Below, piece after piece: positions 1 to 64,000 of a stretch of DNA of 64,000 nucleotides; position 1 is the first letter of the stretch; each line of letters begins with the position of its first letter. The notes under the pieces were generated by a model. It saw only the letters and a program-made list of their open reading frames with translations. It was not told where the DNA came from and made no database searches. The stretch is from Bispira polyomma (lineage: Eukaryota). The translations under genes and the position numbers were made by a program. The stretch lies in assembly GCA_965649765.1 (NCBI GenBank), contig OZ287755.1:52390001-52454000 (forward strand). Reading direction: 5' to 3'.

Positions 1-133
1 CTGGCTAATTAGCATGTATGTGATCAACAAGTTCAATTCATCAGCATACCAGAAAAGTTAAATATCGTCGTTTAGTGTGGAGATAGCTCATTCATTGCTG
101 ACTAGGTCAACAACCAACACATAAGGAGACGCC

Positions 134-438
134 ATGGACTTTACTTGCGCAATTCTTAGTTTTCTAATTCTGAGGTTGGCTTTGGGACTTCAACCAGTTG
201 TTCAAAATAATTCAATGTGTCTGGAAAACATTTGTGTTTTTGACACTGTGAAGTTTCCAGACACTTTAGATTACTTGCTGACAGTTCCCAAAGAACCTGG
301 TACCACAAGGATGTTTTTGTCCATGAGTTCCAGTCCCAACCAGTATAGTGCTGTTGCTTACGAATACTTCGCATCTACCATGACCATGGCGTATAAGGCA
401 TTGTGTCAATTTGGAGGTATTAGAAACCAAACATTTGA
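134..438 (+). CDS. Variable first coding exon V1 of receptor guanylyl cyclase-like gene (signal peptide + ectodomain N-terminus)
   Basis: gccATGg start; hydrophobic MDFTCAILSFLILRLALG; motifs CLENICVFD, TTRMFLS, YEYFASTMTMAY shared with five paralogues; ends TTT GA|gtaagt (305 nt, phase 2), compatible with acceptor at 50638. Confidence 0.85.
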
Positions 439-950
439 GTAAGTATTTTGTTATAGTTGCTGTTGCATTTTCTGCATTTTTATGTCATAGCATAAAAGTT
501 ACTGTTTAAGAGGAACATGTTGCTTATATTTCACTAATTTAAAACTTTTACAGAAATTTATTGAATTTAATTTTTACTTTTGGCCAAAACGTTTTTAATT
601 GCATTTGTAACAAGTAAGTGTTGCGTATCAATAGATATTGGAAAATTTACAGATTATTTTAAATGCCACAACATATAGACCGCTTACCTGTTCAAATTTA
701 AATATCGAGATGCATATCTAAAATAATTTGCTGTACAGAAACAATTGCAAGCCTACTTAAATGCATCAAAGCTTCTAAAAACATTTTAAGCCCTTTGGAT
801 CATCCGCATGTCATTAAACAGCCACAAAAAACATAGATAATTGTTAAAGATAGGGATATATTTTGGAGGACAAGTGTTATATAGTAAAAGTAATAACAAG
901 GCAGCTGCAATCCACATCAGCCTAAAAGGCTTATATTAGTCAATATAAAT

Positions 951-1830
951 AATGATTATATCAAATATATAATCACATTTATATCGCCAAAGAAAGGCTA
1001 ACTTTGTATGTGAGGTTTTGTCCATCACTGATATTTACCAGGTGGGGTTGAAGTGTTGAAAAACCTGTGTGTGTGTGTAGCCAGTCCAAGCTTTGCTCTT
1101 ATAATACATGTAAGTTAGGATTCTAACCATATCAATGTCAATATGTGTATTCTGTTTCCCTTCTTTTTTCTGTGTGGGTGAGAGATACCTGGGGTATTTT
1201 GAGTTTGTGTCCCTCACCACATTTATGTAAATAAATAATGTATATATGTCACTTGTGTGATGTAATCAAATTTTAAAGATCTTGTATACTTAGTTTAATA
1301 TATACATTTTGTCAGTTGATTAAACTGGCCATTTCAATCGACATCTTGTGTTTTCATCTTAATTTATAAATATTTCTGAATATGGGCTGATACAAATCAT
1401 GATTATATTAAATATATAATCACATTTCTATTGCCAAAGGAAGGCTAACTTTGTATGTGAGGCTCAGTCCATCACTGATATTTACCAACTGGGGTTAAAG
1501 TGTTGAAAAACCTGTGTGTGCGTGTGCAGCCAGTCGAAGCTTTGCTCTTCACTGACACAGATATATATTATTATATTGTTCTTCCCTTTTATGAAATAAT
1601 ACTAGTGGAAAAAATAACCCACGTCCACCCCAGTCTCCACTCTCAAAACGGTATATTTCTGTATGACCATTTCTGTATCTTTTGTTTTGTAAATCATACT
1701 TTTTAGACTAATATTGGTGGGTTTGTGTCCTTTACAATTTTGTCAGTTGAATAAACTGCCCATTTCAAGCCACATCTTGTGTTTTCATCTTAGTTTATAA
1801 ATATTCCTGAATTTGGGCTGATACAAACAA
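951..1830 (+). repeat. Local ~450-bp tandem duplication in V1 intron
   Basis: 951-1100 ~ 1398-1549 and 1308-1397 ~ 1738-1828. Confidence 0.8.
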
Positions 1831-4199
1831 TGTTAAAACAGCTATTGATATTTGGCGCCACGACCATTATTTTTGATCCTTGTAGTCTTTTGAAAGAGGG
1901 GTATGCAGACATCAAACACAATAAAATCCAAATGTATGCAGAACCACATGGTGCCCTTAAAATGGTGTACTTAAAGTCCCACGACTAATGGGTTGTCACA
2001 CAAATGTTCAACTCTTTTCTATGGAGTTTAAAAGTTATGTATATATCTAACTATTTTCACCAACATAGTTTCTCTTGAATAATTATATAAATTACATTTA
2101 AATAAAAAGTGAAATTATTCTTTAATTGATTCAGCATTGCAACATTTACGAATAGTTTGATATGTGAAATTATGGAGGAAAAATTCTAACTTCTAAATAT
2201 TGAGTGTATCTTAAGTGGTGGGATATAGGGGCAAATAGTCTGGCAAATAAAAATTGGTTTTCATTATGATCATGTCCTTATTTCAAAACTTGGAAATCCT
2301 ATTCTCATAATGTTTGACATTATTATCTAGGAGTCAACATATACATTATGTATATTCAGGTAGGAGAATTTGTTGGCTTTTAAATTATAAACGCACTGCA
2401 CATTACGGAACACACATACAGCAGCATAGCTGTACTACAACCGTTGTTAATATTAAATAGTTACTACACTAAAAAGATATGTTTATATAATAACATTAAC
2501 ACAAATATACTTATGCCAACTGGTCATTATACTGTCAGCCTCTCGTCCCTAACATAATGGGCTTTAACGTTGTGATTTTTAAATCATAAACCTTTTTGTC
2601 TGTTGAACAAAGATGTCATTGATTATCTTTTTTGCTACTCGATTGTGGATGCCTTAAATTGAAAACCTGACTGATGGAAGTAGTTCACTTTAAATTTACA
2701 GTACATATTCCTTTTTTCGAAAATTTACCAAGGTGACGGCTCACTATGTGTTCATCCCACCACCTAGAAGTCTTTCAAGTGAGCCAGTCTCTTATCAGAG
2801 CCACGTTTGTCCTATTCTTATTCCAGAGCTTTCTTCCAGAATTTTGAGCTTGATTGGGCTTTTCCATTGTGCCAGATTTAATGGTGAAAGAAACCGGTGC
2901 GGAGGCACTGTAAACCAACGACCCACCGCAAGTATCTGACAACCTGTCCCACAAGATAAAACAAATGGGATTTAAATGGGAATTTAATCACTGGGCCACA
3001 GTCCGGTCCACTACAAGCCTCTTTAAGACGAATTGTCAATTAAAAATGGCTCAGTCTGTTTCCAGTCGTCATAGTGGCCTAAAAGAAGGGCAACATTAAC
3101 AACAACCAAAATAATCTAAGTATACATCTGAAGGACGGCATAGCTGCAAAGCTGTCGTCCTTCAGGTAGGATATTCTCTATTCCATTCTGAAGTGGTTGC
3201 CACAGTAAAGGCATATTAACTGGAATGGCCTGGTACTAGCACAAGATAGGCATGTGGCACATGAGTCTAGTGAATTGCACCAAATGCCTTAGGTAAATTG
3301 GCTGACCAGCTGCTTTAGATGTAAGAACATTGACAAAGGATTCCATATTGAATTGGGTGCCAGTGCCATTCCTTGCCATGCAGTGATGAGTTAATGTTAA
3401 GATAGTTGTGACAGCCACTAACCGAGACATTTGCCAGCATTACTGCAGATATATGTGACTATCATCTCCTGCTTCAGCAATACTTGACAATCGATTGGCA
3501 TATATTCCTCAAAAGAAAGCAAAGATTCAAATATGACCCCAAATTACTAGAACATGTAGTAGATAATTTTAGATGTTAAAATACATACTACTATATAATA
3601 TTTGACTGCTTTTTAAAGATTTCAGTATTTTTGAGTTGACTGAAATCAAAATTAACAAGCTCTACCAAACGACCATGAAAAATAGTAAATAACATCAACA
3701 GATAATGGTAATAGTTGATGCTGTGCTGTTGAAAACATATAATGTTCTACAAAATCATAAGCATTTTATAAATGTTAGGTGACAGATCGTACCGATACAA
3801 GTTCCAATTATCTTTACATATAGAAACGATTTTCTTTTTGTACAGTTACTTTGTTCATATGAGCCACTAACTTGTACATACTAATCCTGTTTGGTAATTA
3901 AAATGTGTTAGCATCACCGTGAGGATTCATGCCCCACAGGTAAAGATTTTAACTAATTAGTTTGCCCTTCCTTGACTGGCTTTGTGATGAGCAGCATGGA
4001 ACTCTATGTGTTATAAGAAGCTCAATAGATGGTGAGAAGCTAATGGGGTGATTTTCCATGATCCCCAGTCGGTTGTTCATACAGATGCCATCTTTGTCTC
4101 TACCTGTACATGTATTTATCAAAAGTGTCAAACTCCAAGCAATGTCAACAGCTGTCTGTGCTTTCTGGTGAGTACATTTATGGACTATTGTCAAAAGTT

Positions 4200-4420
4200 T
4201 AAACAAATATTCTGTAGCCATTGGAGTGTCTTTAGTGCCTGTGAACTACTGCTGTATTTGTCTAAGTTTAGAACAAGCTTTGCTGCTGCATTTTGCAATT
4301 TTTGCATGCGACTTATCTCTTTCTCATGCAAGACCGTGAAGATACCATAGCCATATCCAGATGGGATCAAACAAGGCTATACACTACTTGTTTGTATATA
4401 TCTATCAATATACTTGGTGG
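4200..4420 (-). mobile_element. L2/CR1-type LINE 3' ORF2 fragment
   Basis: Minus-strand translation RMQKLQNAAAKLVL...ALKTLQWL. Confidence 0.7.
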
Positions 4421-5155
4421 AAAATTGTGGTACTAATAAAACCTGGAGGTGCTTACACCATGGTATCGCCATTGCTGCATGAGTTGTTAGCTTAGCAAGG
4501 TTACGTATAACTGCAATGGGCATCAAAAATAAGTTTTATACCAGGAACGGGTGAATTCATTTCTATTATAAAATCTAGATGTTTTAGTTATTACTGTCTA
4601 TGGGCATAATTTTACCTTATAGTAAGTACCCAGTACATCATATACTCAATCATTTAAGGTTTGGACTGAACTTCAAAATTTATAAAACTTAAACTTAAAT
4701 CACAACCTCAGACTAATGTGACATTATGTCCCCACCTTAAACTCAAACTGGATGTACAGCATAGTAGTTTATAACATAGTAACTAATAATAGTTTTATTG
4801 CAATCTTTTTTACCTTGTTAAAACTTACCTTAAACATTTCAAATATCTTGTCCCTGGAACCAGAGGAACTGATATATATTATAGTAGTGAACATTAGGTG
4901 TTTGTCTAGTAGGGTTTTATAAGCAGTTGTATGCAGTTTGTTATACCAAGGCTTCATCATAGATAAATGAGTTTGATAAGGGTTTTGCAACACACATTTG
5001 ACTGGGACTTAATTTTGCCGTTGTCCAGTCAATTTGGGGGCTTAAAAATGGGGCCAAGCTAACTTAAATAATGAGTTCAGTGCACTGGGTTTTTACTTCT
5101 TTCACAGTATACACCATATAGTACAGTCTGTACATATGTATTCTTAGTATGACTC

Positions 5156-5411
5156 GGGGCCGCGGTGGCCTAGCAGTTAGAAAGTATTGCACTTCACAAT
5201 CACTGGTCTCTCACCTCTGGGCGGCGTGAGTTTGAATCCCGTCGATGCCTATGTGGGAAAGGTGGTAGTTCCTTACTGTGGGCCACTGGTTTCTCTGCAG
5301 AACCTTGACCGACTGTATACAGTGTTTCCTCCAGCGTTTCCGAAAACCCGTCCCAATATAACCTACTAAAAGGTACTAGAGTGGACGTTAAATATCCAAA
5401 TTCAAATTCAA
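5156..5411 (+). mobile_element. tRNA-derived SINE family A, full length
   Basis: A-box/B-box head, (aaattc)n tail, 16-bp TSD attcttagtatgactc (5140-5155 / 5412-5427). Confidence 0.9.
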
Positions 5412-6581
5412 ATTCTTAGTATGACTCCCAGTCGTCCTGAGAACTGTCCACATAATTTGACTAATTCTTATCTCACAGACAGATATCTCTAGCTGGTATA
5501 GTTAGTTATAAGATGGTGGGAAGCTTACCTTGTGAAAAAAACAAAATCTAAATAGATATATTTTTAAATAGAAATATGAAATGATTTGTGTTTCTTCATA
5601 AAGAAAGGCCACCTATAGACTTTGTGTGGTCTAATCTAATCATTTCCATAATGGTGTTTACTCTCCGTACTGGCTGATTCTAAGGAGCAACAACCGAAAT
5701 CAGTGTTCAGTAGTTGTGTTGTGTTGGACAGAAGATAAGGTTATGTTGTTAATACGATTTTTTGTGGTAAAATTTACATTCTGTAAAAGCCAAACTTAAC
5801 TGTCTCAGCTGGATTCAAACAAAAAATTATATTTTAGAAAAAGTCCCTTCATACCTGGTTTTTATAAAACATTCAATGGGTAGTGAAATCTCTTAAGGAA
5901 ATCCTAACTAGATCCTAACGCGATGGCAGTGAAGTAAATCTGGAGTAGTCAATATAAAAAGACCCCCTCAAAAAAAAAAAAAAAAATGGACTGAGCCCGT
6001 GTCATGTGTGTTGGTAGTTACAGAGAATTGACAGGGCATTTCTCAGTCCAACGGGTGTAAGTCATAAGTTAAAACATAGGATATAACTTGTTTGGAGCTT
6101 TATTTGTTAAAAGGATTAGTTAACATCAATAGTTAGCATGTTACACAACCACAACTTCAACTAATACTATTAGTCTACTAACAGCTATCAAGCAATGTCT
6201 GTCCCCTGACTCATTACTTTATTACTATGTTAATACTATCAACATTTAGTTAATATTTACAGTTCCTTTATAGCTGTGTAAGGCGTTACATAAAGGATGA
6301 TAACATTGACAACTTAAAATAAGATGCATCAGCATCAAGTTAAAACATATGCGACAGGTAGATAATTACACTGTATTAAGAAGCATCAGACTTGCTTCCT
6401 GTTGGCGGTTAATGAAATTATACAGTATTATAAAATGACAAGTGTCATTATCAACCTGTTTGTTACTATATCTGCTTACGTATCTGTTGGGTTTAACCCC
6501 TTAGGGTGTTACCGTGAACTAGTAATTACAGACATTAGGATATTTAAAAGATAAAAGTGAAGGTACCAAACCCCAAGCAAG

Positions 6582-7578
6582 TTAAGTAGGTATAGTTTTA
6601 ATTAGATTTTTGAAAGTAGAGGGAACAATAGCAGCTGTAGAGGGAGTTGCACTTAAATATTTCCAGACAGCCTCGCTCTTCCAGTTTCCATGCTGCTTGA
6701 TATTTTCCAAATTTATATTGTTTTCAAATGCTAGGGTTGCACCACTTCTTCTAAATGAATGAAAAGTAAAATGTTTAGGATTTAGTCCAATCTTGGCTAC
6801 CATAACTTTAAGAAAGGAACGAGCTTTAAAGGCTGTAAGGATTGCTAAGCCCTTTTTTGTATGGATTTGAAAAAGGGGGTATTTTTATCTCCACTAGTAC
6901 CTTTTAATAACTGTTTCAAAGCATCAATAGGACATAAAGGTGAACCTTCTAGTTTGGGCAATTGTACTACATGTATTTCCCCTGAATTCTGCATGGTTTT
7001 AGCACATGTCATAACAAGGTGAGCTCCTGGCGAGCCCCAAACTACATCCCCTCTAGTTGGAAATCTTGTTTTATCAAATTATGCAACTGCATTAGGTACT
7101 AAAGAAGCCAGTCTAAAAAAGCCAAAAAAGGCACAAAGGAACAAGGCTTTATAAACTTGAAAATTATAGCATAATTCAGTAGCTTTGATCAACTTCAGTA
7201 ACAACTGTATAGTAAAAACACCTTTGATTTTTGGTTGCATTTTACAATTCATTTTAACAGATTTTACTAACATTGTAGTTTTTCTGCAAGTTAACGCACT
7301 TTTTGGCCACTCGAACATACCAAAATAGTGACTCAGTACTGACATGTGATTCCTAAGAAATCCAGCCTAAGCTTATTCTGTACCAGAAACTCCAGGTAGA
7401 GTAGCACTGTCTGTATGCTGTGAGGGATATGTAGACCCATGTAGACCATAAAAGCAAGAAACAGCCTGAAGTTAGCATCATACATTGAGTGAGTACGAGG
7501 ACGCAATCCTTGAGAGATCCTGTGATCCACCTGGCATTGCAGTAGAAAAACCATTTTGTTGCCTACAACAAAGAACAT
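6582..7578 (-). pseudogene. Tyrosine recombinase (frameshifted)
   Basis: FFGFFRLASL, HSFRRSGAT, HGNWKSEAVWKY catalytic R...HxxR...H/W...Y signature split over several frames. Confidence 0.9.
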
Positions 7579-7639
7579 TAGGAGCAGTATTTTGTTCAGT
7601 CTAACAGGCCCATTTATACTTAATCATGAAGAAGTTGAA

Positions 7640-8440
7640 CTAAATTTGAAAATTTGGATATAATAGTCTTTCATCAACTTTTTCCCATATACACTTTTTT
7701 AAATGTTCAACTTCAATCATATTCATTTGGTGGTAAAAGTGCCATCTGGATAAAATATCTGCGTTTTTGTTTAAAAATCCCTTAATATGCTTGACCTCAA
7801 GGTTAATGTTGAATGCAGCTGTATATAGCCAGGCTGGTCTTACACATGCCATTAGCCAAGGGTCCTTGACCTTACTATTTTGGAAAGCATGAACAACTGC
7901 ATAGTTGTCGCACCATATTAACACAGTTTGATTTTCCCATTTATTTGCCCATATTTTAAGAGCTACCAATATATTGGCTGCTTCTAAATGGACAATGGAA
8001 GTACAGTTTTTAATAGGTTGAGGTATATCACAGTTGTAAACCAAACCTTGGAAGTAACCCCCTACAATTTGTAATGAGGCATCTACAAAAACTTCCAATG
8101 GCTTAATATGAACCTTTTTAATAGCTACTGTTCCATTAAAACTTTCTAAAAATTCAATAAACCATGCAATATCTCTATAGAAAGTTTCAGGTAATTTAAT
8201 ATTTCCTCTAGCTGGAGAATTCCTTAATACTTGCAATATTCTATTAGTAAACATACGGGCTGGTTGCACACAGCGACGTATATACAATAATTTTCCTGTC
8301 AATTTTTGTAATTGATTACGTGTGGCTATAGTTTTAATTGCCCAATTTTGACATAACCGTTTAATTTGTATTAATTTGTCATTTGGATTGGTCAATGTAC
8401 CTTTGCGAGCATCAATATTGATACCTAAACAAGTAACCAT
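7640..8440 (-). pseudogene. RT thumb / RNase H of YR retrotransposon
   Basis: VFVDAS, IVHLEAANILVA, WCDN, HIKG..N..ADILSR motifs. Confidence 0.9.
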
Positions 8441-9277
8441 GTGACTGGGAGGTTACTCTTTTTTCTTATTCACTGGCAGTCCCAAATATTGCAAAATATC
8501 ATTCAATTTTCTGAAATGACTAAATGCTTGTTTCGGTTTACTGACGCCTACGTAATCGTCTAAATAGTTAATTTCCCATATGTTCTGTTGACGTCACAAG
8601 GTCTGTACACATTTGGCAAGCCGCTGCGCCCGTACAAAACCCGAACGGTAGCCCTATATCTATAAATATTTGCTCTTTCCATTTTAAACAAAGTACCTGG
8701 TAATCAAAGGGGTCTATACGTAAATTTCTGAACGCACGTTCTAAGTCCGTCTTATATAATAATGCTGTTGGTCCAATTTTCTGTATCTGTTGGACAACAT
8801 TGTCTATGGTAGGATAGGTTAAAGTAAAGGGATTCCATCATAATTATTTGCTGCTACACAGCTGTTAACGCTTTCTCCCAAGGGCCATGATAGGTCAACA
8901 ATGACCCTGACCCCCCCCCCCCCCCCCCCATCAGGCTTATCACGTGCCATCAAAGGGGAAAAGTGAGTTCTTTCAAAAGGGGAATTACCAAGAGGGCCTA
9001 TCATGGCCTGTTTTTGTGTTTCCACCTGAAAGTATTTGTCTACCCCTTCAGGGCTTCTTATAGCAGATTGATGGTGTTTAATGTCTATATTATGCTTAAA
9101 AATATCATAATCTATATTCATAGGAAACCCAAATTCGATATAATCTCCCAAAATTTTCAAGTCGTAGCTTTTTAATAACGTCCTCCAGGCATTAATGTGT
9201 AGTCCAGACGGAACTTGTATTCGAGCACCCTTATAGTTGGGGACCCCTTGTAATTTCACTCTACTGTGTATGTCCAT
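8441..9277 (-). pseudogene. Reverse transcriptase (frameshifted)
   Basis: HFSPLMARDKPD...RVIVDLSWP; LYKTDLERAFRNLRIDP near 8715-8765; NYLDDY near 8552-8569 on minus strand. Confidence 0.9.
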
Positions 9278-9303
9278 TAACCATTTACTAGTTGGTTCAA
9301 AGT

Positions 9304-11316
9304 TTATTTTGGTAAAATTTGATTGGGTAATTTACCGAGGAATTTTATGTGGTATAAAGCCAAATTCCCTTTCCCACTGCTTATGATTACAATAATTTGT
9401 ATTACTATTGTTATTGCCCTTATTATTGGAATTATCGCCCGTGTTATTTTGTAGTTACTTTCCTTAATGCTCCCACCACTAGCATAACTAAGACTTAATC
9501 TATTATATTTTATTTGTTTCTTTAACACGTGTGCATTATGCACATGACTGTCCATTATATTGTGTATGTGTACATTATCACCGTATTCATTACGTGTCTC
9601 ACATATGTGTACATTATGTCTTTCACACTCGTGATTTCCGTTTTCACGTGTATTGTGCATTTGTACGTTACTATCATTTTCACAGTATTCTAATAACGTG
9701 TGTACATTATGTTTTATATAGTTGTGTTCATTATAGCTACACATTTCACAATGAACGTCATTAGCATGTTGCATAAACTTATGTGCACTGTAATTTTGAC
9801 CATTTAATTTGCCATATCTATGTGCAATAACTTTATGGCCTTTAAGGTCATATTTATTAATTTCATGATATATAGGTTTTTGTGCATCTGTTTCTTTTTG
9901 GTTACACATTTTACCACTCATATTCTGCCTGTCGTTTTCTTCACCAGTCATTTGTAATGACATATCAAAATTTGTATAAGCCAATATTAAACTAGAATTG
10001 TTATTTCCAATCTGGTCCGAAATTTCATAAGTACTATATTCAATATTACTGTCTATAACAGAATAGAATATTTTCACTTTATTATTAGCCATTTGACAAT
10101 AAACATGAGTACTAAAACGTGTGTCATTAAAATCAACTTGCACGTAACTAAAATCATTGTTGTGAAGGAAGCTTACATGCTGACCACTTCCTGGAGATTC
10201 TAACGTCCCTGTCTCACATTTAACATGTTCAGTATCAAGACTGTGTGTATGTGAGTTATCTATATTAAACCAGTCACTTCCCAAGGTTTTATTATTGGTT
10301 GGCACTTTTAATAAGGTTTCATTGTTAGTATTGACCCTGCGACTAGACATACTGCAACTCTCAAGTGCCGAAGACTGTCTAGTCACTGATATAGGCATAA
10401 TTTCCGCAGAACTACTCACCTGGTCTTTTAGTGTGATATATTCATAAAAACATATGTTGGGGGTGTTAGTACTATTTTGGCCCAATGTGCTTTTACAACC
10501 ATTTTCTATAATATATCCATTGTTTTCAGAACAAGCGTAGGTATTATTAGTACTCTCAGGGCTGCACATGATAAACGACATGTGCCCTCTTGAGCTACCA
10601 ACCTTGACCTTGTTCATCACATTACAATTTTTTACTTTATATTTGTGCACATTATTTGCCACACGACTGTCTATATAGGTGTCACTTTGAACGCATTTTC
10701 TAGAACTGCACGTATTATTATTAACATGGCTTCTAAAACTGCTAGTTAAACTATTTACTTTAGTCGCTTTACTACTTGCACTATCATTAACATGTGCATT
10801 TCTCTGCTCACGATTTTCCTTTACATTTCGCCAAACATTACTTTTAATATTATTTTTACCACTCATGTTTGTACTGCCGTCATATATGACATTACTACTA
10901 AGGACATTCCTCGAACTACGTATATGTTCAGCACGTCTTCTGGGGCTATCCCTTTTAGTTGGCCTATTTCTGTCAATTCTGTGGTATTTATTTTTACTCA
11001 CAGAAGTAACTGCCAAAGGATTTAATTTCTGTCCGTTTACATCGTTTACTTTAGATATATGTTCAGTGTATATAACTAACTCCCTTTCAGTTGGCCTATT
11101 TCTATCAATTCTGTGGTATTTATTTTTACTCACAAAAGTAATTGCCAAAGGATTTAATTTCTGTCCATTTACACTGTTTGATTTAGATATATGTTCAGTG
11201 TATATAACTAACTCATATTCCTTATCAATAGGCCAGTTTGGACCACTCTTGTTAAAGACGTTGCTCTTTACCCCTGTGAGTATTATGGTCATTTTTAAAG
11301 CCACCACCATTAGCAT
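9304..11316 (-). CDS. 670-aa Asn/Ser/His-rich ORF, probable N-terminal extension of the element's pol
   Basis: Open 2-kb frame between gag and RT; contains a 132-bp internal duplication; function unknown. Confidence 0.6.
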   Translation of the reverse strand: MLMVVALKMTIILTGVKSNVFNKSGPNWPIDKEYELVIYTEHISKSNSVNGQKLNPLAITFVSKNKYHRIDRNRPTERELVIYTEHISKVNDVNGQKLNPLAVTSVSKNKYHRIDRNRPTKRDSPRRRAEHIRSSRNVLSSNVIYDGSTNMSGKNNIKSNVWRNVKENREQRNAHVNDSASSKATKVNSLTSSFRSHVNNNTCSSRKCVQSDTYIDSRVANNVHKYKVKNCNVMNKVKVGSSRGHMSFIMCSPESTNNTYACSENNGYIIENGCKSTLGQNSTNTPNICFYEYITLKDQVSSSAEIMPISVTRQSSALESCSMSSRRVNTNNETLLKVPTNNKTLGSDWFNIDNSHTHSLDTEHVKCETGTLESPGSGQHVSFLHNNDFSYVQVDFNDTRFSTHVYCQMANNKVKIFYSVIDSNIEYSTYEISDQIGNNNSSLILAYTNFDMSLQMTGEENDRQNMSGKMCNQKETDAQKPIYHEINKYDLKGHKVIAHRYGKLNGQNYSAHKFMQHANDVHCEMCSYNEHNYIKHNVHTLLEYCENDSNVQMHNTRENGNHECERHNVHICETRNEYGDNVHIHNIMDSHVHNAHVLKKQIKYNRLSLSYASGGSIKESNYKITRAIIPIIRAITIVIQIIVIISSGKGNLALYHIKFLGKLPNQILPK

Positions 11317-12396
11317 TTTTCTGCCTTAAACATTTTGTCAATGGATGTTCATATCTTTTATTGGTTTCTTTCAAGCAATAGGAACAGCAATGTTGGTAAT
11401 TTACCCCATTATGAACGTGATCACTGTCCTGCCGACAATGACTCCTATTATAATGAATACACGCTTGAATTCCCAAACTCGCAGAGGTGGTTTTTGCATT
11501 ATACAACATTCTTTGCGTATTTCTATTTTTCGTTTTCTCAATTAAATCCGGACGAGACCAATCAAGGTGGCCTTTCTCCATGTCTTGTAAAACTACGGCA
11601 TGTGCCCGTTTAGCGGTGGCCATGGATAATTCTATCGCATCTTGCATCAGAATAACACTATATTGTAACATTTTTTGTCTAACATTTTCATCTTTTTGCT
11701 CTAATATACAATATAGCATGCCTTGGACCCACTGCTCAGTTGTCATCTCGTCATAAGTCGGCTGTTTAGAGCCTGACGATACCGAGCAGTAGTCTTGTGG
11801 CCAGCTAATAGGGATCTTTACTTTTGCAACTCCAGCACAGAATCGACCAGATTTTAAAGATGGCACTTTACCTGAGTTCTCGACACGTGAAGCGTTGTCA
11901 TACTTTTGGATTCTCTGCTGAACTTCTGCTTGTATCTTTGAGTTACTTCGGAGCGCTTCAAAGGAAGGCAGTTTCGCTGGATTCGCTGTCTGTGGTTGCT
12001 CAACTCTCGACTTTCTAGCTACAGGGGATTTCGGTGAACTAGCAGCAGACGGCACAATAGAAAGTTCATTGATACTAGCCCTTTCTTCTTGACGTTTTAA
12101 ACGCTCATCCTGAGATTGTAATTGCCTACCCATATTTTTCACTATACACAACAATTCGTCCAGTTTTTTTTCGACACTACTACACTTTGTGTTTCATTCT
12201 GATCAATTTTTTCACAATCTTCCATTCCCCCATTTGCACCTTGTAAAGACACGTGTTCACGTGTTTCACTATTAACTTTACTACTGTCACTTTTTCCTTT
12301 GGCATTGCCCTTACTAACTTTGTCTTGTGCTTTCGGTCCCATTTCACAATGTTTTATAACTTTCTGACAGAATATATGCCAACTTGATTTTTCCAA
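11252..12396 (-). pseudogene. gag-like ORF1 with C-terminal Cys/His zinc finger (frameshift near 12150)
   Basis: CIHYNRSHC...HCCSYC...HPLTKC; two overlapping ORFs 12142-12396 and 11252-12154. Confidence 0.75.
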
Positions 12397-13599
12397 ACTT
12401 TTTTAAAAACTTCTTAAAATTTATTCTAAGATATTTTCCTTGTGTCAGGTGAGCAATATTCAGTACAGACAGACGCAAATCGTCCCACGTGGTTAGCTTC
12501 CACTTCACAACTGAAGACTCAAGCCATGAGGGTGGTATTAAATAGGCCACAATTTGGCGGGAGAAATACTTTGACCCAGACAACTTTGACCATCAGTCAT
12601 TAGGTTGAATTTCTAAACCCCAAGCACATGACTGTCAGCAGTATTCAAGGTTGTTTAATATTATAACCCCCAAGTTTGTAAACCACCAAGTTTGAGGACA
12701 AGCCAACAAACTAGGAAATAAGGGCAAACTTTATTAATTTAGTGTTACCCTCTCTAGGACTGAACAGGGGGGCTATTATATACGCCACTCCAAGAAAATG
12801 TACTACTTATATAATTCAATGTGCTATGTTCAAGTACATAGTTTGTATCTCATTGCATCAAAACCTCATTATCTTTTTAAATATAATTTTATTGGTCTGT
12901 CAACCTTCGAGCCAAAAGAAATCTATATGTTGTAATATCAAATATAGAATTAACAGTGTCAATATTTGCAATACCAATAAAAAGTAGGGAAAACTATCAT
13001 GAAACAGATAACAATTTTAAAAGGTATGTTGGTATTATGAGTTTATTAGTTGGAAATTGACTTACTTTTTTCTAGCAAATGCCGTTGGTGTAACAGTGAG
13101 TTTCGGTTAATAAGAAAAAAAATAAAACACCTAGAAAAGTCACACTATGAAAGTGGAAATTCAGATATACTGCAAAGGCACTGTAAAAGAAATCCATAAA
13201 TCTAGGCGACTTTTCCCTCAATATAATGGTCTTACATGATCTTATGGTCTTATATGTCACTGTTTGACAATTTACTCGAATCGGAAAAATTATCTGTGAA
13301 TAAAACAGCAACGGGTTTCCGTAAATGTATGATTTAACAAACTCCTCGTTGGAATGATCTTGACAAAAAAGCTCATCTGGTTGCTCGTCATGCTTTCTTC
13401 CTCTAGAAGAACTTCAACAAGCCCAAAAATAGTCCAATTGCAGAACTAATGAGAAAAACCCGGGCCAGCTTCAATCAAATATGCTCTACACTCGTGTCGA
13501 AAAAATGTGGACAAGATTAAAGCAAAAAAAAAAAAAGCAAACACAAAAAAAATTGAAAAATAAAGAAACTGCTGCTTTACAAAATAAAGCCAGGAGTTG

Positions 13600-14098
13600 C
13601 TTTAAACTTAAACTCCTGTTTGGGTGATACCTATTGTTAAAATCAGGTGTTTCTTTTTAAAGTAGGTACTGTCTGCTGTCTGGGCCGCATTATTAAATGA
13701 CCTTGTTTAATAAATTACTCAGTTGAAGTTTAAATTGGTACATCATATTCAGTAACTTTTAAATATATATTACATTTATTCATCAAAATTATGATAGAAA
13801 ATTATATTAACATAAAATTGCATCGCCTTACCTTTATTTATAATTATAAATGGTGTATGTGTATTTAGAAATTCAGAATGACTTTAAACAATACATAAAA
13901 ATACAATTTGTTACCATCACCTTAGTTTTCAGCAGTTTAAGTCAGAGAATTGCCTCAAATCAGGTGTTTCTTTAAATTAATAGTCCTCGCCTTCAGCTCG
14001 GACCAATAATTTAAAAAAAAAAACTGATTCTTGGCTATTCTCCTACACAGAAACATCTGCACCTAAACAATAGGTATCACACAAAGAGAAGTTTAAAC
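13600..14098. mobile_element. Inverted-repeat element
   Basis: gtgatacctattgtt (13624-13638) vs aacaataggtatcac (~14066-14080); internal hairpin 13957-14030. Confidence 0.55.
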
Positions 14099-15205
14099 TC
14101 TCATCATCGTTCTAGAGTCATGCATTAACCTGGAAAGATCCTTCTACAATCATTTCAACTTAAATGTAAACATACCACAATACCAGGGTTATTATTATTA
14201 TTATTAACACCACATTAGATAGTTGTATAGGAAGTCTTGTCAGATAGTGCTGAATCTACTACGGTGACCTGGTGGAAAACACACTCAGAGGACATAGGTT
14301 TGATTGCCAGGAAGAGGGTGATTTATATCACTTAAATTGACACAGATGAATGATTTACAGTAGCTTACTTCTTTATATACTGGATACTTAACATTCTCCA
14401 ATTAGCATGTATATGGTCAGCTGAGATTGGTAACTGGCTTTCCGGTTACAGACATGAAGTCTGTCTAATGTTATTATATGTAAGGGTTTGCATCTTTACG
14501 ACATATGTTTAGTCTTACTTTTGGCAATAGGTTTACAATATTAAAAGCATTTACTAAATAAATGGAAATGGCTGTGTTATATCAAAGGCCATAACTTTTA
14601 ACATTTGTTGAACACATTAATATTGATTTATCCTACACTTAAGATATGCTTCAATATTCTTTAGCTTTCACAAATCTTTAAAAATGTGATTTGAAAGTTG
14701 CCTGGTGAAAGCTATTTTATTCGAGAAGTATGGTCCTACGTCATTGCAGTTATTGGGAACTTATGTAGGACGTAATTACTGTAAAATACCAATAAGGCCT
14801 AGTTAAGAAGTCATTTAGCAAAGTAGAGATTTTTTTACCTCCGGGGATTCTTTTTTTTTCCCTACTTTTTTGAAACCTTTTAAGACTGCTTTATGCATTT
14901 TTTGTTCTGAAAACATCTTGCAGTATTGCAAAAGTTGGATTATTTTGCAGGAGTGATTGGGTGATATTAAAAAAAAGTAAAGTGTATTGTGGAATATCTT
15001 TTTACAATTTCAAAACGATAACTACATGATGTCTACTGCGGCAAGTAATGCAATACAATGATGCTTCATATCGGAACACAAATGCATATATTTTTCTTCT
15101 GTTTCTCCTACATTCTTCTGCTATTATTACATATATTTTCCTATATTATTGAGATTTGCAAGTTGTATTGATGAAACAAATATTGATATTTGTACAGTAA
15201 TTGTA

Positions 15206-15375
15206 CGAATCCTGTCGATGCCTGTGTGGGAAAGCTGGTAGTTTCTTACTGTGGGCCGCTGGTTTCAGTTCAGAACCTTGATCAACTGTATGCAGTGTTT
15301 CCTCCAGGGTTTCCAACTACCCATCCCAATATTACCTAAACAGGTACTAGAGTGAACGTTAAATATCCAAATTTA
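15206..15375 (+). mobile_element. SINE family A, 5'-truncated
   Basis: Matches the 3' two-thirds of the 5156 copy, from gaatcctgtcgatgcc to aaatatccaaa. Confidence 0.85.
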
Positions 15376-15699
15376 AAAAAAAAATTAAGGATTATGGTCA
15401 TGTCTGTGAGAAGTCACTGGTGCATGTGTGTGAAGATAAAGTTGATCATTAGAAACGATATAGTTTGGATATAAAGGATATTGTGAGATGCTGCACCCTT
15501 CTGGAGGGATGAATCAGTATATTTGTAAACATAATTATAAAGAGTAGAAATGTATGCATAAATGTCCCTTTTCTTTTTCCTGATATTTTAAAACTTGCAC
15601 TAAAAATAATTAACCGTTTTCTGTTGTATCTCAGGCTTAAATTTGAATCTTCAAAAATGTAGAGGAAAATGGCTTGGACCCTTAAAAATGGCCCTGAAT

Positions 15700-16400
15700 T
15701 ATTAGAAGGAAATATTTTTACCTATAAAATGCTTGGGCTTTTATATTGAGAATAATAGCATTGACTGCATCTACAAATATTTGGAAATACAAACTTATAA
15801 ATTTGAAATTATTGTCCTTATGTAAAGCACCAAAAATCTAACAGTGCATAGCAAAATTGAGGTTGTTAACAAAATTGCGCTACCAAAGCTTATTTAATAT
15901 GACTACAATAAGAGTACCAAACATAATACTAATACTTATTGAAAAAGAAATATATAAGTTTGTTTTGGGAAACAGGTGGCTACAATAATTAGAGACATTA
16001 AAAATGATGGTCTGAATGTTGTAGACATATTCAGCCAAGAGCAAGCTCTGAAAGTGTCATGGATACCTCAATCTTGCAGCATAATCCAAGACTCATGGAT
16101 ACAGAAGTTGAAAGGGTCTCTTGAAATGACCTTTAGGCAAGAAAAACTCTTGAAATATATTCCAAATTTATATACCAATGTACTCCCACCATTTAACATA
16201 TGCAAATATGATACATCTCTATATAAAGCCTCAACTATTGAACTGTTAGCATAATATATTATATGTGGGACAATAAATATTTTAATGTTAAAGGGCAGAG
16301 CTATTTCTTAAAAATTGGAAAAACACTGGAATTCGTATAAGACCTCATAAATGATCATTTATATGGCTTGTCAGATAATGAAATCTTTAACTAACTTCAA
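15700..16400 (+). mobile_element. Degraded L1/Tx1-like LINE ORF2 fragment
   Basis: GLNVVDIFSQEQALKVSWI motif; broken frames. Confidence 0.55.
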
Positions 16401-16692
16401 GTCCAACAGGATTAGTGAAAGAGATCATTAAACAAACAAGTCTTAATGCTATATGATGCAACCATAGCCAGCTGAAACAGAACACAAGAACAATGACGGG
16501 TGCATCCACCCCGGTATGGTCACCCAAAACACACTGAAACAATGTACATCTGGTCTTCTAACCATCACCGTTAAAAGAAATGGGATATGAGACAGATAAA
16601 TATATGTTATTAAGTACTTGTAGACTTTATAGACATTACATAACTGTTGGAATGTGATTAGTATCCTTGCTTGTGTTCACACTAATTCAGAA

Positions 16693-16809
16693 GCCAGGGG
16701 CCGTATTCACGAAGGGACTTAGCCAGGCCTTAGGCTTAAATCAGTATACTTTTGTACTAGATGTAAGCCTAAGACCAGGCTTAACCCTTTCGTGAATACC
16801 GCCCCTGGC
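16693..16809. mobile_element. Short palindromic MITE
   Basis: gccaggggccgtattcacgaaggg ... ccctttcgtgaataccgcccctggc nearly perfect foldback; related palindrome at ~58258-58465. Confidence 0.75.
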
Positions 16810-17328
16810 AACTATAATCTATTTAAAAGCTGTGTCACTAATAAGGACCCCAACTTTTACTGGTTAGTGAGACCAACCAATACTGTTTGCATTTCTTTGA
16901 ATTTTTAAAACACTTATCGGTCAGATGACCACCAGTTTTACAGATTTTTACAACGTATATTTTTTGCATTGCTTTGAGTCAACATTTTGAGATAAATCGT
17001 GGCTCACATGATCACTTAAAGTGGCTCTTTTATGTAACAATTTGACACACCAGGAACTAGCCTAAGTAACATTGTGTGTGCCCAGGGATTCTGTAGTTTT
17101 GCAATCATTTATTTATTCTACTAAGCTGATTCTCACAATTGTATGTGATTGCAAGATGTTTTATATGATTTATCTTAGCAATAGTTAAAGTATAGCATTA
17201 TAGAACTTGTTGAGGTATTTTATGTGCAGTGTTACTAGAGAAGTCACATTACATTGCTGCTGCATTAACACACAAACAGAATGTTTTGTGTCTCAATGAA
17301 GTAATAATGTTGACATGTTTACAGATAA

Positions 17329-17578
17329 AGGCGACAATTTCTATGAAATCAGTATAGTGGTCCCATTAGTCAATCAAAGGTCATTGAGTGCCAGTAGTTG
17401 GTAGCTGATCCTGCTGTAAAAATCTTTCAACAGTCACACTCTCTGGCTAATTAGTGATGTTTTGTAATCAACTAGTCCAAGTCAACAGCATAGTGAGGAT
17501 ATTTCAAAACTGTCCTTTAGTGTGAAGAGACCTCATTCATTGCTGACTTGGCCATCAACCCACACACAGGGAGACACT
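17329..17578 (+). promoter_or_regulatory. Putative promoter/5'UTR module of V2 (paralogous copies at 1-133, ~22270-22520, ~28922-29174)
   Basis: Collinear block upstream of V1-V4; CAATCAAAGGTCA in V2-V4 and CTAATTAG in all four; function inferred from position only. Confidence 0.5.
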
Positions 17579-17886
17579 ATGGGCTTTACTCAGGCATTCC
17601 TGACTTCTCTAGTCATCAGCTCATCTTTGGGACTTCAATCTGTTGTCACACATAACACTTCAGTGTGTCTGGAAAACATTAGGATTTTTGACACTTTGGA
17701 GTTTCCAGAGACTTTAGACTATTTGCTGACGGTTCCCAAAGATCCGGGTACCATAAGGATGTTATTGTCTTTGACTTCAAATAAGCGATCCAGGGCTTCT
17801 ACTGCTTACGAATACTCCGGTTCTGCTATGACCATGGCATATAATGCATTGTGTCAACTTGGGGGTTTTGCAAACCAAACATTTGA
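17579..17886 (+). CDS. Variable first coding exon V2
   Basis: actATGg; MGFTQAFLTSLVISSSLG...CLENIRIFD...YEYSGSAMTMAY...NQTF GA|gtaagt; 308 nt, phase 2; no stops or frameshifts. Confidence 0.85.
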
Positions 17887-20039
17887 GTAAGTATTTTGTT
17901 ATTGTTGTTGCATTTTCTATATTTTTTAAATTGTAGTATAAAGTTACTATATACTGTATAACTGGTAAATATAGCTTGAAGAAAATTTTACTAATTTTTA
18001 CAGAAATTTACATGGAATTAATTTTCACTTTTAGTTGATCTTTTTTTTCTTGAATAATTGATATACATTTTGTTACTCGGAATAAATTTGCACTGCCTAA
18101 GCTCACAAAGGCAAAACAGTGAAACGAATGTTTCTACTGATACAGTATTTAATATGAAACTTCTTTCCTAGATTTCCAAAATCTACAACATTACTCTTTG
18201 CAAGAAGCATTCAATATTCAATGGTTTTAATGTAAAGCCTTATATCAATGACAAAACAGTATGCTTTGATATTTGTTACAATTTAATGCTTGGTTCAATA
18301 AATCTTTCATGGTAGTGGTTTGCAATAAAAATGTGCTATCTTTGAAAATAAAAATGGACATCAAAAGTTGTCATTATTAATAGCAAATGTATTTGTGAGC
18401 AGTAGACCATTTTTGTGTTAAGATTGAGATTTCTCTGTGCATGGAAAAAATTTCCAAATTGCTGTACAGAAAGGAAATCAAGCTGATATTCACATATCAA
18501 AGCTTCTGCAAAAATATTAAGCTTTCTTAATCAACCACATGTCATTAAACAGCCATTAATCCACCAATAATTGGAAGAGATCGAGAGGTATAGATATTTG
18601 ATTTGAGTGACAAGTGTAACATAGTTAATGTAACAACAAAATTAAGGTTATTAGTAACTTTTGGCAACACTAAAATAGCAATTAAAATTTGGTGACACTA
18701 AATACAACATAGTGGGGGTGTATCATACGAAAGGAATAATATTACATACCTGTACTAAAACTGACCAGTATATATTTAATGCTTGTAATGTTGAAACAAA
18801 TATGCCCTGGACATTAACCCTGTCACCCCATCATCAGTTGCTATGGGTTTCAACAAATAAATCCTACAAGTTTTTTTCTATCAGACAAAGATATCATTGT
18901 TGTTGTTTTTGCTCGTGTGTGGAAATGTCCTGTAACTGTTTATGTAGAAACTCATGACTTATGGAAGTAGTTCACTTTGAATTTCACCATTTCACCTGTA
19001 GTACAAGGTTATTGTTCTTTAGAAACTTTATCAATGTAGCGGCTAATTTGGTGTGCATTTCAACCATTAAAAGTCTTTTATGTGAGCCAGTTTGTCATAG
19101 TATCTGCCCTTATTCGTCTGACAAATCCACTGAACAGTTAAGTTGTATTTAACTAACCTCAATTAATGGATTGAGCTGCATTGAATCGCACCAAAACCAA
19201 TGTTTTTGGTACAAATGCAGCATCCAACAATGATTTGCAGTACCTTACTTTTTTATGCTGGAGACTTAACATTCTCCAATTATCATTTATTTTGTCAGGT
19301 AAGATGGATAACTTGCTTTAAGTTGCAGATAATAGTCACACCGATGCTATAATTTGTAATGGTTGCATCTTCAGGACGTATGTTTACTATAAACAACACA
19401 AATGTGTTATATTGTATGGAATAACTTTTTACATGATTTGGACATATGAAGGGTGATTTGTTGTATATTTAGGACATTCTTTAAATATATCGAGCTTTCA
19501 GGCCCCTTCTAAATGTATCAAGAAATTGCTTATTTTTAAACCCAGTGAAGGTAATACATAAGAATGATGCTTCATATCAAACCCAACCGGTTTTATATTT
19601 TTCTACATTTTGACGCTGTGCCTATACATATTGTGTATTGATCCACAAATATTGATATTTGTACACCATTTAGCAGATAGTGTAATCATCAGCATTTTTT
19701 TTAAATATATTAGTTTTACATATATTTTTTTAATTCTTTTTGCCATTGTACCTATAGTACTATAGTGAGACATGTTGTATGATGTCCACCAACAACCATT
19801 AATATGAAGAATGCTGTCTACTAACGCACTCTAGCAGTGTTTTCTGTGACACAGTAAGGCTTCTTAAGTGCTGTGTAATTAGAGAAGTCACACACCACTT
19901 TATTGCTTCATTAACAGTCCCACACACACACAGTGCTTTGTGTCTCAATCAACTTACAATGTCTGCAAAAAAGCTGTGGCTATCATTATGTTGCAGTATC
20001 AACAAAACAGGTTGCCATAAGAGCTTTATGATATCCTGA

Positions 20040-20296
20040 GGGGGCCGCGGTGGCCTAGTGGTTAGCAAGTATTCCGCTTCACAATCACTGGTCTCTCACC
20101 TCTGGGCGGAGTGAGTTCGAATCCCATCAATGCCTATGTGGGAAAGGTGGTAGTTCCTATTTTGGGCCGCTGGTTTCACTGCACAACCTTGACCGACTGT
20201 ATGCAGTGTTTCCTCCAGCGTTTCCAACAACCCGTCCTAATATAACCTACTAAAAGATACTAGAGCGGACGTTAAATATCCAAATTCAAATTCATC
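20040..20296 (+). mobile_element. SINE family A, full length
   Basis: TGGCCTAGTGG A-box, GTTCGAATCC B-box, TSD atatcctga (20031-20039 / 20297-20305). Confidence 0.9.
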
Positions 20297-20989
20297 ATAT
20301 CCTGATCAATCAGTAAATTTTTGACATAAATAACAGTATATATGTAGCTCTATTGGTTAAATTTTAGTAAATGTCCCTACTGTTTTTGCTAATATTTTAA
20401 AACTCACTTTGTGTTTTGAAATACAAATTATGATACAATATGGACCTTAAATTTAATGATGAGAATTATCAACTGAATTACAAGAACACTCACAACCACA
20501 TGCATCCTGGTAGGATTACCGAAACAACAATGAAACAATGTACACAGCAGTAGAACATAGTCCTCATCAACCTGGTCCTCTAACTCTCACCATTAAAACG
20601 AATAGGATATAATATATGTATATATTTCAGGAAAAGATTCTATAGACATTACATAATTGTCATTGTGTGATTTAAGTAAAGATTTAAGTCTTTAAGTTTA
20701 AACCTTGCCAACTATACTAATATTTTCAAGCGTGTGGTCACTGATGTGGACAGCAACTTTTACAGATTATTGGGGTCAACTTGTACTGTTTGCATTTCTT
20801 TGACTTTTTACGACACTGTCAACATCTTTGGTTTCTACCACACATGTGAGATACACAGGTTTTCTTCAACTCAGTGAGGCTTGTATTGTGCAGTGTAATT
20901 AGAGAAGTCAAAGTACATTGCTGCTGTCACAGTACATAGCTACAGTGACCCTCAAACAGAATGTTTTCTAAACTTTGAAATGTGAGGCA

Positions 20990-22065
20990 ATGATTCTCAG
21001 GCGAAAGCGTTTAAGATGTGCAGTAAAGTATTTCATTAACTGAATTCCATACTTTTTGAGATTCTGTGAGTTGTCATTTATAATGGAGTTTTAGTGCTTT
21101 TTCTTGGCTTTGGTCATGAGCATATTGAAGTGGTTTTTGGCGATTCTATGGCGCTTTCTATCTAAAGCTGATTTAGTGAGCCGCCATCCTTGCTTAAGTT
21201 AACGTTTATGCTGTTTGGCTTCCTTAATGTCTGGATTAATCCATTCATGGGATGGGGGGGGGGGGGGGGGGGGGGGGCAGAGAGTGCAATGATTATAAAA
21301 ACCCATGGAGTGGGACTGTGTAGGATTGAAGACATAGGCTGAGGCTGTCCGCAATTTTGCATGGCTATTTAATCAGGCGAAGAATGTTATCCCAAAATCT
21401 ATCAATCTTAATTTTCCCAATGTTGTAGTATTTAATAATATTAGTTTTTTTTGTGACCCTTGTTTTGGCAGTGCCAAATGGGCAAAATTGGCAAGATGTT
21501 CTGAGACCCCATAAATGACCTACACATAAGTATTGAGTTAAGACTCGGGTAAGGCAATGATGAGTTTGATTATGTAGTTGTGAAGATGAGTAGAAAAAGG
21601 AACAAACTGTGCAAACCCAAAAGCTGTCTAAGAGTTTCTTCAAGTATTTGATGTCTGTGCTATCAATATTAACTTTAATGTTGAAATCCCCTAGTCTAAT
21701 AGCTTGTTGGTTTTGAGGAAGTCAGAGAAATCCTGGTGAAAGCTGGTCAAGAAGGACATGGAGTGGAAGAGGGATAAAACACTAATGATTGAAAGCTATT
21801 TAAAATTTAGAAGATTATGTTTTTAAAGGAAGGAGATGGCTGAATGTTGATAGTTTCGTAGAAAATGGCATTTTTGACAAGGATACCAACTCCACCTCTG
21901 CCGCTAGGATGGTGGAGAAGTTTTGTGGAGTTTTTTTTCTGATACGAAATGATGATGTATCTCTGCTGCTTTGCCAGGTCTTAGAGATGCAGGCCATGTC
22001 AAGGTCATGGGTTTGAAATAAACATGTGACTGACAACACTTTATTATGGATAGATCAGATTGCAA
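20990..22065 (-). mobile_element. L2/CR1 LINE endonuclease-region fragment upstream of V3
   Basis: HDLDMACISKTW; degraded GDFNI-like motif; homologous to 26940-27830. Confidence 0.7.
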
Positions 22066-22269
22066 AACCTACAAAAATCATAGAAAACTATCAGTTCACA
22101 GATAACAGATTGAAAGAGGTATATTGGTAGCATGAGATTACTGGCTGGAAATTAATATTTTGTAGTAACTGCTAAGGGTCTAATACACAGAGAGATTGGA
22201 TTCAAAAGAAAACATGCAATAGTAAGATTTCCTGTAAAGTTATGTGAAATAATTCCTGACTATTCAAGG

Positions 22270-22520
22270 TGATTATTTCTCTAAACTCAGTATAGTGGTC
22301 CTATTAGTCAATCAAAGGTCATTGAGTGCAAGTAATTGGTAGCTAATCCTGCTGTAAAAATCTTCCAACAGTCACACTCCCTGTCTAATTAGTGATGTTT
22401 TGTGATGAACTAGTCTAAGTCAACAGCATAGTGAGGATATTTCAAAAGTATCCTTCTCTGTAAAGACACAGTCATTCAATGCTTACCAGATCACTAACCC
22501 ACACACAACTGGGAGACACT
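22270..22520 (+). promoter_or_regulatory. Putative promoter/5'UTR module of V3
   Basis: Near-identical to the V2 module; AAAGGTCA 22314-22321, CTAATTAG 22385-22392. Confidence 0.5.
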
Positions 22521-22828
22521 ATGGGCTTTACTTGGGCATTTCTGACTCATCTATTCATGAGCTTGGCTTTGGGACTTCAATCCATTGTCACACACAACAC
22601 TTCAGTGTGTCTAGAAAACATTCATGTTTTTGACACTTTGGAGTTCCCAGAGACTTCAGATTATTTGCTGACGGTTCCTAAAGATCCAGGTACCATAAGG
22701 ATCTTGTTGTCTATGAGGTCCAATAAGAAGAGCAGGAGTCCTTCATCATATGAATACTCTGGTTCTACCATGACCATGGCATATAATGCATTTTGTCAAC
22801 TGGGAGGATTTGGAAACCAAACATTTGA
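22521..22828 (+). CDS. Variable first coding exon V3
   Basis: actATGg; MGFTWAFLTHLFMSLALG...YEYSGSTMTMAY...NQTF GA|gtaagt; 308 nt, phase 2 (an in-frame upstream ATG exists at 22479). Confidence 0.85.
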
Positions 22829-24599
22829 GTAAGTATTTCGTTGGGGTTGTTGCTTTTTCTTAATTTTTATATTGCAATAAATAGTTACTGTATCGCTGGG
22901 TAATTAAGCTCGAATGGAATAAATATAAAGTTAATAGGATTGAAACATATGATCTCAATGTTAGATACTCAATGTAGGTTATAAATACAGGTATTTTCCT
23001 TCACACAATATCATCTTAAGTTTGTAAAAATTGATTCAAAGTCTCATATAAACTCATACTCAAATAACCTGTATTAATGGATTGAATTGCATTAAATAGC
23101 ACCTAAAACAATGTTTTCGGTACATAAGGGGCATCAAAGAATGACTTGCACTAGTTGATTTGTTTATATATGCTGGAGATTTAAAGTTCTCCAAAATAAG
23201 TTGTGTCCAATTTATTATGTCAGCTGAGATTACTAACTGACTTCTAGTTGTAGACATACGTCTCAGTAATGCTTGGAGTTGTCTTGAAGTTACTTTTGGC
23301 AATAGATTTTAATATTGACCATTTGCCCATGAAAGTAAATGTTTATGTACTTGTGTAAACTATTATGTGCCCAATAACATTTTGTATTCTTTGTATTCCA
23401 TAAGCCTGCTTTATCGTGTACGTTTTATATGCTTCAATTATCTTAAACTTTGAGATACCTTTTAATGTAAAGATGAAGGTTGCTGAATTTTGATGTCAAT
23501 GAAAGTCATTTTTTATAAACTCAATTAGTTTTATGCACAATGTCATGCATTTATTGGGAAATTAGGCAGGAAGGGATTATTGTAAAAAGGAGCAGTAATA
23601 CCTAGTCAAAACGTCATTTAGCCAGTAATGTTTTCACATGCGGATTAAAAAATGTATGAAAAGCATAGAGCTATATTTAAACTCTTGTTTAAGCTGCAAT
23701 GCCTCATTTCTTCATAAAAAACTTAATATATAAGGCTTTTACTTTTATTGTATCAACCTTCTTCTTCCTCAGTATTTCTTGTTTCTGGTTAATGACATGT
23801 GGGGTACTTGTACACACATTTGTCCTTTAAATACCTAGCTTCAGCAATGACTATGGCCTGTAGTGAACTGTGTAAGTCAAAGACATTTGAAAACCAAGAG
23901 TTTGAAGTAAGTTCACCAATATAACCTCTTAAATGTGGTCCTTGTCTTTTGGATGTTACTATTTTGAAAGTAAAAATGATAAAAAATAATTTTTACAGCT
24001 TCGAGCATTCTCTGAGGGAACAGACCATGGATTTGCTAAGATATCCAGTAAAAATGATCTTAGACTAAAAAGTTTCACCTCAAAACTTATATTCCTATAA
24101 GCTTTTTCTATCATACAGTAGATAGCTTTCCACGTCGTATTCATTTACTGAAATAACAATCATTAAACTTATGAAATAATGGTCCATTATTTAGGAAATA
24201 TATACCTTTACTGACCAAATCAGTGACTACACCTTTTTTACTGAAAGTTTTAGTAAATATATGTACATGACAAAAATGGGGAATAAATACATTAGTAATG
24301 ACAAAGATGTAGTTTCTAAAATATGAGCTGAAGAATTTGAAAACCTGTACAATAGTAATGAAGGTAGTGCCAAGGTAACGGAATTCAATAAAGGCATTAC
24401 AGATCAAGTAAATGTCCTTGAATCAAACTTGTCTTTTAATTCTCCTAGTGATTTAAACAAGACTACAAAGAGAAATACAAAAAGCCTTAGGTAAAGTAAA
24501 AACGGCAGAAAAATCTCCCTTAAGAAGTGTTTAAAAATAAAATTCAATTGCTCACAGAACTTTTTTTATTTGTAATTCTGGTTGTGTTATTCCCTGAAA

Positions 24600-25620
24600 T
24601 AGGAGATTAGCTAAAAATTAAACCATTACCAAAATATTCAACAGAAGATCCCAGAATTGCCACCCAATATAGAGGAATTAGTAATCTACTGTCTATAAGC
24701 TATTCACAAGTACTATAAGTAAAAGAATATCAGACTATCTTGAAAACAAAACGATGTCCTAGCAGATAAACAAAAGGATTTAGACCAAATTGTAGCTGTG
24801 AAGACTATGTTTGTATACTCTCAACAATATTTTAAAAATGTAAAGCAAAAAATCACTCAACATATGTGGCTTTTATAGATGCTGAACAAGCTTTTGATAA
24901 GGTAAATCGAACATTCATGATTTATAAACTACTCAAGGTGGGAATCAATAAAAAATACCTATAGGTTAATCAAATGTATATGTGAGTCTTGACTATGTTG
25001 TATTAATATAAATAGTAGTTTAACAAAGACATTTTCCAACATACTAGGAATACGACAAGGTGATACTATATTTCTAACTCTTTTTAACATATTTATAAAT
25101 GAAATTAACAACTTAGGTCTGGAATACCAGCAGGGGAGTAGCTACCATTAACGCCAGTACGCCCAGGCGTACCAATTTAATGACAAGAAAGAAAGAAAAA
25201 AAAGTCTAACAAAAAAAATCTGAAAAAAAAAAAAAAAATTAATTAATTTAAATTTCTTTCTATCCTGGTTGTTTTATCAGTAACATAGATTTTTGTTGTT
25301 AAATAAAATTTTATTTGATACTCCCCAATTAAACCACAATATTATGTTAATGACCCCCCCCCCCCTCCCCGACCCCCACACTCACACACACGAATTGAAT
25401 TTTTGATAGGACAAAAAAAAAACCTAATATATTGGCTTAATTTGGGAGTACCAGATAAAAAATCCTGGCTGCTCCCATTCACCATGAGACAATAACAAAA
25501 GTATGTCAGTCCTTTCTGTGCAGATGATATTGCAATTTTAGCAGTGTCTGGGGAAGACTTGCAAAATCAAACAAAAGTTAGCCTTAAACTTGGAAGTGAT
25601 GTCCTTGAAACAGTTTCAGA
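24600..25620 (+). mobile_element. Degraded LINE RT fragment interrupted by a MITE
   Basis: YRGIS, AFIDAEQAFDKVNR, GIRQGDT, LFNIFIN, ADDIA motifs in shifting frames. Confidence 0.75.
25131..25478. mobile_element. MITE with CAGGGG(A/C)GTAGC termini
   Basis: Reverse-orientation homologue of 51696-51948. Confidence 0.75.
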
Positions 25621-26329
25621 ATACAAATTTTCAATGAAATTGTGGATGTATTTTTGAGGTATCGAGAGACATCAGTTCGGATACCTTAGATGAAATCACC
25701 ACATGACTTAAACTGAAAAACTATGTCCATACTTAACGTAACCAAAAACTTAAACTCAAATGTTTGTTTAAGACGACTTTTACTTTTAAATCTGTATATT
25801 GTAATCATTTAAGTCATATTGTATAGACTATGAGGAAATGTAAATAGACTGTAGTCTAGAAATTTATTTTATATATCTTATACATATGATATAATAAAAT
25901 TCTATTTACCCTCATTGAGTTTATTACTGACTTGGAGTGATGGGGACTGGATAAAATGACTACATAGAAGGTTTAATCGACTGTAACTTGTTTATGTGAG
26001 ACTTTTTTACTCCTAACAGAAAGAGAATCGCAGTAATCGAAGCATCTATTTACAAGAGAGTTATACAGTGATAGAATTAGCCAATGACAAGTAACTTTTG
26101 ATTTTTTTTATATCGCGAATGTGATAGTAACATGAGTGACAAATGTTGCTGATTTGCATATCGAATGAGAAAGAGTCAATAGTAAGACAAAGGTTGTTGA
26201 CATTATCAAAAGGTTATATATCATTGCTCACTAGTCCAATAGGCAATAATGATCTTAATATTCAGTACTCACAGCATTTCTGGGTACCAATAAAATTGAA
26301 TTTGGGACAATTAATTAAAAGGGGATGAG

Positions 26330-28080
26330 ATGTGATCATCCCTAATTATCATCAGAATTTTGGGGTTCTGAGAGCCAGATACGACAAATCAAGGACCATG
26401 CCATTTAGTCCAAACCACTGTTTACAGTCAAAAAGGAAACCATGGTCATTGGTATCAAAAGCTGCTGATAGATCTAGAAAGATGAGGGCTAGAGTTTAAT
26501 GAATGTTCATGCCATTACTGATGGAAAATAGGGCACTTACAAGGTTTTTGTGTTAAGATGGTAGGAGTTTTGTTTTGCAACAGCTTTCTCAATTAGTTTA
26601 GAGACAAAGCTGAGGTTTGTTACAGATCTATTGTTTTTAGTTTGTTTTATCAACACCTGATTTAATAATAATGGGGCAACACAATTGCTTTTGAAACAAG
26701 AGGGGGCAATACCTGAATATCCGGACATTTTGTGAGAATAGTGGCAAGAATAAACTCCAGTTGACAGGATTTAATACACAAGCGTTTTATAAGTTAGACA
26801 AATCATTCTCAGAAAGCGTGTGGAAATAAAGTAGATCAGAACTTTGTAGCCTGGGGGATGGTGGGCAGAACTCAGATATAGTTGAAAATCTATCCAGGTT
26901 TTGGTTATTCATCAGTAAAATAAATTCCAAATTTATCTGCTAAAAATGTGAGGCAGTGATTATCAGACAAAACTTCGTTAGGTGTACGGTGGAGTATTTT
27001 ATTAAGTTTTTAGGACTGTGTGAGTTATCTTTGAAAATGAAGTTGTAAAGCTCTTTCATGGCTTTAGTCATCAATATATTGAAGTGGTTTGGAGCAATGG
27101 TTATTCATAATTTTGTCAAAGTTAATTTTTCAAATGTTACAGTATTTAATTGCATAATGTTTCTGTGACACAGGTTTGGGCAATGTGATATAAGTAAAAG
27201 GTGACAAGATCGTATTACAACTCTGATAATCACAACTACATGTAATTTAGTGTGTTAGAATGATGTAGACAAACATTTGAAGAACAGGACATGACAAGAA
27301 GACTGTTCTGAATATTTATAATACACACTCTAGCACCACTTGACATCAATCAATTTGTTTGATTGTGGGTATATTCTGTCATATATTGCACAGCAATGAT
27401 CACGTCAAGGATTTGATTAAGGGATAGATGGGACTATATCTAAACTGTGTGAATTTAAAAGTACTATAGATGCTGATAAAATGCTTGGTTAAAATGATTG
27501 GGTTACTTTGATGTTAAAATCACCTACAATTGGGGTTCGATGGACAGACAAATCGGGAATTATTAAAATCGATTGGAAATTTCACAGGTAATATTTTCAA
27601 AGGATAAAGAGGTCTCTAAAAGGAAAATGTTGCAAGGTTTTGCCACTTCCTTGCCTATCAGGCCTAGAAGAGTGAAGCAAATTGTAGCCAGAAGGCGTTA
27701 TTTCAGAAACGAATGATGATGTGTTTTTTCAGCTCAGCCAACTATCGCACATGCAGGCTACATCAAGGTCATGAGTATTAATAACATTATTGACCGATGG
27801 AACCTGGTTGCAAATTGATTTGGCATTAAAAGTACCTTTTTTCTATTTTGAATTTGTTTGAGTGCTGCCCAAGGTTGATTAAGATATCTCCACAAAGTGC
27901 AGTAAGTAATGACATCCATTGATTTTTAAGACAAGGCTTTAGGACGATGGTGTTAGTGGATTTTAAACATAGAAAAGCAGTATTCATGTTATCGAAAGAG
28001 GAAGGGCCTGCATATTTTATTCTAGATACGATAATGTTGGTGACAAGTGAGAGTAGAAATCCAAAAGGTAAAAACAGTGA
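26330..28080 (-). mobile_element. L2/CR1 LINE fragments (EN and RT) upstream of V4
   Basis: NRSVTNLSFVSKLIEKAV, FLDLSAAFDT, HDLDVAC motifs on minus strand. Confidence 0.75.
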
Positions 28081-28921
28081 TGTAAATAACTCAAATTAAT
28101 GGAAAAGAGAAACGGTGAAACCGAAAAACGAATGTGAAAAATAGGGAATGTGAGTATTAATATATATAAAAAAAAACATTTTTTAAATATGATGGCCTTA
28201 ATTTACTGGATTAGTATATATAGATTAATTCAGATGTTTTATAACATTTTCATATGAATATTGTATTCATCAATAAATTATATTCCAATTCTAAAACTGT
28301 CATTCGTGACATGACCTATATGAGATATAAAATGTTTTGAAAGCAACATTAAACCCCAATCAATCAAATTATTTGCAATTAACAAAACAAAACACATGAA
28401 AACTAGAGTGAGAAGCATAACTAATTATATTATTAAAATCAATTGTTATATCTTCAAGAATACACCATATAAGGAGCAGAATCAGAGTCAAATTGTTGGC
28501 TTAGTGGTAAGGCCGAGCACTGTTAGGGTTACGTGTATTGGTGGACTTAAAGCAAATTACAGGCCATCTGTAATGTACTACTTCTACAATTTAATGTGTT
28601 GTATTAGGTTAAAGTATTTAAGGTTTGGTTTGTGCCTAAACTTTTGTAACCCAATAAAAAAACTATGGTTTGTCAACCGTCACACAGAAGCAAACCTAGA
28701 TATGTTGGAATATTAGATTTGCAATTAACGGTGGCAATATTTGAATATTGAAAAAGCTATTGTCGTATTATGAGATTAGTAGCTAGAAATGTCTTTACTT
28801 TTTTTCTAGCAACTGTCATTTGTGTAATGCACAGTGAGATTCGGTGTAAAAGAAAACAAAAAAAAAACACTAAGAATAGTAGAATTTCCAGCAAAATTCT
28901 GTAAACTACATCCACAATTCT

Positions 28922-29174
28922 GGGCGACTATTCCTCTAAACTCACCAGAGTGGTTATATTAGCCAATCAAAGGTCACTGAGTGCCGGTAATGGGTAGCTG
29001 ATCCTGCTCCAGAAACCAATATTCACATTCGTTGGCTAATTAGGGATGTTCAGTGATCAACTAGTCCACGTCATCAGCTTCGGGGAAAATGAGAAGATGT
29101 TTAAAAATTGATATTTAGTATCACCTCATGCATTGCTGACTTGTCCATCAACTCACCCACAACTGGAAGACACT
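28922..29174 (+). promoter_or_regulatory. Putative promoter/5'UTR module of V4
   Basis: Diverged copy retaining AAAGGTCA 28969-28976 and CTAATTAG 29036-29043. Confidence 0.45.
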
Positions 29175-29482
29175 ATGGGCTTTACTTGGGCATTTCTGAA
29201 TTTTCTAGTCATTGGCTTGGTTTTTGGACTTCAATCCATTGTCACACACAACACATCAGTGTGTCTGGAAAACATTCATGTTTTTGACACTTTGGAGTTT
29301 CCAGAGACTTTAAACTATTTGCTGACAGTGCCTAAAGATCCAGGTACCATAAGGATCTTGTTGTCTTTGAATTCCAATAAGCGGAGATGGAGTCCTTCAT
29401 CATATGAATACTCTGGTTCTGCAATGACCATGGCATATGATGCATTTTGTCAACTCGGACGATTTGGAAACCAATCATTTGA
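29175..29482 (+). CDS. Variable first coding exon V4
   Basis: actATGg; MGFTWAFLNFLVIGLVFG...YEYSGSAMTMAY...NQSF GA|gtaagt; 308 nt, phase 2; 85/103 residues identical to V3 by hand count. Confidence 0.85.
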
Positions 29483-31567
29483 GTAAGTATTTTCTTGCTG
29501 GTGCATTATTTTTAGTGAAAAGTAAAAAATTTAGCTTGTGGAAAATAGATCGATTAAATATGAAGTGGTTTTTGTTATTGCCATACCATTATTACGAAAC
29601 ATACTTGTCCTATTCTAATATTGTTTTAATTGTTTTCCAGTAGTCAATATGTGCATCACTCAAATAGAAGAACATATGTAAAAACTATTAGCACACTAGA
29701 AAAGGTTTAAAGAACCTTGTGGATGTTGATTGTTGGGGAAGGTAAATGTCCTTGCCGATTATGCTTGTGTAATCAAGGAATAGTCGATGGGTGCTTTGAA
29801 TCCCTGTGAGAAAAACTCTCCTGTGTCTATTCTTAAATATTATTGATACCAATATTAATTAATTATTGTTAATTCTCTATTTTATTAAATGGGGCGTAGT
29901 GGTTTTCGGGTAAGCATTTGCATTGCAATTACCTGCTAATAACTCATTGGAACATATGATCTCACTGGTTCCTTCAATGCAGGTATTGGTTACTCGACGT
30001 AGTCTGGTAGAACAGTTCAAATAGAGACTTATATATAGTACTGGTTTCCTTTTGTGTTATGTCATCTAAGTTTGTTAAAGTGACTTTAAAACATAAACTC
30101 AAACTTATCCTCTATTAAGGCATTCAATTGTATTAAATGTCACCAAAAACCAAAGTTTTTTTAGTACATATGTAACATGGAAGAATGACTTGCAGTAGTT
30201 TAAATTAGATGAAATGCTAGAAACCAAACGTTTTCCAATTTATTTGTCTCCAATTTATTTTGTGTGTGGAGATAAGTAAGTGACTTCCAGTTACAGATAT
30301 AAATCTCAGTAATGCTTTTGCATCTTCAAAGCTCACCGCTTAGTCTTACGTTTACTTTGGATAATTTTAATATTACCAGCATTTGTCTACAAAAGCAAAT
30401 GGCTGCGTATGTGTTGTATTATTTATGCCACAACTCTAAACATTCTTAAACATGTTGAGGATGATTCATGGTATACTTAGGATATGCTTCCATTGTTGTC
30501 AGTGTTCAGACATCTTTTAAAAGAAATTTGAAAGTTCCTTATTTTTAAACCTGGTCAAAGTTATCTTTCCAATAGCTCAATGACTGTCAGGCATTAATGC
30601 AGTTATTGTTATTTGTAGATCAAAAAAAGGTGTAGAAATCACAACAAGACTTAAACTCTTGTTTTAAGCTACAATGCCAGCAATTTTGGGGGTTACTTTT
30701 AGATACCATTTATGATGTCAGGTTATACTTTTTTTTTGGTTTCCTTTAAGAATAAAACTATCCTCGACTTAAAACTATTTGGTGAATTATTTGGTGAACT
30801 ATTAATGAACATCATTATCAGTAAGCAGGACATTACTTACTATATTTACCATACCAATACTTGGTCTACAGTTAAATGTGTGTCTGGATTTATGTAATAT
30901 ACGGGCGTCTGATGTAAATGTGTGTAGGTTGATGGTGTAATATCGCCTCTATTGAGATCTCATCTGACATTACAATTGACACCCCAAGCCTTGGTTCTTC
31001 CAATTACTCAGTCTCAGGTCCCTCAGAACGCATATTAGCCATGCTGTTACGGCGCAAAAACTAACACCCATCAGTAGCCAAGTACCCATTTATACACCTG
31101 GCCGGGTTGAGAGGGACAACTTTGTGTAAGTACCTTGTCCAAGGGTATAATCTCCAGGCCAGCAGCGAGGATCGAACCTGGATCCCTCAGATCCGAAGTC
31201 AGACACTCACACTACTGGGCGAAAGAGACTAACATGTCATTATATTTAAAACTTATCAAAATGTTTACACACTAGACTGCTGAACAGCTACCAACATCGT
31301 CACTAAATGTCACAAAACATTACAATCGACTACCGCTTTATGGAAATTACATCACTTCGATACAATACTACCACGTTTTCAGTGTATATTGCTTAGGTAC
31401 GTTGGGGGACGTTAGCACGTGTAGGTGTGACCAGGCCATAAAGCAGTGACTTGTATAACTTCACTGTAAATGGGGAAATGTATGCATTAAGGAAGGAAAT
31501 CCCTCTTCCTGACACACCAATACCAGCTGTTTATACAGACATTTATCTGGTCTGCATAAACATTTTA

Positions 31568-31780
31568 AGGGACACGGTGGCCCAGTGACTAAAAGTGTAT
31601 GCTTCGCAATGATTGGCCTCCGACAAATGTGGGCTCGAAACCTGGTTGTTCCCTAATGTGAGAATATCTGTCAGGTACTTGCTATAGTTTAAAAAGCAGT
31701 GGTTTCTCCACTGTCAAATCAGGTCGTTGTGATATGACGTAAGCTGTAGGAAATGAGATAAAGCCTTTTCAAATGCAAAC
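31568..31780 (+). mobile_element. Older SINE related to family A (further copies ~37880-38070, ~41400-41580, ~50770-50990)
   Basis: Shared cacaatcactggcctctcaccaatgtgggttcgaatc...caggtacttgc...ggtttc-like core, diverged. Confidence 0.65.
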
Positions 31781-33289
31781 CCATTTTTAGGGATAAAGCT
31801 TTAATAACATGTTTAAAATAATACATATTCTGTGGTTGTTAGAAGTAATCCTTGAACATAAATTTATTTTCAGTTTGAAATTGTTTTTAACAACCGTGTG
31901 AGTTTCACCTACTCTAGTTTTTGACCTAAATGGGGCTACGACCCAGTTATGTTTTCAATAAATTGGCAAGTGGAAAACTATTTTTGGCATCTGTTTTCCT
32001 GTGCTTGTGGATTTGAAATTTCTCACTGATAACATTCTTTGCTTGGCAATTCCTTAAAAAAATGGGGGGAAACAACAACAGCTTGCAAGAAAGAACATAG
32101 ATGTGTTAATACAAATAAATATCAAAATAATTAAAATTTTCTACACTTTTGAAATTACCAACATTTATATGTCTGAGTCCTATTTTATTTTGACCAGTGT
32201 ACTTGTATAGCTGGCCAGGGCTCTGAGTATATTACTACAAAAGTAAACAACTGTGATGGATTGAAATGGCCAGTTTATTAAGCTGCCAATATTAACACTG
32301 GTTGTATACACAATTAAAAGATATTTTAAATATACACACACAATATATACAATGAGTTATATATATACATTCTTTAATACTATTTAAATCATTTAGGTGG
32401 GGGAGACCAGACATTAAAAATGTAAGTGCACACTGCTTTGAAAACATTGAAAAATTCTTAGTAAGAATATATTAGTTATGGGGTAAAAATAGTCGTTTTG
32501 GTTCTGAGGTTGCACTAGCTTGTTGACAAACATGTTGACCAACAGATGACAAGCGATGAACGAGTGGCTTGTTGTGTGTGAGGAGGGGGGGGGGGAGGGG
32601 CATGCTCTATGGTTATTACAGTACAACAAAGGCGTAGCTTGAAGAACCTCTCCATGTTGTTTTCGTGATTTTTTTACAGGCTTTTCAAGATTAGTCAATT
32701 AGTGATTTCGATGGTTGTAGGATTTGGGTATGGTTTTGTCTTGATGTCTTGTAATTAACACTCTTTCCTTTATTACAATGGCCAGGTGGGGTCATCAAGT
32801 ACAGGAAAAGTGCCCGTAAAAGAATAGTGTGGCTAATGGAACCCATGGGGTGAGGGGGGGTCATATTCATGGATGACCAGATAAAGGATGCTCTAGCCTT
32901 TCTCCGTCTTTAAAAAGGGCAATATGCCCCCAACTGGTCAAAAATTGAAATGTTTGTGGTTAAATTGTTAACAAAAACACTTTGCACATAGTGATCACGG
33001 TCACATTATAACCAGTCTAGTGCATCAAGATAAAATGTGTTTCAACAGCCAATGAAATATAGTTTAGGGTATGTTCATAATGTTTTAAAATAAAAAAAAT
33101 TTTCTTTTAAAAAGAAAAACATGTGTTTATTTAGCTCAGTCGATATTGGAAAAACATAATGGCAGCTTTACCCACTTCTAGAAGATATCTTCTAATAAAA
33201 ACCATCTCAATGTCTTACTATCTTGGTATAAAGTCTGTAGTAAGTATTTAGAGAGTCAGGAAAGGCTAAGAGCAAACGGTTTGAGTTAC

Positions 33290-33570
33290 TGTCAGGAAAC
33301 CTGAATGAAGAGAAATGCATTTGTTCTGAATACAATCTTCTGTCATTTTGGTCAAAACAAAATCCTAAAATTACCAAGAAAAGGTAGCTAAAGCTTGGAA
33401 GGAATACTGAATGAAGAAAAATAAATTCTGAAATTCTCATTTTGGTCAAAAACAAAAGCTAAAATTACTGACAAAAACGCTAAAGCTCAGAAGAAATACT
33501 GAATGAAGAGAAATGGATTCTGAAAACAGTCTTCTGTAATTTTGGTTAAAACAATAGCTAAAATTAGAAA
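33290..33570 (+). repeat. Degenerate tandem repeat (ctgaatgaagagaaat...ttttggtcaaaac...gctaaa)
   Basis: Three ~95-105-bp diverged copies. Confidence 0.65.
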
Positions 33571-36500
33571 TGAACTTTTGTTTGTCCCTTGCTAATCTCC
33601 CTGTTCTCTTCCGTGGGGTATTGACAGTTATGTATATATTGGGAGAGAAACAGGTCAACAACATTGTAGTAATTGTGACCCAGTAAACAAATATCCATCG
33701 GCCATTAAAACTTTGTTTACTTTCTCAAATAACTCACCTTATCCCTTATTTCGAATTACCTTCAAAACCTAAACATCCCACCCAAACCTACATGAAGTTA
33801 TTTCTGTGGGGAAAAAAAGACCATTCTTACTACAAAGTTTCTTTATTTTACATCACCATTCAGCCAAACAACTAGAGAGCTTTACAAGCACAAACAGAGA
33901 TTTAACTCAATTAAAGGCTATATGTATTTCCTTTATATATAAATAACAAAAGCTTGTAATCATTCATTTTAATAGCACTGCCAGCACTAAATAGTATATT
34001 CAGAAATTCCCAACAGAAATGGAGAATTCAAAACACAGTATGCAGAATGGGCTTTGGAATATTTAGGGAGATTTTAGATTTGTGCTGGAGCTCTTTGTGT
34101 TTTTATACATACAAACCTGGAGGTCCAGGCACTCAAGTTGTGGACACAATAGAACAGATATCCATATATGGATGAGTGAGCATCTGTTCTAGCAGTAAAG
34201 TGTATAATCTGACAATTTCCTTGTCCTGCTGTGATGATCTGCTGTTTATTTACTGCTGTTTCCCATTAGGGGAGGGAGAATGGGGGGTAAATTTTGTTAA
34301 ATGTTGTTCGCTTTATAATTCTTTTTTTAAAGCCTGGTCACACCTATACGTGCTGAAGCTACTTGTGTGCGTGTGTGACGTTTTTAACTGTTTTGAGACC
34401 TAGTATAAACGTAGTAGATAGTAATGCCCCTGTCACGTTCATTCTGTGACGTTGCTTAACGGATGATATCTTGCCAGAAACATCTCCGTTTAGTCCACTT
34501 CCACGATTATTTCAAACCTTGAGGATGTCTCCACTCATCTGTATAAGTAGCAGTAAGTAGCAGTAAGTAGTGATTTCGTCTCCACTCATCTGAATTCGTT
34601 GCGGAGTGTTTCACTAAGTGGCAGAATGTAGTAGCAGTAGTAATATAGTAGTGATATCCCACTAGTAAAGTCTTCATTTTTTGCCTCCGCTCTGTGTGTA
34701 AAAGTACCAACTACCACATCTTCAGTTTATATTGATTTGCCACGTTGTGGGACGTTGGTATGTGTAGGTGTGACCAGGCCATTACCCAGCTTCTATCAAG
34801 TCCACAAAAACAGACAGCTGAGAAGAATTATTGTTAGACTAGTTATCGTTGTTAGTTTATTGTTGTTCCAAGTCACAGAACACTGGTTTGTGAGGCCAGG
34901 AGGCGACAGAATAAACACATTTTCTCGAGGCCCCGTAACGCTTTCCTACCCTAGCATTCATCTGCTGGTCAGGACTGAACTCTGATCACGAACCTTTTTC
35001 CGTCTACCCGACTATCATTTGCACACTTATTAGGATATCCACCACAGAGGATGCCTGGTCATCGATTGTGGCACTATAGAAGTAAATTACATTACATTAC
35101 ATTGATGGGACGTATCACAGTAGCATTAGTTGAAAAAGGCTATTTTCAACAAGAAAAACTTTTTACAAAATGTAAAATCTAACACAGATTCAAAACATAT
35201 TTGTTTAACATGTATTCCCTCCCTTAGCTGTCTCCTGAGTATCAGGTGATCTTTTGATGTCAACTGTTCCTGTTTCATGAATTGTGATTTTTGGATTTTA
35301 AATATTATTTTTGTAGAATTAATAACAATAGTCAATATCTATTTACACAGTTCCTGTTTGTCAAAACAGCTCAGCTTTAAAGAAAGAAATCAAACTCTTC
35401 AACCAAAGTTGTCTCATGTTAAACATAATAACTGATACATAATATGGCAGAAAAACATCATCCAAAAAGGAAACCTGTAACAAGAAATGGTGCCTGAACT
35501 ATGGGCTAGATTAGATATAAATGAAGGTAACTCTTTGTCTAGATTTCTGTTTTGATCCCATGCAGTATCTCCGAACCGGCGCTAAATGCTTGTCCGGGGA
35601 TGGGTTAACGTCCAGACCATGGATGTTTGTGTTTACGTTGATTGTCGTGTTTGTACACAATAATAACATATTTTTACACTTATTTTTTCTGTCATTTTTC
35701 TGGTGATCACTGATTCTGGATTTTGGAAAATATTTTGAGACTACCGTTGTTGACTATGTCTCTGGACGTGTGCATTGGGCACTGTTTACAGATTATTAGG
35801 TGCTAAAGAAACTAATACAAATTGCTAATTTTAGTCTCTTTAAGGTAAAGAATACCTTTAAAGAATACCTCTTTAAGGTAAAGAATACCTACAAAGTTTA
35901 CAAATTCTTTTACTAAAATATATTTCAACTCACTCTCTTTCCGGTTTTGCCACTTTTTAATTTGTTTGTAGTTGATAACATGACCATGCTACGGCTCACA
36001 ACAACAGAATATCAGGTGGTCGGCGGGAAGACAGTACCTAGTGCAAACTTCCTTTTACGTACTTCCTGGTTCCTGAAGGTTGCTTTGAGTGTTATCATGT
36101 AATATTGCTTTTAACTAGTGTGTGGCACAGACGTTTTAAACTCGTATGATTTTTACCTGATGTCTGTTTTCAAAGCCAGTTTCAGTGCATCCAGTTAACT
36201 GATTGTTGCCTTGATGTGATGTGCCTTGGCATTTATGTAAGAATATGTGCTGTTTTTAGTTTAGTCACAGTGGGTCGTTAAGTAAGACGTATATACACAG
36301 ATCTGTTTTTCTGTAATTCCCAGCAAGAACAGATAGGAAATTAGTGTCGAAACATTCTTCTTCTGTCCAGTCCTAATCCCCCATGCATCCAAGAAATTCC
36401 ATGTAAATTGGGTTTAAAGAGTTGTTGGGTGTACTGTTATTGTATTGTATTATGCATTTTTAACACACGTTATTGGTACAGGGTATCGTCCAAAGTGCAA

Positions 36501-39500
36501 CAAAAGAATTAAAGAACCAAAAAGTTAAAAACCAAATTAGACAAGATCGTAAGGAAGGATGTGGTAGTGTACAGGGAGGGAATTCAAGGAGATACGCAAG
36601 TTTGAAGAGGTAGGTTTGAAGTTTTGTCCCAAACCCAGAAAGTATTTTAAGTGATCAGCGCTAAACTGGGAAACTATTGCATAACACCAGCGCAGCAATA
36701 GAGAAAGCTCTAGATCCAGCTCTATTGGTAGGTTTTTTTAGAGGAGACGGAAAGTCACATTTCCCTTCTTAAGGTTGTCAAAAGAAAAGTGGAACAACAA
36801 GGTAGGAAGACTTCTTCTGAGACAACAGCTTTGACAGTGGAAATATTAGTCAAAAACTAACGAACCAATGGACACACTGCCAAAACATTATCTTCTTGGT
36901 TTAATTAATTAACAACTTCAAAAACAAATGAGCACATCAGAGTGACTTTGGCTGACTGGACTCTTTATTGAGCAAGTTGACCAGTGCAAGAGACTAAAAC
37001 AAAAATAAAGTAGAGAACGTGCAGAAAAACATAACCACTGAGTCCATAAGGTCAAGGTTATCTTTGATTGTGAGCAACAAAATCGTGCGGGTTATTTTTA
37101 CCTGAGTTGTCAATTCAGCTATTGAATGGGTGTGTGTCGCATCAAAAATACAACCCTTTGAACTGCTTGAACTTTAATATTCTATAAGTGACAACTCACT
37201 CATTACCAAAAGAACAAATTATAGTTTTACTTAATTTTGTTTGTGCTATACCTAACTACACAAAAAACAAATGTATATATTGTTTCTACCTTAATAAATG
37301 TATGTAGTTTGTCAAACTCAGAGATTACATTCCACCCTCTGTACTGGACTATGTATTTTCTCCATTTTCAATTATTTTCACAAAATACATGCAATAAAAA
37401 GATAAAATTGCAACTTTTGTCTGCTTAAATAACAAACAAAAATACAACCCATTATTCTCTTCCTCATAAATCTCTGTTCTTGCATTGATGGCCATCATAA
37501 AACCCAGATGATTTATGGATGTAACAGTATGCCATCATAAACTCTGTTAAGCAGTGATTGCACCTGTCCAACTCTATTCATGTTAAATAGTTATTGCAGA
37601 GACAGTGGGAAGTTAATTGTATAGTATAGTGTGCTTAACACCAAAATAATGGACACTATTACTGGTAGTGTAAATTAGAGAATTGAACCATACTACAAAG
37701 TCATAATGATGAGTTAAATCAAGAAGAATTGTTGTTTACATCAATAGTTAACGAGAACAATTTAAATTAGGGAAAGATTGTCTTGTGGACCAGATATATT
37801 AATCTAATCAGATAAAAGAGATATCACCTGTTAATTATCATTTCAACTGTAGGTTAATATTCAGACATATTTACATAGCCACACAATCACTAGCCTCTTA
37901 CCAATGTGGGTTTGAATCCCCATTCGTTCCTTTATGTGGGAAAGTTTGCCAGGTACTTGCCGCAGGTTGGTGGTTTACAGCACTTCAGCACTGGTTTCTT
38001 CCACCATTGAATCTGGCCGTGACCATGTGACCTAATCGACATAAAATCGACATAAAACCTAACTAAATTTAATAAACAATAGCATGTTTACATCTTGCCC
38101 AAGCATGTTATGCCTATTGATTTTTATGGTGTTACCTGGGGACCTTCTGATCAGCTGACCAACTCCACGGCCACGAGTCGAAACAGTCACATTTTGAACA
38201 ATAAAAACTAAGTCCCACTGGGCCACAATAATGTTTTATGGTATCAAATACTCTAATACTTTATGTATTATTGCTTGTATATTTTGACTCTCTCACAAGC
38301 CATACTTAGCTGGATGTGTATTTACAAGGTGAGAGTATATATCTGTCTACTCTAAATTCTTATGTTATCACCAGATTGCACAGATGTGTATAGACATTGT
38401 ATTTCAATTGATCGGATACATGTGACATAACCTTTAAACCTTCTTGCTAAAGCTTGCCATAAACAGTTTCCCAGAACTTTGTGAGTGGCCACACATCTAA
38501 ACACCAAACAATGCTGAATTTAATGACACTATTTTTATTACCTGTGTTCCGTTGTTCAGAGTGAGAACACTGACTCTGCAATTTACTTCATAAAAAGGTG
38601 TTACAGAACAAATATATGGGCAAAGAGTCAGTAACTGTTCTAGTGAAACATTTAACACACAGTCAGGATGAAGTAAAACTTGTACTCGGACTTCCTCATT
38701 TATTTATTTTCCATCTATCTTAATTCCTTTTCAACCTTCCCTACTTGGTTTCCCCTTTCAAACCTTTTTTTTTTTATTTCTAGCTTCACCAACTTGATTA
38801 TTCTTAACTTGACTTTTGACGTGGGACTGAAGTAAAACCTGTTTATATACTGTATAAAGTAAAACTTTTAGCTGAATGAAAATTGCAGTAATTTAAAAAA
38901 AAATTTTAAAAAATTCACGGCATATTATTTTTACTGCTTGCCGCTTTAACAAAATGATTGATTAATTAAAAATTAAAATTTTATCGGTGAATAATTTTCA
39001 CTAAGCAAGCACATTTACTAAAACAGTTAAAATTACATTATCACAACTACATTGTCTTGGGCAGTCTTCAGCATGAGGAAGTTTATCTTGCTTTTTTCTA
39101 ACATCTGTGAATGTAAACTTGATAAAGATATTAATGGGGGGATATGGTGTAGATAATCATAATGCAAACATGCTGGACCAACTTACGATTGTCACGTGTC
39201 ATTTTGCATGTCCTCAAGCTCATCATAATTTGATCAACACAGAATCTGAGATGTTAGAACATGAGTTTTACCTTGTACAACATAATCATATTTGTGATAG
39301 ATCAGTTTAAATGATTATCAATACATAGTTTTACTAAACTGCAATTTGCAGCGAGCCAAACATATTGACAAATTGTCTCAGCAGCTTGTGTCATGGACAC
39401 TGAAGGTTGTTCGCTACCATTTTTTCCCCAAAAAATAAATTTCAAAATTTTTTCATGAAAATTGCAGAAAATGAGCTTTATTAAATTGTCTATTGGGAAT

Positions 39501-39947
39501 GAGCTGTCATTTTGCCTTTTTATGAGCCACTCTGCTATAAATATTATGTTTATCTCCAGTAATATTCCAGATGTTTCCTATTATTTCAATAGAAACAAAA
39601 GGTTTTGGGCCCCAAAAATTCTAAACAAACTGAGATTTTGAAAAATTTAGCACGGTGACCTCCTGTTTTTTTTCTCATATTTAGTTAGAGTTTATAATTT
39701 ACCACAACTGGGGAGAAATAAATAAAATTATGTGGGGTGAAAATTCTTTTTTTTTTAAAGTACCTTTTCATGGAATTTTTTCTTCCTAAAACAGGCTTTT
39801 CCATTGAAAACAATAGGCAAATAAATGAAAATACATACCACATTCAAAGCTCTATAGCTTTTGAAAGAGCCTGGTGTGACATAGTTTTTTGTTCAACATA
39901 TTAATGAAGCTTTTCATAAAAAAAAAATTTTGACAACCTTAATAGCA

Positions 39948-39969
39948 TATATATATATATATATATATA

Positions 39970-40002
<33 letters not shown>
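39948..40002. repeat. (TA)n microsatellite (others at 54768-54800 and a compound TA/CT/GT tract at 58967-59046)
   Basis: Direct inspection. Confidence 0.95.
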
Positions 40003-40005
<3 letters not shown>

Positions 40006-43000
40006 CATTTATACATTAATAGTATATATATTCCCTAAATCAACTAAAGCTTACACTTACTCATAACTGTGATAAAAGCTACAAAGAGTCATTTTATCAG
40101 ATTAAAGTGTGTCGGCATCCTACAGTGGGTTAATTTTTAGAAACATAATAAAAAGTTATGTAGAGCATTTGATCTTTAAAATTGACATAATTATTAAAGA
40201 ATATCGAAAGTCATGTGTTAAATCAAATAAAATTGAGTGTATTTCGTTGGTAGAACAATTTAGTGGGACTTAAATCGATCCACTTTACGATTCACGACCC
40301 ACTTCACGCTGCTCCTTGTATTGATTCAAACCTTAAGGCAGATTGGTCTGTTTACTGTGAACAGATAAAATTGAGATAACAGATTTTTGAGACTGGTTTT
40401 ACCTATTAGCTAGTTTTTTGGGTTTTTTTTCTTAAGGTGATTTGAATGCATGGTGTCATAGGGTAGGGTAATGCCGGTGACTGGTGTTGGGTGGCTGTCA
40501 CTTGTGCTGTCCTAAAACACGTATAATGAGTGCTTTGAACACAACAAATGAAGGAGTATTAAACTGTATTACACTGTTAGTATGCCAGTAGTATGTCTTT
40601 GATTATTACCATTGGTTTGTTTGTTTGTCACTATGATTACACACAAATTTGACATGCCACTTAATTGGTGGTGTGATTTGGGCATGTTGAGATGGGTGTG
40701 GGTAAAATAGCAGATGCAGGACATTCTTTTTTACTTATACCACACTTAGTCTAAAAGTAAAAAAAAAAAGTTTAAGGTCACAAGCCTTTGTCTGAGCTCA
40801 AACAATTTGACCTCCAAAGAAATTTGACTATTTCAGCAAGGTGACATTTTGACTTTGATATTTGGTGATGAATTAAGACAACAATGACTTAACACATTGT
40901 GGCATTTTATTAATTCTACACAAATAGGTTTAAAAGTCCAGCTTGTTACACTATAAGATTTGTCTTGTTAGTTATTTACAAAAGTTCACATTGTTATTTG
41001 GGTAGCTGTGCCATACGTAATTTATTAAAATTGATCAAATGTCTCCTGAAGAGTTCCATATTATAGTTGAATCTCCATTGTAAGTCCCACATAGACACAG
41101 ACAATGTTTTCAAGTTACCAGCACTTATTTTTACCCAATCCTTTAACTTCTCCATGACACAGTTCAGCGCTACACAAAGTTATGACAATCGTTGCAAACT
41201 ACACATATACCTTTGACTTTGGGTGTAATTCATAGAGCTGGTCAAGGCCAGGTGTAGCAGCAACTAGGTACTTCTAATAATGGATGAGATGAGCAGATCC
41301 AGGACTTTCTATTTGAACCTTATGGCACTATTGGAATACACATCGAGCACATATTCTGTAACGAACAATACATGGATCAAATTTATCTTTTTTGTAGTTG
41401 CGTAATAGTCAGAAGCGCCTGCTTCACAATCACTGGCCTCTCACCAATGTGGGTTCAAATCCTGTTGTTCGTTCTTTCAAGTAGAAAAGTTTATCAGGTA
41501 CTTGCCCTTAGGTTGGTAGAATTTCTTTTTTTCAACATTAAATCTGGCTGTTGCTGTTCAAAGCGATGTAAAGCCCAATTATAAAGACCAGAAGTGCGCA
41601 TAGAACACAAAAGCAGTCCATGCGCAATTCGTAATTTTTCTGCCCGTAAAGCCGTCCTAGGGTCTAATTGTCAGTAAAGGACGTGCTCACAAACTTTATT
41701 TGTACACTAAAAAATCCCAAGACTGGAGTCTTGGTACAAGGCTAGTTAATGGAGGGAGGTTTTAACTGGTGTGACAAGTTTTACCTGAGAACAACTAAAT
41801 AATTGTCAAGCTTTATATTATTACCAGTGCATGTTTTTAGAAGCTATTGCAAACCAGGATATTGGATTCCCTAATGACAGGATATTAAATCCAATTAATG
41901 GGTCACTTGGAATTGGATGATGATGTGCTGACGTCCAAACACACAATCTTTATTTCAGTTATAACATATTATAATGATACATACATGTAGTAAGATTATA
42001 AAGTAGTCCATAATAACTACTACTGAACCAAGACAAACAGAAAAAAGAACATTTAAATTACATATATTTATAAATTTTTGCATAAGACAATTTCAACAAA
42101 TTAACCCATCTCATCATTTACTGCCGTGTATAGTTTTTCATCTATAGGTTAAGTTGGACTTTTTAATAGCATGACTCGATACGTATGCGGAGATCAATTC
42201 ACTATGTTTCATTTTTCTATAAATTGAATTTGATGTAACGCTTCCTTTAATCCGATATGTACTATGTAAAATGGTGTGTTGAAATTGGGTTTTTTCCTTC
42301 ATTTTTGTTTAAAAATCGGGCCGACCTGATCAATTACATCCGATGATGTAACAGACTTCTGCCAGCATCTGATCGGATCTGATGCAATTTGCTGAAAGAA
42401 AGCCGTTCCTAACGTTTACAGTTACCGAAATATTCAGGCAATGTCGGTCGACTTCGGCCGAGAAATATCTTGCAACCACTAGGCCACCACAGCCCTTATT
42501 TCTTTTTATTAGACTGAAACCTGTTGAAACGATTACAACAAAAATAGTTCTACTCTTCTGGTGACAATGTAGCAAAAAAAATTATTGCCCCAGTTAAAAT
42601 TTCAAGAGAACTCATTTTGAACGAAATTGTTTGGTTTTTTTTTTCTACGTACTACCCTTTAAGAACAGTAGTATAAATGATATGACTGTTAAAAGGGTTT
42701 TTAAAGAGGGATTCATATATAATAAGCACGTTACATAAAATATCTTGAACAGTAGGATCAGTTTAAATCATACCAATAGATAGAACTAACGTCCACGTAA
42801 ATAAACCTTATACTGTGGTTTATTACATGATGGTGTTTTCCATAGTTTGGTGGTTTTATACATCAATAACGTACTCCTACAGACCATCTTATACTGAACT
42901 GTTTTCACAGAGAAGAGGATTATATTTCCTCCCAATTCTTTTAACCTACTAATTTCAGTTTAATGGCCAGTTGCATAAACTAGCATGTTTGATCAACGAT

Positions 43001-43656
43001 TAAGTGCCAATTCACCATTTTTTTTTATTTTTTTTTTAAATTTTGTAGATATACTTTTAGTTTAACAATAAAATATACTTCGACAATGTGATACCACGTA
43101 TGGTGAATCGTATTACCAAAATTTGATCATAAACCAAGAAACTTACTGTAGTTATTAAATAGCTTTTACTATCAAATTTAAACAGCATTAATGCAATGAG
43201 ATACATGATGTGTTATTACATCATATTACTTAATTGTAATATTATGGCAGTAGCATTTGTTTTGCCACAGACTACGATGATGGTTTAGTTTCTCTTTGGT
43301 TTAGACGTGATTCACACGATGTAACGACAAAGCAAATATTATAAAGAAGACTTTTTCTCTAAAGATGTAGTTAACCCAATGTTAGCAGTGAGCAGTCAAC
43401 AGCAGTGGCTACCAGCTCCTTCACCAGAAGTGTGTACTTGATTTACACTCCAACTTTACAGCTCCACTAGAACCTCTGTATCCTGGACTCATGGGAAGCG
43501 GGGTGGGGGAGTGGTGAAATGTTGTTTTGTTCCAAACTTTGAAACAAGAGTTGTCTTTTTTAAAAGCACTCATACACTAGCATTGATATGGCAATTTTTA
43601 TACTCAGGCCCGAGACTGCGCAAGACAACAATAAATCTGACACCCTTTAGTTTGAT

Positions 43657-43914
43657 GGGGGGCCGCGGTGGCCAAGTGGTTAGCAAGCATTGCGCTTCAC
43701 AATCACTGGTCTCTTACATCTGGGCGGCGTGAGTTCAAATCCCGTCGATGCCTATGTGGGAAAGGTGGTAGTTCCTTACTGTGGGCTGCTGGTTTCAGTG
43801 CAGAACCTTGATCAACTGTATGCAGTGTTTCCTCCAGCGTTTCCAACTACCCGTCCCAATATAACCTAAACAGGTACTAGAGTGGACGTTAAATATCCAA
43901 ATTCAATTCAAAAT
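43657..43914 (+). mobile_element. SINE family A, full length
   Basis: Same sequence; TSD cctttagtttgat (43644-43656 / 43915-43927). Confidence 0.9.
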
Positions 43915-44229
43915 CCTTTAGTTTGATTTCTTCCAATCAATCCATTAAGGTCTTATATATTGTGTAAGATTATTTGTGTTTTTAAAAAAAATGGATGAAT
44001 AAAACACCTTGGCAATGGTTAAAGATAGGTTAATAAAGGTAATGTTTTCTTCAACCAATCCACAAAGGACGTTTTAGTTTAAACAAAAATATCAGACCAC
44101 ATCTGATAAAAAGTGAAAGAGCCATTTGTCTTTATAAGACAGTGGGTGACTAAAACTCCATAGCAATGGGAAAAGTGGAGTTAATGAAAATTTAATACAC
44201 CGATAATGCTTTACTGCATTATATTAATG

Positions 44230-44810
44230 CTAGCCATATAGGAAAAGTGTAGAGAACTTATCTGTAGCATCTCAATTTAGAAGTGGAGTTCTACTTCTAC
44301 ACATTGAAATTGACCGTTGGAATCAAGTTCAAATTGAATAAAGAATATGCAAACTCTGCAATGAACATATTAGAGGACGAAATTCATTTCTCTTTCAACT
44401 GTGTAGCTTTTTATGATGAGCGGATTAAATTCATAAACTTTGTCGAAAGTAAATACCCTGATTTTGATGTTTTGAGTTAACCAGAAAAGTTAAAATTGCT
44501 GCTGCAAAAAGAAAATACAACCCATTTTTGTAATTATTTGGTAACTATATGTGATAACCGTAAATCTCTAATATTTAAAAAGCCTTGGACTACTGTTTAT
44601 ATGATACACTTATGTATCACATGTTTGATACTTTATGTAATATTTGTATATATTGATATGTATAACTACTGTATATAGTATATACATTATTTATATCTCA
44701 CCTAAAAAAGTGCCTCATAAGCCCATGTATGCTGGTTTGGCTACCATAGTTATGACTTGTTAAAAATGTATGTATATATTGGAGTGCAGGTGGCACTAAA
44801 ATAAAAAAAA
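44230..44810 (+). mobile_element. LINE 3' end fragment
   Basis: CKLC...LEDEIHF.FNC..Y..R zinc-knuckle-like C-terminus followed by a 3'UTR-like segment (similar tail at ~47190-47310). Confidence 0.6.
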
Positions 44811-45710
44811 TTCTCTCCCTCTCTCTCAGTAGCCATCCCTTTGATTTCACAGATTCCGGTCAGGGTTGTATAGGAATGACAGGTCCATTGTCTACAAGTT
44901 ATTCCCGCGGAAATACACTAATGATCAAAACAGATTGTAGGTGTCTGCTTCCAAGACCAAAACCATTGTTGCAATCCATATATGGGCGTTTACCCCAACT
45001 CATTAATGAAGAGTCTTTTTAATCTACTCAAGCTCAGCTTGACTTGGGAATTGTTAAGATGCCTGAAATAGTATCTCATTAGATTCCTTCATTCAGACAT
45101 CTTAAACCAAGAAAGTGTGTGCAGTATGGCAGCCACCACTTGTTCCTCAAACTCAGAAAAATACTTTGCAAGATTTGATGACTGGTAATGAAGTATACAT
45201 GTAAATGTCAATATATAGGTGTAAATGTCCATTTGAATAGATCTTATTGCAATGATTTAGATTTTAACTATTTTAGAACTATATATATATACCATGACAG
45301 GATATACCAGATCCCATGTGAGAGTCTGAGATGGAACTTTTTCTTTCAAAATCCTGAATGGAACATTTGGACGTTCTAGGCTTTCTTCTTAATCCTTCTG
45401 TTGTACAACTCATTACAGTTCAATGAGCACATATACCTGCTATAAAATCTACGGTTAATGGTGAAAAGGGTCACCTTGTTATAGCTGTAGTTTGGTGGTG
45501 GACACCATACATAAATGCTTGAAGTAGGAAAAATGTATTGGAGCTTATATACACATATACATATATAAATCTTCTCTTTGTGCTGATGCATCATTAAAAC
45601 ATAAAACACTACGATTATACAGGATATATTCAGCACACTATATTGCCAAAAATACATTTCTTCTACGGTGGTTATTTACAATAAATACAAATATAAAGAA
45701 ACAAAATAGC

Positions 45711-46066
45711 ATGACGATAAAATTCAAGCCTCACTGGGCAAGAAGGCTGGTATTGCAGTGCTTTGTAGAAATGTTGGTTCTACAAGTACAGTACACTTGC
45801 TGCTTTCAAGCAATGGAGGGATGTACTACCAAGCTCACTCTGTGGGATCTTGACAAATATCCAAAGGAATTGGGATTTATTCCACATCTGGATCACCCTA
45901 GATCACTACGGATTTTCTACTCATCCAACAACTTTCCGGATGACTTTGTATTGGAGCCAATCCTGCTCAGGAGAAACAAAAGATCGTACGAGTTCCAGGC
46001 TGCAGCTCTCACCATGGCCTTCAATGACCTCTGTAGGTCACAGAGACTTGATGTAGTAGAAATACA
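45711..46066 (+). CDS. Divergent variable first coding exon V5
   Basis: CTTKLTLWDLDKYP, SLRIFYS, YEFQAAALTMAF align with the V1-V4/V6 motifs; ends ATA CA|gtaagt (356 nt, phase 2); signal peptide less typical. Confidence 0.8.
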
Positions 46067-46725
46067 GTAAGTAGCTACTCCAGTGTAGGAATGTAAATAA
46101 TTAACACATGTCGTGTATTGTCACAAATATATAGTACCTATCTACTCCAGTATAATATAGGAATCTAAATAAAAAAGATGTGGTTTGCAGTGTCACAAAC
46201 AGATAGTACATAGCTACTCCTGTGTAATATAGGGATATAAATAGTAAAGATGGGACTTGTATTGTTACAAATAGATAGTAGTTAGGTACTTTAGTATAAT
46301 ATAGGAATATGAATAGTAAAGATGGGGCTTGTATTGTCACAAATAGATAGTACATAGCTACTCCAGCATAATATAGGAATATAAATAAGAAAGATATAGT
46401 CAGCAGTGTCACAAATAGATAGTACATAGCTACTCTAGTATAATATAGGAATATGAATAGTAAAGATGGGGCTTGTATTGTTACAAAAAGATAGTACTTA
46501 GCTACTCCAGTATAATATAGAAATATAAATAGTAAAGTGTGGCTTGTATTGTCACAAATAGAAAGTACGTAGCTACTAATGTATAATATAGGAATACAAA
46601 TAGTAAAGATGTGGCTCGTATTGTCACAAATAGAAAGTATACCGGTACTCAAGTATAATACAGGACTATAAATAGTAAATAAGTGGATCATATTCTCACA
46701 AATACAGTTGTACCTATCATCTAAG
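46060..46725 (+). repeat. 72-bp minisatellite (~9 copies) starting at the V5 donor
   Basis: gctactcc-like motif recurs at 46141, 46213, 46285, 46357, 46429, 46501... Confidence 0.92.
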
Positions 46726-48199
46726 CTTTGTAGAGGCAATATCTTTCGTAAAAAGAAGAACCAACAATCATTACAGGTCTTGTACCTAATACAGTGAAAT
46801 AAGTGAAAATATTCTAGATTATTGTATTTCATTTTATTCACTTAAACATGACACCATATTGCATTGCCTTCATTAAGCTCGAAACTCAACCGAGGAGTAT
46901 GAGGGCAGGGGTTTAAGTAAACACTTGTTAGTAGAGTTGTTGGTGTTCAAAGATTTACAGGTGCTCTTCTTCCGAGGTAAAGAGGCGTACTAAGTACACA
47001 ACTACACAACAAAACTGTACAGGAACTTGTAACCCTGTCCTGGCCTGAACAAAATGGTCACTTATGGTTTGGCTACACTTGGCAGCATCAGAATAAAATA
47101 TTTTAATTTTGGTGACATATGCACACAGGTATAATTTGTGTAAAGTGTAAATAGCATGTATTAAATATACATTTTTTTTATCAAATATATAAAGTGCCTC
47201 ATAAGCCTCAAGTTGTGTGGGGCTGGCTGTACAGTATTTTTGTTATTCTATATATACATATAAAAAATCTGTGTGAAGTAGGTAGCACTATAATAAACAA
47301 ATTATCTCTCCCTATATATATAGTTATGTTTAAGACCTGGTTATTAGGCTTATCTGAGCATTGTAGCTACAATAATGGTTAATATGAGGTTGTAAAATAC
47401 TTGCTTAATATGTAAATATAAATTAATATTGTATGTAAATGGGGTTGGTAGAATTTATATTGTTCGTGCTAAATGGTTGACATATACTTATTGTGGTGCT
47501 ACTTTTAACCTGATTTCTCCTTTTACCGACTTATTATTTATTACTTTATTTCAGCCTTTCCTGGCCCTGTACCTTAAACAAACATTAATTAACAGGTATA
47601 CAATCCATGATAGTAGTCTTACTGAACGCTGGTATTTTAAAGAGCAGAACATTTACCCTGCTCTGATTTATTCCACCAGTTGCCTGCCTGTCATGATATT
47701 ATACAGAAAGTGTTGAACAGGATATGAAGCCCAAAAGTAAAGTGAACAAACCCTTCATGCATTACATAATACCCCTTGTATCCCTTTATTGTTAACACTT
47801 TTGTTCCACTATGCCGATCATCCCCCCCCCCCTCCCCGATCTTAACGATTATAAGTTCAGGGGCCATAATCATGGACGATTCACCCCACTAACGACTGAT
47901 CTTTGGAATTCAGGACGATCGCAGAGGTTTTCAAACATGTTAGATAACCTCTGCGAGTAAGTGTGTATTGGCCGATCAGTCAGGCTCCCTATAGAGTTGT
48001 ATTTTCCTTGGAAAGACCTATCTCTTTCAGTTAAGACTTATCTTTTCCTTCCTACAACTTAACTTTTTCTTCCAAAGACTTATTTTTTGGGCCCTCCAGA
48101 CTTATTTTTTCCATCTTTACATGCAAATTTTCCTGTCTTTTTTTACCAGGATCATATAATCGGGGCCACTCTCGAGTATAGTCTTGATAGTAGAACAGA

Positions 48200-48470
48200 G
48201 TAATAATAAAATTACATCTATAAAGTCAGTTAAGTATCACTATAGTGATAATAGAATTATATCTATATAGTCAGTTAAGTATCAACATTATGATAGTGAT
48301 AATAGAATTACATCTATAAAGTCAGTTAAGTATCATCATAGTGATAATAGAATTACATCTATAAAGTCAGTTAAGTATCACCATAGTGATAATAGAAATA
48401 CATCTATAAAGTCAGTTACGTATCACTATAGTGATAAAAGAATTGCATCTATAGAGTTAGTAAAGTATGT
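48200..48470 (+). repeat. 45-bp minisatellite (~6 copies)
   Basis: tagtgataatagaattacatctataaagtcagttaagtatcacca unit. Confidence 0.92.
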
Positions 48471-50056
48471 TCTGGATATAGGTAACAACTGTGGATTACC
48501 AAAAAAGGATTTCCTATTTATTTCACTGATGCCTGGATAACAGTGTACACACAGCCTGTCACTGCCCACAATATGGTCTAGTGGAACCATAGCCTTAAGT
48601 AACTGTCAATTTCCTGGCAACGTCTGATGTAATCACTGCCAGATGAGAAAAAAAGGACACATTTGAGAATTCTTACAATCTTTTCAGAGGATTCTGAATC
48701 TTAGGTCAAACTTAAGTATAACCATGTTTTCATCACGTTTAAACCATTATTAATTAACACTTACTGTACAGAAATAAATAAATGACCTCTATAGTTGCAA
48801 TTTAACACTAAATATGATGTATAAATACATCTGTGTCACATTTTGACCAGGATGATACTATTTTTAACTAAAAAAAATTTATAACTGAATCAGAAGAGTT
48901 TAGTTTATGGGTGAAATCTGCTGAATTTGCTCCAACCACCAAAATCCATTCTAGCTTAGCCTATGTGTCCTAGGAACGAGATCATAAGATGACACTTGTC
49001 CACAACTGTGTAAATATAGCATTTCTCTTCTTACAAGGTCAATTGGGTGCTAAGGTACATTTAAAAAAAAACACCTTTTAATTCTAATCCGGGAATTAAT
49101 GTGTAACATTGTTTTTGTAGTACTGCAAAGGGAATCCATCAGAAAGGGTTTGTGGAGTTTAAACTAGAAGATATGATTTGTTTAATGTAATAGTTAAATC
49201 TTAAGAGTGATTTTAACTGTATTTGATTAAAGAAGGATTTTGAGTAGTTAGAGGTTTTTGGTATGTTTCTGAAAGAAATATTTAAAAAATAGTATATGGA
49301 ATAAATCATTAATTCTAACCAAAGTAACATATTATCTATGGATGTTTAAGTATTGGGGAAAAACATCAAACAAATATTTAATTGCAATAGAAGGTTTTGT
49401 TGACATAGTTTGGAGACACAAAATGCATTATTGTGGTAACAATATTTGACAAGAAGTAACACATAATGGAATGAATTCTGACATCATACGTCTGTGTCAG
49501 CCATTTTGATTAGCCGAAACCTTTGGTAAAATTCACCATATACACATGGGCCATTTTGGTCCACAGGATTGATGCCCAGAGGAAAATGTTCCTCCAGTAG
49601 CATATAGTCAGTGAATAAGTTTTGAATTAATCAAGTACTTTAATAAACAAAGACGTAAAGCTTTAGGTGAAGTATATATATGATAACACAGAAAATACTG
49701 GGAAAAAAAACCAATGTATACATGAATATAGAGTTTTAGGAAGAATTGAATTATATATTTCTTGCAGATTTTTAGAAAAAAACCCTGTATGGTTCATTTT
49801 ATGAAACAACGAAGAACTCCAAATGTAGTCATTGGATGGGAGACGTATATAGTTATAAGAAGGATGCTTGGATTATAGATCTAAGAGTGGGGATGTACTA
49901 CTTTAAGATTCAATAACTTATAGTTGTTTTAACAACTTAAACATAGCCTAACCTACCAGCTGACGAATTAGAGATGAACTATAGAAATGCAGTTTGGCAG
50001 CAGGAAGACATGAACAGGAGTGCTCTGAATGTTTTTTGTTCTAATAACCCTACACC

Positions 50057-50385
50057 ATGCTCAGAAATCCAGTTCCTTCCTGCACCATGTGGTGTATGTT
50101 TACAACTATGCTGTATTTCCTAACCATGCCCTCGTGTTATTATTGCAAAGAGATGTGTTTTGATAATTTCTGTGTTTGGGATCTCTTCAAACACCCGGAA
50201 ATGTACGAGGAACTACTTACACGAGGAAGGAACCACACCACTCTCCGGATACACTACTCAGTGTCTAGTAATACACAGCAAGTCACCCTCACGGCGTATG
50301 AATACCAGGCTGCAGCACTCACCATGGCACTACATGACTTTGACTTGTCACAGAATGCGACAACAGGAAGTGACGTAAAGATAGA
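50057..50385 (+). CDS. Proximal variable first coding exon V6
   Basis: accATG; hydrophobic MWCMFTTMLYFLTM; CFDNFCVWDLFKHP, TLRIHYS, YEYQAAALTMAL; ends ATA GA|gttagt (329 nt, phase 2), 252 nt before exon C1. Confidence 0.85.
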
Positions 50386-50637
50386 GTTAGTATAAAGTAA
50401 TAATACTGAGTCATGTAATTGTCAACTATAGAGGTTTCTTTAAAGTTCTACCAAAATAAGCTCATTCTCATTCTGCCACCTCTGTTTAAGAACACAGGGG
50501 ATCTGGGTTTGATCCCAGCCGGGGGCAATCAGCTTCAGAAAGATATGGAAAAACAAAATATGGAAAACAATGTTGATTACAAAGAGGTGTTCACTGTTGG
50601 ATGTATTATTGTGTACTATGTGTTTCTGTTGTTTCAG

Positions 50638-50744
50638 ACTGATCTACATGAATGATCAGTGCAGACCAACTACTGCCATTTCTAACTTTCTTCAGCTGCA
50701 GAAGTTAGGCTTGGATGCAGTGTTTGGGATTCCTTGCTCACAGG
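50638..50744 (+). CDS. Constant exon C1 (ectodomain: LIYMNDQCRPTTAISNFLQLQKLGLDAVFGIPCSQ)
   Basis: tttctgttgtttcag| acceptor, G|gtaagt donor; D-x-C and AVFGIPCS match the D..C / 'vdaiiGPgCs' motifs of ANF-receptor domains; phase 2 in, phase 1 out. Confidence 0.92.
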
Positions 50745-51109
50745 GTAAGTCTATTAATTTACCTAAATTAGGTGCCACGGTGGCCTAGTGGTTAGAGGTA
50801 ATCATTCCCCTAATCTCTGGTTTCTCACTAATATGGGTTGGATTCTTGTTCTTATGTAAAAAATTTGACAGGTACTTGACATACATCAGTGGTTTAGAGT
50901 GCTTTGGCACTAGTTTCTATAGGGTTAATCTGGTTGTCGTGATATGATTAAAGCTGTTATAAACGACCTAAAACCTAACTACATTCAAATGCCTATCTGA
51001 ATCAATGAGGTAATTGCTTGTATCCAAATTTATTTAGTATTACAACTAATTGGCCTTTTCTTCACTACACAAGCACAGCTAAACAACACCGGTAACTGGT
51101 ATTGTTACC

Positions 51110-52010
51110 AAATCCTGTCACTACCACCTATTAAATATTAGTCGCATTCGTCTTTACTTATGTGATGATGCTTGTAAAACCATTGTTCACTCCTTAGAAA
51201 TATCACGATTAGATTATTGCAATGTGCTGCTGCATGGTCTGCCCAACACCACCATCAAACCCCTACAGCGGGTACAAAACACTGCAGCACGCATAGTATC
51301 AAGAATGAGATTCCATCAAACCTGTGCTACAGGAACTTCATTGGCTTCCAGTTGACATGCGGTTTCAGTACAAGGTGCTTATCTACACCTACAAGGCTCT
51401 TCAAGGCTCAGCACCAGACTACATTGCTAATATGCTTACGGGATACTACCCTAGCAGATCACTAAGATCAGGAAACAAGTCACTTCTTCAAGTGTCAAAA
51501 TACAAAACTGTGACTTATGGAAAAAAGGACATTCACTGTTGCCTCTCCAGTTTTATGGAACAGCCTACCAGAGAGTGTGAAAGAGTGAATCAAGATCAGT
51601 TTTTAAGAAACGACTCAGAACACATCTTTTTAGACTCACCAATTGTTAAAAGATCCTGTAAAAGCAATCATTTTTGCATATGTTTACCATTGCGCCAGGG
51701 GAGTAGCCAGGACTTTTCATCTGGTACTCCCAAATTAAAATCAACATAATAAACATAATATTTTGGTTCACTTGAGGAGTACCAAATTTTTTTTAATTGA
51801 ACAACAGAAATCAATGTTAATACTAAAACAAACAGGATAAAAAAATTTTTTTTTTTTTTTTTTCAATTTTTTTTAACTTTTTTTTTTTTTTCTTGTCATT
51901 AAATTGGTACGCCTAAGCATACTGACGTTAATGGTAGCTACGCCCCTGTACGCTGTAAAGCGCTTTAGAGTAATATATATATAGCACGATATAAATTTTG
52001 TATAATAATA
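51110..52010 (+). mobile_element. L2-type LINE 3' end, with MITE inserted in its 3'UTR
   Basis: SRLDYCN, LQRVQNTAAR, LQELHWLPVDMRFQYKVL..TYKAL..APDYI; (taa)n tail near 52000. Confidence 0.85.
51696..51948. mobile_element. MITE with TIRs caggggagtagc...gctacgcccctg
   Basis: 12-bp imperfect terminal inverted repeats; second copy at 25131. Confidence 0.8.
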
Positions 52011-52094
52011 ATATTCTCCTAGCTGATGACAGAGGCTAGACGGTGACCATTGATCAACATCCCTAGGGGTCTTTTTGGCACCCTAGACTTGGAT

Positions 52095-52577
52095 AGTGTC
52101 CCTTTGATCTTATATATTTATTTATACATCTGGGTTACCTATTACATCACTACAATGTCCCTTTGATCTATTGTATCATACACACCACTGGGTTACCTAT
52201 TACATCACTACAATGTCCCTTTAATCTCTTGTATTTATTTCAAGTCACCATACATACCCCTAGGTTACCTATTACGTCACTACAATGTCCCTTAATCTGT
52301 TGTATGTATTTCCAGTCACCATACATCTGGGTTACCTATTACGTCACTACAATGTCCCTTTGATCTGTTATTTGTATCTATTTCCAGTCACCATACACCT
52401 AGGTTACCTATTACGTCACTACAATGTGCCTTTGATCCATTGTATGTATTTCCAGTCACCATACATCTGGGTTACCTATTACGTCACAACAATTTCCCTT
52501 TGATCTGTTATTTGTATCTATTTCAGTCACCATCCATCTGGGTTACCTATTACGTCACTACAATGTCCCTTTGATCT
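52095..52577 (+). repeat. ~70-bp tandem repeat (~7 copies) made of the C2 acceptor plus first ~50 nt of exon C2
   Basis: Unit tgtatgtatttccag|tcaccatacatctgggttacctattacgtcactacaatgtccctttgatc; last copy is the real exon start. Confidence 0.93.
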
Positions 52578-52678
52578 CCTATGCCTCCAATGATGCTGAC
52601 ATTTCTGACAAAGACACTTACAATACTGTGGTACGAGCGGGAAACGGTTACAAACAGATTGGGAAGGCCTTTGTGGAA
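52527..52678 (+). CDS. Constant exon C2 (VTIHLGYLLRHYNVPLISYASNDADISDKDTYNTVVRAGNGYKQIGKAFVE)
   Basis: tttcag| acceptor, GAA|gtaagt donor; NVPLISY...SDK..Y.T..R motif typical of rGC/NPR ectodomains; phases fit (1 to 0). Confidence 0.9.
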
Positions 52679-53029
52679 GTAAGTGTAGCCAGACACATGT
52701 TAGCTCTGTGACTCCTCTTTGTAAGTAGTAGTGCCTGGGGTTAGAATTTGGCACAACTACAACAGTTTGCAAAAGCTGGTCTTACAGGTTATACCGTTCA
52801 ACAACATTTCATATTCTTTTTTTATCATTTTTTTAAATTTGGAGAAAAAGAAATGTTATTCACATCATGATTGGGTCAGTTTTGTGACTTTTGGAGTACG
52901 GTTTCAATTCAGTTCATTTTCTGCAAGAATAAAGTTTGTGCCTGTGAATTCAGGAATAAGTATAATTTCAGGACCCAATATAGAAGTTTTTGAGATGCAT
53001 ACATATGGAGTGTCAATTTTTGGAATCCG

Positions 53030-53485
53030 GGAAAATTGACCAAGAAAATCAATCTCCTAGAAAACTGGTCTTCTAGAAAACTGACCTCACCTAAATTTGT
53101 GAGGGTGAAAAATTGTCCCCCCTGGAGTTTTATTTTAATGATAATGGAAAATGCCTTGGTTATTACATCATTCCCTACCTATGGTGATTAAAAAATTCGA
53201 AAGGTTTTTCATTGTAACTCTCATAGTTTCTTCAAATCTCTTTTTGTAACATCAAAGGTAACATTATTTGAATGTAATTACTATTACCTATGTGATTAAT
53301 GTATTGTCAATGTAATAAATGTGTTATGCTTTTTTAGTTAGTCTTTAGTCTACTGCAATTTTCCCTTTAAAAACCTTCAGGGAGGTCAATTTTCCACGCC
53401 CACAAATTTGAGGGAGGTCATCTTTCTAGGACTAGGAGGCCAATTTTTTTAGGTCAAGTTTCTAGGAAGTCAGTTTTCTTTTTCA
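53030..53485. mobile_element. Foldback element with long imperfect inverted repeats
   Basis: agaaaactg...aaatttgtg...aaaattg (53040-53130) mirrored at 53370-53480. Confidence 0.55.
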
Positions 53486-53969
53486 AAAATGTACTCTGTG
53501 AACCATTGTGTCAAATGTTAATGGGTACACTATTGCACTAAAATGCTTCCCTGTACACGATAACAAATTGATATAAAAAATTTCTAAGTTTTACAGGACT
53601 TCAAATAATTTACAGCCATGATCATTTTTTTTTTGTTCAGTCATATTTTCATAACAAAGCCTTCTTGCAATGAGATATTTTTAATATGAAGAGGCTGGAT
53701 GAAAAACATTAACAAGAATGATAATGATAGAATGCTTGTTGTGTATGGTCAAAAACAGTCTATTTAAAAGCCTTTTGATTTGTTTCAGAAAGTGTGGACG
53801 GCTTTTAATATTATAATGTCTGTAGCATTAATTATGTTACCACTGCCTGATAAGATTAAATCGTATATCAATTGAGGTTTGACTGAAGTCATAACAGAAT
53901 TTATAAGTTCACTTTGCATGTCGTTATACATTAGACAAGTAAATAAGTAATTTTCTATTTTTTGTGAAG

Positions 53970-54066
53970 ATATTTAAAGCTTTCAAGTGGCAGACAGTAT
54001 CTATACTAGCTAGAGATGCGGGATTGTGTTACTATGGGGTGGATTACATCAAAGATGCTTTTAAAG
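53970..54066 (+). CDS. Constant exon C3 (IFKAFKWQTVSILARDAGLCYYGVDYIKDAFK)
   Basis: aag| acceptor, G|gtgaac donor; F-x-W-x-x-V motif; phases fit (0 to 1). Confidence 0.85.
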
Positions 54067-54765
54067 GTGAACCCATTCATCTCTTATCAAACAAATGATT
54101 TACAGTATTTATAAAAAATGTGCGTAAAAGGATATAAGAATTGTGAGAGAACATAATGCTTAATTTTTTTGCGCGCCAACATTTGATACTATTCCAAAAG
54201 GATTTTGTTGAATTGCACTGACGCTCAATTGTCTCTATGCTAGCGATGCAGTAATTGCATGTACTAGAATCCATTATTTTCCATCTGTGAAGATTATTTG
54301 GAAAATAAGATTAAAAGGATATAACAAATACTAACACTATGGCACTAGTAATTATGTTATTCTTTTAGGTGAATGGCACATAAAAAAATATAAAAATACC
54401 AAGCAGATATATTTTTTTTTTCGAATTTTTGTAAGTCCTTTGCAGAAAAATTAAAAACCATTAAATTTGGACAAATTTGATAGTTTTGAAAATGTTTTTG
54501 GTGTTCTTTCTGAAGAGCTTTGCCTTTAGTAGTTAGTTTTGACGTATGTTATGCCATTGGTATATTAGTATTATCTTTTACTGCTCAGTCTTTTAATACT
54601 TCATTTTAAAGCATGTTATGCTATTGGATTATTAGTATTAGCTGTTACTGCTCAGTATAGAATCTTCATTAAAAAATTTGTTGTCAAAATGTTCTTCACT
54701 CTACTGTAAAGAATAATGTAAGAAACAAAGCCAAAGATTGCTATAATGGTGGATTCTACTAGCTG

Positions 54766-54805
<40 letters not shown>

Positions 54806-54949
54806 TATTTAATAATGCAGTTAAAACAATATATTGTTTTGTAGTAGTAGTAATTTGCATAATGTAAACCCTTTTGTTAAAAATAATTGAGGCATCAATA
54901 AATAAAATATAAAAACAAAAATAAGAACTGAAATATTTCTTTTTACCAG

Positions 54950-55048
54950 ACAATGGCTTGTTTGTGGCTGAGTTCAATGTTGTGGGACAAACGGTCACAG
55001 ATGATGAATTACTGAGGTATCTGATGAACTTCAGAGACAGAGCCAGAG
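54950..55048 (+). CDS. Constant exon C4 (DNGLFVAEFNVVGQTVTDDELLRYLMNFRDRAR)
   Basis: ttttaccag| acceptor, G|gtatct donor; ends in the conserved 'aR(vii)' motif; phases fit (1 to 1). Confidence 0.87.
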
Positions 55049-55470
55049 GTATCTATTATTACATATTCATTTATTATAGTCACATAGTATATATACAAAC
55101 AAGAAATGAAATGTTATACATTGACAAGCGCTAATAGGCTTATTAGTCACTATTAATCTTATTAAAATGGCAGTTTAACACTAACTATACATAAATTGCT
55201 TAAAATTTATTAGAAAGTATCAAACTTCTGTTTTCCCACATTTCTGATACAAAATTACCTACTAATTTAATTTTATCATTACACATTATTTGATGAAACT
55301 GGACTGGGGCGGCTTTATATAGAGCTAGCCAACATGATAATAAGTACAGGAGGAACTTAGCCACTCAATTAACCCAATGAGCTTTTACTTACAAATATGA
55401 AGACAACTGCTGAGTCATATCTATATATAAAGGAAATAAATATCTCTGTATGGATTCTAGAGAAAGGTAC

Positions 55471-55638
55471 TACCCTAAACTCCCTCGTAATAGCCCATGG
55501 GCTTTTAACTTGAACTTAAGGAAATGTAGGGAATGGGCGCTAAAGAGAATGTGGTGTTTTCATTCAAAATTTTAACAATATTTATAGAAAACTAGGGGTG
55601 GACTGAAAGCATGGGCTATTACGAGGGAGTTCAGGGTA
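55471..55638. mobile_element. MITE with ~29-bp terminal inverted repeats
   Basis: taccctaaactccctcgtaatagcccatg ... catgggctattacgagggagttcagggta. Confidence 0.8.
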
Positions 55639-55738
55639 ATTTTTTCTATTTTCTTCCCTATGTTTTGTGGTTTAATTGTTGACTAATGTGAGTACACTGT
55701 GCACACTGTATGTCTTGCCATGTTTCTATCTCTTGTAG

Positions 55739-55941
55739 TCCTCATCGTGTGCCACAGTAACAGTCTCATCATGCGCCTCCTGGAGCTTGCCCAGGAGCAG
55801 GGTATGGTGACTGCTGAGTTTGCCTACTTCACCTTCAGCCTGATGCCTGGGGATTATACCCTGGAACCGTGGGGCAGCACAGAGGGGCTGAATGAAGAGG
55901 AGATACAGCACAGGAGGGACCTCTATCAACACCTCAAAATA
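55739..55941 (+). CDS. Constant exon C5 (VLIVCHSNSLIMRLLELAQEQGMVTAEFAYF...YQHLKI)
   Basis: tcttgtag| acceptor, ATA|gtgggt donor; 'A...GM...eyvF' motif of NPR/rGC; phases fit (1 to 0). Confidence 0.9.
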
Positions 55942-56089
55942 GTGGGTGCTTTACTGCATGCTTTTTGTGTTATGTGTAAACTGTATTTGTGTTGATACAT
56001 ATACATGAATATGAAAGATAAATCTCTATCAACACCTCTAAATATATGTATTACAAGTATATTGTCAGGTAAAAGATAACTCTACTTAC

Positions 56090-56152
56090 ACCTCAAAATA
56101 GTAGGTGCTTACCTCAAAATAGTAGGTGCTTACCTCAAAATAGTAGGTGCTT
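56090..56152 (+). repeat. 3 x 21-bp perfect repeat copying the C5 exon end and donor
   Basis: acctcaaaatagtaggtgctt x3 vs exon end acctcaaaata|gtgggtgctt. Confidence 0.9.
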
Positions 56153-56605
56153 ACTGCTTGTGCTCTATGTGTTATGTGTAAATTGTATTTGTATTTACAT
56201 GTATATTACAGCACAAAAAATCTGTATCAACACCTCTGAAGTAGTACTAGGGGCTTACTGTGTAAATTGGATTTGTGTTAATACATGTAGAATTGATGTT
56301 TTACTTTTTTTTGGTGCTGATAAAAATCAATATTTATTTATTTTGGATTCTAAAACATCAAATGTCCATTTATGTATGGAGTACACATGTGTGCTCAGAT
56401 TTAAATAATTTTCTGCATTTGTAATCAAAAAACTTGTTTCGGTTAATTTTATATGAACATATATGTTCTGTTTAAAGCATTTGTACAATATTTAGATGAG
56501 ACCTTGCAATGTAATGAAGCTGTGGCATCATACTTTACAGTTTTTGTTTCAAATTGTAAAGTTATATTGGTTTGTATAAATAAATGTAACAACTACATTT
56601 TCCAG

Positions 56606-56719
56606 GCTACTCCAGCCAATATGACAGGACCAGACAAAGATGCCTTCATGCAGGAAGTCTCTGATAGGATGGCAGAGCATCCGTGGTATGTGAATACCAG
56701 CAAGGAGCTTGGTGTCCCT
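56606..56719 (+). CDS. Constant exon C6 (ATPANMTGPDKDAFMQEVSDRMAEHPWYVNTSKELGVP)
   Basis: tttccag| acceptor, CCT|gtaagt donor; 114 nt, phase 0-0; F..eV..r....Pf-like motif. Confidence 0.88.
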
Positions 56720-57085
56720 GTAAGTACTAAAATATTCAAATTATTTGAGTTTTGTATCATGAAGTATCATTGGCTGTTTAGGCGATATGAAGGAATTCGA
56801 TTGGCTAAAACTACATAAAAATTACTAGTAGGTGCAAAGTGTGCCAGTGTGAGTGTTTGCTTTAAAATGCTTTTAGTTTTGTATCAAGGATTGTCATTGG
56901 CTGGCTGTGTCCCTGATTCTGATTGGCCGAAAGCTTCAGTAAAAATAACCATATACCCATAGACGGAAAGAGACTAATTTTGTCCATAACATACTGTATG
57001 TCCAGTGAATATAGTTCCTTCAATTACACAATTATGCAGTTAAAAAGCTAGAATCAGGTAATAATTTTAATTTGTCATATTAGAA

Positions 57086-57208
57086 TAGGAATAACCCATT
57101 CCAAAGCATGGTATACAGTAATTTTTATCACTCTTCGCCTTTGTGTTACTTGGCCTCCAATCGTGATAAAAATTACCGTATACCATGCATTGTCATTGGT
57201 TATTCCTA
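57086..57208. mobile_element. Palindromic non-autonomous element
   Basis: taggaataacc...gcatggtatacagtaatttttatcac / gtgataaaaattaccgtataccatgc...ggttattccta. Confidence 0.7.
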
Positions 57209-57469
57209 AAATCATCAGCAAGGAGTTTGGTGTTCCTATTAAGTATTCACATTAAAATTCTTTGTTTTGTGAGCTTTGTATAAACATGTATCATTAGCTG
57301 GTTAATATGTGGGACACAAGTTGATTGGCTAAAACCTGTGGTCTCCCATGGCCATGTGGTTGGGAGGTTGGTTTGGTGATCAGTAGGTCCCAGGTTTGAC
57401 TCGCACTGGTGCCATAATGATTACCGCACCAGGCCTCAGTTTGTCCCCTCATGTATATATAATATATAT

Positions 57470-57750
57470 ATGTGACCACCCTAGTCTCTAGTAGTTAGTG
57501 AGTTGGTCTGGTGATCAAAAGGTCTCGGGTTTGACTCCCGGTGCCTGTCGCTAGTTTTATTTGGCGAGATAACATCCTTGGGCAAGATGTAAACTTAGTG
57601 GCTCGGATGATCACTTAAAAATGATGGTCCTCTGTTATTGAGTTCTATCTCCAGTGGTAGGGCGAAGATCCTTAATGACATATTTAAATGGTCATCGTCA
57701 AGCCTCGGCACCCATAGTGATTGCTCATAAGGAAGCACTTTTGAAATGAT
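57470..57750 (+). mobile_element. tRNA-derived SINE family C (inverted copy at ~62220-62450)
   Basis: gataacatccttgggcaagatgt and ttctatctccagtgg shared in opposite orientation with 62320-62420. Confidence 0.7.
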
Positions 57751-57808
57751 CATATGTCATATAAGTGCACTGTAACATAAATATCCTATATTCTATATAT
57801 TCCATTAG

Positions 57809-57944
57809 GGCTCTCCGTACAGTTTGTACCTTTATGACTGCATGTGGCTCTACCTACTGGCTGTCAACGAGTCTCTTAATGAGGGCCTGGATCCCAGGAA
57901 TGGAACCCTTATCTTTGATAAAGCCAGGAACAGGATCTTTGAGG
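57809..57944 (+). CDS. Constant exon C7 (GSPYSLYLYDCMWLYLLAVNESLNEGLDPRNGTLIFDKARNRIFE)
   Basis: ttag| acceptor, G|gtaact donor; LYD..LY..A.Ne and NG..I....N..FeG motifs. Confidence 0.92.
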
Positions 57945-58826
57945 GTAACTGAAGTGGTTGTAAAGTTAGAGTCACATGCAGAATATACTAAATATTAACA
58001 AAATGTTAATTATTTTTTGTTGGTCTTTAAAAAACAATAGTTATATGTCATCAAACTTTGGACAATCTGAGTAATATATATTACACATCAATACTTAACT
58101 GTTTATAAGACACATTTGTCAACATGTTATTATTAAACAGTTTATGTGTGTTGTATAGTATGGTATCCTGATCACTTAGGGATCAAATCCTTAACACACA
58201 CAACTGGCTTCTGATGATCAATGCTTTGTCATAAAACTGTTTCTATTTTTTAGAACACCAGGGGCAGTATATACTAAAGTTCTTATACTTAAAATAAGAA
58301 GCATTGTTATACTTAGAATAAGAAGCATTCTTATATTTAGAAAATTTTGAATTTTAAAAATTGTGAATAGAAACCTAATTTAGGTAAGGTTTTTCTTAGA
58401 ATAAAAGCTCAGTCTTAGTAAATACCAAAAATTTTTATTCCAAGTATAAGAACTTTAGCGAATGTGTTGGTCATCAGTTTGGCACTATATATAAACTGTT
58501 TATTAATGGGCGTTACAAAATATTATTTTCTCACAGTGACATCACAGACATAACACGTCATCTTAGTGAGCATAATAACCTCTATTATCCAAAACATGAA
58601 GGAAGAGCCACATTTTGTTTGTATAATAAAAATGTTCATAAAATAGAACAGGTATTTAAGTATAAAACTATAAATTTAGGAAAGTGGAAATATTTTCATA
58701 AAATCTAATAATCAGACTATGGAAGTTCCGATAATAGAAGTTCTGTTGTATTTTTTAATATTTGGGGTCCATCCCTTGTAGCTAACGTCCAATCTAACTT
58801 TAAATCCCTTGTATTTTTATATCCAG

Positions 58827-58957
58827 GCGTCTCTGGAGAAGTAATCATGGATAACGTTGCAGACCGGATCCCGAACTACTGGCTGTGGCAGATCCAGCCC
58901 GGAGACAAGCAGTTCTCTTACTTTGCTACACTGAGAATGATTTCAGAGGAAGGGAAA
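58827..58957 (+). CDS. Constant exon C8 (GVSGEVIMDNVADRIPNYWLWQIQPGDKQFSYFATLRMISEEGK)
   Basis: atccag| acceptor, AAA|gtaagc donor; G.sG.V.mD..gDR motif. Confidence 0.92.
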
Positions 58958-59689
58958 GTAAGCAGCATATATATATCTCTCTCTCTCTATATATATAGAC
59001 TACTTCTGGTATATGTGAACAGATTGAGGGTGTGTGTGTGTGTGTGATCAATGTTTTGTAAAGCAATGCTCTACAGGGGATAAAACCCAGTAACAGCAGG
59101 AACAATCCACATGACCATCAGCCCGAGTTAAACAAGTATTCAGTTGGGCCACCCATTTATTCGTGGTTGTTGGATCAGCAGACTGGTTACATTTCAGAAC
59201 TTTTGTAACTTAAATTCCAATATCTAGTTTTAAAAAATACTTGACCCAGAAAGGTCAACATGTTACATGTATATTAAACTTTGATTAATTTAATAATAAT
59301 ATTTCATCACATAATTGACCCCGGATGGTCAGAACCTATCACGTTTATGTCTGACCAGTAAGTTTTGAGAGTTGCAAGTCCTGCAGTTTGCCAACTATTT
59401 TATATTAGTGTCATACACTGGAGGGGATAAGACCCAATGACTATTTTTATGTGGTCTTCTAAGCAACTATGCATCTGCCTGCACCTAGGAGCCCTAGTCT
59501 CTAGATCAAACTAAACTAAACCACAGTAATTAAATATACATATACCTGTACATACATCCATAAATGTCTGCAATTCAACCCAATAGCTAGTGAATCTTAA
59601 ACATTTAGATATCAATTTAGCACATATACCGTCTCCTAATATATCCAGAGTGTGTTCAATCCATGTATCTCTATTTTTATTGATTTTAT

Positions 59690-59970
59690 GGTGGTCTCTG
59701 TGGCCTAGCAGTTACAGTGTCAGACTTTGGATCAGAATGATTTAAGGCTCTCAGTTCAGTCCTCGATGCTGGCCGAGTGATCGTACCCTTGGAGAAGGTA
59801 TTTCACACAAAGTTGCCCCTCCTCTGCCCAGGTATATAAATGGGTACCTGGCCTTTAATGGGTGTTAGTCTTTGTGCACCGCATGCAACAGCATGGCTAG
59901 TATTCTTCCTAAGGAAGCTGAGACTGAACAACCCAGCCTGAGTGATGTAAACTGTAAAGTCGGCTTAGAC
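59690..59970 (+). mobile_element. tRNA-derived SINE family B (inverted copy at ~31020-31230)
   Basis: tRNA-like head, central caggt(a/g)tataaatgggtac motif; reverse-complement copy at 31020-31230. Confidence 0.7.
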
Positions 59971-60037
59971 CTCAACAAAGGTGAATTATTAGACTATAAA
60001 GCTACCCACATTTACACACATTTACATTTTTGTTTAG

Positions 60038-60146
60038 AGAGTCTACTTTTCCAAAGAGCCTTACTGGGGTACAGAAGACGGACAACCTCCACCTAATGAA
60101 CCAGTGTGTGGTTACAGACACGAACTCTGTCCTCCCAGCACTAAAG
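60038..60146 (+). CDS. Constant exon C9 (RVYFSKEPYWGTEDGQPPPNEPVCGYRHELCPPSTK)
   Basis: tttag| acceptor, G|gtatat donor; W...PP.xPxCG....C extracellular juxtamembrane motif of receptor guanylyl cyclases. Confidence 0.92.
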
Positions 60147-60580
60147 GTATATGGAATGATTAGGTCACAAGTTTAATGGCAGGATATTAAGCCTTTCAAC
60201 CAATATGTTGTTGGCAAGCAATGAACAGCATTTGTTACTCCCAGAAGTAGTCGACACATCAAAAATATTGTTTTATTTTCCTCTTCAGTTCCTCTTAATA
60301 GGAAATTGTTAGTACAGCAGACTTCTTTGTTTAAAAAAATCTAATGTGAGGTCGTTATTGAATGCAGTAAGTAGTCTGTGGTCTGTCTTTTTAGTGACTC
60401 CAGCTATCTATAACCTATTACCTAAACAATTTCCTTCAGTTTCCCGCAATAGTTCTCTCTTGTGGTAAAAATCGGTTGGAGCATCCTTCAAGTGGATGGG
60501 CAGAATGTGAACAACGAGGCTTGCTTGTAAAATAGGTGTATCTATGGGTAGAAATCAAATTGCTACTTAATTAGAAGCCA

Positions 60581-60771
60581 CAGTAGAACCTTTATTATCC
60601 GACCTTCTATTATCCAAATATTCCATTTTACGAGCTCAATTTCACTCTACCAAACTTATTTTTTGCTATTGTTTATTACTAAATGCCACTTATATTCTAA
60701 GGACCTTCAATTATCCAAACAAATTGTCACTCTCCCAAGATGTCTGTAAAATAGAAATAGAGATTTTACTG
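60581..60771. mobile_element. pogo/Tigger-like MITE
   Basis: CAGTAGAACC...TTTTACTG termini; near-identical to 62000-62183. Confidence 0.75.
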
Positions 60772-61345
60772 TACTTATTTTGCAATTAGATATTTTCTGT
60801 TTTACTTTTTTTTACAATTAATGACTTGGTGTAGTGTAAGGGTGAAAATATCTAATCCTTCATCAAAAACCAATAAAAAGGTGCTTTGCATGCAGAAATA
60901 ATTAGAGATATTTGCCAGGCATTGTACACACAAGTGCAACACATCGAGGTCATACCTCATTTGTTGGCATTTTACCTGAAAATGATGATCTTGACCTGAA
61001 AAATAATTCAGTAACCACTCTTCACAGAAACTTCACATATTTTGCAAACATTTTTATTAGAGGCTATACACATGTGCAGCATCCTGCTGTGATCTAGTTT
61101 GACCTATGACATTGCAGCAATGACACTTAACCAAAGCCTATATATGTCAGTAACTACAAAACTTGTCTAAAATTTCATGCAGATACAAGTTAGGGAATAT
61201 ATAGATATTTGTTCCCTTCACTGATTGAATGTTCAAGTATTTCACCCCAAAGGGCGAGGAGTTTTAACACTATCTCTAATACTCTTTTACTTAACCTTAA
61301 AAACATTCCACTCAATTACTTTTCACATATCTTTTGTCTCCTCAG

Positions 61346-61427
61346 GCAGAGATGCGGCACTAATCGGTGGCTTCTGTGGTGCAGCTGTTCTAATTATTGT
61401 CGCCTTTACTGTCTTCATCATTTACAG
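61346..61427 (+). CDS. Constant exon C10, transmembrane helix (GRDAALIGGFCGAAVLIIVAFTVFIIY)
   Basis: ctcctcag| acceptor, AG|gtaagt donor; ~23-residue hydrophobic stretch followed by basic residues in the next exon. Confidence 0.92.
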
Positions 61428-61999
61428 GTAAGTGCTGAGTCTTTCTTGGCTTTCTGTTTGTTTTTACAACTTTGCTATGTATATTCCTGCAGGTACAAGT
61501 GTTGGTGAATCCATGCGACCCTACAAGAGCACTCAGGAGAGTACATACCTCTGCCAAGTCACACGAGTGCTACAAATTTAACACTTTCGAGACCTATGTT
61601 GTTGGCAAGCAGCAAACGACAATTGTTACTCGCAGAATCTATTGTCTGTCCAAAAGCAATCAACAACCCAAAAATATTATTTACTTTTTTTCCTTCAGTT
61701 CCTCGCAGTAGGATAATATTGGTTACACCAGACTTCCCCTGTTTAAAAAAAAAATTATATGTAAGGTACTTATTTAATGCTGAAAGTAGTTTTGGGTGTA
61801 TGTGTTAGTGAATTCAGCTATCTGTAACCTTTTGCCGAAATATTTCGTTACAGAGTCACTAATGATACAAAAGCTAATTTTCTGCTGTTATTACAGTCAA
61901 AACTCTATTATCTGAACATTTAGAGAGAGCAATATTTTGTTTGAATAGTAGAAGGTTCATAAATAGAAGAGGTTCTTTAGTATAAAAGGTACTTTGGTA

Positions 62000-62183
62000 C
62001 AGTAGAGCCTCTATTATCCAAACTTCAATTATCCAAATATTTGATTTTACGAACTCAATTTAACTCTCCCAAACTTATTTTTTGCTATTTTTTATACTAA
62101 ATGCCACTTCTATTTTACAGACTTTCCATTATCCAAACAAATTGTCAATCTCCCAACATGTCCGTAAAATAGAGGTTTTACTG
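62000..62183. mobile_element. pogo/Tigger-like MITE with TA TSD
   Basis: ta|CAGTAGAGCCTCTATT...AATAGAGGTTTTACTG|ta; partial relatives at ~61894-61980 and ~58575-58750. Confidence 0.8.
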
Positions 62184-62581
62184 TATAAACAAATAGGATG
62201 ATGTAAATTCAGGAGAGTGAGCGTGTGGTCCTAAAATTGAATATGCGCTTCCCCATCTGCAGCCACTACAAAGGCTTGAGGATGACCATTTATCAACGTC
62301 CCCTGACGATCTTTAGCCTGCCACTGGAGATAGAATAGTGCCAGAGGACTGCCATTTTAAGTGGTCATCTAAACCACAAGGCAAACGAGTGTTCACATCT
62401 TGCCCAAGGATGTTATCCCACTAATCCGGTGCTGGTAATCGAACCTGAGTTTATAGGGGAAAATATTTGGTTAATAGAAGTTTCGATTATAAAGATAATA
62501 ACATTTCTCCATTTTGAAGAATGACTGTGCTCATTTCATTGGTTTTGCTGTTTCAATTGGCTGATATAACCATCTTTTTAG

Positions 62582-62675
62582 GCGTAAGAAGTTTGAAGAA
62601 GATCTGCAGAAAATGACTTGGAAGATTCCGTTTGAAGAGATAGAATTCAGTGTCAAGAAAGGTGCAGGTAGTTCG
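62582..62675 (+). CDS. Constant exon C11, cytoplasmic juxtamembrane (RRKKFEEDLQKMTWKIPFEEIEFSVKKGAGSS); gene continues beyond window
   Basis: tttttag| acceptor, TCG|gtaagt donor; resembles the NPR-A/B 'ExELxxMxWxIxxEEl' segment preceding the kinase-homology domain. Confidence 0.9.
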
Positions 62676-62749
62676 GTAAGTACATCTCCATTGTTACTAA
62701 GAGTGGACAAATATGGTAAAAAAATCAATATATCCCACTATAGTGTTTC

Positions 62750-62840
62750 TATTTTGTATTTTTAAAAATTTTGTATTTTTAAAAATTTTGTATTTTTAAA
62801 AATTTTGTATTTTGAAAAATTTTGTATTTTTAAAAATTTC
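62750..62840 (+). repeat. Short AT-rich tandem repeat (attttgtatttttaaaa)n
   Basis: About 5 copies visible. Confidence 0.85.
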
Positions 62841-64000
62841 TTTTTTTGCGCACTCTGTGGTTCGTTTCTGTCCCTTGATTTTGGAAACTGGATTACTGTC
62901 TTTTGTGCTGGTGTGCCTTAGAGTCCCCTTTGTTAAGGGGAGATTAAGCGCGATAAAAGTCTAATTACAATTACAATTATATTGCAATAATTGCAAAATT
63001 GGAAAGTCAATACATATTGGTACATCATAGTCACAGTCAAATTTTTGTACTTCGCTCACTTCTTGAAGTTTTTGGTTTTTATATGGTTAATCAAAATGAG
63101 CATGTATATATATATAGTAACTTGTTTTTCACTTTAGTAATGATAGGAACCAAGGTAAAACTAATTAACTGCAACTGGTGGATGTTGGTAATATGACAAT
63201 TATAATTTCAATTATAGCATTGATTTAATGTGGATTCAATACCCATGAAATAATTTCAATTAATAGTCTAACTAATAATGAAATTAGTAATATTTATTCT
63301 AGATTTTACTAATTAATAGCTGCATACAGCAACACATCTTGGACCTGAGATTTGATCAAATGCTTCATTTTTTATTGTTTTTATGTGTAAATTTATACTC
63401 TTCATGAAACAATAAAATAATAAAGGTAAAATTATTTTACTTATTTCAACAATGTTTCGATGGGCATGAAAAACCACCGTGGGTGTAGGACAAAATGTAC
63501 CAGGATAATATGCATTGCAAGAAAACTGTACCAAGATTTATTTATTACCTACATATTTTGTACGTTTTGTCCATACCCATTCGTGACTTCTTTGGGAAAA
63601 TCCTGGATCTGCAAGGTTTTTTTTTTGTTTTTAACATTTTATTTAATCTTCTTTTGTGCTTACAATAATGACATGACTAAAAATTAAAAAAACAAAACTT
63701 TTTCACAGGTTACATTAAAAGCCTTAGTGAGATTTCAAATCAAAAGTTTTTCAGATGTCAATATACTTTACTAAAATGATGTAACAATTCAAAATAACGA
63801 TTACACTTTTTTCCAGTTTTCAGTAGACTTCACAAACAGGACAAACCGTTCACAACAAAATACATCAGAAGAAAAACAAAATTGGTAACAGTTTAAAACT
63901 GAAGTTTTTCAGTTTCAGTAAAATTTTACAAAGAGAATGTACTGTTCAAAAGAAAATATCTTAGAAAAAGAAGACAAAACAAAATACTTGGTAACAGTTT

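Follow-up and report, generated by a model that had tools for sequence, protein, structure and literature searches.

A single gene of Bispira polyomma, predicted to encode a receptor guanylyl cyclase (rGC), carries at least eight paralogous coding first exons arranged in tandem, and we consider it likely (probability about 0.8) that each of these has its own promoter and is spliced to one and the same first constant exon. The window analysed comprises 64,000 nucleotides of the forward strand (GCA_965649765.1, OZ287755.1: 52,390,001-52,454,000; position 1 is its first letter), and includes six variable (V) exons and the constant (C) exons C1-C11. A reading as variable first exons joined to constant exons is supported by all genomic tests applied, namely the single constant set, reading phase, conservation, selection and the lack of upstream acceptors.

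The variable exons and their constant set

The exons of the array, with negative positions lying upstream of the window, are as follows:

-15308 to -14962: U2, intact V exon
-10596 to -10199: U1, intact V exon
134-438, plus strand: V1, variable first exon (101 codons + 2 nt)
17579-17886, plus strand: V2, variable first exon
22521-22828, plus strand: V3, variable first exon
23796-23906, plus strand: broken V relic (3' third of a V exon, stops upstream, donor in phase 0 and so out of phase with C1)
29175-29482, plus strand: V4, variable first exon
45711-46066, plus strand: V5, divergent variable first exon (23-30% identity to other V exons)
50057-50385, plus strand: V6, proximal variable first exon (1:1 orthologue in a second species)

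Each of V1-V6 opens with an ATG and a hydrophobic leader and ends in a phase-2 GT donor (GTAAGT in five, GTTAGT in V6), and all six were found intact, as an earlier note on this DNA had described them. That note had also raised the possibility of additional V exons beyond the upstream edge; U1 and U2, both intact, were located there, 10.6 and 15.3 kb outside the window. Its proposal of at least six receptor variants is supported in that paralogous V exons share one constant set, with the count corrected to at least eight intact V exons. When 131 kb was scanned for open frames with an ATG and ending at a donor, V exons (101-132 codons long) made up eight of the 13 plus-strand matches, and all eight were in phase 2. 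Gene annotation would probably overlook them.

Downstream of the array lie the constant exons:

50638-50744, plus strand: C1, first constant exon (ANF_receptor positions ~27-60; Cys pair and GxPC motif)
52527-52678, plus strand: C2 (ANF_receptor positions 66-111)
53970-54066, plus strand: C3, ectodomain
54950-55048, plus strand: C4, ectodomain
55739-55941, plus strand: C5, ectodomain
56606-56719, plus strand: C6, ectodomain
57809-57944, plus strand: C7, ectodomain
58827-58957, plus strand: C8, ectodomain
60038-60146, plus strand: C9, juxtamembrane region with two Cys
61346-61427, plus strand: C10, transmembrane helix (hydrophobic run read from the sequence)
62582-62675, plus strand: C11, cytoplasmic start
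about 70.6-83.6 kb (window-equivalent, beyond the window): kinase-homology, hinge and cyclase exons, a single module

The first base of C1 (50638) completes the split codon left by the V donor, and V1-V6, each joined to C1-C11, read stop-free for 543, 544, 544, 544, 560 and 551 aa, respectively, in keeping with the uninterrupted frame (543-560 aa to C11) claimed earlier for any V exon. C1 and C2 were each found once in a genome-wide search, at the V-array locus, and local tblastn detected no copies of constant, kinase-homology or cyclase exons between -80 kb and C1. The searches thus confirm that there is one exon 2, at 50638, and that no downstream exons are repeated among the V exons; the possibility, raised earlier, that each V exon has its own downstream exons is excluded by the single constant set. 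A separate gene for each V exon was likewise rejected. A few small cytoplasmic exons in the downstream kinase-homology and cyclase part were not located.

Domain matches were made exon by exon, and exons were joined for the frame check and for comparison with related loci. C2 matched PF01094 (E = 4 × 10−5), and C1 and C5 matched it weakly and in order; together with the hydrophobic leaders, these describe a signal peptide and an ANF_receptor-type ectodomain. The single transmembrane helix in C10 is followed by a kinase-homology domain (PF07714 in three exons, E = 5 × 10−7 to 6 × 10−4) and a class III cyclase domain (PF00211 in three exons), and the guanylyl-specific motifs ETIGD and PRYCLFG can be read in the cyclase exons. 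By its domain content the locus is identified as a receptor guanylyl cyclase gene, for which ligand-regulated cGMP synthesis is predicted.

Conservation and selection in a second species

The orthologous locus is present in a second, distant species (ENA ERZ22147071 ctg31237l, a 1.6-Mb contig), where the exons run U2a, U2b, U1, Va, Vb, V6 and then one C1-C4, all on the plus strand and in phase 2. This comparison, proposed in the earlier note, revealed the same V-array/C1 layout: tandem paralogous coding first exons in a common reading phase, eight here and six there, before one constant set in either species, with V types in the same order. In the tree, the U2-U2 and U1-U1 pairs were strongly supported and the V6-V6 pair weakly; no V5 orthologue was seen in the second species. 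Identity between species was 42-64% for V exons (67% for the V6 pair) vs 74-88% for C exons. Copy numbers differed (this vs second species: four vs two for the V1-4 type, one vs two for the U2 type), and such lineage-specific duplicates, the relic at 23.8 kb and the more conserved constant exons are features of birth-and-death evolution, in which the array would expand as exon 1 is duplicated along with its promoter and contract as such units are lost. A paralogue at C8:7.62 Mb has a single homologous exon 1 in the same phase in both species, so the V exon type is that of a normal first coding exon.

Across the mature parts of orthologous V exons, pN (0.23-0.37) was well below pS (0.53-0.69) in every type (P = 0.026 to 1 × 10−9), and synonymous sites were near saturation between the two species. 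Within this genome, dN/dS was 0.36-0.38 for V2-V3 and V2-V4 (P < 0.003), while values for V3-V4 (0.73) and V1-V2 (0.80) did not differ significantly from 1. By their pN and pS values, orthologous V pairs show purifying selection, although pairwise tests do not prove present-day use of each copy. Use of only one or a few V exons (e.g., V6), with the rest silent or decaying partial duplicates, is improbable: one relic is already broken and the young pairs V3-V4 and V1-V2 lack significant constraint, but eight and six intact frames with donors have been kept in two species with nearly saturated synonymous sites, pN is well below pS for every orthologous type and the order of types is conserved. 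The selection signal in particular makes use of V6 alone unlikely.

The second-species locus, purifying selection and each lineage's own duplications together exclude mis-assembly, a concern of the earlier note, and make simple decay unlikely. We give an assembly artefact a negligible chance, since there are no gaps in 214 kb, copies differ at the DNA level by 10-25% or far more, and the layout recurs on an independent 1.6-Mb contig from another species. It is also very unlikely that each distal V exon is a gene in its own right, coding for a small secreted protein of about 80-100 residues. A read-through stop does occur 1-3 codons past each donor, and AATAAA occurs within 600 nt after V2, V3 and V5; however, the stop is an automatic result of a phase-2 GTAA donor, five of the eight V exons have no nearby AATAAA, full donors are kept in both species, and V is a domain fragment, homologous to an exon 1 that is spliced in paralogues.

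Promoter signals, splicing and the variable segment

Upstream of V1 lies one further feature:

5-12, plus strand: CTAATTAG motif, 129 nt upstream of the V1 ATG, candidate homeodomain-type promoter element

The same motif was found at 17447, 22385 and 29036 (before V2, V3 and V4), within upstream regions that are 70-87% alike over 200 nt among V1-V4. It also stands 166 nt ahead of the orthologous exon in the second species, where three V exons have a TATA-like box 57-114 nt upstream. Acceptor scores upstream of 13 V exons reached 2.8 at best vs a median of 4.0 at true acceptors (model trained on 11 sites); by this 11-site model no V exon had a strong upstream acceptor, with scores at or below those of random windows. 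The missing strong acceptors and the motif upstream of V1-V4 favour separate promoters. Were the V exons instead internal cassettes that all follow a single non-coding leader exon and are used mutually exclusively through splice choice, as in insect Dscam1, the weak AG sites upstream of some V exons and a short block conserved between species ~600 nt upstream of U2 would find an explanation; this is nevertheless unlikely given acceptor scores no better than random, an ATG and signal peptide in each V exon, and duplicated units that carry promoter-like motifs at fixed distance.

With separate promoters, transcription would start at one V exon, possibly in a cell-type-specific manner, the donor of that exon would join the single C1 acceptor, and V exons further downstream would be skipped because they lack acceptors. 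Common to all products would be the transmembrane helix, the kinase-homology domain, the cyclase and the greater part of the ectodomain. They would differ in their signal peptide, in an N-terminal extension that contains Cys and, within the Venus-flytrap lobe, in strand 1, the loop after it and the first helix.

The V exon encodes the signal peptide and about 70-100 residues that open the Venus-flytrap lobe, a position in the fold indicated by weak matches (E = 0.13-0.4) of the adjacent exon. A V exon as a whole ectodomain was rejected (101-132 codons vs an ectodomain of ~430 residues), and isoforms would differ in one corner of the ectodomain. The earlier claim of different ectodomain N-termini thus stands in a narrower form, the varying part being ~70-100 mature residues. 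V exons had no matching entry in Pfam, PDB or Atlas; fold searches with a V1 model (best Z of 3.8) and scans of JGI metagenomes returned nothing useful, and a word-index protein search recovered second-species exons only. V3, the relic and V4 were compared in local analyses and left out of later database searches. Matches to ankyrin and other repeats were judged spurious. Whether the variable loop alters ligand or partner recognition is the most speculative element, to which we give roughly even odds; otherwise, the array may mainly diversify expression and trafficking.

Relation to known systems

Like the vertebrate UGT1A, GCNT2 and UGT2A loci (PMC1885805), the rGC locus has tandem same-phase paralogous first exons with one constant set, a signal sequence in the variable exon, relics, lineage-specific duplications and a common upstream motif. 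In those loci, however, the variable exon is the whole substrate-binding domain, whereas V supplies the first elements of one lobe, in another protein family and an invertebrate host. Alpha and gamma protocadherins (PMC1885805, PMC7811963) are likewise surface receptor isoforms with variable first exons and a shared cytoplasmic part; their variable exon is the entire ectodomain plus transmembrane helix, whereas the rGC ectodomain is mostly constant and the output is an enzyme activity (cGMP). The locus is not a clustered protocadherin proper, with V exons of 101-132 codons and an ectodomain of the ANF_receptor type, not of cadherin repeats, and by analogy it would work like such a cluster without being a member. 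Promoter choice in clustered protocadherins is stochastic in single cells and works through CTCF sites. A fuller parallel is doubtful: single cells would pick among at least eight promoters, V would exchange a loop and a helix that border the Venus-flytrap cleft, and pairing of isoforms through a constant dimer surface would yield as many as 36 dimers that differ in ligand tuning. Among invertebrates, chelicerate sDscam also swaps an N-terminal ectodomain part on a constant rest by alternative promoters (PMC9258826, 10.1101/2019.12.15.877159); there whole Ig domains are exchanged for self-avoidance, unlike the sub-domain Venus-flytrap piece predicted to be exchanged here.

Known rGCs (GC-A/NPR1 and the C. 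elegans GCY family) share with the predicted product an ectodomain, transmembrane helix, kinase-homology domain, hinge and cyclase; their ectodomains sense peptides or ions, and heterodimers are known in C. elegans (PMC5225109, PMC1435932), as may also form between V isoforms. Known rGCs diversify through duplication of whole genes, of which C. elegans has 27 (PMC5225109, PMC1435932), whereas the locus described here appears to vary exon 1 only, and no report of exon-1 arrays in rGCs was found in targeted searches of open-access text. This would be an independent origin of the variable/constant layout, new to the protein family and probably to the phylum. The array would also constitute a natural swap series, eight receptors that differ from one another in no more than about 80 residues, with which the part of an orphan rGC ectodomain that sets ligand specificity could be tested directly.

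Array anatomy and conservation in a second species

The variable/constant exon array in this receptor guanylyl cyclase (rGC) gene is real and conserved. The earlier note had described six paralogous coding first exons (V1 to V6) with phase-2 donors and a single acceptor at 50638, that of constant exon C1, and a sequence check found all of these exactly as claimed. Each V joined by script to C1-C11 (boundaries set from sequence alone) gave an open frame of 543 to 560 codons with zero stops. The window corresponds to 52.39-52.45 Mb on C8, in a genome of 1.04 Gb. The count of six did not stand: further V exons had been suspected upstream, and a profile search with V1-V6 recovered two (U1 and U2), with none beyond these as far as -80 kb. 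Copies of downstream exons are missing among the V exons, as the note had it (zero constant, kinase or cyclase exons from -80 kb to C1).

V exons upstream of the window and a V relic within it (window numbering; negative coordinates count back from the window start)
U1, -10596 to -10199: ATG, leader, conserved Cys and helix, phase-2 donor; found with the V1-V6 profile
U2, -15308 to -14962: ATG, leader, conserved Cys and helix, phase-2 donor; found with the V1-V6 profile
V relic, 23796-23906: contains stops; donor in phase 0

The comparison with a related species that the note had proposed yielded the same variable/constant layout; conservation is assessed over two species. When 1.8 billion proteins were searched with a profile, four V-like products came up, all on a single 1.63-Mb contig (ENA ERZ22147071 ctg31237l, read from 690.7 to 779.1 kb), which by its 36% GC and orthologous exons is judged invertebrate-like, not human. 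Its V exons, six in number and all intact, share one strand (U2a, ending at 705509, U2b, U1, Va, Vb and V6, ending at 769103) and are followed by one C1 (771271), C2, C3 and C4; every V donor is in phase 2, and C1 likewise opens with one completing base. V types stand in identical order in both species, and a tree supported orthologue pairs strongly for U2 and U1 and weakly for V6. Copies of the V1-V4 type number four in Bispira polyomma versus two in the second species, and of the U2 type one versus two. V5 had no counterpart in the second species' array; its best match was a lone exon (37%) on a 1-kb marine biofilm scaffold.

Several repeats were observed in the region. A tandem repeat starts exactly at the V5 donor (46060-46704), and the V1-V2 intron holds retroelement-like ORFs (7643-12193, minus strand; RNase H-like match, DIRS/Ngaro-like by eye), with a related element at another place within the second species' array region. 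Upstream of the array, a ∼5.6-kb Gypsy-like element is present in three or more copies arranged head to tail (window-equivalent -80000 to -62500).

Probable first-exon use and candidate promoters

Potential acceptors were scored with a simple model built from 11 true acceptors (median 4.0). In the 250 nt preceding each of 13 V exons no strong acceptor was found, the best sites scoring -0.1 to 2.8 (random windows: median 1.9). About 200 nt of upstream DNA was duplicated along with V1-V4 and is still 70 to 87% alike, and CTAATTAG occurs 129 to 139 nt before each of V1-V4 and 166 nt before Va in the second species (seven occurrences in all in the 71 kb examined). The upstream similarity and this motif fit, without proving, duplication of promoters together with exons; the candidate promoters of V1-V4 would then resemble those of UGT1A, where promoters were duplicated along with first exons (PMC1885805).

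We consider it likely (probability about 0.8) that promoter choice selects the V exon, that the cap-proximal V donor is spliced onto C1, that the products form a receptor family sharing one cGMP module, and that birth and death of exon 1 drives evolution of the array. Heterodimers among isoforms are possible, since rGC heterodimers exist in Caenorhabditis elegans (PMC5225109). No rGC of such layout was found in the open-access literature. The layout itself is of a known kind; what is new is the protein family, probably the phylum, and the fact that the swapped piece is smaller than a domain.

Selection and the encoded part of the ectodomain

Between species, synonymous difference in V exons (0.53 to 0.69) was similar to that in constant exons (0.50 to 0.77). 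Non-synonymous difference was significantly below synonymous for every V type (0.23 to 0.37), and the constant exons are under tighter constraint (0.06 to 0.16). Within the genome, dN/dS was ∼0.37 for V2-V3 and V2-V4 and not significant for V3-V4 and V1-V2. Amino-acid changes cluster in the signal peptide and in a loop (residues 63-74) whose length varies among V exons from ∼12 to >30 residues. In the V3-V4 loop, for example, changed sites were 6.5/29 non-synonymous versus 0.5/7 synonymous, counts too small to claim positive selection.

AlphaFold modeled V1 (pLDDT 76) as a signal helix, strand, short helix, strand, loop and long helix; fold searches with this model were uninformative. C1 aligned weakly to residues 47-79 of a leucine/isoleucine/valine-binding protein and 30-60 of ANF_receptor, and this offset would make V the source of an N-terminal extension followed, in the membrane-distal lobe, by strand 1, the next loop, the first helix and the beginning of strand 2. 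In mGluRs and in bacterial binding proteins, the loop preceding helix 1 lines the ligand cleft, while natriuretic peptides are bound between subunits, and their contact residues would presumably fall in the constant part of the Bispira polyomma rGC. It is thus plausible, at about even odds, that V tunes ligand response. By position, a C1 Cys pair and GxPC motif, constant across isoforms, match the Cys60-Cys86 chloride site of GC-A, which lies near the dimer surface (PMC4049422, PMC5225109).

The cyclase body and related sequences

C2 matched ANF_receptor (E = 4e-5), with weak matches of C1 and C5 in the correct order, and C10 is a transmembrane helix. Past the window end, the gene continues with a single kinase-homology domain, then a hinge, then a cyclase domain bearing guanylyl-type motifs; by these sequence features the gene is an rGC having a single cytoplasmic module. 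A tandem repeat at 52097-52577 consists of the C2 acceptor and first C2 codons (five exact acceptor-start copies, 52243-52525); it was not seen when the ∼130 nt preceding C2 in the second species were inspected, and is therefore probably a recent intronic repeat. Immediately after the hinge exon, its 3' end and donor recur in ∼40 tandem copies (window-equivalent 76600-78600), which could be alternative donors or neutral.

Genome-wide, V-like exons were found at this locus and at two paralogues, which have one apiece (C8:7.62 and 67.06 Mb), and nowhere else. The 7.62-Mb paralogue has one V-like exon in the 25 kb examined, in the same phase, then C1 and C2, so the ancestral gene probably had just one exon 1. 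Four other samples also yielded lone V-like exons, on short contigs (the two with DNA both end in phase-2 donors), so this exon type is more widespread. Five paralogous rGC genes with a common C1/C2 exon structure lie on the same chromosome (C8 7.62, 10.80, 10.89, 10.93 and 67.07 Mb). A C1-like exon at C6:42711626-42711727, identical in score to the exon at C8:10804428 and with no C2 match nearby, is possibly a displaced partial copy. Long intron-free cyclase-domain frames (450 to 725 aa) were observed at C1:22.40-22.44 Mb, C2:87.97 Mb, C4:7.97, 85.14 and 97.51 Mb, and C8:52.12 Mb, one of them 270 kb upstream of the window.
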